From an uncultured Candidatus Saccharibacteria bacterium (lineage in GTDB: Bacteria; Patescibacteriota; Saccharimonadia; Saccharimonadales; Saccharimonadaceae), in the NCBI GenBank assembly GCA_963747455.1, contig CAVVEW010000001.1:32005-96004 (forward strand): DNA of 64,000 bases. Reading direction: 5' to 3'. A program made the translations under genes and the position numbers. How positions within the stretch are numbered: the first letter of the stretch is position 1; the number at the start of each line of letters is the position of its first letter. The notes below the pieces were generated by a model. The model was not told where the DNA came from. It did no database searches and worked only from the letters and a program-made list of their open reading frames with translations. This document shows, one piece after another, positions 1-64,000 of this stretch.

Positions 1-359
1 AGAATCTGAATCGGAAAGTTGAGAGAGTTTAGGAAGTTCTGGTAACTGTACTCCACACCTTCTCGTTCACGATTGCTCATGAGGTCGAAGTTGATAGATT
101 GACACGCGATAACTGCACGGTAAGAGCCATCTGCCATGATAATCATGCCGTCGCGGAGCTCAGAAAATAGGAGGCTTTTTTGTGCTGTTGTGCCATTGGT
201 TTGAGCTTTTTTTGCCTGCTCTGCGGCAGTTTGGGAGGCCGCAACACCAGCCGAGCCGACACCAAGAGGAGCTCCTGCTTGAGGGGCTTGTGGTTGTCCT
301 TGTGGTTGTACCGGCGGTTGTGGTGGAGTTGTTGCCGGTGGTTGGTTACTTGGTGGCAC
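1..359 (-). CDS. VirB4/TraC-like type IV secretion ATPase, N-terminal part (gene continues past window start)
   Basis: GTG at 359 preceded by AAGGAG (364-369); frame open to position 1. P/Q-rich linker, then LLFSELRDGMIIMADGSYRAVIACQSINFDLMSNREREGVEYSYQNFLNSLNFPIQI, which resembles the N-terminal block of Gram-positive-type VirB4 ATPases. Absent from the ORF track because it is truncated. Confidence 0.5.
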   Translation of the reverse strand, partial: MPPSNQPPATTPPQPPVQPQGQPQAPQAGAPLGVGSAGVAASQTAAEQAKKAQTNGTTAQKSLLFSELRDGMIIMADGSYRAVIACQSINFDLMSNREREGVEYSYQNFLNSLNFPIQI

Positions 360-388
360 GCCCACTCCTTATGTTCGTCAAACGGCGG

Positions 389-499
389 TTAGCGAAGTGA
401 TATGACAACTTCGCCTTCATCCTCTTTCTCATGAATGCGCTTTGCCTCATGAGCTATTGTCTCCACCGAGAGATTTTTCGAATTGTTTGCAAGGTTCAT
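389..499 (-). CDS. hypothetical 36-aa ORF between PrgI-like and VirB4-like genes
   Basis: ATG 499 to TAA 389: MNLANNSKNLSVETIAHEAKRIHEKEDEGEVVISLR. Below the ORF-track cutoff. Its ATG overlaps (TAATG) the stop of an alternative frame of the upstream gene. No homology recognised. Confidence 0.25.
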   Translation of the reverse strand: MNLANNSKNLSVETIAHEAKRIHEKEDEGEVVISLR

Positions 500-524
500 T
501 ATATCAGGTGACACCACCTTATCG

Positions 525-1382
525 CTAGTGCTTTGTTGGTGGCTCTGGTGTAGGGCTTGGCGCTGGTTTCGTCGGCTGCGGCAGGCTGAGCGCCCATAGG
601 CTGTATGACAGACTGGTGAATCGATGGGTATGGATTGTAATGAACAGATGCTGGTGTAATTTGTGGTTCTGGTTCAGGCATAGGCCGTGGTTGGTGTAAA
701 TTGCTGTGGCTGGACGAGCACCGGTGCTGCAATTGGGGCTGGCTGAGCCTGCAGGACGGGTGCCGGTGCTTGGGGGGTAGACGCTTGTGGGTGGGTAATG
801 TGATTCGATAACGTTTTTGCGCCTGACGGCATCGGCCTTATCGATGAGACTATCGATCGTCTGGGCGAGATTTCCTCCATCGTCGAGCATATCTTCGGCC
901 GTCTGGGCTTCGCTATAGACTTCGTTAGTCAGTGAGGTGCTCGCTGTCGGTGCGGCTGCGTGACGAATAGCCCAGCCGCGTGAGTCGGCGATATCTGCCA
1001 GGTAGGATAAACGGCGATCTGCCTCGTTGCCACCAAAGCTCTTTGTTAGACTCTCTTCTTCGGTCTTGGGTGCGGTGATTTCAACGATCTGCTCCACCCC
1101 GTCAGGTTTCCACAGGCGTTTACGGGGCTTGAGATAGTAGGATACCATCGCTGCGAGATACGTCTCCATGGGCTGATCTTTGCGCAAGGGCAGCGCAAGT
1201 GCTCCAAACAGTACGATGATCGGTAGTGGTAATATCGCGAGCGGTGGTAGCAATTTCCAAAGGCCGTACCCTAAAATACCTGCCATCGCAACGATGATCA
1301 GGTAGATAAACTGCCGAAACCCAAACGGGCCAACGAGTTTGTCGTCTGCTTCGACGTCTTGTGCTACTTTATAACTTGCCAT
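525..1382 (-). CDS. PrgI/VirB3-like T4SS membrane protein
   Basis: 285-aa ORF. The N-terminus MASYKVAQDVEADDKLVGPFGFRQFIYLIIVAMAGILGYGLWKLLPPLAILPLPIIVLFGALALPL is a short lead-in plus two TM helices, as in PrgI-family proteins that precede VirB4. The P/Q-rich C-terminal third has equally plausible alternative frames (ORFs 674-880 and 499-732), so the 3' end may be frameshifted. Confidence 0.5.
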   Translation of the reverse strand: MASYKVAQDVEADDKLVGPFGFRQFIYLIIVAMAGILGYGLWKLLPPLAILPLPIIVLFGALALPLRKDQPMETYLAAMVSYYLKPRKRLWKPDGVEQIVEITAPKTEEESLTKSFGGNEADRRLSYLADIADSRGWAIRHAAAPTASTSLTNEVYSEAQTAEDMLDDGGNLAQTIDSLIDKADAVRRKNVIESHYPPTSVYPPSTGTRPAGSASPNCSTGARPATAIYTNHGLCLNQNHKLHQHLFITIHTHRFTSLSYSLWALSLPQPTKPAPSPTPEPPTKH

Positions 1383-1402
1383 AACCTACACTATAGCAAA
1401 TA

Positions 1403-4102
1403 TTATTTCCACTTATCCTTAAACGTCGGATTCGTAACACTAATACTTCCGCCGAGTATGGTAGCCAGCTTTTTCATCTGCTCAACTTGGCGTGACTCAA
1501 GTTTAGCTCCGACATCTTTATCGTTTGCCGCTTCACTCATGGCGTCAACGAATCGCTGCTTTGCTTGAGGTGAAAGCGCGGTAAGAGTGGCAATGGCACT
1601 TGGGTCTGTTGCCCATTCGTTCATTTCATCGACATCCATACCACCAAGGTATTGGCCGTTTACTTTCGACCCCTTGGCGTCACCCTCGAGATCGCGTCTA
1701 ATTCGTTGATCTCTTGTCATCGTGAGCTGGCCATTTTCTAGCATTCCTCGGTCCGTTCCACTTAATGATTTTGGCATAAGCGGACTGCCGGCGAACGTAC
1801 GGTTGAGGTCACGCTGCAGTCGGACTACTGTTGCTTTTTGTGTTTCTGTCGCCCCGGGCGCCTGGGCGTCTGCACCCATTTGAACAAGATCTTCAACTAG
1901 ATCCTGCGTCGATTTTGCATTAGCAACTTCTTTAAAGCGCCTAAGAGCGGCAACTCTCTCATGATCCTTTAGGTTTGAATCATTTATTCTGATCATAAGT
2001 TCGTCTTTTGTACGCCCAGCTTTTTGCTCAAAGACCTGAGCGGCCTTAACGTCTTTCTCGAACTCATCTTCCTTTGCTTGAAGGGCGTATGACTGCACGA
2101 GCCCGCCAAGCTCCTTGTCGCCAGCTGCAAGTTTATTCGCGTATGCTACATCCGAACTTGCTCGATCGGCAACATAGTTACGCTCCCCTGCTTCGGCTGC
2201 TAGCTTAGCGTATCTATCTTTTTGCTCGCCCGTAATTCTATTGGCAGAGCCAATGCCGGCGACCCATGCTCGAGCTTTGCGCCTGCGACTGTGTGCGTCG
2301 CCGTATCTACTTCCGCCGCGCTCTCCATTCAGGATTTCTTGAGCTTTTGTAGCTTGGTTTCCACTTCGGAGGTTTTGTCGACGTTCGCTGTACCGGGCGC
2401 TCGCTTTTTTGGCGCGATCGAGCGGTCCGCGGTTTGGATTGTTGGTAAAACCGGCAATCTTGCCCATAATATTACTACTGGCACGCATAACACTGATTAC
2501 CAAGAACGCAGGTATTGCAAGTATTACAAGTGAAGCAACATAGAGGATACCACTAGTTGTCGTACTACGAATAATCTCTGAGGCGAGTTGCCCGGCACCA
2601 AAGAGTAGCGAGATAGTCGGAAACAATAAAAGCATCGCAAAAAATAACTTACGCCACTTAGTGAACCAGCTCTCCGTATTTGGAAGCAGATACGCCACAA
2701 ACGCAATGGTGAAAGGATAACGAGCATAATAATGATCGCTTGACGAGCAATTAAGAGGAATATAACTGTTAAAAATGCCATCAGTGCTGCAATCGCCCCA
2801 GGTATAAGTAGTGCTAGTGCGCCAAAAAATCCATACGATCCAACGGTTACGGCTGCTGTTCCAACCGCGAAAGCACAACCCCCCCAGCCAACAGCCACCC
2901 TGTGACTTCCGACCATGCGTTCAGATTATTATCTGCGCCATCAGCTACGATATTACCAAGCTGTACATCAAGAATGTTGTATATCGAGGTGCCTATGAGA
3001 TTTGATACATCGATGGCTAGGGCTGCAATCCAAAAAGACGCATTAACTAGAATTGCCGCAAGAATGAGCCGGGGAACCATCCGTTTGATACCATAATTGC
3101 TGAGCATTACTTTTTCGCCCCTCCTACCATCTGCGAGTAGATGATTATGAGAAATGCGACGATAAATAATACGTTAGCAAGGTTGCGCACATCCTTCCAG
3201 ATGCGGTAGGCCTCTGCATTTTTCCCTCCGAAGGATTGGTCGAAAACATCGACGAGTCCACTACGAGAAATTCTTTGATGATACCATATAAACTATCGTT
3301 TAATTTCGACATAAACGGCCACGGCTGGACAGACGATCCACCCGACTCCATCAATCTTGCAATCCTGTCGCACCTCTTCGCTGCAGGTTCCATCGGCGTT
3401 GTACGTCCCGCCACCATCTTCGCAGTCTGTTTAAGTTTGGTTTGATAGCTGCATCAAGTGTGGTGCCCCTTGTTTTTTGGCTTCATCCTCGACATTTTGC
3501 ATGGTTTGAAGTATAGTCCGATACGACTCGGTTCGTTTATTCGCTATACATCTAGCGACTGACATCGATGTTAATATCAGGAAATGTAAAGGTCGAACTT
3601 CCTTCATAGCCATTTTCATAAAACGCATTCATACACGTCGTCACCTGACTCTTCAGGATAGATTTACACTCATTTGCAATCTTTACATCTGAAGCGGTAT
3701 TGCTCGCCGGTCGACAAAATTTGTCGGCGAGCGCGGTATAGTAGATGTTTGTCACAGTAGAGGCCGCGGCAGCCTGGAGGGTTCTGGTTGTTGGCGGATA
3801 CGTCGACACAAGTGACTTTATAGCTCGGAGTGTACCACCGGGATTAGTGAGGTCACCCGTCGGGCTCGTACTAAATTTCGGGGTACACACTTCGTTACAA
3901 CTCTTGTCGTAGTCATCAATCGCGACAATCTTACCATTATATTTGCTGTAACAGGCTTTTTTCTGATCGTATGTCAGTGCGCTTGCGGATGGGCTGAAGC
4001 CATATGCAGCAAGAGTGAGCTGCACATCAGTACCCCAGCCATCATTACAAGTAGAGAGCGTCGAATATTCGCTGTGCCCCCAGCAACACGCTTATGTATC
4101 AT
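1403..4102 (-). CDS. giant VirB6/TrbL-like polytopic T4SS protein, paralogue 1 (multiple frameshifts in this assembly)
   Basis: Pieces in three frames join into one protein. They are the signal peptide MIHKRVAGGTANIRRSLLVMMAGVLM (ATG 4102), ORF 3552-4025, the motif CKIDGVGWIVCP (about 3300-3345), and ORFs 3145-3417, 2847-3107, 2524-2916 and 1403-2878. TM block MVPRLILAAILVNASFWIAALAID and FTKWRKLFFAMLLLFP, then a long charged tail. Paralogue of 5229-8225. Frame breaks lie at T5 runs 3111-3115 and 3229-3233. Confidence 0.6.
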
Positions 4103-4201
4103 AGGTATATTTAACAGCATTTACGGAGAAAAAGCTAGGACAAAACAAAAACCCCCAGGTAATTAAATGGGGGTTATTGTGTTTCTCGCTACTGCGTAGT
4201 C

Positions 4202-5066
4202 TTATGGTCGCTTAAAAAGCGATCCCTGACTGTGGTACATGAGTGTACCGTTCTCGTTTACGACGTACGTCACCACGAGTGGGCCAGCTGGCGACTTGGA
4301 GCCGATAACGAGACTCGGCATTTCTTTGCCGTCGACTGTCACGGTGTCTTCGTATGTTGCTTCCCTGCCGTCGGCCATGACCATCACCTTTATGTCAGTA
4401 GAAGTATTGTACTGACCTGTCGAAGACGCACCTTTCTCATTGAACATCTTGATATTTTCGAGCCAGCGCGCGAGCAGATCGTTGCTCTGGGGGTCGGTGT
4501 CTTCAAAGAACCCGTAAGCTATCTTCGTCGCATCGCTTACACTCTATTCTGCCGTTTTTAGGCGACGGCTTCGGACCGCCATAACGTGATTAAGTATCCA
4601 TTGTGTATCCTGTTCAGCAACGGGCTTATCGTCGCTCGGGACGAGATAATCTATAAGGGCTGTTCTGGGTACATCTACAGGATTTTTGGCCGGAGCCATG
4701 ACGATCCCTGGTGCATAATTTTCATCGTCATAGAGAGCCTGAAGCTTATCGTTTAGCCAGGCCGCACGCTCAGGGGCGGGAAGTTTTTCAAAGTCGATAG
4801 ACCAATCTCTTTTTCGGTGTCTGCCGTTACTGCAACTTCTGACGGACTAGGAGGGTGTCGGCTCTGCGGATGGCGAGGCGGTACTAGGAGGGGTCTCTTG
4901 TGAAGTACTGTGGGAGATTTGGTAGGAGTGCCCTCACCTATAGCAGATGCAGGACCACCAAAGCAACCGCTTAAGTTGGCGGCAAGTGTACCCATGCCAA
5001 GAAAGATCGACGAGGTCTCCTTACTCTGTTCCAGAGTTCGTGTCGGTTAGCCATAATGATTTTCAT
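4202..5066 (-). CDS. lipoprotein of the T4SS-like operon (frameshifted)
   Basis: ATG 5066 (or 5054). MKIIMANRHELWNRVRRPRRS, then in a shifted frame FLGMGTLAANLSGC (lipobox LSGC), an S/T/P-rich linker, DWSIDFEKLPAPERAAWLNDKLQALYDDENYAPG.., and ORF 4202-4447 as the C-terminus. At least 3 frame changes. Confidence 0.4.
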
Positions 5067-5128
5067 TTCCTTTCCGCTACTATAGCGGGTTACATCATAT
5101 TGTCGTGAAACAATGTATGTTTGTGTAC

Positions 5129-5159
5129 ACTATACCGCAAATGGTTAAAAAAGTCAATA
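5129..5159 (-). promoter_or_regulatory. sigma70-type promoter, conserved cassette copy a
   Basis: Minus strand reads TATTGACTTTTTTAACCATTTGCGGTATAGT. -35 TTGACT (5152-5157), 17-nt spacer, -10 TATAGT (5129-5134). Lies upstream of the lipoprotein gene. Confidence 0.45.
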
Positions 5160-5228
5160 CCTATGTGATTTTACAAATGTATTGCTAGGGGGCGCGAGGG
5201 GGTTTAAGGCCGGTTCCGGCTACATGGT

Positions 5229-8225
5229 CTATCTGGCGGTCGATAAGGTATTCATTTGGTGTTTCGACAGCACCTTAACTCGCGAGTGCCTGGGGGTCCC
5301 CGCCGGTACGCGCACACCGAATCTCGGGTCTTCGCTATCGTCGATATGGGTATTCATGTAGTAAATTTCTTTATGGATAGGAGGACGTGGGTCGGTAGGA
5401 TCGAGGTACGATGCAAGGACATTCATGATACCGCGCTCACGATCTTTGATGCGACCCTTGAGCATTGGGTTTGATTGAGCATCTTCGATGGCACGGAGGA
5501 TGGCCTAGTCGCCTCTTTTCAGGAATACTTTCACGGAAGTCTTCATTACGGTAGAGCTGCACCATACGTCCGAGCTCGTCTGGATCCATTGTTGACATGC
5601 GTTCTGGATCGTATTTACCACTGTTTGATTCGTATGCAATTAACTGTTCACTCATCGTGCTGAAGCCCTGCTCAGCCTTTACGCGGTATTGACCAGATTC
5701 CATGAGTGATCGCTGGGTTGAGGAGACGTAGCCAACCTTGAGTGGTGAGTTTGCGATTGCATCATTCATAATCTGCTGCATGTCACGGACATAGGTAACT
5801 TCTTCGCTATTTGCATCACCAACCAACGTTTTCGATCCATCCGTATTTACCTTGAAGTACGTATCGGTCGAGTCATCTCGCTCCAGTCCAAGTGTTGCAG
5901 ACCAGTCAATAATCTTCTGCGCCGCCCAGTTATTCCCAACGCCATTCATGACGCGTTGAATAGCAGCATGAATCTGGATCTCGTTTGCCTCAGATCCGTC
6001 TCGCATTTTCTTGTTCTCAATCACATTCATGAGCTCTTGTGCTTCATACCCTTCGTTCGTGTAGACGGAGTTGTAAGCTTTGACGTTCTCCATATGGAGG
6101 GCAGAGTGCTCGGAGCGTGCTTTCGCAAGCACCTTATCGGCACCAAGCTGATCGATACCACCGGCATATTCACGCGCGGACTGATCTGTGCGGAGGCGCT
6201 TCACTTCATTTGACTTGATCATGGTATCTGCGCTTGATTTACGCTTCTCTTGCTGGGCAATATCAAAGGTCAATTGGCCGAGGCGTTGCGTACGATCATC
6301 CATGGTTTGGCTACGAAGGTATTCGTCGACACCTTTTTGGAGACCGTCAAACTCGCTACCCTGGTAGCTGTTGACGCCGGCTTCCATCTCTCGGATGATT
6401 GCTTCGAACTTGTCTTCATCACGTTTCGCCTGGCTCTTGAGTTCGCGGGTGTTAAGTGTTGCGCGGTGAACACCCTGGTCAAAGTGGTGGCTGGTTGGGT
6501 CGAGCCGATTTTGCCAGTGTGCATCACCTGCAGCCTCAACTTGACCTTGGAACGTCTCAGCCTGCTTATGGAAGTCATGCGAATCGATAGCTCGTGTCTG
6601 CATGCGACGTCCGTAGCGACTCGATTCTTCGGCGATTTCGCGCTGACGAGAGGCATCTTGCCTGTTGTCGAGATACGACTCGTTGTCTTTTTTGGTCGCA
6701 TCGCGGCGGCGCTTTTGCTGGTCAAAGCGAAGGCCGAGTCGGGCTGCACCGCGGCCACGTGGGCTGAAGCGGCTGAGTTCGCCGTTTCGTCGGCGCTCGA
6801 CATCTTGCGCGGCATTGGCGAGCTTGTTGCTCTTGTGCATATCGGCATTGTCTTGTGCCCAGTTTCTCGCTCGGTCGGTTAGCCCCTTTTGCTTGTTGTT
6901 CGCCATATTGGCGATCTGACCGAGTACACCTGTGCTGAGGCGAGTAAGGAATGGCGTCAGAGCGAGCGGGATGACCTGGACGGTGAGACCGATGAGGAGC
7001 AGTGGAATCTGCATGGCTTCCGTGGCGTCTTTTGCTGTGCCGATAATTGCCGCCCCTGCGAGTTGCGACGCACCAAAGAGGAGGGCAAATGCTGGAAATA
7101 TGATGAGAAGGTTGGTAAATAGCTTGCGCCATTTGTCAAAAATCCCACGCGTGCTCGGTAGGATAAATGCGATAAATGCCAGTGGTGCGACGGCGGTCAA
7201 GACAACAATGAGCGCCTGGCGTGCTGCTAGGACGACAAAGGCTGCGAGTACGGAAAGCGCTGCGGATATCAGGGCCGCAAATATGATGAATCCCATCGAG
7301 GCCGCACTACCACCTGCTGCTGCAGCAAAACCGGCGATACCAATCGTGCCACCACCGAGTATTACGGCAGTCATGCTCGCCCAGTCAATATCTGTTGCTA
7401 CGGTATAGTTTTCTCTAATATTTACGAGGATTGCCTGAATTGAATATCCGAGAAGGTTTGAGGCATCGACTGCAAGGGCGCAGATCCAGAATGAGACATT
7501 GACGAGGATTGCGCCGATGATGAGCCGCGGTACCATGTCCTTGATGTTGTAGTTTGAGTATCCGGCGCCGGTAATCTGAGAGTAGATAATCACCATGAAA
7601 ACGATAAGGAAGGCGACGTTTGCGATATTACGCATAAGCTCCCAGAGCTGGTAGATTGCACTGTCGGTGGTGCTGATGGTTTGTACTTCGAGGAAGTTCG
7701 AGACGATGCTATATACCCAGTCGATACCGTCTGCGAGGTAGTTTGACAAGCGGACAGACCATCCAGCCTACGCCATCGATATTACAGTTGTTGTTGCCGG
7801 TTTGATTGGTGTCTTGCGCGTCGATAGTAAGGTCACGCGTGACGGTGACGGTTTGAGGGTTTGATGCTGCTGCAGTGAGGTAGTTGCCGCTGACGATTGG
7901 ATAGGAGATGAGGATGGCGCTATCTAGCCTGAGCGGGGTTGTCGGGGCCAAAGTACAGGACATTTGCCATCAGCGAATTGCCCGATCCTGAGCGCCACTC
8001 GTATTCATTTGGGGTGTCTGTTCGATCGGGGGGTGCGGTTACTTTGGTGTAGACACTGCCGTTGTAGGTTAGCTCGGTGCCCTTCCAGATAGCATCAGCA
8101 GCAAAGGCCTCCCGCGCGAGCGGTCCGACCGTGGTGAATGCCGGCATGAGAAAACTCAGTGCCAGTAGAATAATAAAGCGCCGAAAGTGTACCCTCGGCG
8201 CGCGTTGTTTACGCGTAACCCACAT
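5229..8225 (-). CDS. giant VirB6/TrbL-like polytopic T4SS protein, paralogue 2 (frameshifted)
   Basis: Main ORF 5437-7749 (770 aa) with MVPRLIIGAILVNVSFWICALAVD and FDKWRKLFTNLLIIFP. The N-terminal ectodomain is in ORFs 7920-8225 (signal peptide MWVTRKQRAPRVHFRRFIILLALSFLMPAF) and 7709-7963 (CNIDGVGWMVCP). The C-terminus continues in ORF 5229-5465 (AILRAIEDAQSNPMLKGRIKD..) after an extra G near 5500. Confidence 0.65.
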
Positions 8226-8234
8226 TACCTACCG

Positions 8235-8265
8235 ACTGTACCATTTTACAGATGAAAAGTCAATA
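8235..8265 (-). promoter_or_regulatory. sigma70-type promoter, conserved cassette copy b
   Basis: Minus strand reads TATTGACTTTTCATCTGTAAAATGGTACAGT. -35 at 8258-8263, 17-nt spacer, -10 TACAGT at 8235-8240. Only 9 nt separate the -10 from ATG 8225, so the leader is very short or absent. Confidence 0.45.
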
Positions 8266-8350
8266 CTTTAAGGTGTATTTCACTACGTACTTTGACGGCT
8301 GCGACCAGGTATTGCATAAATCGCTTATCTCACCTATTCTAGGAGGTAGG

Positions 8351-8735
8351 ATGAAACTCAAACAAACATTCCTCGGTTTTGCAACATTTGCTGCTCTCGT
8401 AAGCAGCTCGCTTGCTGTAGCGCCTAGTGCTCACGCCCTCGAATGTACCGTCCTTCCAGATAGTATCTGTGGCAAAGCAGATAACGGTACACTCGAAAGT
8501 AGCGGTACATGGGCGTTGTTGATCTTTATAATCCAGCTGCTGACAGCGGGTGTTGGACTGGTCGCTGTGGGTATGATTGCCTATGCGAGCTTTTTGTATA
8601 CCACCGCGCAAAGTGATGAATCGCAGACCAAACAAGCTAAAGAAATGATACGAAATGTTGTTGTCGGACTACTGGTATATGCCTTTATGTGGGCAGCTGG
8701 CACAGTGGCTCATACCGGGAGGAGTATTCGCATGA
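8351..8735 (+). CDS. VirB2/TrbC-like T4SS pilin paralogue P1 (frameshifted, fused to next ORF in this assembly)
   Basis: AGGAGG then ATG 8351. Signal peptide MKLKQTFLGFATFAALVSSSLAVAPSAHA, then a two-helix hairpin. A 1-nt shift near 8695 restores ..LAQWLIPGGVFA with TGA 8733-8735 overlapping the next ATG. As given it reads through (ORF 8252-9154). Confidence 0.5.
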
Positions 8736-9154
8736 TTCGGCAAATGATGAGCGCATTTTTGATAACGGCATCGCTCGCGGGAGTGGTTGCGGTCGCGAGT
8801 CCAGCGCAAGCCTCCGCGGCCTGTGGCCGTCTCGTCACCTTCCCTGCTTGGTATAACGGCTTAACAGATAAAAATTGTGAGCTTAAGCCAGTTGGACAAG
8901 CTGACACAAGCACCGAGGTAACACTGAAAACTTTTATCGTACGCATCCTCATGAATATTATCGAGATGATTTTACAGCTCGTTGCCTATGCGGCGGTCGT
9001 CATGCTGATCATCGGTGGCTTCCAATACATCACGAGTACTGGTGACTCTGGTAATATGTCCAATGCCAAAAAGACGATTCTCAACTCTATCATCGGTTTG
9101 ATTATCTCGCTATTTTCGGTGGCGATTGTAAATATAATTGCGAATGCGTTTTAG
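8732..9154 (+). CDS. VirB2/TrbC-like T4SS pilin paralogue P2
   Basis: GGGAGGAG RBS then ATG 8732. Signal peptide MIRQMMSAFLITASLAGVVAVASPAQASA. C-terminal hairpin LVAYAAVVMLIIGGFQYITSTGDSGNMSNAKKTILNSIIGLIISLFSVAIVNII. Confidence 0.6.
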   Translation: MIRQMMSAFLITASLAGVVAVASPAQASAACGRLVTFPAWYNGLTDKNCELKPVGQADTSTEVTLKTFIVRILMNIIEMILQLVAYAAVVMLIIGGFQYITSTGDSGNMSNAKKTILNSIIGLIISLFSVAIVNIIANAF

Positions 9155-9157
9155 GCT

Positions 9158-9451
9158 ATGAAAGAACTTCTCTATTTAGCAGCAACAAAGTTAGACGCAG
9201 GATCTGTGGGCATACCGAAGGTTGATGCCGATGGAGCTTCGGTTGCTAAGTTGCTCAACGTCGTCTATTTTTGGGCGGGCATGATTGCAGTTCTTGTGAT
9301 TGTTATCGCAGGATATTACTTCGTGCTTTCAAGGGGTGATGCAAACCAAGTCACCCGTGCACGAAATGCCATCATCGCGGCCGTGGTCGGGTTGATAGTC
9401 ATACTCATGGCATTTACCATAACGCAATTTATTTTAGGAAATGTTGGATAA
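9158..9451 (+). CDS. VirB2-like pilin paralogue P3 (no obvious signal peptide)
   Basis: 97-aa ORF. Hairpin VYFWAGMIAVLVIVIAGYYFVLSRGDANQVTRARNAIIAAVVGLIVILMAF matches the shared core of its neighbours. Confidence 0.55.
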   Translation: MKELLYLAATKLDAGSVGIPKVDADGASVAKLLNVVYFWAGMIAVLVIVIAGYYFVLSRGDANQVTRARNAIIAAVVGLIVILMAFTITQFILGNVG

Positions 9452-9460
9452 GGAGACTCT

Positions 9461-9829
9461 ATGTTAAAAAAATTACGCTACACACTCGCCCTCGTTGGCC
9501 TCGGCACGACAGTATTGTTGGCACCAGCAGCACCAGCACACGCCATAAATCTATTTCCCGACTGTAAAGGATCGAGCACGGCAGTGTGCAAAGCGACAAA
9601 TAATGATAACGCTTCGTCGCTGATACAAGATATTATCAACGTGTTGCTCTTTGTTATCGGCGCGGTGGCCGTAGTGATGATAATCATCGGTGGTATCAGG
9701 TACACTACCTCAAACGGCGATTCAAATAGAACAACCGCTGCAAAAAACACGATACTGTACTCTGTAGTTGGTCTGGTGGTAGCAATTATGGCCTCGGCTA
9801 TAGTAAACTTTGTACTATCGTATTTATAA
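9461..9829 (+). CDS. VirB2/TrbC-like T4SS pilin paralogue P4
   Basis: AAGGAG RBS. Signal peptide ending APAHA. Core VLLFVIGAVAVVMIIIGGIRYTTSNGDSNRTTAAKNTILYSVVGLVVAIMASAIVNFV. Confidence 0.7.
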   Translation: MLKKLRYTLALVGLGTTVLLAPAAPAHAINLFPDCKGSSTAVCKATNNDNASSLIQDIINVLLFVIGAVAVVMIIIGGIRYTTSNGDSNRTTAAKNTILYSVVGLVVAIMASAIVNFVLSYL

Positions 9830-9853
9830 AGTTAATAAGAAACGGATTTACTC

Positions 9854-10233
9854 ATGCGAAATATAACCTCACTCCTCGCCTCACTCACACTTATCGTCGG
9901 TAGTATCGTGGCATGTCACTTGCTCCGACACCTGCACTCGCTGCGTGTAGTGGAGTCAACTGTGCGAAAGCAGGTGCAAAGGCAGCTGACACTGGCAGTA
10001 CGAAGAAAACACCAAACGATCTGATAAAATCCGTCGTCAACGTCTTGCTATTTATTACGGGCGCAATTGCCGTGGTTATGATCGTTTTGGGTGGGTTGAA
10101 ATACACTACATCTAACGGCGATTCAAACCAAGTTACCTCTGCAAAAAACACTATCTTGTATGCTGTCATCGGACTCATCGTCGCGATCATGGCATATGCC
10201 ATCGTAAACTTTGTTATCACCTCATTTGTATAA
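9854..10233 (+). CDS. VirB2/TrbC-like T4SS pilin paralogue P5 (frameshift in signal peptide)
   Basis: ATG 9854 encodes MRNITSLLASLTLIVGSIV, then a frame shift near 9908 into ORF 9913-10233. Core LLFITGAIAVVMIVLGGLKYTTSNGDSNQVTSAKNTILYAVIGLIVAIMAYAIVNFV. Confidence 0.6.
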
Positions 10234-10312
10234 ACAGAGCTTTACTCCTAAAGGGTTTTTTGGTATAAACATATAAGAACGACGCTAGTAAAAAACAAGA
10301 AGGGATAACCTT

Positions 10313-10717
10313 ATGAAGCAACGTATCACAAAAATTTTAAATATCGCAATGGCATTGCCTGTCGCCGCACTTATCGCGAGCGCAGTCCTGCCTATGTCAC
10401 CAGCATTCGCTGTCACCTGTGACCCCGCAAATGGTCTCGATGGCTCAGCGGAGTGTGCGCAAGGTAACGGACAGCCTGATAATCTCGTCGGTAACGGTGG
10501 TATTTTCCAGACTGTAACAAACATTCTGCTCTTTATCATTGGTGCAGTAGCAGTCATCATGCTCGTCATCGGTGGTATTCGCTACACTATCAGCAATGGT
10601 GATAGCAACCAAGTTACGGCCGCAAAAAACACAATCCTGTACGCGATTATCGGTATCGTCGTAGCCATCCTGGCATACGCAGCGGTCAACTTCGTGATTA
10701 CAAGCTTCGCGGTCTAA
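10313..10717 (+). CDS. VirB2/TrbC-like T4SS pilin paralogue P6
   Basis: 134-aa ORF with a signal peptide ending PAFA. Core LLFIIGAVAVIMLVIGGIRYTISNGDSNQVTAAKNTILYAIIGIVVAILAYAAVNFV. Confidence 0.7.
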   Translation: MKQRITKILNIAMALPVAALIASAVLPMSPAFAVTCDPANGLDGSAECAQGNGQPDNLVGNGGIFQTVTNILLFIIGAVAVIMLVIGGIRYTISNGDSNQVTAAKNTILYAIIGIVVAILAYAAVNFVITSFAV

Positions 10718-10740
10718 GAAACCTACTAGCGCATCTTAAT

Positions 10741-10767
10741 CCCTCGCACGCGTGCGAGGGATTTTTG
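10741..10767 (+). terminator. rho-independent terminator of the pilin array
   Basis: CCCTCGCACG/CGTGCGAGGG perfect 10-bp stem (10741-10760) followed by ATTTTTG. Confidence 0.7.
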
Positions 10768-10800
10768 TTGAAAGTAGACAGGACTTTTCATCGTATACTA

Positions 10801-10830
10801 AAAACGTCCGGAGTGTATCCGGACGTTTTT
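10801..10830. terminator. bidirectional terminator (hsp20 side)
   Basis: AAAACGTCCGGA gtgta TCCGGACGTTTTT, with A/T runs on both sides. Confidence 0.65.
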
Positions 10831-10848
10831 AGTCGCATTGCTGTTGGA

Positions 10849-11331
10849 TTACTGAACCATAATCTTCTTAGCTTGTTCTTGCTTGACCTTGTTGAAGGTG
10901 ATAGTAAGCACGCCGTCTTTTAGTACTGCTGCTACTTCTTCTTCCCTGACTTGAACTGGAAGTGCGAGGGTACGGTTGAATTCACCCCAGTAACACTCCT
11001 GTACATGCCAGTTTGTCGCATCTGAATCGTCACCACTACTTAGTGTGCCGCTAATAGATAGAATGCCATCAGAAATACTGACATCTAGATCTTCTTTGTT
11101 TACACCTGCGGTGCGTGCTTTTACGATTAATTGTTCGTCGGTTTCGTAGACGTCGACAGCGAGTTGACCGGGAAAATCATCTTGTTCTTGTTCCCAATCT
11201 TGTGAGTCATCCTGTGTCGGAGCCGCTTGTTGAGCAGGTTCAGCCACTGGGGTCGTCGTCGTGTCGTCGTCAAGAAAAGCTGCTGCCAGCTCGTCCTCGA
11301 TCAATAAATCGTCATTTTGCTTCCGGGCCAT
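10849..11331 (-). CDS. Hsp20/alpha-crystallin family small heat-shock protein
   Basis: ATG 11331 six nt after GGAGGA (the ORF-track start at 11343 is an upstream GTG). Acidic N-terminus, then an alpha-crystallin-type domain FPGQLAVDVYETDEQLIVKARTAGVNKEDLDVSISDGILSISG...LKDGVLTITF. Promoter TTGATT-17-TATAAT lies upstream. Confidence 0.8.
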   Translation of the reverse strand: MARKQNDDLLIEDELAAAFLDDDTTTTPVAEPAQQAAPTQDDSQDWEQEQDDFPGQLAVDVYETDEQLIVKARTAGVNKEDLDVSISDGILSISGTLSSGDDSDATNWHVQECYWGEFNRTLALPVQVREEEVAAVLKDGVLTITFNKVKQEQAKKIMVQ

Positions 11332-11441
11332 GATATCCTCCACTTTTCTCTAGGCTCTAATTTGACGTCTAGTCTAAAACAAATTATAACCAGTATATAT
11401 ACTATAATCAAGAACTATCAGGGGTATACGTAAAAATAACA

Positions 11442-12113
11442 ATGATATCTGCTCTAAAAAACCTTATTTTACCCGACTACTGTTGCTCTTGCGGTGATAT
11501 TGGCGCAATTATATGTGAAAATTGTAAATATGACATCGTTTCTGATATTCCTCAGCTTTGCGTTGCCTGCCGAGTGCCGCAAAGTCGTGATGGTGTGTGT
11601 GGATCGTGCGCCCTCCCCTATACTCACTCCTGGTACGTCGGTGACCATCGAGGGGCGCTGGAGTCTCTTGTCGCTGTGAGTAAGTTTAATGCAAACCGCA
11701 GTGGATGCGACGCGCAAGCAGGGCTGATTAACCATATCCTGCCGAGTCTGCCAACTGGTACCGTGATTGTGCCAGTCCCAACGATAGCAAAACACATTCG
11801 ACAGCGAGGTTATGGGCATGCCGAACGCATCGCTAGGCAGCTCGCACGCCTCCGTGGGGTACAGTCGCGACGTGTCGTCGGTCGAAATGCACAGTTTGTT
11901 CAACACGGTGCCAATCGTACGACGCGTCAAAAACAAGCAAAAAGTTCGTACATACTGACAGAGAAGCTCGAGCCGAATGTGACGTATGTGATTGTCGATG
12001 ACGTGTTTACGACTGGCTTTACGACGCAGTATGTTGCGCAAACACTTCGTGATGGAGGCGCGAGTGATGTGTGGGTCGCAGTCACCTCTCGCCAGCCTAT
12101 CGACGAGAAGTGA
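11442..12113 (+). CDS. comF: ComF-family protein (phosphoribosyltransferase domain, ComFC-like)
   Basis: N-terminal Cys clusters (CCSCG..CENC..CVAC..CGSC) plus C-terminal PRTase motif YVIVDDVFTTGFT. Confidence 0.7.
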   Translation: MISALKNLILPDYCCSCGDIGAIICENCKYDIVSDIPQLCVACRVPQSRDGVCGSCALPYTHSWYVGDHRGALESLVAVSKFNANRSGCDAQAGLINHILPSLPTGTVIVPVPTIAKHIRQRGYGHAERIARQLARLRGVQSRRVVGRNAQFVQHGANRTTRQKQAKSSYILTEKLEPNVTYVIVDDVFTTGFTTQYVAQTLRDGGASDVWVAVTSRQPIDEK

Positions 12114-12151
12114 TAGATTTGCTATAATTCACCGAGTGTCACGCACTTTAT

Positions 12152-12239
12152 GGAGAGGTGACCGAGTGGTTTAAGGTACTTGTCTTGAAAACAAGCGTGG
12201 GGCAACTCACCGCGAGTTCGAATCTCGCCCTCTCCGCCA
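12152..12239 (+). tRNA. tRNA-Ser (anticodon TGA)
   Basis: GGAGAGG acceptor, anticodon stem-loop CTTGT-CTTGAAA-ACAAG, long variable arm, T-arm GCGAG-TTCGAAT-CTCGC, encoded CCA. TATAAT at 12123-12128. Confidence 0.9.
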
Positions 12240-12241
12240 AG

Positions 12242-12271
12242 AAAAATGCAGATCGTTTGGTCTGCATTTTT
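12242..12271 (+). terminator. terminator after tRNA-Ser(TGA)
   Basis: AAAAATGCAGA tcgtttgg TCTGCATTTTT. Confidence 0.65.
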
Positions 12272-12435
12272 CTTGCCCGCACTTCAACAAGTATAAACCC
12301 GGAAACCGCAGCACGAATGCTAACGATTTCCGGGGGTGGGTGTAGTGGAGCCGAGACGGGGCGCATATCTGCACGGCATCTGGCCTGACTTCACCTCACC
12401 TATCGTGGCTATCCACCACGCTATTCAAAAGTATA

Positions 12436-12831
12436 CTAGACGTTTGTTCCCGACGTGCTGCCAGGCGCAAAGCTACCGATTACAAAGTTGACGGCTGCGT
12501 AGGCTAGGATTGCGACCACGATACCGATGATTGCATACAAAATTGTATTTTTTGCCGCGGTAATCTGGTTTGAGTCACCACCCGAGAGAACGTAGCGCAT
12601 ACCACCGATGACAATCATGATGACGGCGATTGCTCCGATGATGAAGAGTAGAACATTGGTGATAGTTGAGAAGGTGCCATTTGCTCCGAAAAGTTCAACT
12701 GGTTGACCCTGGCCACGAGCTGCGTTTGCTCCATTTTGCACACCATCGACTGCATAGACGCCAGGAGCGAGGTAGAGTGAGGTTGCGGATATGACGGCGA
12801 GGCTGAGGACTGCTGATAATAGCGTTTTCAT
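12436..12831 (-). CDS. VirB2/TrbC-like T4SS pilin paralogue P7 (stand-alone copy)
   Basis: 131-aa ORF with a signal peptide ending PGVYA. Core LLFIIGAIAVIMIVIGGMRYVLSGGDSNQITAAKNTILYAIIGIVVAILAYAAVNFV. Protein is near-identical to P6 in the core, with many synonymous nucleotide differences. Confidence 0.7.
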   Translation of the reverse strand: MKTLLSAVLSLAVISATSLYLAPGVYAVDGVQNGANAARGQGQPVELFGANGTFSTITNVLLFIIGAIAVIMIVIGGMRYVLSGGDSNQITAAKNTILYAIIGIVVAILAYAAVNFVIGSFAPGSTSGTNV

Positions 12832-12981
12832 GATTTCACGACTCCTTTGGAATTATGCTTCGATTATTGCACAGAGCGGAGTCCGTGTCGAGGTCTGAAA
12901 CTGTTTTATCAGAGAGAGGAGTATGCTATACTTACTCGAGCCAGAGCCTGTAATAAGGCTCAAAAATTCATAATGGAGTGT

Positions 12982-13113
12982 CCAGGTGGCTGCTGCGTGA
13001 AACGTAAATAATCGACGGTTATTGTCCCGAAACGTTACGTACATGCAGGAGTTACGTGGAAACGAAACTTCACAATTTGGCTAAGCGCCCAGGTGGCTGC
13101 TGCGTGAAACGTA
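12982..13113 (+). repeat. two exact 25-nt direct repeats (107-bp period), resembling the tRNA-Ser(GCT) D-arm
   Basis: CCAGGTGGCTGCTGCGTGAAACGTA at 12982-13006 and 13089-13113. Compare tRNA CCCAAGTGGCTG at 13197-13208. The first copy is preceded by GGAGTGT, which looks like an acceptor stem. Confidence 0.6.
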
Positions 13114-13187
13114 CGTTATGAGACGGTTACCGTCCCCTGTGTACAAGTGTTTTGCAGAAGCCACAAGAAAGCGTTACCAAAACAATT

Positions 13188-13280
13188 GGAGGAGTACCCA
13201 AGTGGCTGAAGGGGACGGTTTGCTAAATCGTTAGTGTGGGGAGACCTGCAGCGGGAGTTCGAATCTCCCCTCCTCCGCCA
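13188..13280 (+). tRNA. tRNA-Ser (anticodon GCT)
   Basis: GGAGGAG acceptor, anticodon loop TTGCTAA, long variable arm, T-arm GGGAG-TTCGAAT-CTCCC, encoded CCA. Confidence 0.9.
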
Positions 13281-13321
13281 AATAAAATAGAGTAGTGCGG
13301 CTGCACTACTCTATTTTATTT
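13281..13321 (+). terminator. 19-bp perfect hairpin after tRNA-Ser(GCT)
   Basis: AAATAAAATAGAGTAGTGC ggct GCACTACTCTATTTTATTT (13280-13321). Confidence 0.6.
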
Positions 13322-13330
13322 GCTTCGGAA

Positions 13331-13427
13331 GTTCGGCGAAGCGCGGTGCAGAAACAAAAGCAGCGTTAGCTATTTTTGTTTCAAGCAAGCGGAGGAGCGA
13401 GCAAAGTGAGCGATATCTCCCCTCCTC
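13331..13427 (+). repeat. tRNA-linked repeat E1: pseudo 3'-half of tRNA-Ser(GCT) split in the T-loop
   Basis: GTTCG + 79-nt insert (GCGAAGCGCGGTGCAG...CAAGCAAGCGGAGGAGCGAGCAAAGTGAGCGAT) + ATCTCCCCTCCTC. The last 13 nt repeat tRNA positions 13263-13275. Confidence 0.6.
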
Positions 13428-13449
13428 TCGAATCTGCTATGATTGAACT

Positions 13450-13815
13450 ATGAACATCTACGTTTCTCACTCTAGTGGCTATGACTATGCAACAGAGCTC
13501 TACAAACCTCTAAAAGATACACTGGCTCATGAGCACACGGTATATTTTCCCCATGATCCCGGCAATGATGGCAGCAAATCTAAGGAAATTTTGCTACAGA
13601 GCGATGTATTGCTGGCTGAAGTTTCCTACCCGTCCACGGGCCAAGGTATCGAGCTGGGGTGGGCCGACGATTCACATATGACGATCATAGTTTTTTACCG
13701 ATCTGACGCCACTCCTTCTAGCTCGATAGCACATATCGCAAGCAAGTCGTTCGCGTACGGCACCACAGAGCAGATGGTTGAGCGGCTGACCGAGGCAATC
13801 CTTTCGCTCAAATAA
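13450..13815 (+). CDS. nucleoside 2-deoxyribosyltransferase-like family protein
   Basis: 121 aa. Pattern IYVSHSS...DVLLAEVSYPSTGQGIELGWA resembles the Rossmann-like fold signature (AE.s.pS.G.G.ELG.A) of the nucleoside deoxyribosyltransferase-like superfamily. -10 TATGAT lies 6 nt before the ATG. Confidence 0.4.
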   Translation: MNIYVSHSSGYDYATELYKPLKDTLAHEHTVYFPHDPGNDGSKSKEILLQSDVLLAEVSYPSTGQGIELGWADDSHMTIIVFYRSDATPSSSIAHIASKSFAYGTTEQMVERLTEAILSLK

Positions 13816-13839
13816 TCCTTCTCATGCTATAATTATTTC

Positions 13840-14671
13840 ATGCAGCCGCAAGAGCAAAATCCTGGTGAGCAACCGCAGCCACAGCCATCCGCTGACTGGC
13901 AGCAGCCGACAGCCCCTGTTGCACCAGAGGCAGCTCTGCCGGCCCCTCAAGCTGTGCCCGTTCAAACTCCCGTGACTCCTCCCCAGCCGCAACCTGTCCA
14001 ACCTGCAGCACCTCAAGTCGTGCCGACGCCTGAGCAGCTTAGTGCCCCAGCTCCAGAGCTTCCCGTGCAGGCAACTCCAGTCGCACAGCCTGTCGCGGCT
14101 CCCGAGCCTGCCGCTACGCAAGCGTTACCAGAACAAGATCAAGGACTTGAGCAGGTATATCAAGCAGATGAAACAGCTGAAGCAACTGACGAAGGTGAAT
14201 ATACTGGCGACGAGGAACTCGTGCGCTGGCAAGCTACCGAGCATATCCACCGCGAAAAAACCGCCATATGGTATGGAATTTTCGGCGTAGTTGTCCTCGT
14301 GCTCATCGCACTGGCTATCTTTTTGGTAAAATCATGGACATTTGCCGTCCTCGTCCCTGTCATGGCAGCAGCACTCATCATCTATGCACGTCGCCCACCA
14401 GCCGTACTCGACTACACTCTCAGCCGAAAAGGCCTGCACGTCAATGATCGCCTGTATGAATTTGAACTTTTCAAAGAATTTGGACTTGGTACACGATGAC
14501 GACGAGAACGCAGTGTCTTTGGTGCCGCGTAAACGATTCCAACCGAGCCTAACCGTCTACTTCCCCGACGAAGTCGGTGAAGCGGTCGTCGATATGTTTG
14601 CCGCGCGCCTGCCTATGCATGAAGTTCGGCTTGATCCTATCGATCGCTTGATTCGCCGCCTCCATATCTAA
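13840..14671 (+). CDS. membrane protein with P/Q-rich N-terminus (frameshifted near 14490)
   Basis: ORF 13840-14499 (two TM helices WYGIFGVVVLVLIALAIFLV, FAVLVPVMAAALIIY) continues in ORF 14342-14671 (..VHDDDENAVSLVPRKRFQPSLTVYFPDEVGEAVVDMF..). TATAAT 13828-13833 lies 6 nt before the ATG. Confidence 0.45.
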
Positions 14672-14728
14672 TCTTGCAGCTCACCCCTGTTTGTGGTACA
14701 CTTACTCGAGTTGCGATACAACATTTAT

Positions 14729-14805
14729 GCACCCGTAGCTCAGCTGGATAGAGCATCGGCTTGCGGAGCCGAAGGCCATAGGTTCGAATCCTGTCGGGTG
14801 TACCA
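14729..14805 (+). tRNA. tRNA-Arg (anticodon GCG)
   Basis: GCACCCG acceptor, D-arm TAGCTCAGCTGGATAGAGC, anticodon stem-loop TCGGC-TTGCGGA-GCCGA, T-arm ATAGG-TTCGAAT-CCTGT, encoded CCA. Confidence 0.85.
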
Positions 14806-14874
14806 AGAAAAATGACTCATCAAAAGATGGGTCGTTTTTCTTGGTAGCATTCTGCAAGAATGCGAGAACCGTAA

Positions 14875-14971
14875 GGTTCGGCGAAGCGTAGTGCAGCGAG
14901 AAAAGCGCGAAGCATTTTTCGAGCAAGCAAGCGGAGAAGCGAGCAACGCGACCGCTATCCTGTCGGGTGTA
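14875..14971 (+). repeat. tRNA-linked repeat E2: pseudo 3'-half of tRNA-Arg split in the T-loop
   Basis: GGTTCG + 76-nt insert (GCGAAGCGTAGTGCAG...CAAGCAAGCGGAGAAGCGAGCAACGCGACCGCT) + ATCCTGTCGGGTGTA. The last 15 nt repeat tRNA positions 14788-14802. Confidence 0.6.
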
Positions 14972-15032
14972 AAAGAACATTTTAGTTCCACTATCATCAG
15001 CTATGGTCATTTGTACGTAAAAAGAGTGATAG

Positions 15033-15740
15033 CTAAAAATCCTCAGATTTATAGACGGTGTCATTTTCCGAGAACCACATTTGGCTACCTGTGAGCCTAT
15101 TCAGCATTTCTACACAAGAATCAAATCGCTTTTCCTGAGCAGCTAACTCATCAGTTGTCATCCACTGAGCTTTCGCGTATGGCCAGTGACTAGGTTCCTC
15201 ACCTTGCCATTCTGCTTCAAACACAACAAATAGCTTATCTTCGAGTATCGAGGTTGAGGAATTTGAGTAATCTCTTTGACGGTAAAAACCTTTCAGTGCT
15301 AGTCGAGCTGTTAGACCAGTTTGCTCACGCAAGCCACGAGACGCGGCCTCATCAAACGATTCCCCCCAACGCACTGGCTGACCAATTACACCCCAGTATC
15401 CATAATATGGCTGCCGTAGGCGTTGATGGAACAAGTACTCAATGTTTCCTGTATCTGAGTTGGTCCGCTTAACATACGTTGCTGTGGTCAGTTTTGGCTG
15501 ACGGATAGGAGCACGGTTTTCGTAGTCGAACCGATTCGCGAATTCTTTACCCTCGGGTGTTAATTCATATACCCCTTCGTCATTTTTCATCACCAAACCT
15601 AAGTTAACGAGCTTTCTCAAGTGAAATTTAAAATCGTCGCTTGTTAAATCAGTAACTGCCATCATCTCGGAAAACCGACGTGATGGATAGTGAGATAATT
15701 CCCTCAGTACGCTTACCTGTAATTTGTGTAATTCGTTCAC
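15033..15740 (-). CDS. winged-helix + NUDIX hydrolase domain protein
   Basis: The N-terminus LQVSVLRELSHYPSRRFSEMMAVTDLTSDDFKFHLRKLVNLGLV is wHTH-like. Nudix box GQPVRWGESFDEAASRGLREQTGL. GTG start 7 nt after TATAAT (15748-15753). Confidence 0.6.
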   Translation of the reverse strand: MNELHKLQVSVLRELSHYPSRRFSEMMAVTDLTSDDFKFHLRKLVNLGLVMKNDEGVYELTPEGKEFANRFDYENRAPIRQPKLTTATYVKRTNSDTGNIEYLFHQRLRQPYYGYWGVIGQPVRWGESFDEAASRGLREQTGLTARLALKGFYRQRDYSNSSTSILEDKLFVVFEAEWQGEEPSHWPYAKAQWMTTDELAAQEKRFDSCVEMLNRLTGSQMWFSENDTVYKSEDF

Positions 15741-15839
15741 AGTGCCTATTATATTGAAATCTCATTTTATAGCTACTTCGCTTCATAGGGTATATACGCA
15801 CCCTAGCGTGCTTGCATAGAAATAGGTACTATCGAGCGC

Positions 15840-16790
15840 ATGCGTTATATAGCAAATAGAATCTATAATGAATTCTCTGGTACCTCATATGGCCAGAGTT
15901 TGGCGGAATACCCAAGGTATGATCGGTTCATGCCGGAAGGTTGGCTCGTGGACCAATGGGGGCTACTCATGGGTGACGACATGAATAACTTGTACCATAT
16001 GAGAGAAACGATTGAAAACGCGTGCTGGTTAATTGAAAATGAAAACCAGATTCAACCAGGTACGTTCTCTTTTGAGGATGCAGTGAAACTCACAATCACT
16101 GCTGCCCTACACGATCAAGGCGAAGCGATTGTTGGAGATATTGAGTATGGACGCAAAACCGCCGATAAAGAAATGGCTGAACGTACCGCTTTACGAGACT
16201 ACGAATCTGTGTTTGTACCGGGATTGAGCGGACGAGCACTTGATATATATCGTATTGGCCGCGACGAAATTGCGTTTGGTGATAAAAACGAAAAATTGCC
16301 AGGGGCATTTACTACCATTGAACTTATAGGATTCATCAACAATACGTTGCGTGCTCTTCAGCAACTAAGACGGTTAAGCGGAGTAGATATGTCTGATCGA
16401 AAGCTGATGGCAATGGGAATCCGAAATGATTCTGATCGCCACACTGCAAGAGAGGTTCTTGAGCGTTTAGTCGCTGAAGTACTGGGTAGTGGAGTGCTCG
16501 AAATGTTAATACGTATGGCTAATCGCTATTCTGGAGCGAACCAGTACCTAAAGGCGCATTCGAGTGAGATAAGTTTAGGATTTAATCAAATAAGTCAAAA
16601 AGCGTTTGATTGGTACGAATCCGAAGATCCAGGCGCGGTTGAAGGCGAAAAAAGTAGTCGCATAGAAAAGTTCAATCGCCAAAAATTAATTTGGGAGCGA
16701 TGGTCAGATTCTGAAAATGTAGCCACAATTTCACGGCTAGGAGTTACTGCTACAACTGACGCCTTGTCAGAAATCGGTGATTCAATGTGA
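15840..16790 (+). CDS. HD-domain phosphohydrolase (YfbR/5'-deoxynucleotidase-like)
   Basis: 316 aa. AALHDQGEAIVGDI matches the HD...GD metal-binding signature of HD_3/YfbR-type enzymes. TACTAT lies 7 nt before the ATG. Confidence 0.5.
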   Translation: MRYIANRIYNEFSGTSYGQSLAEYPRYDRFMPEGWLVDQWGLLMGDDMNNLYHMRETIENACWLIENENQIQPGTFSFEDAVKLTITAALHDQGEAIVGDIEYGRKTADKEMAERTALRDYESVFVPGLSGRALDIYRIGRDEIAFGDKNEKLPGAFTTIELIGFINNTLRALQQLRRLSGVDMSDRKLMAMGIRNDSDRHTAREVLERLVAEVLGSGVLEMLIRMANRYSGANQYLKAHSSEISLGFNQISQKAFDWYESEDPGAVEGEKSSRIEKFNRQKLIWERWSDSENVATISRLGVTATTDALSEIGDSM

Positions 16791-16854
16791 TGCTTGCAAA
16801 TTAGGGTATTACATTACCCTATATTATGGCTACGACGTGTGTTTTAATGATGGT

Positions 16855-17775
16855 ATGAGTGAACAATTTCCTAGCACAAGCCCAATTGATGAACCAGTAG
16901 AGAGCTCTATAGACCATACGTCGTCGCATGAGCAGCTCGATTTGGAGGTACCTTTGCCAGAGGAGATACAGCGCCTGATGGATTTGATGCACGACCGTAA
17001 TCTTGAGCATCTCCCTACTATGGAGCATCGTACAAATCACTTATTCTTGGGGCACGCGGGAATCGGAGGTTTACTGACCCAACCAAAATTTGACCAGGAC
17101 CCAGAAAGGCGCAAAGAGCTCCTTAGGATTGACGTTGCAAAAACCTACCTTCGCATACTGACATTGGCTGAAGCACTGGGCACTCCCGATGAATTTACTG
17201 CTAAGTTTGTAGAGCAATACGAAAAATGTCATAGATGCGGTCAAAACCCATGCGTCTGCAACCCCAGTGAGGCCGGTTTTGAAAGTGAGCAACCTACTGC
17301 AACTGAGATACATGCAGGATCAAGCCTTTCTGAATGGCAGGCACACCTCAAAAGGTTGTACGGGGGCAATAATGCACTACGCGACCTAGAGTGGATGGGC
17401 TTAAAGCTTGGCGCCGAGCTGGGTGAATCAATCACAGAGGTAACGCGAATGCAGAAAGCCATTCAGGCTGGCGGTAGCCCGGAGCAAGTAGAAGAATATC
17501 GACAGAGAGCTCTCGAAGAGCTAGCTCAAGTCACCGCATGGCTCCTTGGCATATGTGTTCACCCTGACGCGCGTCTTAACAATCAGGAAATAAATCTTGA
17601 ACAAATCCTGGTAGATTTATACGGCGATGGCTGCCCTAACTGTGGTCAGATGCCGTGCCAATGCGGACCATTCGGACTCGAGGAAACCCGCAAAGATGAG
17701 ACAGCGCCAGTATTACTAGAAATACTTAGGATGAAAGATGAGCAACGAGCTTCGGCACAAAGTGTTGATGCATGA
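16855..17775 (+). CDS. tandem MazG-like (all-alpha NTP pyrophosphohydrolase-like) protein with two CxxCGQxPCxC knuckles
   Basis: Start taken at MSEQFPSTSP (ATG 16855). Two helical modules (..RIDVAKTYLRILTLAEALG.. and ..LGAELGESITEV..EELAQVTAWLLGI..) end in KCHRCGQNPCVC and GCPNCGQMPCQC respectively. Confidence 0.35.
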   Translation: MSEQFPSTSPIDEPVESSIDHTSSHEQLDLEVPLPEEIQRLMDLMHDRNLEHLPTMEHRTNHLFLGHAGIGGLLTQPKFDQDPERRKELLRIDVAKTYLRILTLAEALGTPDEFTAKFVEQYEKCHRCGQNPCVCNPSEAGFESEQPTATEIHAGSSLSEWQAHLKRLYGGNNALRDLEWMGLKLGAELGESITEVTRMQKAIQAGGSPEQVEEYRQRALEELAQVTAWLLGICVHPDARLNNQEINLEQILVDLYGDGCPNCGQMPCQCGPFGLEETRKDETAPVLLEILRMKDEQRASAQSVDA

Positions 17776-17850
17776 AATCCGGTGAGCAGCCGAAGAAACT
17801 TAATGCCCGCATTGAGTACATTGGAAAAGCAACTATTCTTCGATGAGATT

Positions 17851-17887
17851 AGCGCCATCCTGTCGGGAAAACAAGCGGAGGAGCGAG
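17851..17887 (+). repeat. orphan fragment of the tRNA-linked repeat (tRNA-Arg 3'-end copy plus repeat core)
   Basis: AGCGCC-ATCCTGTCGGG (17857-17867 repeats the tRNA-Arg 3' segment), then AAAA-CAAGCGGAGGAGCGAG (17872-17887, identical to 13386-13401). Confidence 0.55.
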
Positions 17888-17928
17888 TCTGGATAAAGCG
17901 CCTTTCTATGAAATGATATACTCAGCAT

Positions 17929-18235
17929 ATGATCAAATCCCATGCCTCCCCTGACTACATATGCCCAATCTGCGTAGGTTTGCGCGAAGAAAATAAACGA
18001 CAATACACTTATTCGACCGAGCGATATCGTGTATCGCGATGAACGCGTGACTGTACTTATCAATTCATTCTTTATGGGCAAGAATGCCGGTCATGTCATC
18101 ATCGTTCCAAATGAACATATCGAAACCGAGCCGTCATACGAGGCTGTAATGACATCTATGAACTCCCCGAAGAGCATGACACCATATCTGAACTGGAATG
18201 CCGCAAAGCAAATGCGCACTAGTGCAGGCGATTAG
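17929..18235 (+). pseudogene. HIT-family-like gene, disrupted (several frame changes; 3' end uncertain)
   Basis: ATG 17929 gives MIKSHASPDYICPICVGLREENK. A shifted frame gives ..LIRPSDIVYRDERVTVLINSFFMGKNAGHVIIVPNEHIE (ORF 18029-18235). No intact HxHxH motif was found downstream in any frame. Confidence 0.35.
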
Positions 18236-18593
18236 GACAGCGTACGAATGCAGACGGCATCACTCAAGCCGAGATAATGAGGCCAGAAAACTGGTCGATC
18301 ACAGCATACCTTTTATTTTCAACCTTGCAGCGTGATCAGACAGTTCAACTACTCAAAAAATCGTTCGACGATGGATCACATCACTCCGAGCTTAGTCTAT
18401 AAAAGCGCCTGGCCCCACGAGAGCGGCAGCTATATCCGAGAAGCTAGCACAGCCGTTCTACGAGACTTGTTCTAGGTTCAACTGCTACGAATCATACACT
18501 ATTCGGAGTAAAACAGTGGGTAATAATTGTTGTTGTATTTCCTTGACAGCCAGGCGTACAATAACACTAGCAGCTGAACATAAAGGAGGATGT

Positions 18594-19016
18594 ATGCGCG
18601 GACCAATTGACTACATAATTGTGGGGTTCGAAGGGAATACCTTCGATGGAAGCATACTAAAAGCTATCGGCGACGCACTCGACCAAGGCGTCATTGCGCT
18701 CGTTGACCTTCTCGTCGTCAGCAAAGACGAAAATGGCGCTGTCAGGGCGCTGGATGTTGCCTCTACTGGCGATGAATTTGCAGTAAGCTTCGTACAGAAG
18801 TACAAACCGGGTGAAAGTCACGTCAACGATGACGACAAAGACGAAATCGGCGACTTGCTCGAGAACAATACGACCGCAGGCATGCTCGTTATCGAGCAAC
18901 TCTGGGCGATTCCGCTCAAGCAAGCCCTTATAGATGCAAATGGTGTACTGGTCGCGGAGGGTCGAATTCACCCTGAAGCGGCAGAAGAATTTAATGTCGA
19001 AGAAGAGGAGGAATAA
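18594..19016 (+). CDS. DUF6325-like protein
   Basis: AAGGAGGA then ATG 18594. GPIDYIIVGFEGNTFDGSILKAIGDALDQGVIALVDLLVVSKDENGAVRALDV resembles the family usually found next to SHOCT proteins. Assignment is from memory only. Confidence 0.4.
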   Translation: MRGPIDYIIVGFEGNTFDGSILKAIGDALDQGVIALVDLLVVSKDENGAVRALDVASTGDEFAVSFVQKYKPGESHVNDDDKDEIGDLLENNTTAGMLVIEQLWAIPLKQALIDANGVLVAEGRIHPEAAEEFNVEEEEE

Positions 19017-19017
19017 G

Positions 19018-19278
19018 ATGCCGGGATTATTACGAGGGGTAGCGAGAACGGCTGTCATAGCAGGAACCGCTACGGCAGTATCGAACAACGTCAGTCGGCG
19101 TCAAGCGCGGCGCTGGTCTGATCAGCAAGCCGAAGCGCAGCCACAGATGGAGGCAGCGCCGCCCGAGCCAGCTAATGATATGGTCTCTGAGCTGCAGCAG
19201 CTCGCACAGCTAAAAGATCAGGGCATCCTGACTCAAGAAGAATTCGACGCCAAGAAAAAGCAGATTCTTGGTATCTGA
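19018..19278 (+). CDS. SHOCT-domain protein
   Basis: GAGGAGGA then ATG 19018. N-terminal TM-like segment, C-terminal LQQLAQLKDQGILTQEEFDAKKKQILG, which is the SHOCT motif. Confidence 0.6.
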   Translation: MPGLLRGVARTAVIAGTATAVSNNVSRRQARRWSDQQAEAQPQMEAAPPEPANDMVSELQQLAQLKDQGILTQEEFDAKKKQILGI

Positions 19279-19299
19279 TAGACGTAGTGTGCTCTATGC

Positions 19300-19329
19300 A
19301 AAACGTCGCCTGGGCAAGGCGACGTTTTT
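19300..19329. terminator. bidirectional terminator
   Basis: AAAACGTCGCC tgggca AGGCGACGTTTT between convergent genes. Confidence 0.65.
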
Positions 19330-19349
19330 AGTATGGTATGGAAGAATGG

Positions 19350-19496
19350 TTACGCTCGGGCGCGGACAGCATGTACGGGTATATCGACTGCTTGGTCGCG
19401 AAGACGAAGCTGGTTCAGGCGGCGGCGGTGGTACTGTGACGCCAGTCGACGGATGCGAAATTTTGGACTAGTGAATTTACGTTTCGTATCTGCCAT
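19350..19496 (-). CDS. hypothetical 48-aa Arg-rich ORF
   Basis: MADTKRKFTSPKFRIRRLASQYHRRRLNQLRLRDQAVDIPVHAVRARA. Its ATG lies 2 nt after the upstream TAA (GTGTAATCATGG). Below the ORF-track cutoff. Confidence 0.3.
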   Translation of the reverse strand: MADTKRKFTSPKFRIRRLASQYHRRRLNQLRLRDQAVDIPVHAVRARA

Positions 19497-19498
19497 GA

Positions 19499-19678
19499 TT
19501 ACACTCCTGGTTGTGGTACACCAAAGAAATAGTTGATTTCGTCGATGATGCGACCGCGCTGATAGACGGGGACTTTTCGTGGTCGTATGTCTACGTCGTT
19601 TAGCTCAGGGAATTTGCGTGATTTTGATGCCATGAATTTTTTGATTCGAGCATCTGTTACCATATCTACTCTTTTCAT
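19499..19678 (-). CDS. hypothetical 59-aa ORF
   Basis: AGGTGGAGAATC then ATG 19678. MKRVDMVTDARIKKFMASKSRKFPELNDVDIRPRKVPVYQRGRIIDEINYFFGVPQPGV. One residue below the ORF-track cutoff. Confidence 0.4.
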   Translation of the reverse strand: MKRVDMVTDARIKKFMASKSRKFPELNDVDIRPRKVPVYQRGRIIDEINYFFGVPQPGV

Positions 19679-19815
19679 GATTCTCCACCTCTTCTTGCGT
19701 TAACAATACCCGTAGTATAGCTAGGCTCGCAAGGGAACACTGTAAAAAATGTCACATAAAAACACAATCACGATTCGTATGTGAGAAACTCTCGACTTTT
19801 TGTTACTATACGAGA

Positions 19816-20268
19816 ATGACAATACAGTATATCTGTCGAGGCAATGCCTTTCGAAGTATCATGGCTGAAGCATATACAAACTCTCTACACATCCCCGGTG
19901 TGGAAGTGTTATCGAGTGGTACTATTGCAACCCGCGCTAAACACGGAAACATCGCGCGCTTTCCGATGACGCTCGATGTTCTATCGGAGCATGGAATCCA
20001 AAAGTACGCCAAGGATCACTATGCGGATGATTTGACCCAGGAATTACTCGATCGCTCAGATGTTGCCGTATTCGTAAATGACCGAGCATACCAGGAGGCA
20101 GCAACTACCTACCGTATGCCGCGGCAAGTCTACATATGGGATATTACGGATATTGGCGAAGGCGACCGAGTTGCGCATTCATTGACCGAAGAGCAGCACT
20201 TCAGTGAAATAATTTTCGGTGAGATCAAGCAAAACATCGACGAGCTCGTAAAGCAATTAGGCTTGTAA
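19816..20268 (+). CDS. low-molecular-weight phosphotyrosine phosphatase / ArsC-like
   Basis: P-loop CRGNAFRS (CX5R-S) at residues 7-14. 150 aa. TACTAT lies 6 nt before the ATG. Confidence 0.7.
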   Translation: MTIQYICRGNAFRSIMAEAYTNSLHIPGVEVLSSGTIATRAKHGNIARFPMTLDVLSEHGIQKYAKDHYADDLTQELLDRSDVAVFVNDRAYQEAATTYRMPRQVYIWDITDIGEGDRVAHSLTEEQHFSEIIFGEIKQNIDELVKQLGL

Positions 20269-20745
20269 GCGCCCGTTATTGACATGTATATACTCACGCA
20301 AGCCGGCTTCGCCGCGCTGCATTATACGGTGATGAAAGAATGTAAAGAGAGGCCGGAGCAAAAAAGATAGTCTCTGCATCCACGCTTTCGTCGTGACAAC
20401 GTTCCAGGTGATGACAATCGTGGTGGGTGTGCTTGGTGTGGTATCTGTGGCGTGAATCATGAAGCTTCCCTTTCCGACTAAGTCTCCGTCTGAGTCGAAG
20501 TAGATGTGGCGAGCCTTTTCGTATTCGGTGACAGTGATGTCGGTTCTGAGTCTATAGCCACCTCCACTTTTCCAGGTGCATATATAGCGCGAACCGGCTC
20601 CGTGCACTTCGTCTAAAATTTCGACAGATTCGAGTCCCGCCCACCAGCTTTGCCAGTCCTCACTGCGGAGGATTGCTTCGGAAACTACCTCGCGAGAAGC
20701 GGGGATTGTCCAGGTGTGGGTGAACTCGTATTCGGCTGGCTGCAT
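20257..20745 (-). CDS. SRPBCC (START/polyketide-cyclase-like) family protein
   Basis: 162 aa. Size and W-rich pattern (SEDWQSWWAGLESVEI...) are typical of SRPBCC proteins. Weak assignment. Confidence 0.4.
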   Translation of the reverse strand: MQPAEYEFTHTWTIPASREVVSEAILRSEDWQSWWAGLESVEILDEVHGAGSRYICTWKSGGGYRLRTDITVTEYEKARHIYFDSDGDLVGKGSFMIHATDTTPSTPTTIVITWNVVTTKAWMQRLSFLLRPLFTFFHHRIMQRGEAGLREYIHVNNGRLQA

Positions 20746-20811
20746 AGAAGCATATTGTAGCGAAGCTTGCTATGATTTTCCAGGGGTAGTGTGAGAAAAT
20801 AAGTACGAATA

Positions 20812-20903
20812 TGGCGGAGAGGAAGAGATTCGAACTCTCGGTACGAGTCGCCCCGTACACACGCTTTCCAAGCGTGCGCCTTCAACCGCTCGGCCACCTC
20901 TCC
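20812..20903 (-). tRNA. tRNA-Ser (anticodon GGA)
   Basis: Minus strand reads GGAGAGGTGGCCGAGCGGTTGAAGGCGCACGC-TTGGAAA-GCGTG..., long variable arm, GAGAG-TTCGAAT-CTCTT, CCA. Confidence 0.9.
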
Positions 20904-21065
20904 ATAGTTTCCTATTGTACAAAATTCATTCGACTCATACGAGCCCAATAGACAGGCGCAGCGCCGCGTGCTCCTATCGCTTAGCTCTTCCGCCTCCTCA
21001 CCGACAAATAAGTAAACTTATTGTCGATTTCGCTCGGCTCCACCAACCGCTCGGCCACCTCTCCA
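20904..21065 (-). repeat. repeat upstream of tRNA-Ser(GGA) ending in a 22-nt copy of the tRNA 5' end
   Basis: CAACCGCTCGGCCACCTCTCCA at 20883-20904 (tRNA 5' end, plus strand) recurs at 21044-21065. The interval contains GGCGGAAGAGCTAAGCGAT, related to the E-repeat core, and a second degenerate copy GTGGAGCCGAGCG. Confidence 0.5.
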
Positions 21066-21147
21066 TTAGAACCTAGTATACACGAGTGAAAAATACATCA
21101 CGGTCATGGTTGCTCTCGTTGCAATTGGCAGTGATAATAGATAGAAT

Positions 21148-22008
21148 ATGCCGACCAAAAAACCTATTATCCGTTTGAACGGTCTCGTAAAAAAGTACGG
21201 GATTGGTGACGCTGAGCACCGAGCACTCGATACGGTCGATTTATCGATCGATGCGGGTGAGTTCGTGGCTATCATGGGGCCGTCGGGATGCGGCAAGACG
21301 ACGCTACTCAATATCTTGGGTCTGCTCGACCGTGCAGATGATGGCGAATACCTACTCGACAACGAGGACGTTGAGCAATTCTCTGATCGGCGCCGTGCAC
21401 ACGTTCGCTCAAAACAAATCGGCATCGTATTTCAAAACTTCAACCTGATTGATCGCATGACCGTAATCGAAAACGTCGCCCTTCCTCTGACCTATCATGG
21501 TTTGCGGCGTACAAAGCGCCTCGAAGCTGCGAGCCAATCGCTCAAGACATTTCATCTCTCTGAGCGAGAGTATTATCTGCCCCATCAGCTATCTGGTGGA
21601 CAAATGCAACGCGTGGCGATCGCACGTGCGCTCGTAAACAAGCCTACCCTCATCTTGGCCGACGAGCCAACTGGTAATCTCGACAGCCGCTCAAGTCACG
21701 TCATCATGGAAGAGCTAGCGGATTTGCACCGTCGTGGAAACACAATTCTTATGGTGACTCATAATCCCAATCTAACAAGTTATGCGAGTCGTGTAATCAA
21801 CATGCTCGATGGTCGTGTGGCGAGTGACAAGAAGATTCGGGTTTCGGCGGTATCGGATGTCCAGAAGATTACGCTCCGTACACCGAAGAAGACGAAAGCC
21901 GAGGAAAAGCCTACGAAAAAAGCGACGAGTAAGAAAAAGTCGACCAAGACCGCAACAAAGAAGCGAGTGACCGCAAAAAATGCGAAGAAAAAGGAGAAAA
22001 CGTCGTGA
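21148..22008 (+). CDS. ABC transporter ATP-binding protein (MacB/LolD-like) with Lys-rich C-terminal tail
   Basis: Walker [10 protein letters not shown], signature [15 protein letters not shown], Walker [13 protein letters not shown]. 60-aa K/T-rich tail. Confidence 0.85.
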
Positions 22009-23223
22009 GAATGCTCATCGCTGACTATATCGATACCGCTGCGCACTCGCTTCGCATGAACAGGATGCGAACGCTCCTCACTACCGTTGGAGTTGCAATA
22101 GGTATTGCGAGCGTTACGACGATTCTGGCACTCGCGCAGGGCGTAACCTCTGCGGTGAACAGCCAAGTGAACCAAGTCGGCGGAAATGTCGCGGTCATTC
22201 GACCTGGTGTCGAAACGCCGAGTGATTTGACGCGTCCCATTCTGCCCCAGCAGTTCAACACGAGCAGCTTAACAGAGAATGATGTCGAGGCTATACGTAC
22301 AGCAAACAAGGGGCTTACCGTTGCGCCTATCATGACGCTAAACGCAACCCTTCGATCGAAAACATCTACTGTTCCAACTACCTTGGTTGCGAGTTCACCT
22401 GAACTGGCTAAGACGACCGATTTACCGATAGATCAAGGACAGTTTCTCGATGAAAGTACCTCGGACAATGTCGCTATCGTTGGTCGGCAGCTCTCGATTG
22501 ATCTGTTCGGTACAGATAACCCAATCAGTCAGCAGTTTAAGGTTCAGAGGAGAGACGTTCACCGTTATCGGCGTACTGAAGATGCTCGACAATCCAGTCA
22601 ATTACAACAATGTAGATTTTGATAATGCCGCAGTAATCACTTTCCGCCAGGGGAAGTCGCTCAACGATGGGCGTACGCAGATTCAGCAAATAAATATCCG
22701 TGCCAGCAGCCCTGAGGAGCTAGAAAAAGCAATCGATTCGATTTCTACACAATTGAAAAAACTTCACGGCGAAGATGACTTCCAAATCCTCACTGGCACC
22801 GATGTTGCATCGACGACCAATCGCACCTTTCAATGGGTGGCAGCAGTCATGACAGCAATTGCCGCAGTATCGCTACTCGTAGGTGGGATTGGCATCATGA
22901 ATATCATGCTCGTCGGGGTCGCAGAACGTACGCGCGAAATTGGTATCCGAAAGAGTGTGGGTGCAAGTAATGGCACGATCGTGATTCAGTTTATGGTTGA
23001 GGCATTGATGCTTAGCTTGCTCGGCGGCATCGTCGGTGTTATTGCAGGTCTGGTACTTGCGTTCTCACTATCGCTCGGTCTCTACTTTACACCGGTCTTT
23101 TCATGGCAGATTTTTGCTCTGGCGCTTGGCGTATCACTCGTTGTGGGCGTCATATTTGGCCTTTATCCTGCAATACGTGCTGCGCGAAAAGACCCTATCG
23201 AGAGTCTTCGACAGTACAGATAG
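22005..23223 (+). CDS. ABC transporter permease, MacB/FtsX-like (frameshift near 22555)
   Basis: ORFs 22005-22622 and 22450-23223 join at ..ISQQFKV/GETFTVIGVLK... The C-terminal FtsX block IGIRKSVGASNGTIVIQFMVEAL is present. Start overlaps the ATPase stop (GTGA). Confidence 0.75.
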
Positions 23224-23242
23224 CTACCAATCTGTTAACGGT

Positions 23243-23353
23243 CGCGACACGACCCTAGTTTCTTCAGGCACGCGCGGGCGCTTAGTTACATATCTGTCTT
23301 GCCCGCGCTCTGCCGGAAAGGCAGAGCCTTCAGAAACTAGGGGGCGTGTCGCG
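23243..23353. repeat. 111-nt GC-rich nested inverted-repeat element
   Basis: Outer arms are 23243-23269 and 23326-23353, about 27 bp with 3-4 mismatches. Inner hairpins are GCGCGGGC (23272-23279) with GCCCGCGC (23301-23308), and CTGCC-ggaaa-GGCAG (23310-23324). Lies between convergent genes. Confidence 0.5.
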
Positions 23354-23369
23354 CCCTACCCGGTTGCTT

Positions 23370-24416
23370 TTAGGCGAGTTCTTGCTTCAACTTTGTGATC
23401 AGAGGCACTGGGCCAGGATCGGCGTTGTTGAGGATACCGACATAGATACTGACAAAATCTGCGAGCAGGTGCCCTGCGACAAGTTGCTTGAGGAGGGTGT
23501 CTCCGACGAGATGAATGGTATTTGCCTTCGGTCGTTTGCCGCTGAGTAAACGATCACTCACCTCGAATCGTTTGAGAATTTGTGGATGTTCTTTATCGCT
23601 GACAAGGTCGAAAATAACAAACGGCTTGTCGATTGGGTGTGAGGTCCAGCCGATGAATTCGTTGTGATTGACCTCTGGGTAATAGTTCCAAAACGCGACG
23701 TTTTTGGCATTTTCATTCCAGCTAATCTTCCATTTGTAGGCGAGTGAGCGCGTGTCGTAGCCGCCATAAAATACTGGCGTCTTTCCGACAGCCGTCAGTG
23801 CTAATTGCTTGGCATAGTTTCGCTCAACAGGCACTTCTTTGACCCATTTTTCGCTCTGCTCATGGAGCCACTCAGAGGCGTCTTCTAGTTCGGCTAGATG
23901 TGGCTTGGCTTTGAGCACGCCAAAGTGGTCGAGTAGTGTGACAAGCACGCGGACCTGAACAAAGGTCAGCATGCGTGGCTGAATTTTGATGTCTGGCAAG
24001 GTTACATTGACGACTTTGTCGGCCATGGCCGTTTCGCGCAGCTTGCCACCACCAGCGATAACGGCAAGTTGACTGCCGCGTTTTCGCGCCTGGGCGTATG
24101 CATTTAAAATTTCTTCGGTGTTGCCAGAACAACTCGAAGTGATTACGAGCGTGTCTTCATCTGCATAGGTGGGTAAACTGTAATCCTTGACTACTTCAAA
24201 AGGTATGCAAAGGTCTGCATCGAGCCATGATTTTACAAATTCTGCAGCGAGCGCTGATCCGCCCATGCCTGCAAACACGATGTTTTTCACCGTACGGTGA
24301 TCATGCTCTGGCTCGTTTATCTCGACATCCATAGCGAGTTGTTCGTACTGCATCGCTCCTGAATCGAGCGTCCGTTCACTGTCTCGTTGCTTTAGCACAT
24401 TACTATCATCGAGCAT
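23370..24416 (-). CDS. bifunctional phosphoglucose/phosphomannose isomerase (SIS domain, PGI/PMI family)
   Basis: Start taken at MLDDSNVLKQ (ATG 24416 after GGTGGAG). SIS motif VFAGMGGSALAAEF and SSCSGNTEE. C-terminal ADFVSIYVGILNNADPGPVPLITKLK is typical of archaeal-type PGI/PMI. Confidence 0.65.
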   Translation of the reverse strand: MLDDSNVLKQRDSERTLDSGAMQYEQLAMDVEINEPEHDHRTVKNIVFAGMGGSALAAEFVKSWLDADLCIPFEVVKDYSLPTYADEDTLVITSSCSGNTEEILNAYAQARKRGSQLAVIAGGGKLRETAMADKVVNVTLPDIKIQPRMLTFVQVRVLVTLLDHFGVLKAKPHLAELEDASEWLHEQSEKWVKEVPVERNYAKQLALTAVGKTPVFYGGYDTRSLAYKWKISWNENAKNVAFWNYYPEVNHNEFIGWTSHPIDKPFVIFDLVSDKEHPQILKRFEVSDRLLSGKRPKANTIHLVGDTLLKQLVAGHLLADFVSIYVGILNNADPGPVPLITKLKQELA

Positions 24417-24508
24417 CTCTCCACCTTTCTGTCTTGTCTCGCTGTTTGTCTCCATGATACAATACACAGTAAGTAAGCGTAAACAATATATCGATAAACG
24501 AGGTGGGC

Positions 24509-25004
24509 ATGAATATCGAACCAACAGAACAGAAGCAATCGATTAGTGATGATCAAGAACTCGCGAAAGTACTCGCGGGTATCAACAATGACGCTGGTGA
24601 GCCAGCTCCAGTAGCAGATGCGGTTATGCCTGCGATGCCAACGCCGCCTACTCCCCCACCTGTGGCGGATGATGCAGCAGCTGCTGTTGTAGCAGACCCT
24701 ATCGATGAACCAGCACTGCCTGCCGTCCCTGCCGCAGAAGCAGGACGAATCGCTCGAGGTTATCAAGAAGCAAGCCCTCGGCGAACTCCGCCCACTTGTC
24801 GATAAGCTCCAGGTTGAGCCAGATGAAAAGTTCGACATCTACCTCCTGCTCCTTCGTTCAACTGACGACAAAGAGCTCATCGCGCCAGCACACGAGGCTG
24901 CCAAGGCTATCACCGATGAGTCAAAGCGCGCCCAGGCACTCCTCGATATCATCAAGGAAATCGACTTTTTGAGCCAAGGCACTTCCTCGGCACAGCAACT
25001 GTAG
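24509..25004 (+). CDS. hypothetical protein with A/P-rich linker (frameshift near 24740)
   Basis: GAGGTG then ATG 24509. ORF 24503-24805 joins ORF 24705-25004 (..DESLEVIKKQALGELRPLVDKLQVEPDEKFDIYLLLLRSTDDKELI..). Confidence 0.4.
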
Positions 25005-25023
25005 ATTTACTACCTCCAAAACC

Positions 25024-25052
25024 AAAACTCCCGCTTATACGGCGGGAGTTTT
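25024..25052. terminator. bidirectional terminator
   Basis: AAAACTCCCGC ttatacg GCGGGAGTTTT. A second hairpin CCCCGACTTGCGCCGGGG lies at 25070-25087. Confidence 0.6.
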
Positions 25053-25157
25053 GTATATGCATGAAGATGCCCCGACTTGCGCCGGGGACTTTTTCGTACC
25101 AATGGTACTCTCGGTCTGGACGGGCCGATAACGTTTTCATGAGAGGATGTATGCGTG

Positions 25158-25685
25158 TCAGTAGCGAGTACTCTCGCGCCGCTCGTCGACAAGCCGAAGC
25201 GCGGCGTTGCGCATCACCTTGTTCGCCTCTGTACGAAGATGGTTGACTCTGTTGGCACTCAGACCCATCTGAATGCCGAGCTCCATGGCGGTGAGGATCG
25301 AGCCGCCGTCCATGCCAGACCGCCGAAGGACGACCTGAAGCTGAGTTCTGGTCAACTGACGAAGAAGCCAGCTGACGTTTTGCTCAGTGCTCAACCATTC
25401 CCTTTCGTCCTCGTAGAGCGCGCGAAGTTTTTGCGCCTTCTTGTGACCTTCCGCGTCGATCTTCGCAGGCAAGAGGGTGGCAATCAGCTTCTCGCACTCA
25501 GCCGGCCTAAGCTTGCTAGGAACGTGTGGAGCTTGCGCGGTGAGTGACTCAGCAAGTTCGCGTACTCGCCCCGGATTACGGAGGGCCCGCTGAAGATCCC
25601 ATTCCCTCACGCCGAGAGCCGCGAGCGCCTCAATGAGAGACGTCGCCGTTGAAAGTCGTACATCGTCGGTATCGATGGTGACCAT
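25158..25685 (-). CDS. GC-rich orphan: HTH protein with sigma-70 region-4-like C-terminus
   Basis: GGGGAGG then ATG 25685 (the longer track ORF 25158-26198 is an out-of-frame extension over groEL). The C-terminus LTRTQLQVVLRRSGMDGGSILTAMELGIQMGLSANRVNHLRTEANKVMRNAALRL has the spacing of sigma region 4.2 (L..RE..VL.LR.G.....T..EIG...GVS..RV.Q....A...LR). Confidence 0.5.
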   Translation of the reverse strand: MVTIDTDDVRLSTATSLIEALAALGVREWDLQRALRNPGRVRELAESLTAQAPHVPSKLRPAECEKLIATLLPAKIDAEGHKKAQKLRALYEDEREWLSTEQNVSWLLRQLTRTQLQVVLRRSGMDGGSILTAMELGIQMGLSANRVNHLRTEANKVMRNAALRLVDERRESTRY

Positions 25686-25757
25686 CGTACCTCCCCTTCG
25701 TGAAATGTTGCCCTGAGGGCAACAACGAAACTCCCGCTTAAGCAAGGAGTTGAATGA

Positions 25758-25786
25758 ATTATATAACTTTATATAAAAAAAAGCAA
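25758..25786 (-). promoter_or_regulatory. sigma70-type promoter of the sigma4-like gene
   Basis: Minus strand has TTGCTT (25781-25786), a 17-nt spacer and TATAAT (25758-25763). The -35 overlaps the groEL terminator stem. Confidence 0.4.
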
Positions 25787-25808
25787 GACCGTCGCAAAAC
25801 GGTCTTGC
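25783..25808 (-). terminator. groEL terminator
   Basis: GCAAGACC gtcgcaaaac GGTCTTGC, followed on the minus strand by T8. Confidence 0.7.
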
Positions 25809-25825
25809 TTTCGCAGAGGGTGAAT

Positions 25826-27470
25826 TTACATCATCCCAGGCATGCCGCCACCCATTGAAGGCATCGATGATTCCTTCTCTGGGATATCGACGACGAGGGC
25901 ACCCATAGTTGCTGCGGTGCTCGCGATAGATACGGCATTTTGCACAGCTTCTTTGGTGACGCGAGTTGGGTCGATGACACCGGCTTTTTTGACATCGATG
26001 AGGCCTTTGTCGGGTGCCATGACATCGACACCCATACCAGCCTTGGCTGACTTCAACCTGTGCCAGGAGCGCTGCAGAATTGAGGCCAGCATTTGCGGTG
26101 ATCTGCAGGAATGGCTGCTTGAGCGCATCACGGACGACTTGGCGACCAGCGCTTCGCTGTCGCGCCGTCGACCTTGATGCTGCCTGCGAGGTTGACAAGT
26201 GTTACGCCACCACCAGCGACGATACCTTCAGCGAGTGCGGCTTTTGTAGCGGCGACGGCGTCATCGACGCGGAATTTCTTCTCATCGATCTCGGTTTCGG
26301 TTGCGCCACCGACTTTGATGACGGCGACTTTGCCGCCGAGTGCTGCCGCACGCTTTTCGTACTGCTCTTTGTCGTATTCGCTGCTGGCGTTTTCGGCTTG
26401 AGCGACGATTTGCGTCAGACGAGCCTTGAGCTCTCTGGCGTACCAGCACCTTCGATGATCGTCGTTTCGTCTTTGCCGACGATAACTTTGCGGGCTGTAC
26501 CGACTACTTCGAGGCCGACGTTTTCAAATGTCAGACCTTGGTCTTCGCTGATAACCTGTGCACCGACAAGTGTGGCGATATCGGCCATGATGTCTTTGCG
26601 GCGGTCACCGAACGACTGGCGCCTTGACGACGACAGTGTTGAGCACACCCTTTGAGCTTGTTGAGTACAAGGATACTGAGTGCTTCCCCGTCGACTTCGT
26701 CGGCGATGAGCACGATGTCTTTTTTGCCAGCTTGCGCCAATTTTTCGATCAGCGGCAATAGCTCTTGCGCACTCGAAATCTTTTTGTCGGTGATGACAAT
26801 CGATGGTTTTTCGTAGACTGCTTCTTGGCGATTGGAATCAGTCACGAAGAATGGACTTGCCCAGCCTTTGTCGAGGCTAAATCCTTCGACAACTTCGGCT
26901 TCCATGTCGAGGCTTTGGCCGGCTTCAACCGTGATGACGCCGTCTTTGCCGACTTTTTCCATAACGTCTGCAATCAGCTTGCCGATCTGGCTATCACCAG
27001 CAGAAATCGTCGCGACTTCAGCGATACGATCACTTTTGCCTTCGATTGATTCGCTCAGGCCATCGATGCTTTTGACAATCTCAGCGCCCGCAGCTTCGAT
27101 GCCTCGTTTGAGTTCCATCGGGTTGTGACCAGCGGCAATCAGGCGGTTGGCTTCGTTTAAGATGTGGTACGTCAGTACTGTTACGGTCGTCGTACCGTCA
27201 CCGGCTACTTTGTTGAGCTTGCTCGCAGCCTGATTTGATAAGCTCTGCACCGACTTTGTAGCCGAGTGTTTCGTCGTCTTCCTCTGGTAGGTCAACGCCT
27301 TCAGCTACCGTTACACCATCGTGTGTGACCGTTGGGCCGCCGTAGCCTTTGGCAATCACAACATTGCGGCCTTTTGGCCCGTAGGTTACCTTGACTGCGT
27401 CGTAGAGCGCTTTTGCTCCGCCAAGTACACGAGCGCGCGCATCATCATCATAAAAAACTTTTTTTGCCAT
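25826..27470 (-). CDS. groL: chaperonin GroEL (at least 4 frameshifts in this assembly)
   Basis: AGGAGGAACC then ATG 27470. [38 protein letters not shown].., [39 protein letters not shown], and a C-terminal GGGMPGMM repeat. Pieces lie in ORFs 27198-27515, 26531-27295, 26415-26648, 25158-26198 (part) and 25826-26131. The first break lies at TTT 27234-27236. Confidence 0.9.
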
Positions 27471-27600
27471 GGTTCCTCCTATATTGCTCACACTGAATGC
27501 ACCGCCCGCGACCATACGCCTCTATTGTTCTATTGAAATATCGGCTCTCCAAAAATGGAGAATGGTCGTCGGACGTGTGGCATCCAGTACTCGCAAGTTG

Positions 27601-27864
27601 TTAAACGGTTGCTAAAATATCTTCTTCTTTAACGATCAAGTATTCGTCACTGTCTAGCTTGATCTCTGTCGTCGAGTATTCTTTATAGAGAATCTTATCC
27701 CCTACTTTGACTGCCTTTACATCGGGGCCGACAGCTTTTACGGTAGCCATGACGGGTTTTTCCTTGGATTGTTCTGGCAGGTAAAGCCCGCTGGCAGTCT
27801 TTTCTACGGCTTTTTCGCGGACAGCTACCACGCGATCGCCGAGTGGTTTGATAGGTGAACTCAC
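27601..27864 (-). CDS. groES: co-chaperonin GroES
   Basis: 87 aa. IKPLGDRVVAV...ASGLYLPE...KVGDKILYKEY..TEIKLD.DEYLIVKEEDILA. GTG start after GGAGGAAAAG. Confidence 0.9.
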   Translation of the reverse strand: MSSPIKPLGDRVVAVREKAVEKTASGLYLPEQSKEKPVMATVKAVGPDVKAVKVGDKILYKEYSTTEIKLDSDEYLIVKEEDILATV

Positions 27865-27916
27865 GTCGCTTTTCCTCCTATAGTTTCATGTTGTGACTCT
27901 AGTCTAGCAGACAAAA

Positions 27917-27943
27917 TTAGCACTCGTCAAGCGCGAGTGCTAA
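27917..27943. promoter_or_regulatory. CIRCE operator (HrcA binding site) upstream of groES-groEL
   Basis: TTAGCACTC-gtcaagcgc-GAGTGCTAA is a perfect match to the TTAGCACTC-N9-GAGTGCTAA consensus. Confidence 0.9.
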
Positions 27944-27965
27944 TTTTCTGGATTTGAAGAAGACG

Positions 27966-28337
27966 CTATTTTACAGGGTTTTCGCGCCAGTCTTCTGGTG
28001 ACTGCGAAGGTAAGAACGGCTCATAGTGAGCGGTGGCAGGACTTCCCGGGTCGTCTGGTGTACCCGCTTCGATGCGCACGACAAAATCCCTGCCTTCTGC
28101 GACGAGAAAGCCATGTATGCCGTAATTCTGTGCAATCAATAGCATATCCAATGTGTAGGCAGTGTGGCCGAGTCTCTTAGCTCGTCTCGTCGAGAGTTCG
28201 TCTTCTGGAGAAGCTGCGATATCGACACGTAGTTCCTTGAGTCCGGTGTCACCCCGTGGTGCTTCATCGACACACTTGAGGACACCAGCCCATGTAGGGG
28301 GTTCAGTAACGTGATATCGGCCAGCGGGTAGGTTCAT
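27966..28337 (-). CDS. hypothetical protein (moderately GC-rich orphan)
   Basis: 123-aa ORF. Own promoter TTTACT-17-TATAAT at about 28344-28372. No family recognised. Confidence 0.45.
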   Translation of the reverse strand: MNLPAGRYHVTEPPTWAGVLKCVDEAPRGDTGLKELRVDIAASPEDELSTRRAKRLGHTAYTLDMLLIAQNYGIHGFLVAEGRDFVVRIEAGTPDDPGSPATAHYEPFLPSQSPEDWRENPVK

Positions 28338-28376
28338 AATGGTATATTATATCATTTATACTACAAAAAGTAAATG

Positions 28377-29174
28377 CTATACTGCCTTTGCTTGCTCTGC
28401 GTCCAGTCGAGCGAGGAGTCGAGCTCGTATGATAGCCAGCTGCTCGTCATTTGCACGGAAACTCTCGCCTAGCTGGTAGCCGGTCAGTCCTGTCCAGAAA
28501 CGGAAATGTCCTGAACTACCGATGCCAACGTTTTCATTTTCTTCGGAAGACTTCACATCCATTTCGTACATGTCGCGTTTGTAGGAAAAACGGATGTCCA
28601 CACCCTTTTTCTCATCCTCTACGGAGACTTCTTCATATACTTCGACATCTGGGATAGTCCACAATGCCTGCTCGGTAAAAATCTCTTGCTGCATGGCAGT
28701 TACCCTTCGTCGGGTCTCTCGGCTGAAGTCCCCCGTGTCATCGTTTGGTAGCACCTGTATGGCCAGCTGGTCGATTAGCGACAGTAGCTCACGACGAGTC
28801 GTACTGGGCGATGCATCAATTATCAGTCGGACACCATGGTTAAACCGAATTAGCGTATCTTTTGCTTGGCCAATCTCTTCTTTACTTGCATCGGGAGAGT
28901 GGACGACATTCATGGCTTCAGCCGCAGGGCTAACCGTCGATAGGAGTGCCAAAACTTGATGCTTTTCATCGAGGTATTCGGTCTGGTTCTCTACCTGGTA
29001 CTTCCGCACCATAACAGCTGCTGCTCTACCAATCGCCGTTGCGATACGGTCTGGGACGGGTAGCTCGCGAAGATCATCTCGATCGCGAGCGAGTACAGCT
29101 AGATACTCATTTGAGCCCTGGATCTGGCTCGTGAGTTCGTGGGGTTGTGTGGTGGGTGTGTATGTTTTTGCCAT
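28377..29174 (-). CDS. hypothetical protein
   Basis: 265-aa ORF with coding-like composition. No family recognised. Confidence 0.45.
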   Translation of the reverse strand: MAKTYTPTTQPHELTSQIQGSNEYLAVLARDRDDLRELPVPDRIATAIGRAAAVMVRKYQVENQTEYLDEKHQVLALLSTVSPAAEAMNVVHSPDASKEEIGQAKDTLIRFNHGVRLIIDASPSTTRRELLSLIDQLAIQVLPNDDTGDFSRETRRRVTAMQQEIFTEQALWTIPDVEVYEEVSVEDEKKGVDIRFSYKRDMYEMDVKSSEENENVGIGSSGHFRFWTGLTGYQLGESFRANDEQLAIIRARLLARLDAEQAKAV

Positions 29175-29254
29175 AGGTACGCTATTAGCATAACAATTAT
29201 AGTCAGTTTTGTCAACCCTACTGGCATACCTACGGAGTATGCTTAAATAGTCAC

Positions 29255-30292
29255 ATGTCTATACGATTTGCGACCGACGACGAGATTGCCGTCTGGAATG
29301 AAATGATTATTGCCAATCCCGATGGAGGAAATATCCTCCAGGGTGAAGAATTTATGCAGCAAAAGCGCGAAGCTGGCTGGACGATTCGCTATGCTATGGC
29401 CGATAAGCGCGCGATTTCTGTGATGGAAAAGTACGTTTTTCCCTTCGGTAAGGTGTGGTACGCGCCAAAAGGTCCATCGACGACTTCGCTCGATGATCTC
29501 GATGCACTTCTCGCTATACTTGTGCCCTTTGCACGAAAAAACGGTGCTTTTACACTGAAAATTGAGCCGGAGCTCGACCACGACGTAGACCTAACGAGTT
29601 TGATACAAAAGTACGGGTTACACCGCACTAATCCGATCCAGTACAACTTTGCGACAGTTATCGTCGATTTATCACCGAGTCTCGATGAAATCATGGCAAG
29701 CCTGCCGCAAAAAGGTCGCCATGCAATCCGCCGAGCTGAGCGCGACGGCGTGACAGTGCAAAAAGTCGAGCCAACTGACGAAAACTGCAAAATTATGTAT
29801 GACCTGCTTCGTGGCACCGCCGACGATTCGTCGTTTGCTATCCGCCCACCCGAGTATTACAAACGATTTTATCGTCATTATGGCGAAAACGGCGGACTAT
29901 TTCTCGCGTACTTTGAAGGCCAGCCTGTCGCTGGCGCCTTTGCTATGGTTCAGGGAAAAAAGAGTATGTACAAAGACGGTGCATCTATCCGCCAGCGAAC
30001 CGCCTATGGCGCCAGTCACCTCTTGCAGTGGCATGTTATACAGTGGGCCAAGTCCAAGGGCTCTGAGTACCACGACCTCGCTGGTGCGCCACCGATTGCA
30101 CGCGTCCATGACCAGACGCATCCTTTTTACTATATGGGCAAGTTCAAGCGCCAATTCAATAAGGAAACGACTGAATTTGTCGGCACCTACAACATACCGG
30201 TTGCAAAACTTCGTGGTATCTTCTGGGATCGATTCTACGAGAAAGTACTGCGCCGCGCATATTTCAAATTTCGCGGCCAATCGTGGTATTAA
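29255..30292 (+). CDS. FemAB-family peptidoglycan aminoacyltransferase (FemX-like)
   Basis: 345 aa. W..I......G.ILQ...F...K...GW, ...FLAYFEGQPVAGAFAMVQGKKSMYKDGAS and the overall length match Fem/MurM-type lipid II peptide-bridge transferases. Confidence 0.6.
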   Translation: MSIRFATDDEIAVWNEMIIANPDGGNILQGEEFMQQKREAGWTIRYAMADKRAISVMEKYVFPFGKVWYAPKGPSTTSLDDLDALLAILVPFARKNGAFTLKIEPELDHDVDLTSLIQKYGLHRTNPIQYNFATVIVDLSPSLDEIMASLPQKGRHAIRRAERDGVTVQKVEPTDENCKIMYDLLRGTADDSSFAIRPPEYYKRFYRHYGENGGLFLAYFEGQPVAGAFAMVQGKKSMYKDGASIRQRTAYGASHLLQWHVIQWAKSKGSEYHDLAGAPPIARVHDQTHPFYYMGKFKRQFNKETTEFVGTYNIPVAKLRGIFWDRFYEKVLRRAYFKFRGQSWY

Positions 30293-30322
30293 CCCTCTAA
30301 ATTGTGAGATAATAAACATCCT

Positions 30323-31212
30323 ATGATAAACACACGAGTACTCATGTCCGGCGTCCAGTATTTTGCCGATGATGCCCCGATCAATCCCTTTATGGACAAA
30401 GACAGCACCTATCGACCTCGCATGAGGCCAAGCGTGAACACGATGCTATCCAATCAGCGCTCGAATCTGTCGGCGTGAGCGTCGAGCGTGTCGATCCGCC
30501 TGCTGATTGCCAAGATGGTGTCTTCACGGCCAACTGGGCGCTTGTACGTGGCGACAAAGCAGTCCTGGCTCGCTTACCCAATGCTCGCAAAGACGAGGAG
30601 CCATATGCCAAGCAAGTACTGGAGAGTATGGGAAAGACTGTCTATGAACTGCCAGCAGATATCGAAAAGTTTAGTGGTCAAGGCGATGCCCTTCCCTGTG
30701 GCAACTATCTCTTTTGCGGCACTGGCTATCGTACCGATGAGGCGGCTCAACTATTTGTCTGCGAAACCCTAGGCTTTGAGCGCGTAAAAGTTCAAGCAAA
30801 GCCTCAGCTCGATGCAAACGGGCAGCCGATGATAAATGCCTACTCTGGTTGGCCAGACAGTTTCTACTATGACCTAGATCTAGCAGTGTCGATTCTCAAG
30901 GCGCCAGTCTATGACGGCGATGAGATTATCGAAAATGGTCTGATTGGCTTTTGCCCCGAAGCGCTGACACCGGAAAGCGTCGAAGTTATCCGTAGTCTGC
31001 CTGGCCTCGACCGTATCGAAGTCAGCGAAGATGAAGCAGTCCACAACCTCGCCTGCAATCTCGTCAGCACCGGCACGCACGTCGTCATGAACGACGCGCC
31101 AGAATTTGCGGCCGCCATAGAGTCACACGGCCTCACGACCACTCGCCTCTCCAACCCTGAACTCGCCAAAGGTGGCGGGTCGATGCGGTGTACGACGTTG
31201 ACGTTGGAATAA
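30323..31212 (+). CDS. amidinotransferase/DDAH-like guanidino-group-modifying enzyme (frameshift near 30410)
   Basis: ATG 30323 gives MINTRVLMSGVQYFADDAPINPFMDKDS.., then shifts into ORF 30475-31212. C-terminal KGGGSMRCTTLTL carries the catalytic Cys context of the pentein fold. Confidence 0.5.
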
Positions 31213-31295
31213 TTTTTCCAATTAGAAGACCCCGCAGGGGTCTCCCACTCTCCTTTCGGATCGTAGTTGTCTTGCGGGGTAGTGCCTGAGCGAGC

Positions 31296-32129
31296 TCAGG
31301 CGGGTTGCAGTGCCTCGGGCATGACGCCAAGAGCCTGCAGGCGGAGGATGGTGAACGCGAAGCCACGACGGACCCACACCTCTGAGGTGTCGGAGCATTC
31401 TTGGCTGAACTGCGTTCGGGTCAGGCTCTTGAACTCAGCAGCACCGTCCTCGATGTCGAGACCGGAGCCCCATGCCACGTCGACGAGCTGCCCACCGAGC
31501 TGGATGTTCTCGTAGTGCCAGTAGTTGCGGTGGCCAGAGAACTGCCAGTAGCCGAGGATGAGCTCGACTTCCTTGGCGGGACGGTAGTGGCAGCCAGTCA
31601 TCTCTCCAAGATCGGCGAGTCTCACCCAGCCGCGCTGACCACGACGACGCTCCCGCGCCTTCATGCTCAGTCCTCGATGGGTTGCGAGAGGCTGTCGGGC
31701 GTAGTTGAGCCTGGGGATGTTGACTCCACGGCCCAGCTCGCCCTTGTGAATCATGCGGGCGTACTCCAGGGTCTTGCGACCACTGGGCTTGACCTGCCGT
31801 CTCGGCTGGTCGACATCCTCTTCTTCTGCGCAGACGTAGCCGAACGGCTTGTCGCTGATGTAGAGCACGTCGGGGGTGCTGTAGAGCGAGCTCAGTGTGA
31901 TGCTCTCGAGCTGGCTGTGGTCGATGCCGACGAGCCAACTGTAGTAGCCGGGGATGAGCGTACGCTCCATGACCCACATGCCGTTCGGTACGACGAAGGG
32001 GGTCTTTTCGATCACCTCATCAGCGCCAGTGTATGTACGGGGCTTCAGGCCGGACTTAATGTCCGGGTCGAGCACCCACTTCTTCTTCGTGAACGTCATT
32101 CCCTCGGGGTTGTCGGTCACTTGAACCAT
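31296..32129 (-). CDS. GC-rich orphan protein, 277 aa
   Basis: Intact ORF with RBS GGAG. Line 31621-31680 is 41/60 G+C. No family recognised. About 120-nt leader behind cassette promoter c. Confidence 0.5.
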   Translation of the reverse strand: MVQVTDNPEGMTFTKKKWVLDPDIKSGLKPRTYTGADEVIEKTPFVVPNGMWVMERTLIPGYYSWLVGIDHSQLESITLSSLYSTPDVLYISDKPFGYVCAEEEDVDQPRRQVKPSGRKTLEYARMIHKGELGRGVNIPRLNYARQPLATHRGLSMKARERRRGQRGWVRLADLGEMTGCHYRPAKEVELILGYWQFSGHRNYWHYENIQLGGQLVDVAWGSGLDIEDGAAEFKSLTRTQFSQECSDTSEVWVRRGFAFTILRLQALGVMPEALQPA

Positions 32130-32263
32130 CTCCTATGCGATACTATCGGTATATTCGTGAAGCGTATCGCCACCCCACGAACTCGCCACCTGATGCGACG
32201 AAGACAAGAGCTATCCAGCTCCTCTCTTCGCCCCATCAAACGACTCTGTTAAAGAACAGATAT

Positions 32264-32294
32264 ATATTAGCATAAATAGTATAAAAAGTCAATA
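32264..32294 (-). promoter_or_regulatory. sigma70-type promoter, conserved cassette copy c
   Basis: Minus strand reads TATTGACTTTTTATACTATTTATGCTAATAT. -35 at 32287-32292, 17-nt spacer, -10 TAATAT at 32264-32269. Confidence 0.5.
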
Positions 32295-32329
32295 ATCGAG
32301 CGGTAGCAAACAAGAGGGGCTGCTATTTG

Positions 32330-33645
32330 TTAGCTCGAGTGCATTTCGCACTTCACCGGCTTCGTCCCACGGATGGACTTCCCAGAGGCACTGTCGTCTT
32401 TTTCGCCGCCAGATCCTATCGCACGTTCGATGGTTTTTTCGTGGCCTTTGCCGAGCAATATGACGACATCGTCTTTGCCTGAAACTCTGGTCATCGCGAA
32501 TTTGATAGCTTCTGGGCGGTCGAGTATGAGGAACATGTCTTTATCTTTTACTTTGCCGCTTCGCTCTGCACCTTCGGCGATTTGGATGAGGATGAGATTG
32601 CCGTCGATATCGCGGTCGTCTTCTTCGGTCAGGACGACTTCATCGCAGTATTTACCAGCAATTTCACCTTGGGTCCATCGCTTGCCTTCGTCGCGGCGGC
32701 CAGCTGAGCCAAATACCGCGATCAGTTTGCCCTTGGTGCTTTTTCGTAAATCACCGAGCAGTCGTTCGAAACTATCTGGCGTATGCGCAAAGTCGACGAT
32801 GACGCTAAAGTCTTGTCCTTCGTCGATGGTGTCCATGCGGCCTTCAACGCCCTTGAGGCTCGCAATTCCCTGCTCGATCTGTTCTTTTGATAGACCGAGA
32901 TGATGGCCGACAGTCACGGCAGCGAGACTATTTGATACGTTGAATTCACCAGGAATATTGCAGCGGATGTCGTAGCTCGTTTCGCCGATGACTGCGCTGT
33001 ACGTGCTGCCGTCACCCTGCATGTCGATAGTCGTGTGCCTGGACGTCACCCTTTGCGATACCGTAGGTTGCGCTGTGGTCGATGGCTCCAGTGAAGATAT
33101 CTGCACTCGGATCATCGGCGTTTACGACACCAAACCCGCCACGTTTGTTTGCCAAACGAAACATCGATGCCTTTGCGTCGCGGTAGCGTTCAAATGTCCC
33201 GTGGTAATCGAGGTGCTCATGGGTAATGTTCGTCATGACGGCGATCTCGTACGGGATACCCCAGACGCGGTGCTGCGCGAGCGCATGGCTGGTAGTCTCG
33301 AGTACGACCCAGTCAGCTCCTTGTAGCTTTGAACTCTTTGAGGCGGCGATTTAACAGAGGTGCCGATACGGTCGTCATGTGTGCGACTTGAGGGGTAATG
33401 TCATTGCCGACACCGTAGGCAACTGTTGTCATAAGAGCAACATTATAACCAGCATCAGCGAGCATCTTGTGAATCATGAAACTCGTCGTCGTCTTGCCGT
33501 TTGTGCCTGTTACACCGATGACATGCATGCCGCGTGCAGGAAAGCCGTAGCGGGCACTCACGAGCATTGCTTCTAGTTTGTGTCCTGTTGGTTCGATAGC
33601 CTTAAAGACGCTCATGGGCATGAGCTTTTTTAGGAGTTGTTTCAC
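32330..33645 (-). CDS. murE: UDP-N-acetylmuramoyl-L-alanyl-D-glutamate--(L-Lys or meso-DAP) ligase MurE (at least 2 frameshifts)
   Basis: GTG 33645 overlaps the upstream stop (GTGA). VIGVTGTNGKTTT P-loop, then ..TNITHEHLDYHG.. (ORF 33012-33236), then ..DFAHTPDS..FGSAGRRD.. (ORF 32330-33115). Confidence 0.75.
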
Positions 33646-34718
33646 GCTTTCAGTACCTCTTCTAGTAATATTTCGCTTGTTAATTTTCCGTTCGTCGACT
33701 TCGTGCGTAAAGTGCGGGCCGAGCAAGAGTACGACGTCATCTTTTTTGGCTGAGCGGAGGGTCAACTCGATCGACTGCTTCAGGTCGTCAGCATGGTAGC
33801 GTGCCGTTGACTTCCTCGCCCCTTGTGACGGTCACATGGTCGGCTCTGAGTCGAGAGCATGTCGAGCGTGTCGCTGTCGAAACTATCATCACAGGCGATG
33901 AGCAGACGGCGCTTGGCAATCTGCTTGAGTGAGGCCGTGACGAGATCTGCTGAACGAGATGACGGAGCACCATCGACATAGAGGGAGTACGGCTCATTGA
34001 GCGGCAATTGCTCGAGATTTCCTCGGACGGTTTCGAGCCGAGCAATCCCCTCTTGGAACTTAGAAATATCGAGTCCTAGCAGATAGCCAGCGGCGACTGC
34101 TGCGGCGACATTGTAGGCATTTGCCTTGCCAAGGAGGTAGGTCGACAGCGTCAAATTGGTTTGGTGGTCAATTGTTACTTCAATTTCTGTGCCTTTGCGA
34201 TACAGTACGACATTTCGCAGGTATGCTTCGGCAAGTTCGCTGTCGCCAAAGCTGATTTTTTGATGTGGTGCGATGGCCAAGCCTTCGGTGGCCATGCCTT
34301 CAGGAATCACGACATACGCTGACGGTGTTTCCATCACTTGCTTAGAAAGCTCGCCTTCTGAGGTGACGACCATCATTTCTACCTGGAGTGTCTCCAGTAC
34401 GCAGCTACGCAAAATAGCCGGTGTGACCGCCATGACGACCGTCTCAGCTCGTTTTTTACTCTTTGAGATGGCTCGTTGGACGGCTTCGGCGCTGGCATCG
34501 TAGCGCTCTGGGTAAGGTTCGCCATCGATGTGACTCGTTCTGTCGGTAAATACTGCAGCTGTTTGGGCATTTTCCCGTAGGAGCTCGCCGATATAGAGAG
34601 CTGTCGTCGTCGCACCGTATTCCCCCACTACCAGTATCAGCCGGACGTTACGCGACGGGTGGTTGTAACGCAATGCAGCCTTTTTGGCTCGAGCTTTCCC
34701 AAAAAAATCTCGCTTCAT
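33642..34718 (-). CDS. Mur-ligase-family protein with degenerate P-loop (frameshifted C-terminus)
   Basis: ORF 33780-34718. LILVVGEYGATTTALYIGELL occupies the GxxGKT/S position. The C-terminal ..DDVVLLLGPHFTHE.. piece is in the frame of ORF 33313-33765, and the natural end ..LLEEVLKA-TGA is in a third frame. Confidence 0.5.
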
Positions 34719-34761
34719 ACCCCTATTTTACACCTAATCAGCGATGGTATACTAGACGAGT

Positions 34762-35850
34762 ATGAAAATATTGGGAATCGAGTCGAGTTGCGACGAGACG
34801 AGCGCGGCGGTTGTCGAGGATGGCCGGACGCTGCTGAGCAATGTAGTTCAGAGCCAAATCGACATCCATGCAGAATATGGCGGAGTGATTCCAGAGATTG
34901 CAGCGCGCAGCCATATCGAGGCAATCAACCCTGTGATCGCAAAAGCGTTGCAGGATGCGCATGCTGACTGGGATGATATCGATGCGATCGCCGTCACAAA
35001 TGCCCCTGGCCTCGTGGGCTCTCTATTGATTGGCACGCTTGCCGCTCGAACTCTCGCTGTCATTCACAATAAGCCCCTCTACGGCATCCACCATGTGGAG
35101 GCGCATGTGTATGCAAATTTTGTAATTCAACAGAGTGAAGACAGTGAAAAGCAATTGATACTTCCCTCTTCTCAGCCCAAATTTCCTATGCTCGCACTCA
35201 TTGTCAGCGGTGGCCACACACAGCTAGTGTTATTTCGAGCTCATGGTGACTATGAACTCCTCGGTCAGACGCAGGACGATGCCGTCGGCGAGGCTTTTGA
35301 CAAGGTAGCGAAGATCCTTGGTCTCCCCTATCCAGGCGGACCGTCGGTTGAGATCGCAGCCAAGGAGGGTGACCCGTACGCGTATGATTTGCCAAAGGCT
35401 CGTATGCAAAACCCATACGATTTTAGCTTCTCGGGCCTCAAGACAGCCGTTCTGAGGGCCGTACAGCGCGATGTGGGCAAGGACTTTAGATTTCCCTCTC
35501 ACGAGCTCTCAGCGCTTCTCACGGCCAAACAGCAGCATGATTTCGCTGCTAGCTTCGTCCGTGTCGCGATAGAGACACTCGTCGACAAGACCGAAAAGGC
35601 TTTCCATGACTACTCCCCTGCCTCTGTTGTGATCGCTGGCGGCGTGGCAGCGAGCCCACCGCTACGTGCAGAACTCTCGCGTCGCTTACCGATAGCTATC
35701 GAGTACGCTCCGATGAGCCTTTGTACGGATAACGCAGCAATGATTGCGACTCTCGGCTACTACTATGCTCAGCATCATCAGGCGGATGACCCCTACTCTC
35801 TCGAAGTCACCCCTAGCCTGAGTATGACCAAAACTGCGTGGGCAAACTAG
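34762..35850 (+). CDS. tsaD: tRNA N6-adenosine threonylcarbamoyltransferase TsaD
   Basis: MKILGIESSCDETSAAVVEDGR...GGVIPEIAARSHIE...VSGGHTQL are hallmark Kae1/TsaD motifs. Confidence 0.9.
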   Translation: MKILGIESSCDETSAAVVEDGRTLLSNVVQSQIDIHAEYGGVIPEIAARSHIEAINPVIAKALQDAHADWDDIDAIAVTNAPGLVGSLLIGTLAARTLAVIHNKPLYGIHHVEAHVYANFVIQQSEDSEKQLILPSSQPKFPMLALIVSGGHTQLVLFRAHGDYELLGQTQDDAVGEAFDKVAKILGLPYPGGPSVEIAAKEGDPYAYDLPKARMQNPYDFSFSGLKTAVLRAVQRDVGKDFRFPSHELSALLTAKQQHDFAASFVRVAIETLVDKTEKAFHDYSPASVVIAGGVAASPPLRAELSRRLPIAIEYAPMSLCTDNAAMIATLGYYYAQHHQADDPYSLEVTPSLSMTKTAWAN

Positions 35851-36060
35851 CAAAAATCGCTATCTGACCTCGAGAAAATGACTATTGTACACATACGTAT
35901 TGCGTGTGCTATACTGATATCGAACATAAACACGTGAATGCGGGGAAAAGCGACCTGTCAACATTTTCGTAAGAAGATGAGTATTGACATTATGCCCAAT
36001 TTCACGTGAAATATTGATAAGCTTTCAGCGTGTTGGTGGATAGCTACAAGAGGTGATTAG

Positions 36061-38623
36061 GTGAAATTAGCGAGTACATACACCCCCGGAGACTACGAAC
36101 CGAACATCTACGCTCTCTGGGAAGAATCTGGTGCATTCAAGCCGTCTGGTAAGGGCGAACCTTTTTCTATGGTCATGCCACCGCCAAATGCCAACGGCAA
36201 TCTGCATATCGGTCACGCACTTGATATGAATCTCAAGGATATCCTGGCCCGCTGGCGACGTATGCAGGGTAGGGACGTGGCATTTCTGCCAGGTGCAGAT
36301 CACGCTGGCTTCGAAACGTGGGTGGTATACGAAAAATATCTACAGTCTGAAGGCAAAAGCCGCTTTGATTTCACCCGTGAACAGCTCTATAGCCAGGTGT
36401 GGGATTTTGTCGAAAACAGACGAGGCGATATGGAGCTTCAGCTCCGCGCTCTCGGAACCAGTTGTAGCTGGGACGATTTGGTATTTACACTCGATGAAAA
36501 AGTCATCGACACCGTATACGACACCTTCAAGCGCATGTGGGATGACGAACTCGTCTACCGCGGTAAGCGTATCGTTAACTACTGTACAAAGCATCAGACG
36601 AGCTTTGCTGATATCGAAGTCGAGCACAAAAACGAAAAAGGGAAGTTATGGAAAATTGCCTATCCGTTGCTCGATAAACGCGGCGAAATCGTCGTTGCGA
36701 CAACTCGTCCAGAGACAATGCTCGGTGATACAGCAGTTGCCGTCCACCCCGATGACGAGCGCTACAAAGACCTCATCGGCACACGCGTACAGCTACCGAT
36801 AACAAATAGGGAAATGCCGATCATCGCCGATGAGCATGTCGACAGGGAATTTGGTACTGGTGCAGTCAAGGTGACGCCAGCGCACGATCCAAATGACTTT
36901 GAGATTGCCGAACGGCATGGTCTCGAAATCCTTACTATCATCGACGAACAGGGTAAGATGCAGAATGTCCCAGAGTACCTGCAGGGCATGACAGTTCTAG
37001 ATGCCCGCAAGCGCCTGCTTGCCATGCTCGAAGCTGATGAAGCGATGCGTGGTTCAGAAGATATCGAACACGCCGTCGGCCATTGTTACAAGTGCGGCAC
37101 TATCATCGAGCCAATGCTCAAAGAGCAGTGGTTTGTGAAACTAGAGCCGCTTGCACACGATGCGATTACGCGCTTGCAGCAAAAGGAGATCAAATTTCAC
37201 CCGGCAACCAAGCAAAAGGAAGTCATAGCCTACCTCTCACAGATACGCGATTGGAATATTTCTCGCCAGATTCCGTGGGGAATCCCAATACCGGCATTTC
37301 AAAGTACCACAAATCCAGATGATTGGATATTTGATACGCGGGTTGATCAGAAAACTATCGATGTAAAGGGTACAACATATAAACGTGAAGAAGATACCTT
37401 CGACACGTGGTTTAGCTCTGGTCAATGGCCCTATATCGTCACCGATAGTTTGTCCGAGGGCGAACTGAGCCGATTCTTCCCGACTGATCTGATGGAAACA
37501 GGCAGCGACCTTCTGCGGCAGTGGGTGAGTCGTATGATTATGCTCAGCGTCTATCGTACTGGCCAAGTACCGTTTGAAGATGTTTATTTCCACGGCATGG
37601 TCAATGACGAAAACAACCAAAAAATGAGCAAGTCAAAGGGCAATGTCATCAATCCTATGGAGATGGTCGCCGAATTTGGTTCGGACGCGCTCCGAATGGG
37701 TATTATTTCTGGACGTAGCGCCTCGCAAAACCAAGCCTTCAACAAGGGCGCGGTGGTTGCTGGACGCAATTTCTGCAATAAGCTCTGGAATATCGCTCGT
37801 TTTACCGAAAATACTCTTGGCGATAGTCCGGCTATCAGTTCTGCGTTGGCGCAGACGATGGCGGATCATTGGATTATTCGCCAGCTCAATGAAGCGCGCG
37901 CTACTATCGACGAGCAACTAGAGCAGTATCGGTTCTCAGAGGCCGCCGATACGGTCTATCATGTCATCTGGGGCGATGTTGCCGACTGGTTCCTCGAAGT
38001 CAGCAAGGTAGAAAAAAATACCGACATGCTGGCATGGGTGCTCGATACGTCACTCAAGCTCGCTCATCCGTTTGCGCCATTTGTGACCGAGACGATCTGG
38101 CAGAGCCTGTCGTGGCACGAGAGTATTACCGATAACCTCATTACTGCCAAATGGCCAACAGATCAAAAGTACGATGAAATTGCCGCAGCAGAGTTTGGCC
38201 GATTCAAGGATTTGGTCAGCGAAGCCCGCTTTGTCACGGCAGGACTTCCTGGAAACGACAAGTATACACTGCTCTATCACGATGATTCGTTGATTGCCGA
38301 CAATGCCGAGTTGCTCAAGCATCTCGTACGCTCCGTAAACGCCGTTGAACATGTCGACGTAGGGCAGGGGACTGCGCCTCGCGAGTAGCGGACGTGACGT
38401 CTGGCTCGATATCAGTGATGAAGTTCTCTATGAGCACCAGATCAACCTCGAGCGACGCCTTGCCGAAGTACGCCAGTCTATCGCCGCACTCGAAGCACGA
38501 CTCTCGAATGAAAACTATATTGCAAAAGCTCCTGAGCATCTAGTAGAAGAGACGCGCACCAAGCTCGACGAAGAAAAAGCCCATGCCGAGCGACTCGTGC
38601 ATGAGCTTGAAGTACTGAGTTAA
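36061..38623 (+). CDS. valS: valine--tRNA ligase (frameshift near 38370; C-terminal coiled coil in second frame)
   Basis: GTG after AGAGGTGA. HIGH motif PPPNANGNLHIGHAL, KMSKS motif NQKMSKSKGN. After ORF end 38388 the coiled-coil tail ..YEHQINLERRLAEVRQSIAALEARLSNENYIAKAPEHLVEETRTKL.. continues to TAA 38621-38623. Confidence 0.9.
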
Positions 38624-38625
38624 AT

Positions 38626-38949
38626 TTAGGCTACGATCGGGAGAGAGTAGTTATCAAATGCGTGCCGGCCGCGAGGTTCGGCATTTTGCATGAGGTAGCG
38701 TTTCGATTTGTTCTCACGGGGTTGGATAGAAGGGGACTGATAGACAAATCCATTGAGGGTACGCTGTGTATGCTCGGGGTGGACGTGTGCTTCAGCAAGC
38801 GTTCCGGCATCGGTGGTGACTACGTTGCGTTTGAGCAAGTACTCGCCACTCATGTAGGTAGCTTTATCGATACGCGCGTCATGGATGAAAATACCAGTGG
38901 CGGTCACGAGGCTGAGAATGATTCCGAAGATGTTGATGAATTTTGTCAT
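38626..38949 (-). CDS. hypothetical membrane-anchored protein
   Basis: 107-aa ORF with N-terminal TM FINIFGIILSLVTATGIFI. Confidence 0.4.
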   Translation of the reverse strand: MTKFINIFGIILSLVTATGIFIHDARIDKATYMSGEYLLKRNVVTTDAGTLAEAHVHPEHTQRTLNGFVYQSPSIQPRENKSKRYLMQNAEPRGRHAFDNYSLPIVA

Positions 38950-39023
38950 GGTGGTGTATGTTTTTTGTAGTTTTACTTCACCATGGTAGCATAAGCTTTA
39001 TGAATTGTCAAGTATAGGTCAAG

Positions 39024-39479
39024 CTATACGTGGTGGTAGCTACCGCCACGAGCAATCTCTTGGGACCGGTACAGCTGTTCTATGAGCATAAGTCGAACCA
39101 GCTGATGTGGAAATACCAGAGGTGAGAGTGACCAAATATAGTCTGCTCGTCGCCTGGAGTTTGTCACTGACTCCATAGGCGCCACCGATGACGAAGGTGA
39201 CGGATTGGCTGTGTGTGAAACGCGTATCGCAGTAGGTGGCAAGTCCTGGCGAGTCGAGCATGTTGCCGGTCTCATCGAGCAGTACGACGGCAGACGATGC
39301 ATCGAGCCGCTCGAGTATGCGCTCTGACTCTTCTTCGCGGGCTCTATCGCCCTCGAAGCTCGAATGTGGCAAGAGTTCCCATTTGACGTCCCATGGCTGC
39401 TTGAGGCGCTTTTGATAGCGTTCTATGCCGACTGAACCCAGTCTTCGTGCTTTTTGCCGATAGCGAGGATGGTAATCAT
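39024..39479 (-). CDS. rlmH: 23S rRNA (pseudouridine1915-N3)-methyltransferase RlmH (2 frameshifts)
   Basis: ATG 39479 overlaps the HIT stop (ATGA). [17 protein letters not shown] / [38 protein letters not shown] / ..[29 protein letters not shown] matches the SPOUT RlmH pattern. Confidence 0.7.
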
Positions 39480-39874
39480 TGGAAGCGGAGTTTCTCGGCC
39501 ATTGCTTCCAAGTCATCATTGTTCGCAGGATTTTGCATGTCTGGAATTTCTCTGTATTGTCCGCGGTCGAAAGGGAATATCTTTACATGTGCGTGGTTTT
39601 CGACATCTAGGCCTTCAATAATCACGCCGACTCGTTGCTTGTCTGGGAACGCCTCACGGAGTCGTTTGCCTACTTTATGCACAGTACTCATCAGCGCTTG
39701 GTATTCTTGCTCTTCAAGATCCCACACGAAGGGGACTTGTCGCTTTGGGACAACGAGGGTGTGGCCTGGTTGTATCGGATGAATGTCAAGAAATGCAAGC
39801 GTATTTTCATCTTCATAAATTTTTTGACACGAGATTTCGCCGTTGATAATCTTGGTAAAAATTGAATCTTCCAT
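39476..39874 (-). CDS. HIT-family (histidine triad) protein
   Basis: MEDSIFTKIINGEISCQKIYEDENTLAFLDIHPIQPGHTLVVPK...NHAHVKIFP. TATACT (39881-39886) lies 6 nt before ATG 39874. Confidence 0.75.
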   Translation of the reverse strand: MEDSIFTKIINGEISCQKIYEDENTLAFLDIHPIQPGHTLVVPKRQVPFVWDLEEQEYQALMSTVHKVGKRLREAFPDKQRVGVIIEGLDVENHAHVKIFPFDRGQYREIPDMQNPANNDDLEAMAEKLRFQ

Positions 39875-39926
39875 GCCCTCAGTATACACCCCGTATCTGT
39901 TATACTAGAAATCGAAGAACCACTAC

Positions 39927-40014
39927 GGAGAGGTGCAGGAGTGGTTGAACTGGCCGCTCTCGAAAAGCGGTAAGCCGCAAGGTTTCGAGGGTTCGAATCC
40001 CTCTCTCTCCGCCA
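39927..40014 (+). tRNA. tRNA-Ser (anticodon CGA)
   Basis: GGAGAGG acceptor, anticodon stem-loop CCGCT-CTCGAAA-AGCGG, long variable arm, T-arm GAGGG-TTCGAAT-CCCTC, CCA. Terminator hairpin at 40018-40058. Confidence 0.9.
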
Positions 40015-40093
40015 TGAGAAAACGTCTCGTCGGGCTTTCGTCCTAACGAGACGTTTTCTTTTTGTCAGAAAAGAGAAGGGATTTGAACCCAGG

Positions 40094-40186
40094 GGTTCGT
40101 GAAGCGAGCGATGCGAAGTATCGCGTGCGGAAATAGGAAGCCCCGCTACTCGCGGGCGCGACCGCTATCCCTCTCTCTCCGCCATG
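40094..40186 (+). repeat. tRNA-linked repeat E3: pseudo 3'-half of tRNA-Ser(CGA) split in the T-loop
   Basis: GGTTCG + 67-nt insert (TGAAGCGAGCGATGCGAAG...CGCGGGCGCGACCGCT) + ATCCCTCTCTCTCCGCCATG. The last 20 nt repeat 39997-40016. Confidence 0.6.
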
Positions 40187-40215
40187 CAAAACGACCCAGA
40201 AATGGGTCGTTTTGC
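40186..40215. terminator. 13-bp perfect hairpin, bidirectional terminator
   Basis: GCAAAACGACCCA gaaa TGGGTCGTTTTGC. Confidence 0.6.
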
Positions 40216-40228
40216 ATAATGTGGACTG

Positions 40229-41318
40229 CTACTTCAAAGCTTTGTTATACACATCAAGCGTTTGGGCCGCCATTTTCTCCCAAGAAAACGATGCGTGTCG
40301 AGCTTTTCCGCGAGTAATGAGGTCTTTTCGGAGTGTCTCGTCCGAAAGAACCATGTCGATCTTTTCGGCCATGTCGTCAACGTTCAGCGGATCGAAGTAG
40401 AGAGCGCCATCGTCGTATACCTCGGGTAGGCAACTCGCGTTACTGGAGATGACTGGCACAGCCGAATCCCATAGCCTCGAGTGCACCCAGGCCGAATCCT
40501 TCAAACAGCGAGGGTGTGACATATGCTGTTGCCTTGGTATAGAGGTAGTCACGTTCACCTTTCATCGCTTTGAGCGTAAAGTGAATGTTTTTATAGCCGC
40601 GTGACTCAAATAAGGCTTTGTTTGTGAGAACCGAAGGATCCGGGCCATTGACGAATACAAGTCCGAGATCGGGGTGTGTCTTGAGTAATTTCTGATGAGC
40701 CTCGGCGAGCCGGACAGTGTTTTTGTAGTCACTGTGTCGGCCTACATTGATGAGAAACCGCTTAAACGGTACGTCATAGCGAATCGGCTTGAATTGCCCA
40801 ATATCGGCTGCCTCATAGGTAACAAATACCTTCTCTGGCGGTAGTTTCGCGTAGGAGACCAGGTCATTCTTGGTGTATTCTGTCGGTGTGATGACGGCGA
40901 CAGAGTCGCGCGCTGCTTTTTTAAATACATGCCGACCGATAAGTTGTTTGGTCTTAAAGATAAGATAATTTTTGTCTGAGTTATAGACGCGAAGGAGCGT
41001 CAAATCGTGCACTGTCGTTACCTTGCGCCCCTTATACATGATTGGTTGCTGCGGCATGCAAAAATGAACTAAATCAGCATGAAGGGTGTCCAAAAACCGC
41101 TTGAATCCGAACTGCTCCTCTAGTGAATATTGATCAAAATCGGCGATTTGAACCGAGAAGTTCTTGGCGGTCGGTTTCCAAAAGTCCTTATCTTCTGACG
41201 GCACCAGAATGGTATAGCGATTTACGGTATCGATGCGCTGCAGGTAATGAAGTAACCGTTCAATATACGTTCCGGTTGTAGTATTTATCATACGTGCATC
41301 GATGACAATATGGCTCAT
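40229..41318 (-). CDS. glycosyltransferase family 4 (GT-B, group 1; frameshift near 40500)
   Basis: ORF 40440-41318 ends ..YVTPSLFEGFGLGALEAMGFG and continues in ORF 40229-40558 as ..VPVISSNASCLPEVYDDGALYFDP.. (the E-x7-E region of GT4 enzymes). Confidence 0.7.
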
Positions 41319-42656
41319 TTTTCAAACCCCAATCGTTGTTCTTCTGTTAAGAGTAATCCGGTTTCGCGGTGAAGACGCTTGGTTACGCCGCGAACAATCT
41401 TTTCTGCCACGTGATCGCCATAGAGGTTTTGTTTGCGCATCGAATCATTGCCATAGGCGCCCTTGATGACTTCGAAGACGAACTCCTTGCTAAGTGGTGG
41501 CGCAGGAATATTTGCACCCGCAAAGAACGACTCACTCCGGTCGGAGCCGAACCGAACAGTGACCGACGGAACACCGACTATATTTGCTTCTTCTTGAAAC
41601 CCGCCAGAGTCTGATACAACCACGCTGGAATGTTGTACTCAAGGCAATAATGTCACGGTGCAGCGCTATAGCAGGTGAGTAGATGAAGAGCTCAGGATAC
41701 TCGCGTTGCAATCGAGTAATATCATCGCGGAATCCGAACTTGTCGATGGCATCTTCTGTCGAGAGGAGGGAGAGGAACAGCACTCTGTAACCATTGGCGA
41801 CGAGCTCCTCGACTGTCTGCATGATAATTGTGAAGCGGTTTTTGTCATAAATATTTTCTCTACGATGAATCGACATAAGTATATACTCGCCATCTGCGAG
41901 CTGTGTAAACTCTTCAAATATTGTAGAATCTTTCGCCGCCTCGATAGCCCGAAAGGTCGCGTCAGTGATGGTATTACCGACTACTTCTACCTTCGATGGA
42001 TCGACACCCTCTGCGATCAGCTGCTGCTTGTTTAGCTCGACTGGAGCAGCGCAATAGCCCGAAGCGGGCTCAGTCATGCGGGTATTCATTTGTTCGGGGA
42101 ATGGTTCGACACTTCCGAGCGAGTAATTTGTAGGATCTTGCATGGCCCCGTAGTACTCATCCCAATCAAATGTGCCTGCTTGTAGGGCATCGTAGAATTG
42201 GTGGTACACTTCTTTTTTCGGGGTCAGTGTACGGATACCAGCCTCGACATGTACGCAGGAAATTTTATGAAGCATCGCCGCGAATGAAATCGCAGAAGCT
42301 GTAGAGGTATCTCCATGCACATAGGGGACCGGTATGTTACCTTGTTCGGTCAATACAGTGAGTATTTCGCTAAAACGCTCGATCATTTGAACGGTTTTTT
42401 GGGGCCAGTCACCATTGATCCCGAGCCGAATATCGACTTCTAGGCCGAGCTCTTGCTCTACGCCACCACTGTAATTGTAGTCATAGTGTTGGCTGGTGTG
42501 GCAAAGCAGTACGGTTTCGCCCTGTTTGATCAGCTCGTGATAGATTGGAGCTTGCTTGATAATATCTGGTTTTGTACCAATGGTCACAATGTGCACGAAG
42601 TGGGCATTCTTCGTTTTTTCTATGGCTTCTGGTGTCATGTATGTGGATGTATGCAT
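41315..42656 (-). CDS. UDP-N-acetylglucosamine 2-epimerase-like (WecB family; frameshift near 41600)
   Basis: VHIVTIGTKPDIIKQAPIYHEL..TSQHYD...VHGDTSTA..VEAGIRT in ORF 41532-42656. ..VVSDSGGFQEEANIVGVPSVTVR.. in ORF 41315-41623. Confidence 0.65.
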
Positions 42657-42721
42657 CGGGCCTTCGTTATCGTAATAATCTCACCATACTATACAGGAGC
42701 TAAAACTATAGATAAAGCTGG

Positions 42722-43859
42722 CTATACTCGTTTAGACCGAGCGTCAATGTAGTCGATAATCTTTTGTTTGAAGGCAGAAACATCGAAACGCTCGGAGCTT
42801 TCATGAAGGCTATTTACATCAAAAGTGATTGATTCAGCTTGTTGAATAGCCCCGACAACGCTCTCGACAGTTTGCTGATCAAACAAGACACCGGTTTTTC
42901 CATCTGTCACGATATCGAGGGCGCCACCAACGCCATACGCAATCACGGGCGTTCCACCTGCCATCGCCTCTACAGGAGTAATACCGAAGTCTTCCTCGGC
43001 GGGAAATAGCAAACCGCGGGCAGTGTTGTATGCTTCGGTGATACGGGCCTGGTCCACGGCCGAGGGTGTTCCTGGATAAAACGACACGGTTGGCCCGGCC
43101 AGCGCGACGAGCTTGGTCATGTTCGCTGCCGTCGCCAAACACCCGAAGCGGCAAAGAAAGTTCATTCGCGGCCAAGATTGCAAGGTCGAGCCGCTTGTAG
43201 GGAATATGACGCGAAAGTGCCATATAAAAATCACTTCGTTTTTTTGAAGGCGTAAATCGCTTTGTGTCGACAGGCGGATGTATCACATCGGCGTTTCGCT
43301 CATAGTACTGTTGTATGCGACGAGCCACGCTACTAGAGTTGCCTATAAAATAGTCTACCGATTGAGCGGCCTGAAAGTCGGCGCGCTTAAGGCGAGGAAC
43401 AAAGAGCGGCATCGTGAGCCGGATGAGCCAGTTCAGCCTCCCAAAGCCGGGGTCGGATCGGTATTGCTCGTAATGGCTCCAGTAGTAACGAATCGGCGTG
43501 TGACAGTAGCAAATATGTACTTGGTCGTCGCGCGTTTTGCGGACCTGTTTTGCTTCGGCGCTAGCGCTCGAAAGGATGACATCGTACTCCGACAGGTCAA
43601 GCTTGCGAAATGCATGAACACGAAGCATGGGAAAAAACTTATGCAGCTTGCGCAAGGGGCGCGGCAATCTTTGTAGATATGTTGTTCGTACGTCGGCATT
43701 TGCAAACGCCGGAACGTATTCCGGGGTGTATACGCTGGTATAAATTGGCGCGTCAGGGAAGGCCTCGTGAAATGCGAGCACTACTTTTTCTGCGCCGCCC
43801 ATGTTTGTCAGCCAGTCACAAACGATCGCTACTCTAGGTTGGGATTTTGTCGTACTCAT
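42722..43859 (-). CDS. glycosyltransferase family 4 (frameshift near 43180)
   Basis: ORF 42879-43859 (N-terminal domain, VAIVCDWLTNMGGAEKV) plus ORF 42722-43234 (..LLFPAEEDFGITPVEAMAGGTPVIAYGVGGALDIV..). Confidence 0.7.
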
Positions 43860-43886
43860 AAGCTCGGGTATAATTATATACTAGCT

Positions 43887-44312
43887 ATGAAAAGAATTAT
43901 TGTTAGTGGATACTTCAATCCACTTCATGTCGGTCATCTGGAAATGATGGAAAACGGTCGCCAGCTCGGCGACTACCTTATTGTGATTGTGAATAACGAT
44001 CAGCAACAGCTGCTGAAAAAAGGCAAGATTATCATCCCAGAGCAAGAGCGTCTACGTATTGTGCGCGCACTGAGAATTGTTGACGAAGCAGTTCTGTCGA
44101 TTGACTCCGATTCGCCAGTTTCGAATACCATCCGCCAATTAGCCGAAAAATATCCTTCGGACGAACTGTTATTTGGAAATGGCGGAGACAGAAACACACA
44201 AAAAGCCGTGCCTGAAACCGCTGTGTGTGAAGAATTTGGTATCGAAATGCGTTTTGACCTAGCGGGGCAGCTGGATTCGTCTACGCGAATCAATCAAGAA
44301 CTTGATCGCTAA
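43887..44312 (+). CDS. cytidylyl/adenylyltransferase-family protein (HxGH nucleotidyltransferase)
   Basis: MKRIIVSGYFNPLHVGHLEMM carries the GxFxxxHxGH motif. 141 aa. TATAAT at 43869-43874. Confidence 0.6.
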   Translation: MKRIIVSGYFNPLHVGHLEMMENGRQLGDYLIVIVNNDQQQLLKKGKIIIPEQERLRIVRALRIVDEAVLSIDSDSPVSNTIRQLAEKYPSDELLFGNGGDRNTQKAVPETAVCEEFGIEMRFDLAGQLDSSTRINQELDR

Positions 44313-44352
44313 CTGTTATTCACGGTTCAGCGGTATGCTATAGTCTAGATTA

Positions 44353-45786
44353 ATGCGCCGATTGGGTAAATTAGAAGTAATTGCATTTGTCACAGGATTT
44401 AGTCTGATGGCGTTTGAGCTTGCTGCTGCTCGTATACTTGCTCCAACAATTGGCAGCTCAACATATGTATGGACGAGCGTGATTGGTGTGATCATAGCGG
44501 CACTCAGTGTCGGATATTATGCCGGTGGCATCGTCGCCGACAAGCGCAACTTGGCAGCCGACGTCGCCTGGATGTTGCTCTGCTCGGCGGCTACCGTAAC
44601 GCTGACACTGCTTATTTACGAGGATCTACTCGATTCTGCGATGCACTGGCAGGTCGACGTACGCTTGCAGGCGGTGATCGTCGCGACGGCGCTGTTTGCG
44701 CCAACCAGTTTTGTGCTGGGCATGATTAGCCCATATCTTGCCAAGCTCAATGTTCGTTCACTATCTGCGTCGGGACGGTCTGTTGCATCACTGAGCGCGC
44801 TCAATTCTATCGGTGGCATCGCCGGTACGTTTGTGACAGGGTTCATTCTATTTAGTTATATCGGCTCTCGGGAAACAATCGTACTCGTTGCGCTCATGCT
44901 CCTGGTGGCTAGCTGGGTTATAGTGCCAGAGTATAGGCGTCGTTTGCGAATTGGACTGACTGCTGCGGTGCTCGTTATCATTTTTTTCTCGGATAGCTCG
45001 GTCGAGGACAGTTACTCATTCGCGCTCGAAACGCCGAGCGCACATTATGAAGTACAAGAATTCGTCTATGACGGCCTACGTGTTCGCGGTATCAGGACGG
45101 GCCCGGGAAGTATCCAGTCTGGAGTCGATATGAGTGGTTCGAGCACGCCGGTGTTTTGGTATACCCAGCAGCTCGCCCAGCTGACTCTCGACGAACAGCC
45201 GCAGCGGGTACTCGTACTGGGTGGGGGAGCATTTACGTTGCCAGAGTATCTGGGGGAGCAACTGCCAGAGGCTACTATAGATGTCGTCGAAATCGACCCG
45301 GATCTCGCACCAATCGCGCGAAACTTCTTTTATTATGACGATCCGAGCAATGTGAATCTCATATTTGACGATGCGCGCGCCTATATAAACCAGACGGATA
45401 AGCGTTACGATGTGATCATCGTCGATGTGTATGGCGATACGAGTATTCCGTTTTCACTCATGACGCGCGAATACGGCGAGGCAATCGCCGCACACCTACA
45501 AGATGACGGTGTCGTGCTGGCTAATATCGTCGGAGGTACGGTTGGCGAGTGCAGAGGGGTGTTTGATGCTTTGAGCTCAACGTATCTGAACGAGTTCAAG
45601 TACGGTCGGTACAGTACTCAGCAGCCATCGCGCGAGTTGCGCCGAGGCAATATCATAGGAGTGTATACCAATCGCGATGATGTCGACTACGGTGTGCCAA
45701 TAAAACGCATAAACAAGACGGTGTATACCGACAACTTCACGCCGTCCGAACGCCTGTACTACCAATGTCTCGCGGCTACGACGTAA
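44353..45786 (+). CDS. membrane-fused spermidine-synthase-like (aminopropyl/methyltransferase fold) protein
   Basis: N-terminal half has at least 6 TM helices. The C-terminal half has VLVLGGGAFTLPEYL...IDVVEIDP...YDVIIVDVYGD, the spermidine-synthase-type SAM-fold motifs. Confidence 0.6.
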   Translation: MRRLGKLEVIAFVTGFSLMAFELAAARILAPTIGSSTYVWTSVIGVIIAALSVGYYAGGIVADKRNLAADVAWMLLCSAATVTLTLLIYEDLLDSAMHWQVDVRLQAVIVATALFAPTSFVLGMISPYLAKLNVRSLSASGRSVASLSALNSIGGIAGTFVTGFILFSYIGSRETIVLVALMLLVASWVIVPEYRRRLRIGLTAAVLVIIFFSDSSVEDSYSFALETPSAHYEVQEFVYDGLRVRGIRTGPGSIQSGVDMSGSSTPVFWYTQQLAQLTLDEQPQRVLVLGGGAFTLPEYLGEQLPEATIDVVEIDPDLAPIARNFFYYDDPSNVNLIFDDARAYINQTDKRYDVIIVDVYGDTSIPFSLMTREYGEAIAAHLQDDGVVLANIVGGTVGECRGVFDALSSTYLNEFKYGRYSTQQPSRELRRGNIIGVYTNRDDVDYGVPIKRINKTVYTDNFTPSERLYYQCLAATT

Positions 45787-45832
45787 TCCTGATATAAAAA
45801 TAACTCACAGTATATGTGAGTGTGGTGGGTGG

Positions 45833-45865
45833 CCGGACGAGAGAGCGACGTGCTCTCTCGTCCGG
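45833..45865 (-). terminator. 14-bp GC-rich hairpin terminating the GC-rich islet genes
   Basis: CCGGACGAGAGAGC gacgt GCTCTCTCGTCCGG. A second hairpin CTCACA-gtatat-TGTGAG and a T-run follow on the minus strand. Confidence 0.6.
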
Positions 45866-45880
45866 CGTGCACCCGGTGGA

Positions 45881-46282
45881 TCAGGCGGTCTGGGCGTCGA
45901 CGCGGGATGCGACGACGATGTAGCCGATCTCGTTGTCCTTGCAGAACTGCACGAACGCCTCGTAGATCTTCGTCTTCGTGCGGATGCAGAGGCTGGCCGG
46001 CACGGTGCTGTCACCGTAGGCCAGGGCGTAGATGTAGTCGAACACGAGCACGTCGTGCTCGGGGTTCGCCCAGCCCTCCTCGGCCTGCATGGCCTTCACG
46101 ATGTCGCCGAAGGCCTCGATCTGACCGGGCGTCAGCGGCGCGTCCTTGATGACGATGGTCTTGCCGGCCGTGTCCATCTTGGCAGCGCTACGGTTGCCCT
46201 TCTTGAAGGGCTTGCGCCCACGGCGGGTGGACTTCTTGGCCTTGGCCAGGCTCTTCGTGGCCATCTCGGTGTTAGCGGTCAT
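45881..46282 (-). CDS. GC-rich orphan protein, 133 aa, Lys/Arg-rich N-terminal tail
   Basis: GGAAGGA then ATG 46282. MTANTEMATKSLAKAKKSTRRGRKPFKKGNRSAAK.. plus a globular C-terminal domain. Line 46081-46140 is 42/60 G+C, against 15/60 in flanking line 46321-46380. Confidence 0.5.
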   Translation of the reverse strand: MTANTEMATKSLAKAKKSTRRGRKPFKKGNRSAAKMDTAGKTIVIKDAPLTPGQIEAFGDIVKAMQAEEGWANPEHDVLVFDYIYALAYGDSTVPASLCIRTKTKIYEAFVQFCKDNEIGYIVVASRVDAQTA

Positions 46283-46332
46283 GGCAGGGATCCTTCCGGG
46301 TGCTAATCGCCGGGTGCGATTATGTATATATA

Positions 46333-46363
46333 ATATTACTACAAATAGCAAGAAAAGTCAATA
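46333..46363 (-). promoter_or_regulatory. sigma70-type promoter, conserved cassette copy d
   Basis: Minus strand reads TATTGACTTTTCTTGCTATTTGTAGTAATAT. -35 at 46356-46361, 17-nt spacer, -10 at 46333-46338. Confidence 0.5.
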
Positions 46364-46453
46364 CTCCAGAAAAGGAAACAGGCTCACCGACGGAGCTCTA
46401 GCTGATGGATCGAATCCATCGGCAAGCCTGTTTCCGTACGGTGAGCCGTTGGC

Positions 46454-46672
46454 TCAGGACTGCTGGCCGATGCGCGCCTTCTCGGCGCGCTTCGCCTCGC
46501 GCTCTTCGTGCTTGGCGAGTCGCCTCTTGATCTCACCAGCTGACTGGCTGACCATGAGGACGACACCGATGCAAACCACGACGGTGCCAAGTCGGTCGAA
46601 CTCCAGTCCGGCGCGGGCCAGGGCCCAGAGGAACAGCATGGCGCCGATGGTACGAGTGATCATTACTGCCAA
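46454..46672 (-). CDS. GC-rich small membrane protein, 72 aa
   Basis: MAVMITRTIGAMLFLWALARAGLEFDRLGTVVVCIGVVLMVSQ (two hydrophobic helices) plus a basic tail EIKRRLAKHEEREAKRAEKAR. Confidence 0.4.
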   Translation of the reverse strand: MAVMITRTIGAMLFLWALARAGLEFDRLGTVVVCIGVVLMVSQSAGEIKRRLAKHEEREAKRAEKARIGQQS

Positions 46673-46714
46673 CTTTCGTCGAGGGATGTATCCAGGCGAG
46701 TCCTGGTCTATTTC

Positions 46715-46745
46715 ACAATATCACAAATAACAACAAAAGTCAATA
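46715..46745 (-). promoter_or_regulatory. sigma70-type promoter, conserved cassette copy e
   Basis: Minus strand reads TATTGACTTTTGTTGTTATTTGTGATATTGT. -35 at 46738-46743, 17-nt spacer, -10 TATTGT at 46715-46720. Confidence 0.45.
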
Positions 46746-46771
46746 TACACTTACTGTCAACACAAGCTTAA

Positions 46772-46818
46772 GCACTACATATAGCGTTGTAAATATGAAA
46801 CACACCACTATATAGCAC
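46772..46818. promoter_or_regulatory. NrdR-box pair 1
   Basis: GCACTACATATAGCGT (46772-46787, 13/16 to acaCwAtATaTwGtgt) and CACCACTATATAGCAC (46803-46818). Centres are 31 bp apart. Confidence 0.6.
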
Positions 46819-46886
46819 TTCTTGGGGTAGCGTAAGCAACTTAGCATTAGTTCGTTGTATTTTGTGTCAATTTGCCTATAAAAGTC

Positions 46887-46940
46887 TTGCAAATCACATA
46901 TCTAGCGTCCATAATGCTACGCAGACGCTACATATACAGT
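46887..46940 (+). promoter_or_regulatory. nrdA promoter overlapped by NrdR-box pair 2
   Basis: -35 TTGCAA (46887-46892), 17-nt spacer, -10 CATAAT (46910-46915). Box ATCACATATCTAGCGT fills the spacer (46893-46908) and box ACGCTACATATACAGT lies at 46925-46940. Centres are 32 bp apart. Confidence 0.6.
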
Positions 46941-47088
46941 AGTGCAATGAAAAACACACATTTGCAAGCGGGAGGACATATTCTCACCTGGATTCGCCAG
47001 GGGCTTATGTTCTTGCTTGCAAAGAGACGCTTTGGGAGGTGTCGGTGTGGAGGGTATAACAATCTAACTAACAAAAAAGGACTAGGGA

Positions 47089-49510
47089 ATGGACGGAATC
47101 CATGTGGTACATCGCGACGGCACCCGCGTACCATTTGACGCCAACAAGATCAACCTGGCACTTGTAAAAGCAAGTGAAGGCCTTCCTGATCAGATCAGCA
47201 AGGTAGTACAGGTTGCGACAGAGCTCCAGTTGACACTGTTTGACGGTATCACGACGGAACAGCTCGACGAGGCAGTCATCCAGACAGCGCTACAGAATAT
47301 CAAGGACGACCCTGATTTCGACAAGATCGCAGCGCGCCTACTACTAAAGAATATCTATAAGAACATTCTCGGTGATTTCGATACAAAAGCAGAGCTCAAA
47401 AAGCTCCATGCCCAGAAGTTTCCAAGCTATATCAAGAACGCAGTCGCTGATGGTTTGCTCGACAAGCGCATGAACGACGGTCGATATGACCTCAAGAAGC
47501 TCGCTGCTGCTCTGGAACCAGAGCACGACGAGCTATTTAAATATATCGGTGTGGTAACGAACAAAAACCGTTACGCACTCCGCAAAAACTCTGGCGCTCC
47601 ACTCGAGACGCCACAGTTTACCCACATGCGCATCGCTATGGGACTGGCATACAACGAAGAAGACCCAACCGCAGCGGCACTCGAGTTTTACGACCACATG
47701 GCCAAGCTCGAATACGTCACAGGTGGTTCAACTCGTGTCAACGCCGGCGGCGCATTCCCGCAACTCAGTAACTGTTTCCTCATGGAAGTCCAAGACGACA
47801 TGGAATCGATCGCAAAATCGGTTCGCGACACGATGTGGATCGCCAAGGGTACGGGTGGTATTGGTATCACTATGACCAAACTCCGTGCAGCAGGCAGCCC
47901 TGTTCAAGACGACCAACACCGAGTCAACGGGCCCAATTCCATTTATGAAGATGATCGACTCTGCGCTCTTTGCTGTCAGCCGCAAAGGCAAGAAAGCAGG
48001 CGCAGCAGCGATGTATCTCGAAAACTGGCACCTAAACTTTCCTCAATTTCTGGATCTCCGCCAAAACTCTGGCGACCCATACTTGCGTACTCGTATCATG
48101 AACACCGCCGTCTATATTTCGGACGAATTCATGAAACGCGTCGAAGCTGACAAAGATTGGTACCTATTTGACCCGGCGGAAGTATCTGACTTACCTGAGC
48201 TATATGGCGAGGAATTTTCAAAGCGTTACAACGAATACGTAAAACTCGCCGAAGCTGGCAAAATGAAGGAATTCACCTCACTCCCTGCTCGCCAGCAATT
48301 CCGACAAATCCTGACCACACTCCAGGCGACCAGCCACCCATGGCTCACATGGAAGGATACGATCAACGTTCGTGCACTCAACAACAACACCGGCACGATT
48401 CACTGTTCGAACCTCTGTACTGAGATCACACTGCCTCAAGACGAAAAGAACGTTTCTGTCTGTAACCTCATCAGCATCAACTTGAGCCAACACCTCAACG
48501 ACGACCTGAGTTTTGACTACGAGCGTATGGAAAAGAGTGTACGTGCGGCAACCCGCCAGCTCGACAACCTCGTCGACATCACCAACACGCCGATTCCAGA
48601 GGCAATGCACTCAAACTCAGCCAACCGCGCAATCGGCCTCGGCCTGATGGGCTTTACCGATGTCCTCGAACGACGCAACCACAGTTACGACAGCAAGGAA
48701 TCGTTTGATCTCATCGACGAAGTCGTCGAGTTCATCAGCTACCACGCTATCGACGAATCAGCAGAGCTCGCAAAGACTCGCGGCAGCTACGACACCTTCA
48801 AGGGAAGTGGCTGGAGCAATGGCTTGCTCCCAATCGACACGCTCGACGAACTCGCCGCATCACGCAAGACAAAGGTCAATATCACCCGCAAGCACAAACT
48901 CGACTGGGACGTCCTGCGCAAAAAGACCAAAAAGGGTATGCGAAACGCAACACTCATGGCGATTGCACCGACAGCAAACATCGGTCTCGTTGCTGGCACG
49001 ACGCCAGGCCTCGACCCACAATTTGCACAGATCTTTAGCCGAAGCACACTCAGTGGTAAATTTCTCGAAGTCAACGTCAACCTAGTAAACACACTCAAGG
49101 AAGCTGGCCTGTGGGACAAGGTAAAAGATGAAGTGCTTTCCCGCCAAGGTGATATCCAAGATATCGACGTCATTCCACAAGACATCAAAGACGTCTTCAA
49201 GACAAGTTTCCAGCTCAGCCCGTATGCCTTCATCGAAGTGGCAGCCCGAGCACAAAAGTATGTCGACCAAGCAATCAGCCGCAACATGTACCTCGATACC
49301 CGAAACATCGACGACTACATCGAGATTTATACCGAAGCATGGAGGCGCGGCCTCAAAACTACTTACTATCTGCACGTGAAACCACGACACCAAGCTGAAC
49401 AGTCAACCACTCATGTCAACAAGACTGAAGAGATGGCAAAAAGCTCTGGTGGTGCGAAACGATCTGGGTTTGGATTTGCAAAGAAACAATCGGTGGGAGG
49501 TGATGCATGA
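47089..49510 (+). CDS. nrdA: ribonucleoside-diphosphate reductase alpha subunit, class I with ATP-cone (frameshift near 47905)
   Basis: ATP-cone VVHRDGTRVPFDANKINLAL. ..NCFLMEVQDDMESI..GGIGITMTKLRAAGSPV / KTTNTESTGPIPFMKM..CSNLCTEITL.. joins ORFs 47089-48150 and 47885-49510. Confidence 0.9.
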
Positions 49511-49569
49511 GCAACACAAGCTGTGGATGCAACTGCAGCTGCTGCGCAAACTGCGATAGCTGCAAGTAA
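49507..49569 (+). CDS. 20-aa Cys-rich micro-ORF (alternatively the frameshifted C-terminal tail of NrdA)
   Basis: ATG 49507 overlaps the nrdA TGA (ATGA) and lies 6 nt after GGGAGGT. MSNTSCGCNCSCCANCDSCK has 7 Cys in 20 residues. Confidence 0.35.
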   Translation: MSNTSCGCNCSCCANCDSCK

Positions 49570-49618
49570 AGCAAATTTTAAGAAATAACGAGAAGAATAA
49601 AACGCAAGGGGAACTCAC

Positions 49619-49801
49619 ATGAACGCATCAGCAATATTTGGCGAAAACGAAGATCAGATGTCACTCGAGCAAAAGCTCGCTGCTATCGACAACGCCATGA
49701 AAGCTGCACAAGATCAGGCAAACGAAGACGCCTCATCTCGTGGACAGGTGTCTGCACCACTCGATCCTGCAAGCTTAACAATTTGTGACGGCTGCGAGTA
49801 A
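49619..49801 (+). CDS. 60-aa acidic protein ending in CDGCE
   Basis: AAGGGGA then ATG 49619. MNASAIFGENEDQMSLEQKLAAIDNAMKAAQDQANEDASSRGQVSAPLDPASLTICDGCE. Confidence 0.5.
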   Translation: MNASAIFGENEDQMSLEQKLAAIDNAMKAAQDQANEDASSRGQVSAPLDPASLTICDGCE

Positions 49802-49806
49802 CACGC

Positions 49807-50280
49807 ATGGCAGGACTTACTAGCGCCGAAGAAGCAGTACTGCCAAATATGCATGAGCTAGGACAGACACTCATGACCGAAGAAGAGGTTCGTGCCGAGC
49901 TAATGGCAATGTCTGCCCTAGAATTGCAGAAACTAATCATTGAAATACTTAACAACGTAGAGACTGGCCATACCGCAACCGATGCCTTCATGGACCAGGT
50001 TGAGCTTGCTGTCACTGTCTTGGCCGAAAAAGCTACTCCGCCTAAGAAGAAAACCAAATCTAGTACGGTACCTCCACTCGCATTTGGGAAGGTTATCGAT
50101 CAAGCAGATATTCACGAGACGGAAATGTATCGGAGGCTGACGATAGGATCGACCAAAGACTATATGAGTCAACTTCGAAAGGCTACCAGTCTCGGCGGCG
50201 GAGCACTTATTGCCGTTACGATTGCGGACAAAGATAGTACCGCTCATGCTTCACCTAAACAGGTAGAAGCGCTATTCTAA
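49807..50280 (+). CDS. hypothetical protein, 157 aa, between nrdA and nrdB
   Basis: Intact ORF. No family recognised. Confidence 0.45.
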   Translation: MAGLTSAEEAVLPNMHELGQTLMTEEEVRAELMAMSALELQKLIIEILNNVETGHTATDAFMDQVELAVTVLAEKATPPKKKTKSSTVPPLAFGKVIDQADIHETEMYRRLTIGSTKDYMSQLRKATSLGGGALIAVTIADKDSTAHASPKQVEALF

Positions 50281-50303
50281 ACTAATAACAAGGAGATAAC
50301 ACT

Positions 50304-51387
50304 ATGGCAGGAATATTAGGCAGCGGTATCCAAGACGGATTACTGCTCAAGCCAATCCACTACCCGTGGGCATGGAGCTGTACGACCAAGCAGTCGCAAA
50401 CACGTGGTTTCCAAACGAAATCCAGCTCGGGCAAGACCTGAGCTGACTGGAAGAAGATGACCGACGAAGAGCGCTACGCGGTCGAATTCCTCATGGGCTA
50501 TTTCAACCCAAATGAGCTGCTCGTCAACAAAGCACTCGCATTTGGCGTCTACCCATACGTAAACGCAGCAGAATGTCACCTCTACCTCGCAAAGCAAATG
50601 TGGGAAGAGGCAAACCACTGTATGGCGTTTGAGTACGTGCTCGAAACATTCCCGATCGACCGTGAAAAGGCATATGCCTCGCACGTCGACGAGCCAACTA
50701 TGGCGCGCAAAGAAGAGTTCGAGATGAAAGCTATCAAGCGCATGACCGAGAAGCACCTCGACATCACGACGACCGAAGGTAAAAAGGACTTCATCCGCAA
50801 CCTGATCGCCTACAACATCATCCTCGAAGGTATCTGGTTTTACTCTGGCTTCATGGTTGCACTCAGCTTCCGCCAGCGAAACCTACTGCGCAACTTTGGC
50901 TCAGCTGATCGACTGGGTCGTCCGAGACGAAAGTCTTCACCTCAAGTTCGGTATCAACCTGATTCTGACGACACTGGAAGAAAACGAAGACCTCCAGACA
51001 GAAGAGTTCGCAAACGAGATCAAGCAGACTATTCTCGACGCTGTGGAGATGGAAGAAGAATACAACAAGGCGATGCTGCCAAAGGGTATCCTTGGTCTCA
51101 ACGCCGACTACGTCAACCAGTACGTGAAGTACCTGACCGACCGCCGCCTCGAAGAGCTCGGTTTTGAGCCACACTACAAGGTTTCAAACCCAGCCAAGTG
51201 GATGGCGACAGCAAACGACACGCTCGAGCTGGTCAACTTCTTTGAAAGCACCAATACGAGCTACGAAGTCAACGCTGGCAACAGTGCCAGTACACTCAAG
51301 CCTCAGTCACCAAGTGGTGCACGCGGCGAAACCGATCCAGACGTAAGTATTCTGGAAAACGAAGCTGCCGAAAACGGCGACAAGTAG
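50304..51387 (+). CDS. nrdB: ribonucleoside-diphosphate reductase beta subunit (at least 3 frameshifts)
   Basis: AAGGAGA then ATG 50304. MAGILGSGIQDGLLLKPIHYPWAW / ELYDQAVANTWFPNEIQL.. / ORF 50457-51167 (..EEANHCMAFEY..ILEGIWFYSGF..) / ORF 50857-51387 (..RDESLHLKFG..). The ferritin-like di-iron motifs are present. Confidence 0.85.
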
Positions 51388-51405
51388 TTTACATAACAAG
51401 GTTCC

Positions 51406-51445
51406 AATAGAGCGCGGACGTTTCGCCACACGCCGCGCTCTATTT
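51406..51445 (+). terminator. nrdB terminator
   Basis: AATAGAGCGCGG ...15 nt... CCGCGCTCTATT followed by T. Confidence 0.55.
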
Positions 51446-51566
51446 GTATCAAAACATCGGGGGATGACATGACAAGCAGAGAAACTATCAAAGTATCGGC
51501 ACTCAGCGCAGCACTTGCTGCCGCGTATGTATTGATGTTTGTAATCGAAGCGAATAGGGGATTGTG

Positions 51567-52175
51567 ATGCAGGCCGAGATTGAAGCCAAATTTCTCGATA
51601 TTAACATTGAGGAAATACGAGAAAAGTTAAAAGCGGCAGGCGCCCAACTTGAGCAGCCGATGCGGTTGATGAAGAGAGTTCTCATAGAAGAGCCACATCA
51701 TGCAGCGGAGCGCTCGTTCATCAGGATACGCGATGAAGGAGACAAGACAACACTGACGTTTAAGCGTCGTCTGCGGCCAGATGAAGAAACAACTATCAGT
51801 AGCGTGCAAGAACTAGAGACGACAGTTGGAGACTTTGATACGACAGTTAAAATCTTTGCCGAGGCAGGATGGGACTATATCACATTCCAAGAATCAAAAC
51901 GTGAAACCTGGCATCTTAACGATAGTGAAATAGTTATTGATGAATGGCCATGGTTGAATCCAATGATTGAGATCGAGGCCGATACTGAAGACAAAGTTGA
52001 GCAGACGGCAGAACAGCTCGGGTTCAGTTGGAATGATGCTGTATTCGGATCGGTTGACGTTGTGTACCACCGAGAGTTTCCAAACATGACATGCCGAGGT
52101 ATTATAGAGGTCAAAGAAGCGCACTTTGCCGACCCTGTACCAAAGGAGTTTGGGGAAAGAGCGAATGGCTCGTAA
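51567..52175 (+). CDS. CYTH-domain protein (CyaB-like class IV adenylate cyclase / triphosphatase fold)
   Basis: AGGGGA then ATG 51567. N-terminal EIEAKF signature. About 200 aa. Confidence 0.6.
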   Translation: MQAEIEAKFLDINIEEIREKLKAAGAQLEQPMRLMKRVLIEEPHHAAERSFIRIRDEGDKTTLTFKRRLRPDEETTISSVQELETTVGDFDTTVKIFAEAGWDYITFQESKRETWHLNDSEIVIDEWPWLNPMIEIEADTEDKVEQTAEQLGFSWNDAVFGSVDVVYHREFPNMTCRGIIEVKEAHFADPVPKEFGERANGS

Positions 52176-53374
52176 TGCTCGGCATGTCTTAACACTGCTC
52201 GGTCCGGCCTTTGTCGCGGCTGTTGCGTATGTCGATCCAGGTAAATTTCGCTGCCAACATCTCTGCTGGTGCAAGATACGGCTACGCCCTCCTTTGGGTG
52301 CTCGTCGTCGCCAATCTCATGGCGATGGTCGTGCAGTATCTCAGTGCAAAGATTGGAATTGTCACCGGCAAAAGTTTGCCGCAGCTCATCGCCGAAAACT
52401 TGGGCAGAAAGAGTCGCATCACCTACTGGTTGCAAGCAGAATTCGTTGCTATCGCTACCGACATTGCCGAAGTTATCGGTGGGGCGCTTGCACTCAATAT
52501 CCTCTTTGGCATACCGATGCTACTCGGCGCGGTGATTACCGGCCTAGTTTCACTCGGTCTGCTGCTGATTTACAACAAGCGCGACACGCGTATATTTGAG
52601 CGCGTCATCATCGGCATGCTCTTGATTATCCCGATTGGATTTTTCGTCGGGCTATTCATCGTACCACCAGATCCTGTGGGCGTGCTCTCGGGGCTAGTCC
52701 CGACGCTCAAGAGCGCAGATATGCTACTACTTGCGACGGCTATGCTCGGTGCGACAGTCATGCCGCATGTGGTGTACCTGCACTCGGCGCTGGCGCGAGA
52801 CCGTCATGGCAAAGCAGCAGATGGGCGGCTCAAGTATTTGCTAAAAGCGACCAAGATCGACGTTGGTGTCGCCATGCTTGTAGCGGGCACTGTCAATATC
52901 GCCATGCTACTGCTTGCAGCGAGCGCCCTGAGCGGCCTGCCAGAATCAGATAGTCTGCAGTCTATCTTTGCCGCGATCGAGAGTAATGTCAGCTCTATCG
53001 TCGCATGGTTATTTGGGCTGAGCTTGCTGGCATCGGGCTTTGCATCGACAGCGGTGGGGGCACAAGCAGGCGCAGTGATCATGAAAGACATGATCGAGCG
53101 CAAGATTCCGATACTGCTGCGGCGTACCATTACTATCATCCCTGCGATTATCATCATCGGTTTTGGTGTCGATGCTACCATGGCACTCATCCTCAGCCAG
53201 GTGGCGCTGAGCTTTGGCATACCGTTCGCACTCGTCCCACTCATCTTTGTGACTCGTAGCGAGCGTATCATGGGTAAAAACCGCAACCCATCGTGGCTGA
53301 CATGGCTCCTCACGGCTATCGTAGCCGTCATTAGCGTACTCAATCTCGCACTCATAGTCTTAAGCTTGCAGTAA
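52165..53374 (+). CDS. mntH: Nramp-family divalent metal (Mn2+/Fe2+) transporter MntH (frameshift at 52243-52248)
   Basis: MARNARHVLTLLGPAFVAAVAYVDPGN / FAANISAGARYGYALLWV.. (DPGN motif restored by removing one base of the AAATTT run). MPHVVYLHS motif. 11-12 TM helices in ORF 52211-53374. Confidence 0.8.
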
Positions 53375-53400
53375 ATCCTACATCGTAATATACTAAAACA

Positions 53401-56205
53401 ATGTTTGGGATGGTGATGCGAGCATCCATAGCCATAGCCGCTGTCGTAGCGGCGTTTCTCGTATTGCCTGTGCATGCTGGCGAAGCTTCTTTGTGGCGTC
53501 AAAACCAGACCTTCAGTACAGAATCATCCAACGACGTACGTCAGGATATAGATTGTTATGAAGTCACCGCAGAGGTGGTTCAGCAATCGGGCGCTACAAA
53601 GCAGCAAAAGGTATGTGAACAACGCGGCAAGAATCTTACGCTCGGTAGGTACACCGATACCGATAACAAAAAGTACTACGCTGTAAAAATCGGCTTTGAC
53701 CAGTACTACCGCAATATCGCAAATGTGAACGCATACGACACGCGAATCTATCTACGCCCGAGTGACGATGCACTCATCGTCAAGTTTCCAGGTGCGCAGA
53801 AAGTACACATCCCATCTTTCAGTATTTATCGACTAGACAACGGAGGCATAGAATCCAAGCTGTCTAATGGCCATGGCACTATAGAATATGAGCTCGATTT
53901 TTATAAACGTACAACCCTCATGGGCCTCGTGCAGCCAGACGGCAGCGCATACTACACTAAACAAGACGGTTACGCTTTTTCGCAAAATCGCCAGTATCTC
54001 TTGACGTGGCACAGTGATCATTCAGTCGTTGTCACCAACACCATCACAGGTGATATGCGAATCATATCAGCGCAGTATCTCTCGGGAAAAATCGATGCGA
54101 CGATTTCGGATGACGGTCGGTATGCGGTACTGGGGACGGCGGGTTTTGTCTTCGATACGCAAAATTGCGGCGAGACGTACGACTTTCGGATGCATAACAT
54201 ACGCGAGTCAAATGGATTGCTCCGAACGGCATGTCCCATGGCGTATATATGGGATAAGATATATAGTGTCGCGAACATTACTTATATGGGCGCGAACTTT
54301 TATTTTGTCGACGACAACACTGCGCTGGCATTTGACTTCCCCCGTGAAAACCCACGCATACACGGCCTGATAAAAACTTCAGCCTACAATCCAACTCGTC
54401 TCGACTACCTTGCTCTGGGTGATTCGTATTCGAGCGGGGAAGGGGATACGGAAATCATTAACGGCGTGAGTTACTACACTCCTGTTACGGATGGTAATCG
54501 CGGGTGCCATCTCAGTACACGTTCATATCCGTTTAGGTTGAGCATTCATGGAGTATTCAAGACGATAAGATGCAGTCGGTGGCCTGCTCTGGCGCCAAGA
54601 TCAATCCTGATTATACCGGGGAACTTTCTACATATCTTGGGCAAAATGACAGGCTCAATAATGTTTCAGATGAACGCCGAGGAGAACTTCAGGGACAGGC
54701 ACTAAATGCTTTCATCCCTGGATATCTTCCACAACTCGAATTCGTCAAAAAATACCAACCAAAAATCGTTACGCTTACCGGTGGGGGAAACGATGTTGGT
54801 TTTGCAGAAATCTTAATAGACTGCGCATCTGACGTTTCTCGAAATGTAGTGTACATAAACAGTTGTGAATATATCGAGGGTGGTTCGCTACATAGCACTC
54901 TCAATGCATCGATTGACTCACAAAGAGCCGCGATGAGCGATTTGATCAAGCGTATCCATCAGATATCACCGAGCACGAAAGTGGTCCTTGTTGGTTATCC
55001 ATCATTTATCGCTGGCTCAGACGGCTCCTGCGCCCTGAACTCCGGCATATTAGACAACGATGAGCGAGATATGATTAATACTGCTGTGCATCGGATGAAC
55101 GGTGTCCTCAAAGATGCAGCGACAGAGGCGGGTGCTGCGTTTGTAGATATAGAAGATAGCCTCAATGGGGGGAGGCTATGCGAGGGGTCAGAGTACATGA
55201 CGGGATTTTTTGAGCTCCAGCTGAAATATTCGGACAGGGGGTATCTTTGATCAGAATCATTTTCATCCGAACGCCTCTGGCCATGAAAAGATGGCAAATG
55301 CCATTATCACATCAGGAGCTTATGAGACACCACCACCATTGCCTCAGGCGGTGAATAGCATCAGAGCTAACCTCGCAATCAACAGCGAGTTTACAGATTC
55401 CTCTGTCACCTTGAGTATATCTACTCAGCTGGGAATAGATACAGCCACACAAACATTTGCAGATGGCTCGTCTATCACCACAGCAATTTTTTCTGAAGAG
55501 ACGCCCCTCGGTACCTATGAAGCAGATTCGAATGGCGCGCTACATACAATTGTAGACGTAGCTGACGTTACCACCGGGTAGGCATGTCGTAGTGCTACGC
55601 GGGCAGACACCATCTGGTGACCCAATCACGCTGTACCAGTTCATCACTATCAATGACACTGAAGCTGACGCCGACGGAGATGGTATACCTGACGCATCTG
55701 ATCCATGTAACTTCATCGATAGTTGGTACGATGAACAGTCGGGCGTGGGTATTTGTGAAGCCGTTGCGCAGGATGAACCCACAGATATATCGATTCCGCC
55801 AGTTGTAGCCCCGCCCGTTACGGATACGAAGCTAGAGCTTCCAGAGACGCGAATTGAGATCGAGGCGCCACAAGTACTGGTCCCGCAAAAATCCGCGAGC
55901 ATAGAGGAGGGTCGGCAAGCAGTAACACCTTGGTTCAGCTCAACGCCCGCACAACATGGGTAGGCCGAGATATTTCAAGTTTGCAGACAGATGCCAACGC
56001 TGACATTATTGAGCGCAGTGATGTCTCATCGGTTCTTGGTGAGTCAACCGAGAAACCGCTCACGACAGTAGATGATCTAGCAAGCGCCGATCAGAATATA
56101 TCTTCTTGGGTATGGGCTATAATAGGAGGAAGTATTGTAATAGGGGGAGTAGTTCTATATGCCAAATCACAAAAAACCCGAAAAAGCTTCGACCATAAAA
56201 AATAG
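53401..56205 (+). CDS. large surface protein with SGNH/GDSL hydrolase domain and C-terminal TM anchor (at least 4 frameshifts)
   Basis: Signal peptide MFGMVMRASIAIAAVVAAFLVLPVHA. SGNH block I LALGDSYSSGEG (about 54410), block III TLTGGGNDVGF, block V HPNASGH (about 55270). DADGDGIPDASDPC is a thrombospondin-type-3-like motif (about 55670). TM WVWAIIGGSIVIGGVVLYA plus a basic tail. Pieces lie in ORFs 53401-54705, 54570-55250, 55291-55581, 55592-55963 and 55930-56205. Confidence 0.6.
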
Positions 56206-56509
56206 ACCTTATAAAGTAGCGCTACTCGCTGTAAGTCTTGTCGCATTGTTAGTGCTGTTCGATGTGAGCACAATTGGAGGAAATATCTACGGCTTTATGT
56301 GACATGGATTGATTGCGGGCGCTGGCCTGTTGAGACTGTAGGTCACGTTGCTGGTGAAGTACCCTACTACCATACGGCAGATGGATTCGCACTCGTACTC
56401 AGGGGTGAGCGAAATATTCTGCACACCCCTCGAAGCCGAAAAAGCAGGCTACTCTGCGGATTCAAAAGTCTATCGCTACCCAAATCTCAATGCAGAAAAG
56501 AAGCAATAG
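56159..56509 (+). CDS. small membrane-anchored hypothetical protein (frameshifted)
   Basis: ATG 56159 gives MPNHKKPEKASTIKNRPYKVALLAVSLVALLVLFDVS... It continues in ORF 56299-56514 and ends ..EAEKAGYSADSKVYRYPNLNAEKKQ in a third frame. Terminator hairpin AACTCCGAG...CTCGGAGTT at about 56530-56566. Confidence 0.25.
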
Positions 56510-56650
56510 ATTAGTTAGAGCAAATTCGAAACTCCGAGATAACTCCGATTTAACTCGGAGTTGCATTTGCGCTATTTACAGATGAAAAAAGCCACGTTTC
56601 GATAGCGGTGGCGGAGCGGTGGGGAAGTGGTGGATAGAAACTAACATTAT

Positions 56651-57424
56651 CTACAGTGGGTCTGCGTAGAGTAAGTCGGCAATATTCACACCAGTTAATG
56701 TGGCGAATACACTAAATCCGGGTGATCTGTTGACTTCCATCAGACGCAACTCGCCAGTGGCGGTTCGTGCGACATCGAGTCCGACTACGTCGAGATTTGT
56801 CGCCCTCCGGTAAATCATCGTAGCGAATGTCACTTCATCTTGCGTTAGCTCTCGCGCACTAATAGCCTGTGTCTTTTGACCGTTAGTCATGCTCCTTCTG
56901 ACTGCACCTGCAGGGTAGACTCGTCCGCAAACGACATAGATTCTTAGCTCCTCACTAATATCGAGCATTTCCTGTGTAATCCAGTCATTTGCCAAACCAT
57001 GAACGTCTCGAATATCTCTCGTCACTCCTTCACCTCTTGAGCTCAGCCTCTTTTTGTAAATCATTTTCCGGTCGTCGGTACTCTCAACTTCATCTAAAAG
57101 CTGCGTTCTGGGCACAAACTCTGAAAACATCTGATACTGTTTCCATTTGTCTTCAAAGTTAATTATCTTTTCTACAGTATCCATTTCGTCGATAACTTTG
57201 ATGTTAGGGTTTTTCTCCTTGCTCTGAGCAACTATACGACTGATTTCATTACGGAAATTTTGAGGTTGCAGCTTGGGTTCACTAAAATGACTTCGTATAT
57301 AAAGGCTTTCATACGGATGCTGAATATTTAGCTCTACGTCTTGGTCTAGTATAAGTACATCTGCATGCTTGCGAAGCAGTTCAATAGACGATTCAGCGCT
57401 GACTGTGACTACGAGATGCTTCAT
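56651..57424 (-). CDS. ATP-grasp (RimK-like) ligase
   Basis: 257 aa. FEDKWKQYQMF, KKRLSSRGEGV, ELRIYVVCGRV and GLDVARTATGELRLMEVNRSPGF follow the ATP-grasp motif order. Confidence 0.5.
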   Translation of the reverse strand: MKHLVVTVSAESSIELLRKHADVLILDQDVELNIQHPYESLYIRSHFSEPKLQPQNFRNEISRIVAQSKEKNPNIKVIDEMDTVEKIINFEDKWKQYQMFSEFVPRTQLLDEVESTDDRKMIYKKRLSSRGEGVTRDIRDVHGLANDWITQEMLDISEELRIYVVCGRVYPAGAVRRSMTNGQKTQAISARELTQDEVTFATMIYRRATNLDVVGLDVARTATGELRLMEVNRSPGFSVFATLTGVNIADLLYADPL

Positions 57425-57536
57425 TACCTAATCTTAGCAAATAGTTCTGTATCCACGTCGTTTTGTATACAAATAAAGTCCAAATGCTGTCTGGTAGGGA
57501 AGTGGTGCCAAAAAAAATAAGTTCAAAAATGAGTGA

Positions 57537-57574
57537 GGGGTCGGGGCGGACGCTGGTGCGTCCACCCCGACCCC
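57537..57574 (-). terminator. GC-rich terminator of the purN-like/purD-fragment islet
   Basis: GGGGTCGGGGCGGACGC tggt GCGTCCACCCCGACCCC (one bulge), followed on the minus strand by a T-rich tract. Confidence 0.65.
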
Positions 57575-57598
57575 GGTGGTAGTTCACTCGTTCGCCAC

Positions 57599-57736
57599 TC
57601 AGGCGGCGATGTCGGTCTGGTAGTGCATACCGGTGAACCGGATGAGACTGACGACCTTGTAGGCCAGGTCACGAGCCTTCTCGAGCGCGCACTCGCGACC
57701 GCCGCCTCCGACGACTGCAATCGTTTCCGGTTTCAT
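57599..57736 (-). CDS. 45-aa ORF resembling the N-terminus of PurD (GAR synthetase); probable gene fragment
   Basis: GGAAGGGA then ATG 57736. MKPETIAVVGGGGRECALEKARDLAYKV.. compared with E. coli PurD MKVLVIGNGGREHALAWKA... Stops after 45 codons. GC-rich. Below the ORF-track cutoff. Confidence 0.4.
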   Translation of the reverse strand: MKPETIAVVGGGGRECALEKARDLAYKVVSLIRFTGMHYQTDIAA

Positions 57737-57767
57737 GCTCTGTCCCTTCCGTTGAGGTAGATGGTTC

Positions 57768-58247
57768 TCAGGTCAAGCCTGTCTCCGAGGATGTCGGCTC
57801 TAGCGCCTTGATGTCTTTCGGGTCGATCTTACCGCCCAGAATCTTGGACAGCGTGTAGAGGTCGACGGTGACGGCGCGCTCGCCAGGTCGCGGCGAGTTG
57901 TCGAACTGCCTTTCGACGACGTGCAGCATCCAGCCGCTGTAGTACTGGAAGATGACCGGGTCGAAGGGCATTGCGCCTGAGGACAACAAGGCTACGTCGA
58001 TACCGTGGCCGGTGAGGACGTTGGCGATGTTCCTGCTGAACTGCCAGCAGTTCCACCCCTCTCGTGGGTAGCCATAGTGGCTACGTCTGAGGATTACGGT
58101 TTTGAGGCCGGCCTCTTTGGCTATGGCGTAGTCGGAGTTGGTGCGCTCTCCGATGACAACATCGATCCTCACTCCACGTTCGAGCAAGTTCTCCACCAGT
58201 GTGTCGTCGTAGACGAGCACTGCGAGACTCATCTCTCTGTCGCTCAC
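57768..58247 (-). CDS. GC-rich PurN-like (formyltransferase N-domain-like) protein, catalytically degenerate and truncated
   Basis: GGAG then GTG 58247. DVALLSSGAMPFDPVIFQYYSGWMLHVVER aligns with PurN DVVVLAGFMRILSPAFVSHYAGRLLNIHPS, but the N-x-H catalytic pair is replaced and the C-terminal third is missing. Confidence 0.35.
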   Translation of the reverse strand: MSDREMSLAVLVYDDTLVENLLERGVRIDVVIGERTNSDYAIAKEAGLKTVILRRSHYGYPREGWNCWQFSRNIANVLTGHGIDVALLSSGAMPFDPVIFQYYSGWMLHVVERQFDNSPRPGERAVTVDLYTLSKILGGKIDPKDIKALEPTSSETGLT

Positions 58248-58339
58248 GGTTTTCTCCGTTTCTGAATTGTGATGAACTAGCGTTTATACCACAGCGTCAG
58301 TATAGGCTATCTACTCGAGAGGAAAAAGCACGAGTGCAA

Positions 58340-58922
58340 TTACTGGCGAATAGTCTTCAGCGCACCCGCATACGCAACCAAGTCACCGAGCATGTGCTGC
58401 AAGGCACCGTTTGGTCCGTGAGGGTTTGCGGCGAGGTCAGGGCTGAGCGTGCCGTCTTCGCTAAATGCCAGGCTGGCATACGGAGTTGATATAGACGGTA
58501 CGTGGTACGGTGACAGCCAGGGTGCCGGCTGCTACAGAGCGGAGGGTATGGACTGCCTGTGCGCCACCAGTCGAGCCGTGGGCGATGATACCGATGGGCT
58601 TTCGCTCTAGTTCGTAGGCGACGTAGTCGAACGCGTTTTTGACTACTGCGGGCAGGGTACGGTTGTACTCTGGCGTGACGACGATCAGCGCGTCCATCTC
58701 GGCGAGCTTGTCGAGCCAGGCTTTTACGACACCAGTAGTTTTGCGCTCTGGGTTGTATTGCGGCGAGATCGCTTCGTCAAAAAAGGGCAGGGGATAGTCG
58801 GCGAGGTCGAGTAGTTCTACCTCGACATCGTCAAGTTGCTGGGCTGCTGCAAGCGCCCATTTTGCTGGTCGATCTGTGCTGCGACCTTGTCGTGTGCTGC
58901 CAATAATAATACCAAGTTTCAT
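58340..58922 (-). CDS. NADPH-dependent FMN reductase (frameshift near 58470)
   Basis: MKLGIIIGSTRQGRSTDRPAKW...VVTPEYNRTLPAVVKNAFD... ORF 58461-58922 continues in another frame as ..YASLAFSEDGTLSPDLAANPHGPNGALQHMLGDLVAYAGALKTIRQ to TAA 58340-58342. Confidence 0.7.
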
Positions 58923-59001
58923 AGTGCCTCCATTTTGAAATATATTTATGATATACTTTGTATAGTAACAATTGTAATCGCATTACTATATTTTGTAAAG
59001 T

Positions 59002-59361
59002 ATGAAAACAGCAGAACCGAAACGCATCACTCAATACGATACCGAACCGATCGAACCGAGTATCGGGTGTATCGCCTCGGCTATGCAGGTGATAGGCAAC
59101 AAATGGACAGCGCTACTACTGCGAGACTTAGCGACGGGTCCAAAACGCTTCACCGAACTGGAAAAATCGGTAGGGGGAATCAACCCACGCACGCTGAGCC
59201 AGCGCCTCGATGAACTCGAAACGCATGGAATCATCACCAAAGAAGCATACAAGCAAATCCCTCCACGTATCGAATACGCTCTGACGCCAAAAGGCTTCGA
59301 CCTCATACCGATTCTTCGGCAGATGGCAAACTGGGGCGAAAAGTACCCAGCGGATAAATAA
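59002..59361 (+). CDS. HxlR-family transcriptional regulator
   Basis: CIASAMQVIGNKWTALLLRDLATGPKRFTELEKSVGGINPRTLSQRLDELETHGIITKE..PPRIEYALTPKG is the canonical HxlR wHTH. Divergent from the FMN reductase gene. Confidence 0.75.
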   Translation: MKTAEPKRITQYDTEPIEPSIGCIASAMQVIGNKWTALLLRDLATGPKRFTELEKSVGGINPRTLSQRLDELETHGIITKEAYKQIPPRIEYALTPKGFDLIPILRQMANWGEKYPADK

Positions 59362-59433
59362 ACAAAACGAAACCCCGCCACGACCCGGAGGCCGCAGGGG
59401 GGCTTCGACGGGTGGACGGGGAACAACAGCGAG

Positions 59434-59721
59434 CTACTCGCCAACCCACTTCTGGAGCATCTTCTCTCCGTACAGCTTGTACGCTCCGAAGAGCGAAGCT
59501 GCCATCAAGATCGCTCCGATGATCAGGCCGGCCATCGCTAGGAGGCTGGCCTTGAGGGTCGTAGCCGGTGGCATGAAATCTGCCATTGCCCATGAGTAGG
59601 CCATTGTGACTGCGATTGCTGGCAAGCAGCAAGCTGCTGCGATGATGAAGATCTTCACGAAAATCATCACGGCGACTGCCAACCTTTTGATTGCCGCATG
59701 TAGCGGCTCGTACAAACCCAT
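59434..59721 (-). CDS. small membrane protein, 95 aa
   Basis: Three predicted TM helices. AGGAGATGG then ATG 59721. TTGTTT-17-TATAAT upstream. GC-rich hairpin region 59365-59425 downstream. Confidence 0.45.
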   Translation of the reverse strand: MGLYEPLHAAIKRLAVAVMIFVKIFIIAAACCLPAIAVTMAYSWAMADFMPPATTLKASLLAMAGLIIGAILMAASLFGAYKLYGEKMLQKWVGE

Positions 59722-59810
59722 GAGACCATCTCCTTGTGCTGTAGGTGCTGGGTTATATATATTATAACATACTTTTAAATATAAAACAATATGTATCTGT
59801 AGTATGTATG

Positions 59811-61172
59811 CTATGTACGATGACTCGTTGCTGTCTTGTTTTCGATCCCAATCATCGATACTATTCCACCGATAGCTAGTAGCGCGGCGGTGACGAGTAC
59901 TGCGTTGTGAAAGCCGGCGACGTCTAGCTGGACGCCCGTAACTATACCGATAAGTGCGATACCGATCAGACCTGCAACACGAGCAACCATATTGTTCACG
60001 GCCGAGGCGATACCGGCATCGCGAGAGGGAACAGAAGCGAGCACTGCCGAGGTAAGTGGTGAAACAGTGATCGCAAGACCCAGTCCAAAGAGCAAGATCC
60101 CAGGTAGTAGCTGCGTCCAGTACAGCACGCGTTCATCGACCATCACCATAGATACATATCCGGCGGCAGCGAGGAGCGGGCCAAAGCCCATAAACCACCG
60201 TGGCCCATGTGTGGCGGCAAGTTTGCCAAAGCGCGGCGAGAGAAAAAACATGATGATAGTGACGGGTATGATTGCCATACCTGATTGTATGGCTGTGTAG
60301 TTACCGACTTGTTGCACAAAGATGACGAGCAAAAACGTCGCGATACTGAGGCCTGCATAGATGCTGAACGTGGCGGCATTTCCGACAGAAAAATTGCGAA
60401 TGCGAAAGAGTTCTGGTGGCAACATCGGGTGTGCCTGCCGGCGTTCATAGAGCAAAAACGTCGCCAGTAGTATCGTGCCAAACACGATTGCGCTGATGAT
60501 TAATGGATCATCCCAACCATTTCGATTTTGCTCGATGAGTCCATAGACGACGCTCGCGAGGCCAAAGGTACAGAGAAGCGCGCCGATGGTATCGATTTTT
60601 ACCCGGTCTTTTGTGACATCCTCACGCTGCAAGCGGGTGAGGAGCCAGAGTGTCACTGCGATTGGTACGATATTTATAGCAAATATTAGTCGCCACGAAC
60701 TGATATCGACGAAAAATCCACCGAGAAGAGGGCCAAACAGAAACGCAATACCTGTCCACGCGGTCCATGTGCCGATTGCTTTTCCCTGAGCTACGCCAGA
60801 AAATGCTGAGATGATGAGTGCCAATGAACTTGGTACGAGTAGCGCGCCGCCGATACCTTGTAGTGCGCGAGATGCAATCAGCAGCTCGCCTGTCGGCGCA
60901 ACGGCACAGAGCAGGGAACCGACGAGGAATATAACGAGCCCAATTCGCAAGATAAATTGCCTGCCAAAGAGATCCGAAAGTGAGCCGGCGAGGAGTATCA
61001 GCGAGCCGAGGGTGATGAGATAGGCATCGACGACCCATTGCTGCAGGGGTAGGCCTCCGCCGAAATCATTTGTAATTGCAGGTAGGGCAACGTTGACGAC
61101 CGAGCCATCGAGAAACGCCACGAACGATGCCAAGATGGCGATAGTCAGTACTAGTTTTTGATCTCGCGTCAT
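59811..61172 (-). CDS. MFS transporter, DHA2 (EmrB/QacA-like) drug:H+ antiporter family
   Basis: 453 aa, about 14 TM helices. LDGSVVNVALPAI and LSDLFGRQFILRIGL motifs. Confidence 0.8.
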   Translation of the reverse strand: MTRDQKLVLTIAILASFVAFLDGSVVNVALPAITNDFGGGLPLQQWVVDAYLITLGSLILLAGSLSDLFGRQFILRIGLVIFLVGSLLCAVAPTGELLIASRALQGIGGALLVPSSLALIISAFSGVAQGKAIGTWTAWTGIAFLFGPLLGGFFVDISSWRLIFAINIVPIAVTLWLLTRLQREDVTKDRVKIDTIGALLCTFGLASVVYGLIEQNRNGWDDPLIISAIVFGTILLATFLLYERRQAHPMLPPELFRIRNFSVGNAATFSIYAGLSIATFLLVIFVQQVGNYTAIQSGMAIIPVTIIMFFLSPRFGKLAATHGPRWFMGFGPLLAAAGYVSMVMVDERVLYWTQLLPGILLFGLGLAITVSPLTSAVLASVPSRDAGIASAVNNMVARVAGLIGIALIGIVTGVQLDVAGFHNAVLVTAALLAIGGIVSMIGIENKTATSHRT

Positions 61173-61247
61173 GGGGCTATTTTATACCCAATATCTATCG
61201 AGCGATAGCAACTTGCCTCAACCTAGCCCGCACGCTATACTAGCCTC

Positions 61248-61508
61248 ATGATACTTATGCTTCACATATTCATCGCACTAGCCACTGTCGGTGGCGCACT
61301 CTACACAGCAATTTCACCCACGACTCGTCGTATGGGCCTCGTTTACGGAGGAATTGGCGCAACTGTCCTCAGTGGCATGGTACTAGTTTTTATCACGCCA
61401 GATATGCTGCCTCACGCCTGCGCGAGCGGTAGCCTGACAATCGCTGCAACGCTCGGCCTGCAATACCTCGCACACCGACGCAAGCCTGCGTTTGAGGCTG
61501 AGGTTTAG
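61248..61508 (+). CDS. small membrane protein, 86 aa
   Basis: Three hydrophobic helices. TATACT (61236-61241) lies 6 nt before the ATG. Confidence 0.4.
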   Translation: MILMLHIFIALATVGGALYTAISPTTRRMGLVYGGIGATVLSGMVLVFITPDMLPHACASGSLTIAATLGLQYLAHRRKPAFEAEV

Positions 61509-61510
61509 TT

Positions 61511-61813
61511 TTGAAAGCTGTCTGGAAGGACACCGTCGTCGCAGAAGCGGCACAGGACGATCTGATACGAATCGAAGGAAACTGGTATTTTCCACCATCG
61601 TCAATCAAGCAAGAATTTTTCGCGCCGAGCGATCATCATACGACATGTTTTTGGAAAGGCGAGGCCAGCTACCACGATGTCGTCGTCAATGACGAGGTAA
61701 ATGACGCAGCTGCCTGGTATTATCCAGAGCCAAAAGACGGCTCAGTCGAGCGTGTCGGTCGTGATTTCAAAGATTACGTGGCATTTTGGCACGGCGTCGA
61801 AGTCGTAGAATAG
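61511..61813 (+). CDS. DUF427-domain protein
   Basis: TTG start. VVAEA..LIRIEGNWYFPPSSI....S...T.C.WKGEASYHDVVV......AAWYYPEP resembles the DUF427 pattern. Confidence 0.55.
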   Translation: MKAVWKDTVVAEAAQDDLIRIEGNWYFPPSSIKQEFFAPSDHHTTCFWKGEASYHDVVVNDEVNDAAAWYYPEPKDGSVERVGRDFKDYVAFWHGVEVVE

Positions 61814-61888
61814 AGCTATAGAATTTCTAAGTTGATTAACGGTGACTTTTTGCGTATCTTAGGGCGCTATCTACAAGTACACCTGCAA

Positions 61889-62284
61889 CTATACCTGCAA
61901 GAGTACAGACGACAAGCCAGTCAGGTAAAGAAGCAGCGATCTCGCTTGGTGAATCCGGGAAAAGGAAGTGGTTTGTAAAACCGGATATGGATTGTCATAG
62001 CTGCCGCGGTACTGAGCAAGGATGTGGAGTACGAGACCAATCTGTAGTCCAATCCATGAGAAAAGCTGTGTATATTTAAAGCGATCGGGGATAGCGAACA
62101 GAGCGACCGCATTGAGTCCTACTGTAATCAGCATGATTAGTAAGAATGTCTGTAATGCTCCCGAAAACGCATCTGTAGCGAGCAGTAAGAGCTGTATCGG
62201 TACGACGACGAAAGGGACCGCTAACATTGCAATAATTTTTACTGTATTCCCATCCGATGTTCTTTTAAAAAGTTGATGGTTCAT
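61889..62284 (-). CDS. hypothetical polytopic membrane protein, 131 aa
   Basis: Four hydrophobic segments. No family recognised. Confidence 0.4.
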   Translation of the reverse strand: MNHQLFKRTSDGNTVKIIAMLAVPFVVVPIQLLLLATDAFSGALQTFLLIMLITVGLNAVALFAIPDRFKYTQLFSWIGLQIGLVLHILAQYRGSYDNPYPVLQTTSFSRIHQARSLLLYLTGLSSVLLQV

Positions 62285-62390
62285 AAAGCAAAAGTTTTCA
62301 CTATCTCGGTGGAACGGAACAGTTATACTATACTACAAATAGCCAAAAAAGCAACATACTGGCTAAAATACTATTGCTCATATCTTTAGT

Positions 62391-63293
62391 TTATGGTTCA
62401 GCTGGAGCGGGGAGAGGCGGCGTCTTTTTCGGCGTTGATAGCGCCAGACGGGCACCAAATAGCACGATAACTCCGCCGATAAATATCTGCCACGTGATTG
62501 CTTCATCTACGACCAGTGCCGCGAGAACTACCGTAATAATTGGCTGCAGGTATATAAAGATATTTGCTTGTGCTGCTTCCATGACCTTGAGTGCGCGCTG
62601 ATACAGCAGGTATTGGGCGCCCGTGCCGATAAAACCGAGGTATAACGTAGCTAGCAGTGGCCACAGTGTGACGTTACCAAACCATGGGTTCTGAACAGTT
62701 TCTACCACCGCAAACGGTATCGATATGATGGTCGTGATGACAGCAAAATAAAAGGCGAGGGCAGTGCCAGAGATTTGATCTTTGCGTTGTTCTTCTTTGG
62801 ACATGATGCCATAGGCGAAAAATGCGAATACCGAGACCAAAATGAGTCCGATCCCGATGTAGGGGTTGGATCCGTCTGTCGACACGGCGGTATGAAGCGA
62901 GACGATGCCGACGCCGATCAGGCCAAGCACGAAGCCGGCAATCTGAGCAAAGCTAGTGCGGACGTGTTTGACAAACATCAGATACAGCACACTTAGCCCT
63001 GGGATAATCGCATAAAACAGCGCAGTGATGTTCGAGGGAATATACTGCAGCGCCAAAAAGATAAAAATAGGGTTGAGCGCACCGATAATTCCGATCCATC
63101 GCAGCTTGTACAGATTTTGTAGCGAGAGCTCCTTTTTTGGCATAAAGAAGTATATGACGATAGATGCCGCCAAAAATCGAAAGAATACGAGTGTAAACGG
63201 GTCGAAACTCTCCAGCGCAAGTTTGGCAAACGGTGGAATCGAACCGCCTGCCAACGCTATGAGGGCGATGAGGAGAAAGTGTTTCCTATTCAT
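62391..63293 (-). CDS. EamA/DMT-superfamily transporter
   Basis: 300 aa, 10 TM helices in two EamA-like halves. Confidence 0.7.
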   Translation of the reverse strand: MNRKHFLLIALIALAGGSIPPFAKLALESFDPFTLVFFRFLAASIVIYFFMPKKELSLQNLYKLRWIGIIGALNPIFIFLALQYIPSNITALFYAIIPGLSVLYLMFVKHVRTSFAQIAGFVLGLIGVGIVSLHTAVSTDGSNPYIGIGLILVSVFAFFAYGIMSKEEQRKDQISGTALAFYFAVITTIISIPFAVVETVQNPWFGNVTLWPLLATLYLGFIGTGAQYLLYQRALKVMEAAQANIFIYLQPIITVVLAALVVDEAITWQIFIGGVIVLFGARLALSTPKKTPPLPAPAEP

Positions 63294-63783
63294 GGGAGCT
63301 TTGTTTAGCCAAGTCTTCGACTATCGTCACATTCGATATTTTTTTGAGTTCTTGGGGATCAAGAACGATCTTGCTCGTACGGTTGCCGCCACCCATGACA
63401 ACCTGCGGTTGTTGCATGACGGCACTATCGACGTAGACGGGCAGATCTGGCACACCGATGGCGACCACGCCGCCGATCTCCATGCCGGTGACGGCTCGTG
63501 TGGTTTCCGCGTCGGCGAATGACGCGCGCTTGATTTGCATAAGCTGACACACTTTCTTGTTTACATCGAGTCGCGTCGTGGCGAGTACGACGCATAGCGC
63601 ATACTTGATGGGCTCGACTTTGCGCGAAGCGACGAGGATAGTATTGGCAGATTGCTGTGGCAAAAAGTCATATTTCTCGCAAAACCTAGCAGTATCTGCA
63701 AATTCTGGGTCACATTCGAGCACGCGATACGTTAGATCGTTCGTATCAAGCGCATCGCGTACTTTTGGCATAAGTTCAGGCAT
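63286..63783 (-). CDS. YbaK/EbsC-family aminoacyl-tRNA deacylase-like protein
   Basis: 165 aa. ..ANTILVASRKVEPIKYALCVVLATTRLDVNKKV...TGMEIGGVVAIG.. is the YbaK/ProRS-associated editing-domain pattern. Confidence 0.65.
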   Translation of the reverse strand: MPELMPKVRDALDTNDLTYRVLECDPEFADTARFCEKYDFLPQQSANTILVASRKVEPIKYALCVVLATTRLDVNKKVCQLMQIKRASFADAETTRAVTGMEIGGVVAIGVPDLPVYVDSAVMQQPQVVMGGGNRTSKIVLDPQELKKISNVTIVEDLAKQSSHE

Positions 63784-63829
63784 AGCTTCTATACTACGCC
63801 TGTACGGTGTTGCAGTCTACGATTTTAGT

Positions 63830-63873
63830 CTCAACCAAAATACTTAAATGCATAATTAAGTATTTTGGTTGAG
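63830..63873. repeat. 18-bp perfect AT-rich inverted repeat
   Basis: CTCAACCAAAATACTTAA atgcataa TTAAGTATTTTGGTTGAG. Abuts a GC-rich hairpin at 63876-63902. Confidence 0.7.
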
Positions 63874-63916
63874 CCTCGACTCCGGGTTGCCCCGGAGCCG
63901 AGTGCCCACCATGGTG

Positions 63917-64000
63917 TTACTTGTTGAGCCAGCGCAGAACGGTGCGTCCCGACTTTGGCAGCCAGGGCGCACGCGTGCCGACCGGCATGGCGATCAGCTT
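63917..64000 (-). CDS. 3' end of another GC-rich gene (partial, enters from beyond window end)
   Basis: Minus frame ..KLIAMPVGTRAPWLPKSGRTVLRWLNK-TAA (63917-63919). Sharp GC rise after 63874. Hairpin CTCGACTCCGGG ttgc CCCGGAGCCGAG lies downstream. Confidence 0.4.
   Translation of the reverse strand, partial: KLIAMPVGTRAPWLPKSGRTVLRWLNK

Follow-up and report, generated by a model that had tools for sequence, protein, structure and literature searches.

A probable Patescibacteria-type type IV secretion locus with two extended VirB6-like proteins and a divergent pilin array in a Saccharibacterium

The window analysed here is the whole 64,000-nucleotide stretch of DNA from an uncultured Saccharibacterium. 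Between positions 8225 and 1 every gene lies on the minus strand and is read in the same direction, with intergenic gaps of 20–160 nt; the single minus-strand cluster that an earlier reading of the sequence alone (the sequence-only reading) had described at these coordinates is thus real. Starting from a divergently transcribed pilin array, the order of genes is VirB6-like protein A, a lipoprotein (B), VirB6-like protein C, PrgI and a TrsD-like protein. The region separating gene A from the pilin array (8226–8350, delimited by the coordinates of the flanking genes) contains a promoter-like match on the minus strand at 8263–8235; such matches occur across this region only at chance level.

Gene A (5229–8225, minus strand) encodes an extended VirB6/TrbL-like protein, 997 aa long once three 1-nt repairs are made, at about 7922–7937, 7750 and 5502–5505. 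Homologues are collinear with it across four frames, the closest non-self homologue being only 42–60% identical, and its counterpart in Southlakia epibionticum ML1 is SEML1_0013. The AF2 model of A has a mean pLDDT of 76.5. Hydropathy and an AF2 helix define an N-terminal signal or anchor helix (residues 10–36; 8118–8198), followed by a cleavage-like site with the cut between AFA and AD. Next comes an ectodomain (residues 45–130; 7835–8093) for which AF2 predicts seven beta-strands, mostly at pLDDT 67–90, and then the motif CNIDGVGWMVCP (7751–7786). Across 73 family members C147 and C157 of this motif never vary, while conservation of G153 and W154 is 90% or higher. Since both cysteines are invariant, the motif probably forms a disulfide-bonded extracellular loop. 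A polytopic membrane block of about 6–7 helices by hydropathy and AF2 (residues 189–441; 6901–7659) includes the VirB6-like core at 7296–7069. The remainder is a tail of about 527–550 aa (5232–6882), mostly helical in the AF2 model (pLDDT 70–96), in which 31% of residues are D, E, K or R, and which is presumed to be cytoplasmic.

Gene C (1403–4120, minus strand), the counterpart of SEML1_0011, encodes the other extended VirB6/TrbL-like protein, some 898 aa long. When it is aligned to C-type orthologues with frameshifts allowed, at least seven repairs are called for, with lesions at 3313–22, 3204–55, 3115, 2870–97 and 2706. Its Cys-rich ectodomain carries the motif CKIDGVGWIVCP, found by direct reading of the sequence and alignment to A. 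Both motifs had been recognised from the sequence alone; they are real, but the range given for that of C was some 15–20 nt off, the true site being 3361–3326 on the minus strand. A and C are 37% identical over 415 aa (E 7e-72), far above chance, and have in common the C-x5-GxGW-xx-CP motif, the polytopic block with its signature MVPRLI..AILVN.SFWI.ALA.D.SNL, and a charged helical tail. Judged by sequence, A and C are paralogues, as had been proposed.

A and C resemble VirB6 remotely, though consistently. The window ORF P0001 and most homologues bear a precomputed PF19590 (TrbL_3) label. In a Foldseek search of the PDB with the model of A, the top seven matches were all TrwI/VirB6 of R388 (best E 0.013, probability 0.99), with low TM-scores to TrwI of 0.28–0.39 and no match at E≤0.001. 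Profile–profile comparison (hhalign) aligned the core of the A-type profile to the TrwI family (E 7.6e-5, probability 62%) and placed the C-type profile on the same TrwI core (E 2.3e-4); the conserved AARQAlI..SPLAF..LPnTe..F.KW of A and C aligns to LLAKIAL..GPLFI..QPTHRFFDQW of TrwI. The current Pfam TrbL family has no match above threshold in the window's own proteins and reaches E≤0.01 in only 3 of 44 family members, and a profile search of PDB sequences returned low-complexity noise only. The sequence-only reading had named HMM or structural similarity to VirB6 as its test: Pfam TrbL and Foldseek at E≤0.001 miss, while the TrwI ranking, the hhalign alignments and the PF19590 labels point to VirB6.

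These misses leave some room for the view that A and C are not VirB6 homologues but polytopic envelope proteins of unrelated origin, resembling permeases or O-antigen ligases, that lie within a secretion locus by chance. The ML1 table assigns KEGG K01992 to both orthologues (and 'ABC transporter permease' to SEML1_0013 only), one homologue bears the source name 'oligosaccharide repeat unit polymerase', and there is a weak O-antigen_lig match (E 0.88). Against this, TrbL is the sole Pfam family matched by any family member (in homologue P0064 it aligns over the full profile, at 23 bits), VirB6 chains fill the first seven places of the structural search, two independent profiles put the same conserved core on TrwI, and in every locus inspected A/C-type proteins sit between the pilins and VirB3/VirB4, which is the position of VirB6. 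We consider a chance association very unlikely.

As VirB6-like proteins, A and C share with the VirB6/TrbL family (PF04610, e.g., TrwI of R388) the polytopic block and a place adjoining VirB3/VirB4 and the pilins. They differ in being about three times longer, in the addition of an N-terminal signal or anchor helix, a Cys-loop ectodomain and a charged tail of 450–550 aa, and in a sequence match to PF04610 that falls under the Pfam gathering score. A parallel in build is offered by extended-VirB6 proteins (Rickettsiales arrays, and the MPF_FA VirB6 of 700–900 aa), which, according to PMC12857230 and PMC7648143, combine at least five hydrophobic helices with large hydrophilic C-proximal domains and occur as several paralogues per locus in host-dependent bacteria with reduced genomes. 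A and C are distinguished from these by a monoderm context with VirB2-like pilins, by the conserved extracellular Cys-GxGW-Cys loop and by number: there are only two paralogues here, and about half of related species (20 of 43) have just one VirB6-like copy in the vicinity of the locus.

Between A and C lies the gene for lipoprotein B (4202–5066, minus strand), of about 290 aa with the lipobox ANLSGC, pieced together from at least three frames with one in-frame TAG. It sits in the slot of SEML1_0012. Relatives have a gene of 260–425 aa in this slot. The lipobox region aligns to the counterpart in a related locus, L001; a search for sequence homologues found none, and B has no detectable similarity to its positional counterparts. 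In the ML1 table SEML1_0012 is NTF2-like, with e4ec6D1 as best ECOD match, and is non-essential. We take 4EC6 to be TraM of pIP501, a VirB8-like protein. Because B occupies the slot of an NTF2-like protein, the earlier statement that no VirB8 is visible is unsafe.

The PrgI/VirB3-like protein (389–1382, minus strand), about 330 aa long once two lesions in a P/Q-rich linker are repaired, matches Pfam PF12666 firmly (E 5e-11, 43.4 bits; gathering score 27), as the sequence-only reading had supposed. Its alignment with PrgI of a second related locus, L002, continues to the C-terminus of the latter, DEGEVLISLR. The ORF at 499–392 (MNLANN...DEGEVVISLR), previously taken for a separate 36-aa gene, is therefore the conserved C-terminal tail of PrgI, parted from the rest by two frameshifts. 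Similarly, the fragment at 1–365 (minus strand), which is cut short by the left edge of the window, had been read as the start of a VirB4 ATPase. Its last 60 or so residues are nearly identical to a PF26593 TraC-like protein of L001, and NCBIfam TrsD matches it at E 1.2e-3; it is the N-terminus of a separate TrsD/TraC-like protein, related to the VirB4 N-domain, whose gene precedes that of VirB4. In L001 and L002 the TrsD-like gene is followed by a VirB4 ATPase and a large cell-wall hydrolase. The VirB4 gene itself is not within the window and would fall beyond the left edge.

The description of the locus as minimal does not survive inspection of the other strand. Directly upstream of A, and divergent from it, are six genes for VirB2-like pilins (8351–10717, plus strand), at 8351–8729 (with a frameshift at 8699), 8726–9154, 9158–9451, 9461–9829, 9913–10233 and 10313–10717. 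All match PF18895 above the gathering score, one also matches PF04956 (TrbC/VirB2), and they are orthologous to the pilins of L001. A seventh paralogue stands apart from the array at 12436–12831 (minus strand); it is 85% identical to the L001 protein at 2375–2767, which carries PF18895. A ComF/GntX-like gene adjoins the array.

The sizes of about 1,000 aa for A and 900 aa for C, given earlier as those after frame repair, are borne out, but the extent of the damage was understated. At least 15 frame lesions occur in 8.2 kb, 13 of them within 2.7–5.5 kb; here the density is about 4.6 per kb, some tenfold above the 0.4 or so per kb in other genes examined, and uniform sequencing error does not account for it. 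Together with two in-frame stops (3433 and 4546), the related species that do with one VirB6-like copy and the non-essential ML1 counterpart of the lipoprotein, this crowding is what genuine decay of the cluster, or at least of C and the lipoprotein gene, would predict, leaving the system non-functional or down to one VirB6-like subunit. However, genes for ribonucleotide reductase, GroEL, a MacB/FtsX permease and a GT4 glycosyltransferase are split elsewhere in the window, and since essential housekeeping genes are broken likewise, assembly error is favoured over pseudogenes. The lesions are single-base and mostly within short base runs; wherever comparison with an orthologue allows one to be positioned, it is a 1-nt indel. 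Conserved residues are preserved to the very edge of each lesion, with invariant motifs correct on either side (e.g., SPL/AFVAYLLPNTE at 2706, the lesion being at the break), and 1403–2700 and 5505–7750 read without a break. One apparent stop vanishes if a pair of frameshifts is allowed, and in ML1 both A and C have essential orthologues. Decay is therefore unlikely, and errors in the consensus of a noisy assembly are the most likely source of the lesions.

Taken together, these data support the proposed secretion-type locus, in which a pair of large VirB6/TrbL-like paralogues is combined with a PrgI/VirB3-like protein and genes related to VirB4. We regard it as highly probable that the region 1–8225 and the divergent array at 8351–10717 form a chromosomal Patescibacteria-type type IV secretion locus of a Saccharibacterium, matching SEML1_0009–0019 of ML1 gene for gene. 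The locus is a further copy of a cluster already known from Saccharibacteria: the type has been described (PMC12102498, PMC12857230), and Tn-seq showed the SEML1_0009–0019 locus to be essential for epibiotic growth (PMC10633639), the orthologues of A and C being called essential in its supplementary tables. Gene order and gene sizes agree with SEML1_0006–0019 (PMC10633639) and with the Patescibacteria clade (PMC12102498). In ML1, too, a pilin array faces genes on the opposite strand for a TrbL/VirB6-like protein of about 1,000–1,100 aa, a lipoprotein of about 280 aa, a protein of about 1,000 aa, PrgI and a TrsD-like protein, and VirB4 and the hydrolase come next, as in L001 and L002; here they would lie past the left window edge. 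VirB2-like pilins in a monoderm and the want of an adjacent relaxase or coupling protein are further points in common. ML1 is a distant other species, and the present locus differs from its own in the dissimilar lipoprotein and the broken frames of this assembly. Gene order and Pfam content are likewise common to this locus and its relatives. At least 561 related loci were confirmed; of the 80 retained, nearly all bear the label Saccharibacteria or Saccharimonadia.

Does the locus transfer DNA? It could be the mating-pair-formation module of a conjugative or integrative element whose relaxase and coupling protein are encoded elsewhere. The PrgI/VirB3-like, TrsD-like and VirB4 modules recur in MPF_FATA systems (PrgH/PrgI/PrgJ of pCF10, TrsC/TrsD/TrsE of pGO1), which also lack the outer-membrane core (VirB7, VirB9 and VirB10). 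Patescibacteria VirB4 groups with this class and many of these genomes have T4CP homologues elsewhere (PMC12102498); the ComF/GntX-like gene beside the pilins may be counted on the same side. In contrast to MPF_FATA systems, the locus has pilins and no relaxase or T4CP, it encodes two VirB6-like proteins of far greater size, and it lies on the chromosome and belongs to a type that ML1 needs in order to grow on its host. No relaxase, coupling protein or integrase was found among about 50 scanned ORFs of the window (most of those of at least 120 aa and all of at least 434 aa), in line with the earlier claim that the first two are absent. Moreover, gene order is kept in relatives and ML1, hundreds of Saccharibacterial species have homologous loci, Patescibacteria rarely carry relaxases, and the distant T4CP of ML1 is non-essential whereas its secretion system is essential. 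A conjugative role is thus highly improbable, and the view that this is not a canonical conjugation system agrees with PMC10633639 and PMC12102498.

If the Patescibacteria-type system works by analogy with that of R388, as summarised in PMC12857230, and with the Tn-seq results from ML1 (PMC10633639), then PrgI, TrsD and VirB4 would constitute a membrane-anchored motor, and the two extended VirB6-like proteins a membrane base, possibly a mixed oligomer. VirB2-like pilins would be drawn from the membrane and polymerised on this base. The ectodomains of A and C, with their invariant Cys-GxGW-Cys loop, would point outward; the charged helical tails (450–550 aa) would lie on the cytoplasmic side, where they may serve as docking sites for the ATPase or cargo and may make up for there being no coupling protein next to the locus. 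Protein, or else some cargo that is not conjugative DNA, would probably be transported, and the product would be a pilus or conduit reaching through the wall towards the host bacterium.

The minus strand of the region carries a co-directional string of genes running from 8225 to 1, as had been claimed from the sequence alone, and the layout of open reading frames bears this out. None of the long genes reads in a single frame; gene models for 1–8225 were obtained by frameshift-aware protein-to-DNA alignment against homologues. The first of two giant VirB6/TrbL-like paralogues (gene A, minus strand, 8225 to 5229) encodes 997 aa once a single base is skipped at each of three places, approximately 7922–7937, 7750 and 5502–5505. 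There follow, on the same strand, a lipoprotein gene (gene B, approximately 5066 to 4202, lipobox ANLSGC), which is spread over three frames and interrupted by a single in-frame TAG (4546), and the second giant paralogue (gene C, 4120 to 1403, approximately 898 aa), in which lesions fall at 3313–3322, 3204–3255, 3115, 2870–2897 and 2706, with a further two or three within the unalignable N-terminal ectodomain. The PrgI gene (minus strand, 1382 to 389) has two lesions in a P/Q-rich linker, and the last gene (minus strand, 365 to 1) begins with a TrsD/TraC-like N-terminus and continues beyond the window. A scan for promoters and terminators gave matches at chance level only.

The PrgI/VirB3-like gene scores 43.4 bits against the Pfam family PF12666 (gathering score 27) and adjoins the TrsD-like gene. 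A supposedly separate 36-aa ORF (MNLANN...DEGEVVISLR) aligns with the C-terminal end of a relative's PrgI and is therefore a fragment of PrgI. The segment at 365–1, read previously as the start of VirB4, is instead the N-terminus of a separate TrsD/TraC-like gene; the last 60 or so residues of this segment are nearly identical to a 276-aa ‘TraC-like’ PF26593 protein of the related locus L001, and it matches NCBIfam TrsD weakly. In L001 and in a second related locus, L002, a 608–609-aa ATPase (DUF87/P-loop_TraG) stands directly after the TrsD-like gene; the virB4 of the window's organism would lie beyond position 1. VirB4 in these relatives takes the form of two abutting genes (L001 18878–21537; L002 14167–16965), a 276–323-aa TraC-like/TrsD gene and then a gene for a 608-aa ATPase, which overlap by 1 nt or are directly adjacent; the left edge of the window falls inside the TraC-like/TrsD gene, the first of the pair.

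The locus had been described as minimal, a description that overlooked a pilin array. Six plus-strand ORFs at 8351–10717 exceed the gathering score of PF18895, one of them also matching TrbC/VirB2 in Pfam. A seventh T4SS pilin paralogue (12436–12831, minus strand) lies outside the array, just after a tRNA-Ser (12152–12239), and is 85% identical to a similarly placed pilin of L001. Where L001 has one double-pilin ORF of 246 aa as its second pilin (8736–9476), the window has two genes (8726–9451, plus strand), the split consisting of a stop, 3 nt and then an ATG at 9158. Flanking the array at 10849–12113 are, as in relatives, genes for HSP20 (minus strand) and, on the plus strand, for a ComF/GntX-like phosphoribosyltransferase that carries a double zinc ribbon; a competence-related GntX gene has been noted for the same region of TM7x in earlier literature. 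Across the 64 kb ARAGORN places five tRNAs (12152–12239, 13188–13280, 14729–14805, 20812–20903 and 39927–40014), four of them tRNA-Ser with different anticodons (tga, gct, gga and cga) and one tRNA-Arg (gcg). Rfam at gathering score confirms four of the five, the tRNA-Ser (cga) at 39927–40014 having no Rfam match.

The neighbourhoods of homologues follow a fixed order, in which four to six T4SS_pilin genes occupy one strand and the remaining genes the other: TrbL_3, a gene of approximately 280 aa, a second TrbL-like gene, PrgI, the TraC-like gene, the DUF87/P-loop_TraG ATPase and a large VanY-domain protein. Gene order and sizes in the window match both loci L001–L003 and the supplementary table for the reference T4SS locus (SEML1_0006–0019) of Southlakia epibionticum ML1 (Wang et al. 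2023, PMC10633639). For ML1 that table lists SEML1_0013 (1088 aa, Foldseek ‘TrbL/VirB6’) as essential by Tn-seq, the call at the first time point being NE; SEML1_0012 (278 aa, NTF2-like, e4ec6D1 as best match in ECOD) as non-essential; and SEML1_0011 (998 aa, ‘Type IV secretion system protein’), SEML1_0010 (PrgI, 300 aa, 903 bp), SEML1_0009 (a hypothetical protein of 293 aa, 882 bp) and SEML1_0008 (a VirB4-type ATPase of 612 aa, 1839 bp) as essential, together with SEML1_0014–0016 (399, 558 and 312 bp), three of the pilin genes SEML1_0014–0019 (PMC10633639). SEML1_0009 has since been identified as TrsD-like (PMC12102498).

Saccharibacterial T4SSs are related to the conjugation machines of monoderms in the class MPF_FATA (PMC10633639; the phylum-wide survey PMC12102498; the review PMC12857230), and the published system, with VirB2-like pilin arrays and without an adjacent relaxase or coupling protein, is essential for epibiotic growth (PMC10633639, PMC12102498, PMC12857230). 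The locus type is therefore already known. The sequence-only reading was right to see a T4SS in 1–8225, and its observation is largely correct; the window holds no new kind of system.

Its remark that relaxase and coupling protein are missing agrees with Pfam scans that covered most ORFs of at least 120 aa and all ORFs of at least 434 aa. Among the approximately 50 ORFs scanned in the 64-kb window neither a relaxase nor a VirD4/TcpA-type coupling protein was found, and outside the locus there were housekeeping families only. In this the locus differs from conjugative MPF_FATA systems, which have both associated with them. Four stretches gave no Pfam match at all (15840–17775, 53401–54705, 28377–29174 and 31296–32129). 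The first comprises ORFs of 316 and 332 aa on the plus strand, overlapping by 14 nt, with no match at E≤1e-4; the second is a 434-aa plus-strand ORF with no match at E≤1e-3.

The two giants are paralogues of one architecture. Over 415 aa, corrected A and C are 37% identical (E 7e-72), and a second, weak match lies in the tails; both contain the MVPRLI...SNL block and the motif previously described in their ectodomains, which reads CNIDGVGWMVCP in A (7786–7751) and CKIDGVGWIVCP in C (3361–3326). Both cysteines of this motif are invariant across 73 family members, in which the intervening G and W reach at least 90% conservation. Hydropathy places in A an N-terminal hydrophobic helix and then six to seven hydrophobic segments at residues 196–426, with which the helices of an AF2 model agree; the polytopic block thus contains the five or more hydrophobic helices by which a VirB6/TrbL protein is recognized. 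By composition, hydropathy and AF2, the tail of A (approximately 527–550 aa) is helical and has 31% charged residues; C has a tail of approximately 430 aa and an ectodomain of approximately 270 aa. An extended VirB6 is defined as a protein of at least 700 aa in which a VirB6-like hydrophobic block is joined to at least one large hydrophilic domain, and both A (997 aa) and C (approximately 898 aa) have this form, in keeping with the ‘extended VirB6’ class of the literature (PMC12857230, PMC7648143).

Similarity to VirB6 is remote. Against current Pfam and NCBIfam the unrepaired pieces of A and C had no TrbL match, remaining below the TrbL (PF04610) gathering score of 25.9 bits. When 44 family members were run against current Pfam, three had a match at E≤0.01 and TrbL was the sole family matched; the best of them, the homologue P0064, scored 23 bits (E 7.7e-5) over profile positions 2–204 of 215. 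The window's own ORF from A (P0001) and most homologues carry the precomputed label PF19590 TrbL_3; that model, run from the local library, gave no match. A family profile compared with PDB sequences found nothing but tail-derived poly-Q and charged low-complexity noise.

A model of corrected A, built with AF2 from a 73-sequence alignment, has a mean pLDDT of 76.5, and in a Foldseek search of the PDB its first seven ranks are all TrwI, the VirB6 of plasmid R388 (best E 0.013, probability 0.99, TM-score 0.28–0.39). TM-scores this low are to be expected, the TrwI structure being that of the assembled stalk conformation. With hhalign, an A-type profile aligned to a TrwI profile, built from the R388 record and homologues, through one conserved core (E 7.6e-5, probability 62%), and a C-type profile aligned to the same TrwI profile through the same core (E 2.3e-4, probability 44%). 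This core reads AARQAlI..SPLAFVAylLPnTe..F.KW in the A/C family and LLAKIAL..GPLFILALIWQPTHRFFDQW in TrwI. The VirB6/TrbL-like assignment made at the outset is favoured by hhalign and by the top Foldseek ranks; with the current Pfam TrbL model it falls below threshold. A and C are likely to be remote homologues of VirB6.

With one genome scanned per species, at least 561 related loci could be confirmed, and the 80 kept are nearly all labelled Saccharibacteria or Saccharimonadia. Among the 43 species whose loci have sufficient flanking sequence, two VirB6-like paralogues occur in 23 and a single one in 20. Single copies match A-type and C-type models equally; the form in these 20 species is intermediate. 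Possession of the extended VirB6-like genes as a pair is a lineage trait. In Nanosynbacter-type loci (L077, L078, L081, L083 and L038) their order is reversed, the C-type gene lying upstream of the A-type gene.

Lipoprotein B, between the two paralogues, evolves too fast for any homologue to be detected. A word-seeded protein search found none, and phmmer against 1.84 billion cluster representatives returned its own ORF fragments and two repeat-protein matches, one cadherin-like and one Ig-like, which we judged spurious. The C-terminal domain (4205–4846, minus strand) likewise had no homologue among the 1.84 billion representatives besides its own ORF fragments. An HMM of its positional counterparts matched B below significance (E 0.02–0.5), a profile of those counterparts matched no PDB sequence, and a single-sequence AF2 model was unusable (pLDDT 34). 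By its position in the slot of SEML1_0012 (NTF2-like, e4ec6D1), B is a candidate VirB8-like/NTF2-like protein.

Interrupted frames extend well beyond the locus. Genes split in the same window include those for ribonucleotide reductase (47089–49510), a MacB/FtsX permease (22005–23223), a GT4 glycosyltransferase (42725–43859), GroEL (25600–27300, with a fragment at 26534–27295), the Mur ligase region (32330–34718), a conserved 221-aa protein (approximately 14480) and pilin 1 (at 8699). Lesions for which an orthologue allows placement are indels of one base and fall mostly within short runs of a base; on either side of a lesion the invariant motifs are read correctly, and one apparent in-frame stop disappears when a frameshift pair is allowed. 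The pattern points to an error-prone assembly with indel errors throughout, and its gene calls are therefore not to be trusted at face value. The longest intact piece of 1–8225 (7767–5440, in A) is found unchanged in public records as a 732-aa ORF (on a 333,734-bp contig), so the deposited assembly has the same lesions.

The lesions are concentrated in a hot-spot at 2700–5505, with 13 in 2.8 kb, some ten times the rate in the other genes examined (approximately 0.4 per kb). It spans the N-terminal half of C (the ectodomain and the first part of the membrane block), lipoprotein B and the 3′ end of A; there are none in 1403–2700 or 5505–7750. Such a concentration might be genuine and mark a lineage shedding its second paralogue and lipoprotein by decay of B or C; the best non-self homologue available for comparing lesions is 42–60% identical. 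With genes split across the window, we regard decay at 2.7–5.5 kb as less likely, and a consensus of mixed strains in fast-evolving surface parts as a plausible cause. Other candidates were considered. Phase variation at a G7 run near 2876 was rejected because the frame is restored by an added G between GTG and GCT, which lie downstream of the G7 run; the run itself is no more than the codons GGG GGG G. GGC occurs near several lesion sites, not convincingly above chance for a methylation-type motif. An alternative genetic code was dismissed for the in-frame stops: two are left after repair, a third is removed by a frameshift pair, and code 11 serves for the homologues.

If R388 and the genetics of ML1 are taken as guides, PrgI, TrsD and VirB4 would form the motor, and the VirB6-like paralogues the base at which VirB2-like pilins would be assembled into a host-reaching structure. 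Where other systems use a coupling protein, the cytoplasmic tails may serve to dock the ATPase or the cargo, which would more probably be protein than conjugative DNA. A more specific arrangement, to which we give rather little credence, is that A and C make up a mixed oligomer in which the outward-facing domains, with their Cys-GxGW-Cys loop, would replace the diderm VirB5/VirB6 stalk and, in a monoderm, serve to nucleate a pilus of VirB2 type, while the charged tails would replace the coupling protein in substrate docking. If this were true, the system would be a channel from epibiont to host that bears a pilus and works independently of a T4CP. Among T4SSs, that of Saccharibacteria was the first reported as essential to the growth of its own carrier bacterium, and the invariant, predicted-extracellular Cys-GxGW-Cys loop and the conserved VirB6-like core are natural targets for mutagenesis in genetically tractable strains.

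Follow-up and report, generated by a model that had tools for sequence, protein, structure and literature searches.

In Bacillus subtilis, promoters for the housekeeping sigma factor SigA (sigma-70) have been described with a Gram-positive '-16 TRTG' extended -10 element. At the RNA level, translational riboswitches and leaders are known that hide the SD sequence, such as preQ1-II and SAM-II. Among Saccharibacteria/CPR, a Gram-positive-type T4SS locus has been described in TM7x (bioRxiv 10.1101/2022.03.25.485537). The DNA that we analyzed (the window; 64,000 nucleotides) is part of a Candidatus Saccharibacteria chromosome, as identified from LeuRS loci and T4SS synteny, and carries a locus of this kind, with pilins, two TrbL_3/VirB6-like genes, and a PrgI/VirB3-like gene in the same order as in three other genomes (L109, L112, and L113), where a TraC-like gene and VirB4 come next. 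It departs from the described locus in that, in this assembly, frameshifts interrupt the lipoprotein gene and the two trbL genes, and in that VirB4 lies beyond the window.

An exhaustive search of the window recovered exactly five copies of the 11-mer TATTGACTTTT, all on the minus strand (5149-5159, 8255-8265, 32284-32294, 46353-46363, and 46735-46745), which bears out the original observation of five identical minus-strand copies. When one mismatch was allowed, the sole extra site was at 48871-48881 on the minus strand, within the RNR gene, and the 9-mer TTGACTTTT occurred at the same five sites and nowhere else. The enrichment was confirmed against shuffled sequence, in which the mean was 0.02 copies and five were never reached. 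As had been proposed, all five sites have a -35 TTGACT followed by exactly 17 nt and a TAnnnT hexamer (TATAGT, TACAGT, TAATAT, TAATAT, and TATTGT for promoters a to e in coordinate order), and each is correctly positioned upstream of a gene (Table 1). All five resemble promoters and belong to a single sequence type: a and b serve T4SS-like genes, and c, d, and e serve foreign-looking ORFs ("islets") with a GC3 of 0.79 to 0.94, compared to 0.38 to 0.63 elsewhere. The same-strand pattern weighs little, because a and b belong to the same gene cluster and d lies next to e, leaving about three independent loci. Promoters c and d are identical at 25/31 positions, as reported before and correct on recount, while d and e, 382 bp apart, are identical at 31/40 nt, positions past the -10 included. 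Among the five sites, no similarity was found past ~31 to 40 nt, and no convincing flanking repeats were found around them.

Table 1. Coordinates of the promoters and associated features in the window
Feature	Coordinates	Strand	Basis
Promoter a, TATTGACTTTT..N..TATAGT	5129..5159	-	Motif search, spacing
Transcription unit of promoter a: lipoprotein, second TrbL/VirB6-like, PrgI/VirB3-like	525..5066	-	
Promoter b, TATTGACTTTT..AAAATGGTACAGT	8235..8265	-	Motif search, spacing
TrbL_3/VirB6-like gene under promoter b	5437..8225	-	PF19590, tblastn
Promoter c, TATTGACTTTTTATACTATTTATGCTAATAT, -16 element TATGc	32264..32294	-	Motif search
Structured 5' leader of islet c	32121..32257	-	Folding energy, covariation
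Islet c ORF, 274 aa from GTG 32120	31296..32120	-	GC 0.62, GC3 0.79
Terminator-like hairpin after islet c, GAGACCCC-TGC-GGGGTCTT	31226..31244	-	Read from sequence
Promoter d, TATTGACTTTTCTTGCTATTTGTAGTAATAT	46333..46363	-	Motif search
Islet d ORF, 133 aa, basic N-terminus	45881..46282	-	GC3 0.94
Perfect 15-bp hairpin after islet d	45832..45866	-	Inverted repeat I2, 100% complementary
Promoter e, TATTGACTTTTGTTGTTATTTGTGATATTGT	46715..46745	-	Motif search
Islet e ORF, 69-aa membrane protein, charged C-terminal helix	46454..46663	-	GC3 0.81
Compound hairpin, then TTTTCT	46374..46435	-	Inverted repeat I1, sequence

The reading that we favor, and consider fairly probable, is that the five sites are separate functional near-consensus promoters for a housekeeping sigma-70/SigA-type RNA polymerase. 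Weighted over 51 independent promoter families, the Saccharibacteria consensus is antA-TTGAC-A/T..TTATGnTAttAT, with A at -1 in 68%, T at -2 in 44%, and A (52%) or T (36%) at the sixth -35 position; its general form is (t)A-TTGAC-W-rich...TTATGnTAWWAT. This form is matched by the TA flank and by the spacer motif TATTTGT..TAATAT common to c, d, and e. The phylum-wide promoter consensus thus comprises the TA flank, A/T-rich letters directly behind the -35, and TTATG ahead of the -10. The 11-mer would thus be the extended -35 consensus, (t)A-TTGAC plus an A/T-rich stretch, here in a T-run form, and the likeness of the c, d, and e spacers would reflect a Gram-positive-like TRTG/-16 element (TTATGnTA...). 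Like SigA promoters, the sites combine a -35 TTGACx, a 17-bp spacer, a -10 TAnnnT, and an A/T-rich upstream region, and TRTG or TG stands one base ahead of the -10 in b, c, e, and the Saccharibacteria consensus. They differ from the B. subtilis type in the phylum-specific (T)A before TTGAC, the A- or T-run after the hexamer, and the conservation of the T-run form at T4SS genes. We infer that transcription starts at the five sites under SigA and that their activity is high and, for the most part, constitutive.

The T-run form (TTGACTTTT) and A-type forms (TTGACAAA or TTGACAATT) replace one another among orthologues of the same promoter. The promoter of the h107 gene, for example, has TTGACTTTTT in L002 and L023 and TTGACAATT in the window. 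Against the favored reading, the exact 11-mer occupies 5/8 promoter-like sites in the window, compared to 2/112 in related genomes (and 2 copies in ~1.3 Mb), a greater excess than the general consensus alone would give. Only h107 is a promoter orthologue common to both sets, and its window copy (39014, minus strand) is not of the T-run form. All four other TTGACN-N16-18-TAnnnT sites in the window lack the flanks of the five; besides the h107 site, two TTGACA promoter-like sites, at 29218 (minus strand) and at a tRNA-Ser site at 39821 (plus strand), have no T-run, and the groES promoter has a perfect CIRCE operator in its place.

For each of promoters a, b, and c, orthologues were identified in other Saccharibacteria. 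Promoter a would head an operon for the T4SS lipoprotein, the second TrbL, and PrgI, with a 5' UTR of ~60 nt and GGAAAGGAA ahead of the ATG at 5066. Its orthologues read CTTGACTTTTTCATCAATTTAGTGTAGTAT in L110, CTTGCATTTTT.. in L113, and ATTGCTTTTTTT.. in L109. The lipoprotein gene starts at 5066, encodes the lipobox LSGC, and proved on conceptual translation to be broken by frameshifts; fragments of the second TrbL/VirB6-like gene lie across 1403-4025 (tblastn of T4SS proteins from L110, L113, and L109), followed by a PrgI/VirB3-like gene at 525-1382 (Pfam PrgI). This unit is syntenic with L109, L112, and L113, and the operon probably extends past the window start. Promoter b would head the first trbL, whose ATG at 8225 sits 9 nt past the -10; the mRNA is therefore predicted to be leaderless or nearly so. 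When TrbL orthologues from L110, L113, and L109 were placed on the window by tblastn, their first residue fell at 8225, and ATGTGG lies 6 to 10 nt past the -10 in 6/6 orthologues. The gene is split over three frames here (8225-7923, 7936-7748, and 7800-5440), and its product is 100% identical to P0043, for which PF19590 is precomputed. Near-identical promoters precede trbL in L113 (ACATTGACTTTTCATCTGTAAGATGGTAATGT), L109, and L110, all of which keep ATTGACTTTT and the TAAAATGGTA spacer. Promoter c would head a conserved module in which a structured leader and a GC-rich ORF follow the promoter and which is found in ~16 other assemblies with Saccharibacteria genes on its flanks. Its homologues accompany the gene family in L084 (ATATTGACAATTTATACTATTTATGCTAAAAT), L092 (TATTGACTTTTTATAAC..), and L090 (TATTGACTTTTTTG..), as well as in L085, L083, L081, L088, and L089, and most copies elsewhere have TATTGACAAA in place of TATTGACTTTT. 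Because each of the three has orthologous promoters elsewhere and its own spacer, at least a, b, and c were inherited with their genes and not copied as a cassette. The original idea of a shared promoter type held up in that one sequence type occurs at five sites, but the proposed 31-bp cassette, to which foreign ORFs had been "wired," was not supported.

It is possible, though in our view unlikely, that ATTGACTTTT defines a dedicated co-regulated promoter class tied to the T4SS through a putative regulator that touches the T-run beside the -35, or through a second sigma factor. Such a class would make a possible shared switch joining the secretion system to three foreign-looking genes: the T4SS would be co-expressed with accessory or orphan genes, and the three islets would be effector or cargo candidates. 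All TTGACN-17-TAnnnT sites in three T4SS loci (6/6) are of the TTGACTTTT form. This form is kept at T4SS promoters even between genomes with just 36 to 60% protein identity, which suggests selection on the T-run itself. T-run promoters occur at trbL in 4/6 genomes and at the lipoprotein operon in 4/4 genomes with that promoter (two after a variant -35, TTGCAT or TTGCTT), at a 628-aa gene in the T4SS neighborhood of L109, and, as the exact 11-mer, at the VirD4/TrwB-like coupling protein gene of L040. By a post hoc count, 4 of ~6 T-run families were T4SS-linked, compared to ≤2 of ~44 others, an estimate for which downstream genes were annotated unsystematically. The identical 11-mer precedes all three islets of the window, and another GC3-rich orphan, in L006 (GC3 of 0.86), has GCATTGACTTTTT. 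However, orthologous promoters alternate between T-run and A-type (h107, trbL in L112, and the c family, where 4/~16 copies have the T-run), as expected of interchangeable variants. Furthermore, T-run promoters also lie upstream of a GT2 glycosyltransferase and a small membrane protein, whereas T4SS pilin operons are under another conserved promoter, TTGCATAAA. Nothing is shared beyond ATTGACTTTT, with no palindrome, operator-like repeat, or regulator found, and the proteins of islets c, d, and e have no recognizable secretion signal or effector domain.

We give somewhat less credence to copying, by which all three islet promoters, or d and e at the minimum, would be copies of one another, stemming from a segment duplicated or recombined when GC-rich genes were inserted, as a small mobile promoter. 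The c/d and d/e identities speak for such an event, all three promoters head compositionally foreign ORFs, and, as with "mobile promoters" and repeated cassettes, an identical core stands ahead of unrelated genes in one genome. Yet equal identity is reached between unrelated Saccharibacteria promoters of different genomes: window promoter c and the h107 promoter of L023 agree at 20/23 free positions, and at least 17/23 is reached by 3.7% of background pairs. Promoter c was inherited with its module, and for three of the five promoters a separate line of orthologues exists in other genomes. Unlike in mobile promoters, identity is limited to the functional promoter (31 to 40 nt), with zero similarity upstream of the 11-mer. 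We consider it very improbable that the islets, promoters included, arose as chimeras during assembly or came from a contaminant such as a high-GC host: the assembly is error-prone, with many genes split by frameshifts, and islet GC3 is host-like, but the c module, with its AT-rich promoter, leader, and GC-rich ORF, recurs in the ~16 independent assemblies, each islet is complete with promoter, SD-like sequence, intact ORF, and hairpin, and a search for actinobacterial or phage homologues found none.

On the reading of five separate promoters, d and e would each head a small GC3-rich orphan gene that ends in a terminator hairpin of its own. The compound hairpin appears from its sequence to be the terminator of unit e, directly upstream of promoter d. 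A purine-rich SD-like sequence is clear in islets c and d and weak in e. For the islet e protein, a family match was sought and none was found. The islet d protein had one distant HMMER match (P0163, 38% identity) and zero homologues by word-based search and is essentially an orphan. Like phage "morons," which are autonomous units of promoter, gene, and terminator with unusual composition, each islet is a single gene that has a strong (predicted) promoter and a terminal hairpin to itself, deviates strongly in base composition, and is set between conserved genes. Unlike morons, the islets lie outside any prophage, and no phage-genome, PHROGs, or IMG/VR relatives were found; moreover, the c family holds a GC3 of ~0.8 in every genome, with no drift to the genome's own composition.

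Islet c occupies a 1.1-kb gap that spans 7 to 60 bp in relatives. Its protein has 42 homologues and an AF2 model with a pLDDT of 89; neither the protein nor the predicted fold had a match in PDB, BFVD, Pfam, PHROGs, or PADLOC. The hairpin after the gene was missed by a terminator scan that requires a T-run. The leader is ~135 nt long and folds with an MFE of -58.8 kcal/mol (z = -5.65). It contains two hairpins (the long P1, and S1) as well as a CUYC anti-SD and an AGGAG SD. Compensatory changes affect 13/32 consensus pairs, every one in P1. The S1 loop GGCGATA can pair with a downstream TATCGC (S2), and S1 and S2 covary among 17 leaders. As in SD-sequestering leaders, this 5' UTR is conserved, its helices covary, the loop can pair with the strand just ahead of the SD, and the CUYC anti-SD has two alternative partners. 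Unlike preQ1-II and SAM-II, it had no match among Rfam 15 families. Because S1 is long (10 to 13 bp), S1 and S2 may form alternative states and not a simultaneous pseudoknot. A covariance model located the leader upstream of distant islet c family members. Islet c is a widespread module that combines a consensus promoter, a covarying leader outside Rfam, and a GC-rich protein.

The five identical 11-mers named in the original prediction (TATTGACTTTT) were all recovered. The window holds exactly five copies, designated promoters a to e, and all of them lie on the minus strand. Dinucleotide shuffles, used as the background, gave an expectation of 0.02 copies. When one mismatch was allowed in the search, a single extra site was returned, and it was intragenic. 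The 9-mer TTGACTTTT was confined to the same five sites. The claim of an exact 17-nt spacing also held, with TTGACT, 17 nt, and TAnnnT at five of five sites. Four further TTGACN-N16-18-TAnnnT sites occur in the 64 kb, none with TA..TTT flanks, and the 11-mer accounts for five of the eight TTGACN-N17-TAnnnT sites in the window. Outside the window, the exact 11-mer was rare: we found two copies in 80 compared loci from other assemblies (mostly Saccharibacteria; L numbers below), and it made up 2 of 112 promoter-like sites. Alignment of 230 nt around the five copies revealed likeness limited to about 31 to 40 nt, with identity collapsing beyond. The five-copy observation is real and non-random.

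All five promoters are intergenic, correctly oriented, and at a suitable distance from a start codon. Their −35 element, TTGACT, matches TTGACA at five of six positions. A TG at −15/−14 is seen in b (ATGgTACAGT), c (TATGcTAATAT), and e (TGTGaTATTGT), is displaced in d (TGTAG), and does not occur in a (GCGG). A purine-rich sequence resembling a Shine-Dalgarno (SD) element is clear in a, c, and d and weak in e. Promoter a, followed by the ribosome-binding site GGAAAGGAA, heads an operon of lipoprotein, TrbL#2, and PrgI genes, while promoters c, d, and e head single-gene units, each with a hairpin at its end; the hairpins behind islets c and d (islets being the GC3-rich open reading frames [ORFs] behind promoters c, d, and e) lack a run of Ts. 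Promoter b precedes the first TrbL-like gene, and residue 1 of three TrbL orthologs aligns at its ATG. In six of six genomes examined, the start ATGTGG of this gene (trbL/VirB6-like #1) lies 6 to 10 nt past the −10 hexamer, which is good indirect evidence that promoter b is real. Judging by this spacing, the mRNA is predicted to be conserved as leaderless or near-leaderless. Promoters were conserved at orthologous genes for a, b, and c, and d and e are without usable homologs for comparison. A literature search for a published Saccharibacteria study of transcription start sites found none. A terminator- or attenuator-like element, consisting of a G+C-rich hairpin with TTTATTATT after it, lies just past promoter b, about 25 to 50 nt into the trbL coding region (8178-8201, minus strand).

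Coordinates of promoters, genes, and RNA elements. Positions refer to the window unless another locus is named; rc, reverse complement.
Feature	Position	Strand	Details
T4SS locus, conserved Gram-positive/CPR type	0.5-12.8 kb		PrgI, two TrbL_3/VirB6-like genes, several T4SS pilins
Promoter a	5129-5159	-	−10 TATAGT; 62 nt to start codon of lipoprotein gene
Promoter b	8235-8265	-	−10 TACAGT; 9 nt to ATG at 8225
Promoter c	32264-32294	-	−10 TAATAT; 143 nt to start codon
Promoter d	46333-46363	-	−10 TAATAT; 50 nt to start codon
Promoter e	46715-46745	-	−10 TATTGT; 51 nt to start codon
trbL#1 starts near −10	8225-8240; L109 7954; L110 1008; L111; L112 6704; L113 7962	- (window)	
Pilin promoter, divergent T4SS pilin operon	8266-8350	+	TATTGCATAAA..N..TATTCT, not T-run type
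Frameshift-split genes	1403-4025, 4753-5066, 5229-8225, 25158-27295, 32330-33765, 47089-49510		2-4 reading frames
tRNA genes	12152-12239, 13188-13280, 14729-14805, 20812-20903, 39927-40014		Four tRNA-Ser and one tRNA-Arg in 28 kb
Perfect CIRCE operator	27917-27943		TTAGCACTC-N9-GAGTGCTAA, overlaps −35 of groES/groEL promoter
Islet c ORF	31296-32120	-	Homologs P0001-P0042
Structured 5′ leader	32121-32257	-	About 137 nt, promoter c to GTG start at 32120
Further GC3-rich ORF	57768-58247	-	159 aa, GC3 0.79, downstream of FMN reductase gene
L006 orphan ORF	L006 rc 20988-21575	-	195 aa, GC3 0.86, promoter GCATTGACTTTTT..TAATAT, leader about 100 nt

The window comes from the chromosome of a Candidatus Saccharibacteria bacterium whose LeuRS shares no more than 75% identity with those of species representatives, and the better LeuRS-matching loci (51 to 75% identity) are nearly all Saccharibacteria metagenome-assembled genomes. 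Its T4SS was identified by Pfam matches to PrgI and T4SS_pilin, by TrbL_3 assignments via the TrbL-like protein P0043 and tblastn, and by synteny. Synteny was seen with L109, L112, and L113, in which the locus continues into TraC-like and VirB4 genes; the VirB4 ATPase gene is downstream of PrgI in these three loci and would lie beyond the window start in this organism. A near-identity search of plasmid and phage collections with the T4SS end of the window gave no match, a first scan of genome contigs with the TrbL-like protein returned no relatives, and exact-match queries with P0043 and three proteins of the window retrieved no records. The empty exact-protein look-ups are probably explained by frameshift-split genes, which include both trbL genes, the lipoprotein gene behind promoter a, and the genes for a Mur ligase, GroEL, and the RNR alpha chain. 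The frameshift junctions inspected were not obviously homopolymeric, and the public protein P0043 shares the truncation of the window trbL. Either many assembly indel errors or extensive pseudogenization could account for the split genes.

The original prediction regarded the five sites as copies of a 31-bp cassette, and this was not borne out. Promoters a, b, and c each belong to an orthologous lineage of their own, which argues against a copied cassette. Window b (AGTATTGACTTTTCATCTGTAAAATGGTACAGT) resembles its counterparts in L113 (ACATTGACTTTTCATCTGTAAGATGGTAATGT), L109, and L110; window a resembles those in L110 (CTTGACTTTTTCATCAATTTAGTGTAGTAT), L113, and L109; and for window c (TATTGACTTTTTATACTATTTATGCTAATAT), the matching promoters are those of its gene's homologs in L084 (ATATTGACAATTTATACTATTTATGCTAAAAT), L092, L090, and others. 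The nearest promoters to window b and window c were, respectively, that of L113 b and those of the c genes in L084 and L092 together with h107 in L023 (h107 being a gene with promoter orthologs in several genomes). Similarity among the copies did not exceed their similarity to orthologous promoters in other genomes, and searches around the islets for target-site duplications and terminal inverted repeats found only short repeats at chance level. Exchange between two forms of the stretch after the −35 within orthologous promoters, a T-rich form (T-run) and its alternative (A-type), likewise argues against copying. The T-run occurs in about 4 of 16 c-family copies and in four of six trbL promoters (L112 being an exception), and the h107 promoter reads TTGACTTTTT in L002 and L023 versus TTGACAATT in the window.

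The flanks of the 11-mer and the spacer proved to be generic. We derived a consensus from 96 intergenic TTGACN-17-TAnnnT sites in about 1.1 Mb of Saccharibacteria loci. Because the h107 promoter, with 32 orthologous copies, dominated the unweighted consensus, sites were grouped by downstream protein into 51 families and weighted by family. The weighted consensus was antA-TTGAC-(A 52% / T 36%), a W-rich stretch, and then TTATGnTAttAT, with A at −1 in 68% and T at −2 in 44%. The spacer likeness noted among c, d, and e was confirmed, but not its status as a special cassette sequence, as it corresponds to the generic TTATG/−16 element. At 20 of 23 free positions, window c agrees with an L023 promoter that belongs to an unrelated gene, a likeness equal to that between window c and d or e. 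The supposed cassette is best read as the T-run version of the promoter consensus of this phylum, and the five sites are probably ordinary, very good, near-consensus promoters of the generic housekeeping (SigA) type. The promoter grammar of Saccharibacteria, a CPR group, has been essentially undescribed so far, and a consensus that can be put to use emerges from the window and its relatives: (t)A-TTGAC-W-rich, N, TTATGnTAWWAT. These predicted very strong native promoters, one of them conserved as leaderless, could serve new genetic systems for these epibionts.

The islets differ in composition from the rest of the window, with a GC3 of 0.79 (c), 0.94 (d), and 0.81 (e) versus 0.38 to 0.63 in 35 other genes. 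Islet c is an insertion: the convergent DDAH-like and Mur ligase genes that flank it are 7 to 68 bp apart in L017, L020, and L021 versus 1,118 bp in the window. Its protein is one of at least 42 unannotated family members, which have so far turned up only in genomic contexts of the Saccharibacteria type; their neighbors, where visible, are Saccharibacteria genes, and their chromosomal position differs between genomes. The family genes are always 60 to 63% GC amid surroundings of 45 to 50%, and a GC3 near 0.8 is held across deep divergence with flanks of about 48% GC. The AlphaFold model of islet c was confident (pLDDT, 89; pTM, 0.85), and Foldseek searches of PDB and BFVD with the predicted fold returned no significant match. 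Searches of Pfam, PHROGs, and PADLOC with the islet proteins, and a PDB sequence-profile search with islet c, gave nothing significant. The c and d proteins had no match among phage genomes, nor did c in IMG/VR; no phage or plasmid relatives of the three islets were found in the collections searched. Islet d has a single distant relative, and islet e is a 69-aa membrane protein. As autonomous promoter-gene-terminator units of foreign composition, the islets resemble phage morons; in contrast to morons, they lie outside any prophage, among housekeeping genes. An 11-nt inverted repeat (ACAGTATATGT / ACATATACAGT, at 45807-45817 and 46930-46940) brackets the d/e islet and is short enough to arise by chance. 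Sporadic GC3-rich (0.76 to 0.89) orphan ORFs also occur elsewhere (L006, L029, L039, and L058) at about 23 per 1.1 Mb, a count that likely includes false positives, and showed no homology to islets c, d, or e. The further GC3-rich ORF in the window lacks both a Pfam match and a TATTGAC-type promoter.

Upstream of islet c, the predicted transcript carries a structured, covariation-supported, putative cis-regulatory leader that is conserved with the downstream gene. It was also found in L081, L083 to L085, L087 to L090, L092 to L095, L098 to L102, and L105. Its folding energy (−58.8 kcal/mol; z, −5.65) is far beyond that of shuffled sequences. P1, a long hairpin, contains 13 pairs with compensatory changes. 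S1, a hairpin of 10 to 13 bp, varies in sequence among leaders and keeps its pairing, with own pairs averaging −14.2 kcal/mol versus −8.5 for swapped partners. The loop of S1, GGCGATA, can pair with the TATCGC that immediately precedes the AGGAG SD, and this pairing (S2) covaries in four versions (GCGATA/TATCGC, GCGGTA/TACCGC, GCAGTA/TACTGC, and GCGATG/CATCGC). Covariation of S1 and S2 was tabulated sequence by sequence because S1 fell out of register when the 3′ domain of the leader was aligned with MAFFT. A covariance model placed the leader upstream of family members down to 22 to 27% protein identity and had one match only in the window. A search of Rfam 15 assigned the leader to no family: only tRNAs passed the gathering threshold in the window, and the best E values on the leader were chance miRNA and snoRNA matches. 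We propose the leader as a candidate new cis-regulatory RNA outside Rfam 15. A CUYC tract on the 5′ side of S1 has the SD as an alternative pairing partner, and the leader may act as a two-state translational switch that sequesters the SD. S1 would be formed and the SD free in one state, and the anti-SD would pair with the SD alongside S2 in the other. Of everything uncovered, the most original is the module formed by islet c and its leader RNA. Uniting a consensus promoter, a leader RNA that covaries, and a protein that stays GC3-rich, it is a concrete, testable part of CPR "dark matter." Viral contigs scanned for the leader motif yielded six matches, rejected as chance and without an S1 helix or gene.

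An alternative to generic promoters is that the T-run marks a dedicated T4SS-linked regulon. At T4SS genes, the T-run is strikingly conserved. Across three T4SS loci, each of the six TTGACN-17-TAnnnT sites reads TTGACTTTT; in L040, a gene for a VirD4/TrwB-like coupling protein lies behind the exact 11-mer; and L109 has a third T-run copy beside its own T4SS cluster. The GC3-rich orphan in L006 has the T-run promoter form, and the excess of the 11-mer in the window over promoter-like sites elsewhere is larger than the general consensus alone predicts. However, the T4SS pilin operons carry another conserved promoter, TTGCATAAA, from which the T-run is absent; the counterpart of the window's pilin promoter in L109, at about 7903 on the minus strand, reads TTGCATAAAA..TATGCT. 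The T-run also precedes genes for a GT2 glycosyltransferase and a small membrane protein, h107, and genes of no known function, and the motif varies among orthologous promoters, with T-run and A-type swapped in trbL (L112), the c family, and h107. Moreover, the five sites have neither operator-like symmetry nor an additional shared motif, unlike the groES promoter, where the perfect CIRCE operator illustrates what a regulon signature looks like in this window. Weighing these points, we favor generic SigA promoters, with some reserve, and consider a dedicated T4SS-linked regulon unlikely. Coregulation of the T4SS with the islets, as originally predicted, is a minority hypothesis kept alive by the cross-genome association of T-run and T4SS. 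If the T-run form did mark such a regulon, it would offer a sequence handle for effector candidates where effectors are unknown. A fuller version strikes us as distinctly improbable: ATTGACTTTT would be a Saccharibacteria-specific regulon signature under which trbL, the lipoprotein operon, and the coupling protein are coexpressed with GC3-rich orphans, islets c, d, and e would be secreted effectors or cargo for use on the actinobacterial host, and islet c would also be gated by the SD-sequestering leader. A reading of the 11-mer as a DNA-uptake sequence was dropped, given only five copies, none outside promoter architecture, and no inverted pairs.

The remainder of the window is housekeeping in character, with genes for FemAB, Mur ligases, TsaD, LeuRS, RNR, GroEL, tRNAs, and transporters. 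The CIRCE operator over the groES/groEL promoter suggests an HrcA-type heat shock regulon. The tRNA-Ser genes have the anticodons tga, gct, gga, and cga, and the promoter of tRNA-Ser(cga) is TTGACA-17-TAATCT. In L111, a sequence related to GAGTGCTAA lies beside an HSP70 promoter.

Follow-up and report, generated by a model that had tools for sequence, protein, structure and literature searches.

The locus described here is probably the Saccharimonadia copy of a known type IV secretion system (T4SS) pilin locus, in which a six-gene operon and a monocistronic seventh gene (P7) encode small two-helix membrane hairpins of a VirB2-like kind that would build one structure from specialised subunits. 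The feature is already known, and the window (the whole stretch of 64 kb that was analysed) holds no new kind of system. What is new is the positional orthology of the array genes, the recognition of P7 as an ancient lineage of its own, and a third position that is usually leaderless and in some species fused to P2. Saccharibacteria cannot live as epibionts without the T4SS, and what it does is unknown (PMC11665869). Since a pilin is normally missing from monoderm T4SSs, the pilin array stands out as the most unusual component. The comparison between genomes sharpens this open question: the gene positions are orthologous and fixed, the third subunit is leaderless, and the seventh copy is ancient and dispensable.

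Seven PF18895 (T4SS_pilin) domains are found in the window, six of them (P1-P6) in tandem on the + strand and the seventh (P7) alone on the - strand, at the coordinates that a sequence-only reading of this DNA had given for seven pilin paralogues. The array consists of P1 (8351..8735, end approximate), P2 (8732..9154, 140 aa), P3 (9158..9451, 97 aa), P4 (9461..9829, 122 aa), P5 (9854..10233, with its body starting at 9913) and P6, the last gene (10313..10717, 134 aa). A candidate promoter, read by eye and absent from the list of the consensus scan, may precede it at 8292..8321 (+; TTGACG, an 18 nt spacer and TGcATAAAT as an extended -10), with an AGGAGG ribosome-binding site 3' of it at ~8341-8346. 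The operon is closed by an intrinsic terminator at 10738..10763 (+), where the 46-nt stretch 10730-10775 folds with -19.2 kcal/mol (z = -4.05) and is followed by a U run. The array is indeed divergent from the machinery operon, whose VirB6-like (TrbL_3-type) gene starts at 8225 and occupies 5209..8225 (-). This gene is split over three frames in the assembly, since tblastn with the 1249-aa protein from locus L002 returns HSPs in frames -3, -1 and -2; its orthologues carry PF19590. The same T4SS operon encodes a VirB3-like PrgI protein (525..1382, -; PF12666, E 5e-11). On its other side, the array is followed by genes for Hsp20, ComF and tRNA-Ser (12152-12239, +), and then by P7 (12436..12831, -; 131 aa), which has its own ribosome-binding site, a promoter-like site at 12863..12891 (-; TCGACA, 17 nt, TG-AATAAT; 10/12 matches in the consensus scan, extended -10) and a 3' terminator hairpin at 12240..12277 (-; -21.3 kcal/mol, z = -4.83) that abuts the tRNA-Ser gene.

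Two of the array genes are interrupted. P1 lacks an in-frame stop, and for this reason 8351-9154 reads as one 267-aa ORF. DNA alignment with two relatives reveals one extra base near 8695, and the repaired P1 has 127 aa (129 aa in the relatives) and ends in a TGA that overlaps the ATG of P2 (ATGA). In P5, the same kind of alignment shows one base missing near 9909, which places its signal peptide, MRNITSLLASLTLIVGSIV (ATG 9854), in a frame different from that of the body; the repaired protein has 126 aa, and its orthologues 127 aa. The missing stop and the out-of-frame leader could be taken as signs of a decaying array with P1 and P5 as pseudogenes. This explanation is highly improbable, given that comparison with two relatives traces either defect to an indel of one base and that the reading frames downstream are fully conserved. 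The indels are most likely assembly errors rather than biology, because other genes of the window are also split in this error-rich assembly, namely nrdA, nrdB, a MacB/FtsX permease gene, a GT4 glycosyltransferase gene and both VirB6-like genes; pseudogenisation was accordingly rejected. A genuine P1-P2 fusion was also discarded, since the topology would be inverted by a P2 leader lying inside the protein and the window alone shows the joined frame, the relatives having the ATGA stop/start overlap.

The seven proteins share a hairpin and differ in what precedes it. P1 holds a signal peptide (...SAHA|LE) and a Cys-loop ectodomain ahead of the two-helix hairpin, and its conserved tail at the C-terminus, QWLIPGGVF, terminates in the orthologues as ...QWLIPGGIF[SR]*. 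In P2, a signal peptide (AQASA|AC) precedes an ectodomain that is the longest of all and contains a Cys pair, and the hairpin is divergent. P3, which starts 3 nt past the P2 stop, consists of a 35-aa N-tail and the hairpin, and the claim that it lacks a signal peptide holds. P4 and P5 present canonical hairpins, P4 with a signal peptide and a Cys pair, and the core identity among P4, P5 and P6 is 66-71%. In the AlphaFold2 model of P6, the hairpin is formed by H64-93 and H98-133 with pLDDT >95. P7 is a paralogue of P6 that lacks Cys and has a C-terminal PGSTSGTNV tail. The mature N-termini contain Cys pairs in P1, P2, P4, P5 and P6, and N-terminal regions show no relationship from one paralogue to another (9-36% identity), both as had been proposed. 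The 43-residue motif that the sequence-only reading assigned to P2 and P4-P7 is exact in P4, P5, P6 and P7, but P2 differs from it at 17/43 positions, which is about the level of P3 (18) and fairly close to that of P1 (24).

P6 and P7 had been described as almost identical in the core and as old paralogues under purifying selection. The first part proved too strong, as 12/68 core residues differ (82% amino acid identity), while purifying selection is evident from a dN/dS of ~0.1 (nucleotide identity 150/204, pS 0.64, dN 0.15) and from core dN values of 0.05-0.34. A dN/dS was also attempted between orthologues, but almost every comparison showed saturated synonymous sites, which leaves dN and identity as the informative measures there. 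P6 is among the most conserved members, with a core 89-94% identical to that of its orthologues, and P7 shares 76-88% identity with its own.

With regard to family membership, all seven copies reach the PF18895 gathering cutoff of 26.6 bits: P1 with 27.5 bits after repair, P2 as the best stretch of the fused ORF (55.4), P3 with 31.4, P4 with 48.5, P5 with 49.5, P6 with 43.6 and P7 with 41.6. The family is matched by all 21 window and orthologue proteins. The proposal that these are T4SS-associated pilin-like paralogues is thus borne out, and P4 also passes the Pfam threshold for TrbC/VirB2 (PF04956; 31.7 bits for a cutoff of 27.9), being the sole copy to do so (P3 scores 14.2 bits); among the 21 proteins, five match PF04956 at E <= 0.01. 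Like the VirB2/TrbC pilins, such as the Agrobacterium T-pilin and F TraA, these proteins are small and have a leader peptide, two hydrophobic helices and a short polar loop, and they are encoded beside VirB3-, VirB4- and VirB6-like genes. They differ from them in that six of the seven window copies fall below the TrbC cutoff, in the monoderm host, in the absence of an evident VirB5 or cyclase, and in the presence of many paralogues instead of one major pilin. Similarity to canonical VirB2 is weak. An hhalign comparison of the pilin alignment with one of Agrobacterium/Acetobacter VirB2 sequences, taken from annotated plasmids, was not significant (probability 0.5%, E = 0.11), a weak test since the VirB2 alignment contained four sequences only. 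Searches of PDB sequences with a P6/P7 profile and with P4 returned zero matches even at E <= 10, and tblastn of P4 against 72,556 plasmids gave no match. Foldseek of the P6 model against the PDB, a method that discriminates helical hairpins poorly, retrieved generic helical hairpins (best E 1.8) and no pilin in the top 50.

These results bear on the question of whether the proteins are pilus subunits at all. They could instead be small integral-membrane components of the monoderm T4SS channel and never form polymers outside the cell, in which case "pilin" would be a misnomer. That neither solved pilin structures nor Agrobacterium VirB2 gave a significant match fits this idea, as does the absence of a signal peptide in P3. 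P2 and P4 also pass the 40-bit cutoff of NF045849, the Mbov_0395 "pilin-like" family of Mycoplasma ICEs (41.9 bits for the P1-P2 ORF, with the best stretch in P2, and 41.1 bits for P4). Mycoplasma, the wall-less bacteria of this family, are not known to have a pilus. Both groups share a ~80-residue hairpin and belong to monoderm T4SSs of the MPF-FATA type, but five of the seven window copies score 24-35 bits, below the cutoff (P3 35.3, P5 34.3, P6 27.8 and P7 24.1 bits), and the Mycoplasma ICE proteins are not known to occur in more than one copy. It is also the case that Gram-positive T4SSs lack pili (PMC12857230). A role as channel parts nevertheless seems rather unlikely, as five copies have a cleavable signal peptide and an ectodomain with a Cys loop, P4 is a match for Pfam TrbC, and seven paralogues would be a large number if their role in the membrane were purely structural. 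Candidate major and minor pilins among the paralogues are plausible.

The nature of the array becomes clearer when 79 Saccharimonadia loci are compared. The modal array size is six, the first gene is P1-type in 68 arrays, and L001 and L002 have identical six-gene arrays; the 6+1 layout recurs in L002/L003, L004 and 31 further loci, and the relative position of P7 in L003, L004 and 31 further loci. The positional test drew on 39 arrays of six genes, taken from different species. For positions 1-6, the best match in another genome lay at the same position in 100, 98, 84, 56, 66 and 97% of cases, respectively, positions 4 and 5 (56-66%) being poorly resolved. Three hydrophobic segments, corresponding to the PF18895 architecture of a leader and two hydrophobic helices, are present at positions 1, 2, 4, 5 and 6 in 29-34 of the 39 arrays; position 3 has only two such segments, the signal peptide being missing, in 31/39. 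P2 and P3 are fused in frame in at least four species (L006, L037, L039 and L056), and probably also in L010. P1 is single-copy in 64/68 arrays and the P2 class in 68/68. The P4-P7-type is the sole class that varies in number, with 1-5 copies per array, and this variation, together with the poor resolution of positions 4 and 5, makes some redundancy within this subclass possible. The stand-alone copies of other species are P7-type in 33/33 cases, and the stand-alone copy represents a separate lineage of ancient origin.

The sequence-only reading had taken so many pilin genes to suggest interchangeable copies, possibly serving host range or antigenic variation, with one apparatus swapping its surface subunits to suit different hosts or escape recognition. 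Swapping of this kind has reportedly been suggested for Bartonella and Anaplasma, where virB2 is present in several copies. The ectodomains that are unrelated between paralogues, the variable number of P4-P7-type copies between species and a dispensable P7 in strain ML1 would agree with it, and it is also the view taken in PMC12102498. However, variable pilins are an unlikely explanation of the data. The order of the genes is positionally orthologous, above all at positions 1, 2 and 6, and the N-terminal regions that differ so much within an array are kept between orthologues (40-79% identity). Synonymous sites between paralogues are saturated, the copies are ancient, and nothing points to gene conversion or to a recent duplication. 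The hallmark of a Bartonella/Anaplasma-type amplification, a greater likeness within genomes than between them, was not seen, since best matches follow position. Furthermore, Southlakia epibionticum ML1 (Wang 2023) has the same 6+1 layout, and its Tn-seq data (SEML1_0014-0019, GD/ES/ES) led to all six array genes being called essential, unlike the P7 orthologue SEML1_0024 (NE), which is dispensable (PMC10633639, Table S1), although the essentiality of the upstream array genes could reflect polarity on P6. Positional orthology, a leaderless or fused position 3 and an ancient P7 thus favour a multi-subunit structure over a set of variants.

In such a structure, the precursors other than P3 would leave through the Sec pathway and be processed behind an AxA motif, giving mature proteins with a short paralogue-specific N-terminal ectodomain, often closed by a disulfide. 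Both termini would lie outside and the conserved GDSN..AKN loop inside, and the adjoining monoderm MPF-FATA-like T4SS is proposed to pull the subunits out of the membrane and assemble them into a single conduit that resembles a pilus or a stalk. Each of the six proteins of the array would be a specialised, non-redundant subunit. The roles of individual copies are purely what we infer: P1, P2 and P3 may be single-copy specialised parts, P2 and P3 acting as a pair, P4-P6 the canonical building subunits, and P7 a dispensable alternative to P6. A more daring version, advanced only tentatively, would be an ordered heteromeric conduit of six position-specific subunits rather than a homopolymeric VirB2 pilus, with P2 and the leaderless P3 as an obligate tandem pair (a single four-helix protein in some species) and P7 taking the place of P6 under some conditions, for instance at another stage of the life cycle.

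Arrays of this kind have been described in Patescibacteria, with 2-11 pilins in 383 assemblies (Quinonero-Coronel 2025, PMC12102498), and a review mentions six structurally conserved VirB2-like pilins (PMC12857230). The former are likewise tandem PF18895 genes near an MPF-FATA-like T4SS, common in Saccharimonadia and of low within-array identity. They were read as amplification and variation for host adaptation, whereas subunits that are fixed and specialised are what the positional orthology of the present loci suggests. The 66-71% core identity of P4, P5 and P6 seems to exceed the maximum of 54% reported there, which presumably refers to whole proteins.

The closest counterpart is the ML1 locus, which also combines PrgI, two VirB6-like genes, six divergent pilin genes, Hsp20, ComF, tRNA-Ser and a seventh pilin gene on the opposite strand. 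ML1 is a different species, and its locus was matched to the window by synteny, by lengths and by the positions of Pfam domains. Its pilins measure 132/185/103/126/127/138 + 144 aa, compared with 127/140/97/122/126/134 + 131 aa in the window (P1 and P5 repaired). ML1 is a tractable strain, and the cross-genome pattern suggests clear genetic experiments in it. In its third gene, PF18895 covers residues 38-99 of 103, so this protein also lacks a leader. P7 lies nearer to the array in the window (1.7 kb) than in ML1.

The presence of seven pilin genes, six of them in a tandem array on the + strand (P1-P6, 8351-10717) and the seventh standing alone on the - strand (P7, 12436-12831), had been proposed by a sequence-only reading, and ORF listing, translation and Pfam scans place seven PF18895 (T4SS_pilin) domains at these positions. 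This confirms the feature, with coordinates essentially as given. The 43-residue motif that this reading assigned to the conserved two-helix hairpin (the core) of P2 and P4-P7 is matched exactly by P4, P5, P6 and P7, but P2 deviates at 17 positions, against 18 in P3 and 24 in P1, which makes P2 one of the divergent members. Core amino acid identity is 63-82% within P4-P7, 35-43% between P2 and P4-P7, and 21-44% for P1 and P3. As had been claimed, the N-terminal regions preceding the core are unrelated among paralogues (just 9-36% identity), P3 lacks a leader peptide, and Cys pairs are present in some mature N-termini, namely those of P1, P2, P4, P5 and P6, being absent from P3 and P7. The cores of P6 and P7, described as almost identical, differ at 12 of 68 residues (150 of 204 nucleotides identical; dN 0.15), and their pS of 0.64 and dN/dS of ~0.1 do indicate old paralogues under purifying selection.

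Two frame defects had been missed. P1 has no in-frame stop, 8351-9154 being a single ORF of 267 aa, and the leader of P5 (MRNITSLLASLTLIVGSIV, ATG at 9854) is out of frame with the P5 body. In two relatives with the same array, P1 has 129 aa and ends in QWLIPGGIF plus a Ser or Arg, while P5 has 127 aa, leader included; DNA alignment of the window with these relatives reveals one extra base near 8695 in P1 and one base lacking near 9909 in P5. In the repaired P1, the terminal TGA overlaps the start of P2 (ATGA). Since frame splits also affect many other genes of the window, including both VirB6-like genes, nrdA, nrdB, a MacB/FtsX permease and a GT4 glycosyltransferase (intervals such as 47089-49510, 50457-51387, 22005-23223, 42722-43859, 1403-3417 and 5209-8225), these indels are best read as assembly errors. 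Decay of the array was considered and rejected, given single-base indels relative to relatives and window-wide gene splitting. Single-base indels seem to be frequent in this assembly, and frameshifts or "pseudogenes" anywhere in the window should therefore be distrusted. The P1 tail QWLIPGG(V/I)F (8700-8735) is conserved between genomes in amino acids, and nearly so in nucleotides, and its coding stretch overlaps the P2 ribosome-binding site (GGGAGG); a processing motif, a sorting motif or a mere translational-coupling constraint are possibilities.

A plausible array promoter (TTGACG-18-TGcATAAAT, 8292-8321, + strand) was read from the sequence and is absent from the promoter-scan output. Good ribosome-binding sites precede P1, P2 and P4, the genes overlap or nearly touch at the P1/P2 and P2/P3 junctions, and a strong terminator lies 3' of P6 (the enclosing 46-nt stretch folds at -19.2 kcal/mol), followed by Hsp20 and ComF as downstream neighbours. 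P7 forms a monocistronic unit that has a promoter-like site (12891-12863, - strand), the ribosome-binding site AAGGAG and a terminator that abuts tRNA-Ser. Upstream of the array and divergent from it lies a VirB6-like gene (8225-5209, - strand; TrbL_3-type in relatives), beyond which come two small genes, a second, paralogous VirB6-like gene of TrbL_3 type (1403-3417, - strand) and PrgI/VirB3; VirB4 falls outside the window, past its left edge. The second VirB6-like gene occupies at least three frames in this assembly, and its counterpart in relatives is intact (617-660 aa).

The pilin feature is already published. Essential predicted pilin subunits were reported within the T4SS cluster of Candidatus Southlakia epibionticum ML1 by Wang et al. 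2023 (PMC10633639), whose Table S1 lists PrgI, two VirB6-like genes and then six + strand genes, SEML1_0014-0019 (399, 558, 312, 381, 384 and 417 bp), followed by Hsp20, ComF (K02242), tRNA-Ser, one more gene and, on the - strand, the "pilin" SEML1_0024. The window shows the same layout. All six ML1 array genes were called GD/ES/ES, while SEML1_0024 was NE at all time points, with 22-23 insertions; Hsp20 was essential and ComF was not (PMC10633639). In Table S2 of that study the PF18895 domain of the third ML1 pilin (103 aa) spans residues 38-99, so this protein likewise lacks a leader. Hsp20, ComF and tRNA-Ser separate the array from P7 exactly as in ML1 (a correspondence noted at 10849-12239 and 13188-13280), and the RNR, spermidine-synthase-like and ABC transporter genes of the window also parallel the ML1 origin-proximal region. 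More broadly, Quinonero-Coronel et al. 2025 (PMC12102498) counted 441 arrays, each with 2-11 pilin genes, across 383 assemblies, notably from Saccharimonadia, and drew on the analogy of Bartonella and Anaplasma to suggest host adaptation. A 2025 review describes six VirB2-like pilins of conserved structure and divergent sequence and speculates on a pilus conduit (PMC12857230), and the function of the T4SS has been called "completely unknown" (PMC11665869). What is added here is the correction of two assembly artefacts, a positional-orthology result, and the connection of the leaderless P3 with P2-P3 fusions.

P6 and P7 have thousands of homologues each, all with PF18895 and, where named, from Saccharibacteria; P7 orthologues form their own set (76-88% identical), on contigs that also bear P6 orthologues. 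Close P6 homologues also occur in records labelled Streptomyces caniscabiei (a 958-kb contig), Verrucomicrobiia and Acidobacteriota (P0113, L015 and L059), which are probably mislabelled or mis-binned Saccharibacteria sequence; the S. caniscabiei case could be an epibiont in culture.

In 79 Saccharimonadia loci from a scan of species-representative genomes, with pilin domains classed by a custom HMM and BLAST, 68 arrays open with a P1-type gene and hold four (1 array), five (10), six (39), seven (17) or eight genes (1); in 31 of them a stand-alone copy follows 1.2-5.2 kb downstream, on the opposite strand. When the best match in every other genome was sought within the 39 six-gene arrays, the positions agreed in 100% of comparisons for position 1, 98% for position 2, 84% for position 3, 56% for position 4, 66% for position 5 and 97% for position 6. 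Every one of the 33 stand-alone copies from other species is P7-type, and 56 of 72 loci have a P6-type gene at the end of the array. P1 is single-copy in 64, P2 in 68 and P3 in 48 of the 68 arrays, in which P4-P7-type genes number 1-5 (mode 3). Position 3 shows two hydrophobic segments instead of three in 31 of 39 arrays. Synonymous sites are saturated between orthologues, dN being 0.05-0.34 in the core and 0.13-0.75 in the ectodomain (the part preceding the core), where identity is 40-79%; the most conserved cores are those of P6 and P7 (89-95%).

The suggestion that the copies are interchangeable or antigenically varying is disfavoured by this positional orthology, by the conservation of ectodomains between orthologues, and by the individual essentiality of the array genes in ML1, which for the upstream genes could reflect transposon polarity. 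Most likely, the pilins are hairpin subunits with specialised, non-redundant roles in a single pilus or stalk associated with the T4SS, a reading in which we infer filament assembly, topology and the roles of individual copies. On this view, P1, P2 and P3 would each supply a fixed part encoded by one gene copy, P2 and P3 working as a pair; the canonical subunits would come from P4-P6, and P7 would be an alternative to P6 that can be dispensed with.

P2 is joined in frame to P3, with no internal start, in SZUA-359, UBA2951, UBA2952 and CG2_30_41_52 (L006 8681-9535, L037 7960-8685, L039 7961-8686 and L056 1219-1947), and probably also in locus L010 (6165-6968), yielding one four-helix protein. 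Such natural fusions, of which no description was found in the cited literature, pair with the conserved absence of a signal peptide from the third pilin, and they make topological sense, since the C-terminus of P2 and the N-terminus of P3 would both be extracellular. The apparent P1-P2 fusion of the window was discarded as topologically incoherent, unlike the P2-P3 fusion.

As to the affinity with VirB2, P4 scores 31.7 bits against the Pfam TrbC/VirB2 cutoff of 27.9, and matches at E <= 0.01 were obtained for 5 of the 21 proteins from the window and its orthologues, but hhalign detected no significant similarity to genuine Agrobacterium-type VirB2 sequences taken from annotated Ti plasmids. 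For P6, the AlphaFold2 model is a confident helical hairpin; Foldseek gave no PDB match below E = 1, PDB sequence searches gave zero matches, and tblastn against plasmids found no homologue. The name "VirB2-like" is reasonable for P1-P7, while the evidence does not establish them as members of the canonical VirB2 family. That these hairpins are membrane channel components which never form a filament is a less likely alternative, and subunits of a pilus or stalk remain the preferred reading. P2 and P4 (8732-9154 and 9461-9829) exceed the curated cutoff of NCBIfam NF045849, the "pilin-like conjugal transfer protein" Mbov_0395 of a Mycoplasma ICE. Contrary to the usual statement that monoderm MPF-FATA systems lack VirB2, this hints that pilin-like hairpins may be a native part of such systems and not borrowed from diderms.

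Follow-up and report, generated by a model that had tools for sequence, protein, structure and literature searches.

The window, a stretch of 64,000 nucleotides from an uncultured Candidatus Saccharibacteria bacterium, carries three units, E1, E2 and E3, downstream of the genes for tRNA-Ser(GCU), tRNA-Arg(GCG) and tRNA-Ser(CGA), respectively. Table 1 gives their parts together with those of a fourth site and a rearranged fragment. All three units lie where an earlier note had placed them, and the distances between copy and original (152 bp for E1, 169 bp for E2 and 170 bp for E3) agree with its range of 152–170 bp.

Table 1. Features of the E units, their parent tRNA genes and further X sequences in the window
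Feature	Position	Strand	Source
Parent tRNA-Ser(GCU)	13188..13280	+	ARAGORN; Rfam tRNA 53.9 bits
A-tract/T-tract hairpin of terminator type, immediately 3′ of tRNA-Ser(GCU)	13281..13320	+	sequence inspection
E1 left arm GGAAGTTC (T-stem 5′ strand and T-loop start)	13327..13334	+	
E1 insert, family X copy (GGCGAAGCG ... GAGCGAT)	13335..13414	+	R1 64.4 bits, E 2.7e-14, filters off
E1 right arm ATCTCCCCTCCTC, tRNA positions 59-71 copied exactly (13 nt)	13415..13427	+	
Parent tRNA-Arg(GCG)	14729..14805	+	ARAGORN; Rfam
tRNA-Arg terminator hairpin (14806-14842) and second hairpin GCATTCTGCAAGAATGC (14847-14863)	14806..14863	+	
E2 left arm, GAACC-gtaa-GGTTC (small inverted repeat); its end is the T-stem-5′/T-loop piece	14866..14879	+	
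E2 insert, family X copy	14880..14956	+	R1 51.6 bits, E 5.5e-11
E2 right arm ATCCTGTCGGGTGTA, exact 15-nt tRNA-Arg 3′ copy from position 59	14957..14971	+	
Rearranged fragment: 11 nt of tRNA-Arg T-stem 3′ strand, AAAA, X core CAAGCGGAGGAGCGAG	17857..17887	+	
Parent tRNA-Ser(GGA)	20812..20903	-	ARAGORN; Rfam
Degenerate remainder of pseudo-tRNA-Ser(GGA), anticodon arm to T-loop, aligning with the live tRNA	20924..20975	-	pairwise alignment
Family X copy in D-loop of 5′ pseudo-copy of tRNA-Ser(GGA)	20976..21044	-	R1 56.8 bits, E 2.6e-12
Exact 21-nt copy of tRNA-Ser(GGA) 5′ end, to GGTTG in D-loop	21044..21064	-	
Parent tRNA-Ser(CGA)	39927..40014	+	ARAGORN
First terminator-like hairpin 3′ of tRNA-Ser(CGA)	40016..40064	+	
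Degenerate inverted copy of tRNA-Ser(CGA) T arm and 3′ strand	40067..40090	+	
E3 left arm AGGGGTTC	40091..40098	+	
E3 insert, diverged X-like, two hairpins	40099..40166	+	alignment
E3 right arm, tRNA positions 59-76 with CCA copied exactly (18 nt), and 2 trailer bases	40167..40186	+	
Second terminator-like hairpin, after E3; start resembles that of the first	40186..40215	+	

Each insert is preceded by a T-stem-5′-like piece ending in GTTC (GGAAGTTC in E1, TAAGGTTC in E2, AGGGGTTC in E3) and followed by an exact copy of the neighbouring tRNA's own 3′ part, which makes the unit ends tRNA-specific, as had been claimed. The copies all start at T-loop position 59 and have the same sense as the tRNA. 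Lengths of 13 and 15 nt were confirmed for E1 and E2, and the exact copy in E3 spans 18 nt (40167-40184), or 20 nt with the trailing TG included. The right arm of E1 contains the AT of the T-loop, the T-stem 3′ strand and part of the acceptor 3′ strand; its left arm plus the next G matches GGGAGTTCG of tRNA-Ser(GCU) at 8 of 9 positions. By the boundaries drawn here the inserts measure 80, 77 and 68 nt in E1, E2 and E3. Between the tRNA repeats lie 134-152 gene-free nucleotides, taken up by the terminator hairpin and short arms only, and the downstream units run from an inverted arm through a small hairpin to a direct arm. The inverted arm of E3 (GGGATTTGAACCC), reverse-complementary to GGGTTCAAATCCC, folds back on the E3 arms. 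A simple terminator scan did not report the hairpin behind tRNA-Ser(GCU), and tRNA-Ser(CGA) is missing from the Rfam listing at gathering score.

The matches to tRNA ends exceed what chance provides. Exact self-copies of at least 10 nt within 350 nt were present for 16 of 34 Saccharibacteria tRNAs and reached 36 nt, while such a match was seen in 40 of 1190 random 350-nt segments from the same loci and never exceeded 11 nt.

The earlier note regarded all three inserts as homologous. This holds for E1 and E2, which are 70% identical and share a 23-nt core (CAAGCAAGCGGAGRAGCGAGCAA) found only in these two units (0 expected). The E3 insert resembles that of E2 only in its left-end GTGAAGCG and right-end CGCGACCGCT, and it gives no match to R1, a covariance model built from a 19-sequence alignment (A3). 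Applied to about 290 kb of Saccharibacteria DNA, R1 detected 26 strong copies (E <1e-5) at 16 loci of a family designated X, which is non-coding, structured and multi-copy. Its members are 64-90 nt long and consist of GGCGAAGCG, CAGTGAAG, a covarying hairpin, CAAGCAAGCGGAGGAGCG, an optional hairpin and GRAGCGAT. In the stem 92.6% of cells are paired and changes on both sides occur in 10 of 11 pairs; slid controls were 34-54% paired, and none of 500 shuffles attained the observed score. The strand polarity is pronounced, with 28 G.U-type against 6 A.C-type pairs. Furthermore, the unpaired motifs GGCGAAGCG, AAGCGGAGGAGCG and GAGCGAT are kept across genomes whose ComF is only 44-60% identical. 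Searching Rfam 15 with the units matched only tRNA, both at gathering score and at E values up to 10, and no match to X was present in the viral contigs, phages or plasmids searched. Judged by sequence comparison X is an undescribed family, absent from Rfam and from the literature searched.

With filters off, the strong X copies of the window are those of E1, E2 and a site upstream of tRNA-Ser(GGA), all three at most 170 nt from a tRNA. The last of these copies (20976-21044, minus strand) and the rearranged fragment at 17857-17887 have to be added to the earlier list of three units. R1 matches the fragment only weakly (17823-17894, E 0.15). None of the 12 TTCGAA sites outside tRNAs in the window carries X.

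The association of the insert with tRNA genes, on which the earlier interpretation depended, was found throughout: all 26 strong copies lie in the T-loop or D-loop of a truncated copy of a Ser, Arg, Gln or Met tRNA, at TT(C)-GA-A. In every case the left flank has TT(C/T) or GTT at its end, the right flank begins with A, and the halves of a T arm or D arm are recognisable. X stands in sense orientation in 14 T-loops and in antisense orientation in 6; a further 6 copies occupy D-loops. At the junction TT(C)GAA becomes TT(C)G-X-A, with loss of GA, or of one A, and without duplication. Neither target duplications nor terminal inverted repeats were found, and the two ends, GGCGAAGCG... on one side and ...GRAGCGAT on the other, resemble direct rather than inverted repeats. 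A diverged X-like insert is also present in the anticodon loop of tRNA-Ser(UGA).

Several loci bear on how X may spread. Up to three copies with mixed strands lie within 1.3 kb in L048, and back-to-back inverted pairs occur. L065 contains two copies that are 98.8% identical, 3.9 kb apart and located in Ser-GCU-type and Ser-UGA-type arms. L064 has a second X adjoining, at GA|ATCT, the copy it has in common with L065, which amounts to one nested insertion compared with a site without it. X is reduced to an 11-nt remnant (GGCGAAGCGAT) in a pseudo T-loop of L081, and ...GAT|ATC... remnants lie 3′ of Ser-GCU in L002, L019 and L024. The X of E1 is closer to that of E2 in the same genome than to its counterpart at the orthologous L001 site, with which it is only 42% identical.

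For the window's own units the relatives compared provide no truly empty/filled site pair. At the orthologous sites in L015, L002, L019 and L024 the units are decayed to remnants or absent; L015 has the tRNA-Arg terminator and the second hairpin, and lacks the E unit.

According to the reading that fits these data best, E1-E3 would be dead, truncated copies of the neighbouring tRNAs, the T-loop of which is occupied by X as a small non-autonomous mobile element active in single-stranded form. We consider it an even chance that this is correct. It takes up the small mobile module of the earlier note and accommodates the occurrence of X in four tRNA types, in both orientations, nested and internally deleted, as well as the nearly identical pair. 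The further idea that such a module copies the local tRNA 3′ end is not supported; the tRNA fragments look like local tandem or fold-back gene duplicates that are occupied by X. The earlier interpretation as a whole is thus partly supported.

X takes the place of the GA in TT(C)-GA-A within a tRNA-type hairpin loop, usually the T-loop and also the D-loop of class II tRNAs. The covariation of the hairpin and the large excess of G.U over A.C pairs argue that its active form would be a single strand of fixed polarity, either ssDNA, as in HUH-type elements, or RNA. Insertion into the sole live copy of a tRNA gene would kill the cell, and therefore X may persist only in partial tRNA duplicates. The 5′-end fragments would be upstream tandem duplicates retaining the old promoter, the 3′-end fragments downstream and often fold-back (inverted) duplicates. 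A tandem origin of the 5′ type is backed by the promoter region before the Ser-GGA pseudo-copy, which is orthologous to the live-tRNA promoter in L015 (29/35 identical). We infer that X is mobile, that it passes through a single-stranded intermediate and that duplication preceded insertion. In a genome made up mainly of coding sequence, survivorship accounts for part of the confinement to tRNA loops. Also against a mobile X stand the missing R1 match of E3, the lack of a linked transposase, recombinase or reverse transcriptase, of terminal inverted repeats and target duplications, and of a truly empty/filled site pair for the window's units, and the loss of 1-2 nt at the junction, which to our knowledge fits no characterised transposition chemistry. 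Moreover, the tRNA flanks stay identical to the local gene while X diverges, for which conversion, selection or repeated origin is needed.

A further point against a mobile X is that its unpaired motifs are conserved across distant genomes, as is more typically the case for functional RNAs than for selfish DNA. The unit may encode or be part of a structured non-coding RNA on a tRNA-like scaffold, in which T arm, acceptor 3′ strand and CCA close the X domain and the flanks are kept by selection. Transcribed with the tRNA or alone, it might sequester a tRNA-binding factor as a decoy, influence processing or stability, or serve a regulatory role. The covarying stems and the excess of G.U pairs would suit such a function. 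So would a 36-nt 5′ copy upstream of Ser-UGA, perfect in L001 and L002 despite the strongly diverged adjacent insert, and an Arg copy that follows the T-stem variant of its own tRNA in three species (CCTGT, CGTGT, CGTAT). Second terminator-like hairpins follow both E3 and the L022 unit, and 5′ pseudo-copies begin directly after promoter-like sequence. Nevertheless we consider a functional RNA unlikely, because in 6 of the 20 T-loops X runs opposite to the adjacent tRNA and back-to-back inverted pairs exist, the units are absent or decayed to remnants at orthologous sites, the tRNA copy in E1 is down to 13 nt, predicted folding energies of whole units are ordinary (z = -1.8, -1.2, -1.1), and Rfam offers no matching family.

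A purely local rearrangement, which we judge quite improbable, would duplicate the tRNA 3′ end and terminator by fold-back or in tandem, after template switching, or hairpin-primed repair, at inverted repeats of the tRNA itself. X would then be no independent element, and the likeness of the inserts would stem from gene conversion among T arms. Read in reverse, the core of X (CTCCGCTCCTCCGC) agrees with the 3′ strand of tRNA-Ser(GCU) (CTCCCCTCCTCCGC) at 13 of 14 positions, and against Ser-GCU 3′ ends reverse-complemented X scores 17.7, compared with 12.3 for forward and about 12 for shuffled X. The central hairpin of X resembles the A-tract/T-tract terminators 3′ of these tRNAs, the GAT|ATC junction is palindromic, and the succession of inverted arm, hairpin and direct arm in the downstream units points the same way. 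However, D-loops and fragments of Arg, Gln and Met tRNAs also contain the Ser-like core, the L065 copies are nearly identical in two tRNA contexts, and ordinary gene conversion would require longer common flanks than the 3-5 nt present. Local rearrangement accounts better for the origin of X than for its spread.

Integrative elements leave partial tRNA copies as attL/attR (Reiter 1989 and Williams 2002, as cited in PMC9897764), and like these the E units are truncated, same-sense 3′ copies that lie downstream of an intact gene and start inside a loop. The units might thus be attR-type remnants of T-loop recombination, with the insert as an att-site arm of an element mostly deleted since; moreover, a Y1-transposase element about 125 nt 3′ of tRNA-Ser(CGA) in the relatives L109-L114 indicates that this site is used by mobile DNA. 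We hold such an origin to be very improbable: the gap between the repeats contains neither integrase nor element, the tRNA-Arg terminator and hairpin are not element-borne since unit-less L015 has them too, the insert, flanked by a 5′ and a 3′ T-stem piece, sits inside the crossover region and splits the copy, unlike an att-site build, X is reversed in 6 of 20 T-loops, nested, present in D-loops, beside four tRNA isotypes (several isoacceptors) and in upstream 5′ fragments, and the viral, phage and plasmid sequences searched gave no match. The earlier statement that this is no plain att-site duplication therefore stands, and the scar of integration and excision it offered, if meant in the integrase sense, is not supported.

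Other known systems were compared with X. Downstream of E. coli tyrT, 178-bp repeats contain the last 19 nt of tRNA-Tyr and, like the E units, place tRNA 3′-end copies just behind the gene; they are a simple single-locus tandem, unlike X units, and have no loop-interrupting insert family across tRNAs and genomes. Classical MITEs derived from DDE elements are likewise short, non-coding and multi-copy (X has three strong copies in the window and up to three per 1.3 kb in L048), but X lacks both terminal inverted repeats and target-site duplication and was rejected as such an element. Archaeal tRNA introns of Thermoproteales occupy non-canonical positions and are subject to 'intron transposition', with near-identical short inserts at D-, anticodon- and T-loop positions (for example 20/21, 56/57, 59/60) of different tRNAs per genome (PMC4090602). 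X shares such near-identical short inserts in loops of different tRNAs of one genome. It differs in being bacterial, in residing in both orientations in truncated, dead copies and in implying no splicing. No bulge-helix-bulge was seen by eye at X junctions, and no Rfam intron family matched. As every host of X is truncated or degenerate beside an intact, uninterrupted gene, and X may be antisense, a tRNA intron, whether of the archaeal or the bacterial group I kind, was rejected.

REP/REPIN repeats with their RAYTs and IS200/IS605 miniatures are short, non-coding, intergenic hairpin repeats with strand-specific structure. They lack terminal inverted repeats and target duplications, occur in both orientations and in inverted pairs, and have genome-specific signatures, all of which holds for X as well. 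IS200/IS605 elements insert 3′ of a fixed target of 4-5 nt, which stays intact, in an orientation biased by replication direction. The left flank of X is always TT(C/T) or GTT, but the junction loses 1-2 target bases; both orientations occur within 1.3 kb, there is no strand bias along the contig, and X is confined to tRNA-hairpin loops. In the loci covered, no transposase, recombinase, reverse transcriptase or integrase-type island was linked to X. The RayT-like Y1 transposase of relatives has its own perfectly conserved 21-nt flanking repeat (AAGGATAATCCCTTAACAGAT) with no X beside it, and neither this repeat nor a homologue of the gene was found in the window. X nevertheless shares with these HUH-type repeats the lack of terminal inverted repeats and of target duplication, and the conserved hairpins of one strand.

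The three units that the earlier note had placed downstream of tRNA-Ser(GCU), tRNA-Arg(GCG) and tRNA-Ser(CGA), named E1, E2 and E3, were all confirmed at their positions in the sequence, and each contains an exact same-sense copy of the 3′ part of its tRNA (table). These right copies all begin at ATC, which is tRNA position 59 within the T-loop. They are preceded by inserts of 80, 77 and 68 nt, and 5′ of each insert stands a short piece resembling the 5′ strand of a T-stem and ending in GTTC. The earlier note had allowed for the case that the tRNA-end matches are no better than chance. As a control, 34 tRNAs in 16 Saccharibacteria loci were scanned for an exact self-copy within 350 nt. Sixteen of them have a copy of at least 10 nt, the longest measuring 36 nt. 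Among 1190 random 350-nt segments, 40 reach 10 nt or more, and the longest match does not exceed 11 nt. Furthermore, the 23-nt core common to E1 and E2 has no other occurrence in the window (0 expected by chance).

Several tRNA-derived features had been missed in the earlier note. Upstream of tRNA-Ser(GGA) lies a pseudo-copy of the gene with an insert at the position of the D-loop, followed by a degenerate tRNA remainder. A piece of the Arg T-stem adjoins the insert core, with the order of the parts permuted, and tRNA-Ser(GCU) is preceded by two degenerate pseudo-copies of its 5′ end that contain a different insert. The latter are broken at the D-loop, and their insert represents a third kind. 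Clear tRNA-derived debris is thus found beside four of the five tRNAs that ARAGORN predicts in the window. A stretch downstream of the fifth, tRNA-Ser(UGA), looks by its sequence like a decayed X (the insert family described below) followed by a trace of a tRNA 3′ part; if this possible unit is counted, all five tRNAs have debris.

Coordinates of tRNAs, tRNA-derived features and neighbouring genes in the window and in related Saccharibacteria or metagenome loci (L numbers)
Feature	Locus	Position	Strand	Remark
tRNA-Ser(UGA)	window	12152-12239	+	ARAGORN
Possible decayed unit	window	12335-12375		GGGTGTAGTGGAGCCGAGACGGGGCGCATATC/TGCACGG; not in the earlier note
Ser-GCU degenerate 5′-end copies	window	12975-13113		..CCAGGTGGCTG/CTGCGTGAAACGTA..; 113 nt apart
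tRNA-Ser(GCU)	window	13188-13280	+	ARAGORN
E1 right copy	window	13415		13 nt
121-aa gene directly after E1	window	13450-13815
219-aa ORF and overlapping 109-aa ORF	window	13840-14671		apparent frameshift near 14490
Intact orthologue of the 219-aa/109-aa ORF pair	L002	11766-12392
tRNA-Arg(GCG)	window	14729-14805	+	ARAGORN
E2 right copy	window	14957		15 nt
Arg T-stem piece joined to insert core	window	17857-17887		11-nt piece
tRNA-Ser(GGA)	window	20812-20903	-	ARAGORN
Degenerate tRNA remainder	window	20924-20975	-
X-family insert in Ser-GGA pseudo-copy	window	20976-21044	-
Exact copy of tRNA-Ser(GGA) 5′ end	window	21044-21064	-	21 nt
tRNA-Ser(CGA)	window	39927-40014	+	ARAGORN
E3 right copy	window	40167		18 nt; 20 with two trailer bases
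Doubled segment	L003	6453-6540 and 7650-7737		1.2 kb apart
RayT-like gene	L109	9946-10627
RayT-like gene	L115	9954-10653
RayT-like gene	L024	16864-17522
Gene-less pair of RayT-type repeats	L109	8602-8803
Z insert	L048	~395-545		upstream of minus-strand tRNA 322-394
Z insert	L115	~13340-13450		upstream of tRNA-Ser-GGA at 13511

The window comes from the chromosome of a Saccharibacteria bacterium, a member of the candidate phyla radiation (CPR). The nearest relatives of its ComF-like protein are found in Saccharibacteria assemblies (60, 50 and 48% identity in L001, L002 and L003), type IV secretion pilin genes, which are typical of Saccharibacteria, are numerous, and the gene order Ser-UGA, Ser-GCU, Arg-GCG, Ser-GGA is kept in relatives. 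The 121-aa gene has no Pfam match and is missing at the orthologous position of L002, L015 and L022, so gene content beside the units varies. The two overlapping ORFs resemble a single gene, which is either a pseudogene or affected by a sequencing error.

The inserts of E1, E2 and the Ser-GGA pseudo-copy belong to one family, X, with the consensus GGCGAAGCG-CAGTGAAG-(hairpin H1)-CAAGCAAGCGGAGGAGCG-(optional hairpin H2)-GRAGCGAT. The unit architecture recurs in relatives, at orthologous and other tRNAs: downstream of Ser-GCU in L001 (18-nt copy including CCA), of Ser-UGA in L003, L019 and L022, and of Arg in L022, where the insert is reversed. In the L019 unit upstream of Ser-GGA the insert is flanked by flawless tRNA sequence, positions 1-18 before it and 23-46 after it, and in L001 and L002 a 36-nt 5′ copy upstream of Ser-UGA ends within the anticodon; the insert behind it is more diverged, X-like (GGCGAAGCG... 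in L001) and unmatched by the covariance model of X (R1). A metagenome scan with the pattern GGCGAAGCG-N25-55-AAGCGGAGRAGCG returned 76 loci. About 65 were discarded as Glu/Ala-rich coding noise, and 11 are true members, two of them identical in sequence (L025/L073, L027, L035, L039, L048, L050, L064, L065, L067, L081). All of these are in tRNA-derived contexts, which adds tRNA-Gln and tRNA-Met. At E < 1e-5, R1 detected 26 X copies, spread over 16 loci. With filters off its only matches in the window were E1, E2 and the copy upstream of Ser-GGA. It failed to recognise the E3 insert, which has two end motifs and nothing else in common with E2 and is best called, from this similarity, a diverged relative. 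Rfam, at gathering score and at permissive E-values, reported only tRNA over the units and five related loci, and blastn of the consensus unit against phage and plasmid collections gave no match. Eight matches of the X pattern in viral contigs were all GC-rich coding noise. A literature search found no description of such units.

The position of X is uniform. All 26 copies are preceded by (T/G)T(C/T) and followed by A, with one half-hairpin on either side. Fourteen copies lie in a T arm in sense and six in antisense orientation, the other six in the D arm of Ser tRNAs. Since the parent tRNA reads TT(C)GAA and the filled site TT(C)G-X-A, X replaces GA or, equivalently, follows G with loss of one A. 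None of 12 TTCGAA sites outside tRNAs in the window carries X, and most of these lie in coding sequence, which would not retain an insertion; the hexamer by itself does not explain the placement. Long elements with X ends were rejected as well: lone left- or right-end motifs in 286 kb are chance matches in coding sequence or decayed remnants beside tRNAs. A second insert family of ~80 nt, Z, is unrelated to X and also lies inside 5′ pseudo-copies of tRNAs (TGAGA-hairpin-TCGCAAG..CACAAATG..TGCTCATTT..CTGACTCG.GGGGTCGCGG.ACGT). According to this, the phenomenon is wider than X.

X is a folded repeat. In an alignment fitted to R1, which makes the counts lean towards structure, 92.6% of cells pair across the 26 copies, both partners vary in 10 of the 11 pairs, the covariation score was reached by none of 500 shuffles, and with slid partners the pairing falls to 34-54%. 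The hairpin is already visible in the unfitted MAFFT alignment. G.U-type pairs outnumber A.C-type pairs (28 vs 6), which indicates that the selected, folded form is one strand of fixed polarity. Purine-rich unpaired motifs are strongly conserved. The folding energy of whole units did not differ significantly from shuffles, and inspection by eye for hammerhead, bulge-helix-bulge or integron attC likeness revealed no consistent motif in the units. The conserved loops, together with the maintained flanks, would suit the main rival explanation, a functional RNA built on a tRNA scaffold; we consider this rather unlikely in view of antisense copies, inverted pairs and frequent decay.

Other observations point to movement. 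L065 contains two X copies 3.9 kb apart on one contig, in Ser-GCU-type and Ser-UGA-type arms, which are 98.8% identical. A reversed X at the Ser-GCU downstream site is common to L064 and L065, and L064 has a second, forward X beside it at GA/ATCT, where L065 reads GAATCT. Downstream of Arg, the window has X in forward and L022 in reversed orientation, and L001 has lost nearly all of it; within 1.3 kb of L048 there are three X copies on mixed strands and two tRNAs. Copies are more alike within one genome than across orthologous sites (E1 shows 70% identity to E2 and 42% to the L001 copy). A pseudo T-loop in L081 holds an 11-nt remnant, GGCGAAGCGAT, accounted for by a deletion between the direct-repeat-like ends of X. 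X is best read, with roughly even odds, as a small non-autonomous mobile element. It would act as a folded single strand, target the loops of tRNA-type hairpins and remain visible solely in partial tRNA-gene duplicates that the cell can spare.

The fragments themselves have a regular layout, with 5′-end fragments upstream and 3′-end fragments downstream of the parent gene. The 3′ fragments begin precisely at position 59 and in many cases stop at CCA, as would a reverse transcript of mature tRNA that had halted at m1A58, the modification made by TrmI. The promoter region ahead of the Ser-GGA pseudo-copy has its orthologue in L015 in front of the intact tRNA (29/35 identical), and the short spacer before the live gene resembles it. 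This indicates that the gene was duplicated in tandem and that the insertion hit the upstream copy. Downstream units are mostly preceded by an inverted copy of the T arm/3′ end and a small hairpin tipped with GAA or GCGAAGC (fold-back layout at L001, L022, L019, L003 and E3), and several 5′ fragments terminate in an inverted copy of the next arm. L015, which has no unit, possesses the tRNA-Arg terminator and the following hairpin as well, so the terminator is not borne by the element. The Arg T-stem differs between the window (CCTGT), L001 (CGTGT) and L022 (CGTAT), and in each of them the downstream copy matches its own tRNA; gene conversion, selection and repeated origin are candidate causes. 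Read backwards, the X core (CTCCGCTCCTCCGC) equals the tRNA-Ser(GCU) 3′ strand at 13 of 14 positions. Against Ser-GCU 3′ ends reverse-complemented X scores 17.7, forward X 12.3 and shuffled X ~12, and H1 resembles the A-tract/T-tract terminators after these tRNAs. On this modest similarity X may go back to a tRNA-Ser 3′ end with its terminator that was copied in inverted orientation and later spread. A purely local fold-back origin without mobility would account for the layout and perhaps for the birth of X, but it leaves X in Arg, Gln and Met fragments unexplained and is in our view distinctly unlikely.

In L003 a segment with tRNA-Ser(UGA), E unit and pilin gene occurs twice, and the contig breaks off within the second occurrence; the doubling is due either to a genuine tandem duplication or to faulty assembly. 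Many ComF-bearing metagenome contigs (L013, L014, L017, L021, L023) end within ~100 nt past ComF, at tRNA-Ser(UGA), which suggests that repeated tRNA fragments and X copies break assemblies at tRNA loci.

No integrase, transposase or reverse transcriptase was found in the annotated parts of the window. A gene of ~200 aa for a RayT-like Y1 (HUH) transposase is present in L024 and widespread and conserved in relatives, amid conserved sets of housekeeping genes. The position orthologous to E3, ~125 nt 3′ of tRNA-Ser(CGA), is occupied by this gene in L109-L114. Both sides of the gene in L109-L115 carry a 21-nt inverted repeat, AAGGATAATCCCTTAACAGAT, of which L024 has the upstream copy only and which is identical between species with only ~57% identity of the RayT-like protein. 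We found no X near this gene in relatives and neither the gene nor its repeats in the window. RayT/Y1 was therefore rejected as a partner of X; on present evidence, with its own perfectly conserved repeats, it is unlinked to X. Scars of integrases are a very improbable explanation that the anatomy of the units contradicts, as it does the integrase-island model. A guide RNA with scaffold and tRNA-matching guide, as in homing of TnpB or CRISPR-associated transposons, was discarded because X occurs in both orientations, tRNA-derived sequence lies on both sides and no nuclease gene is nearby.

Returning to X as a mobile element, a wider reading is offered as a tentative possibility: X could be a new kind of bacterial mobile element, the counterpart of archaeal 'transposing' tRNA introns. 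It would recognise the folded loops of tRNA-type hairpins, as single-stranded DNA or RNA, rather than plain sequence, and its activity, or breaks caused by it, would yield the tandem and fold-back partial duplicates around most tRNA genes of these Saccharibacteria. A conserved folded repeat is confined to the loops of dead tRNA fragments flanking live genes in the tightly packed genome of an ultra-small symbiont. If mobile, X would introduce a new target logic based on hairpin loops in tRNA genes and a new way in which tRNA genes of CPR bacteria are duplicated and decay; if a functional RNA, it would be a widespread, hitherto unknown class of RNA with a tRNA scaffold. The units are open to mis-calling as tRNA pseudogenes, and R1 can be used for annotating them.

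tRNA genes are the classic landing sites of integrases; here they would be marked by another process. REP/RAYT and IS200/IS605 derivatives consist of hairpin repeats whose active form is single-stranded. Integration is known to leave partial tRNA copies as scars (PMC9897764), and in Thermoproteales archaea similar inserts, 'transposing' introns, interrupt different tRNAs at 20/21, 56/57 and 59/60 (PMC4090602). The present units fall under the definition of none of these three systems, but they are partly like each of them.
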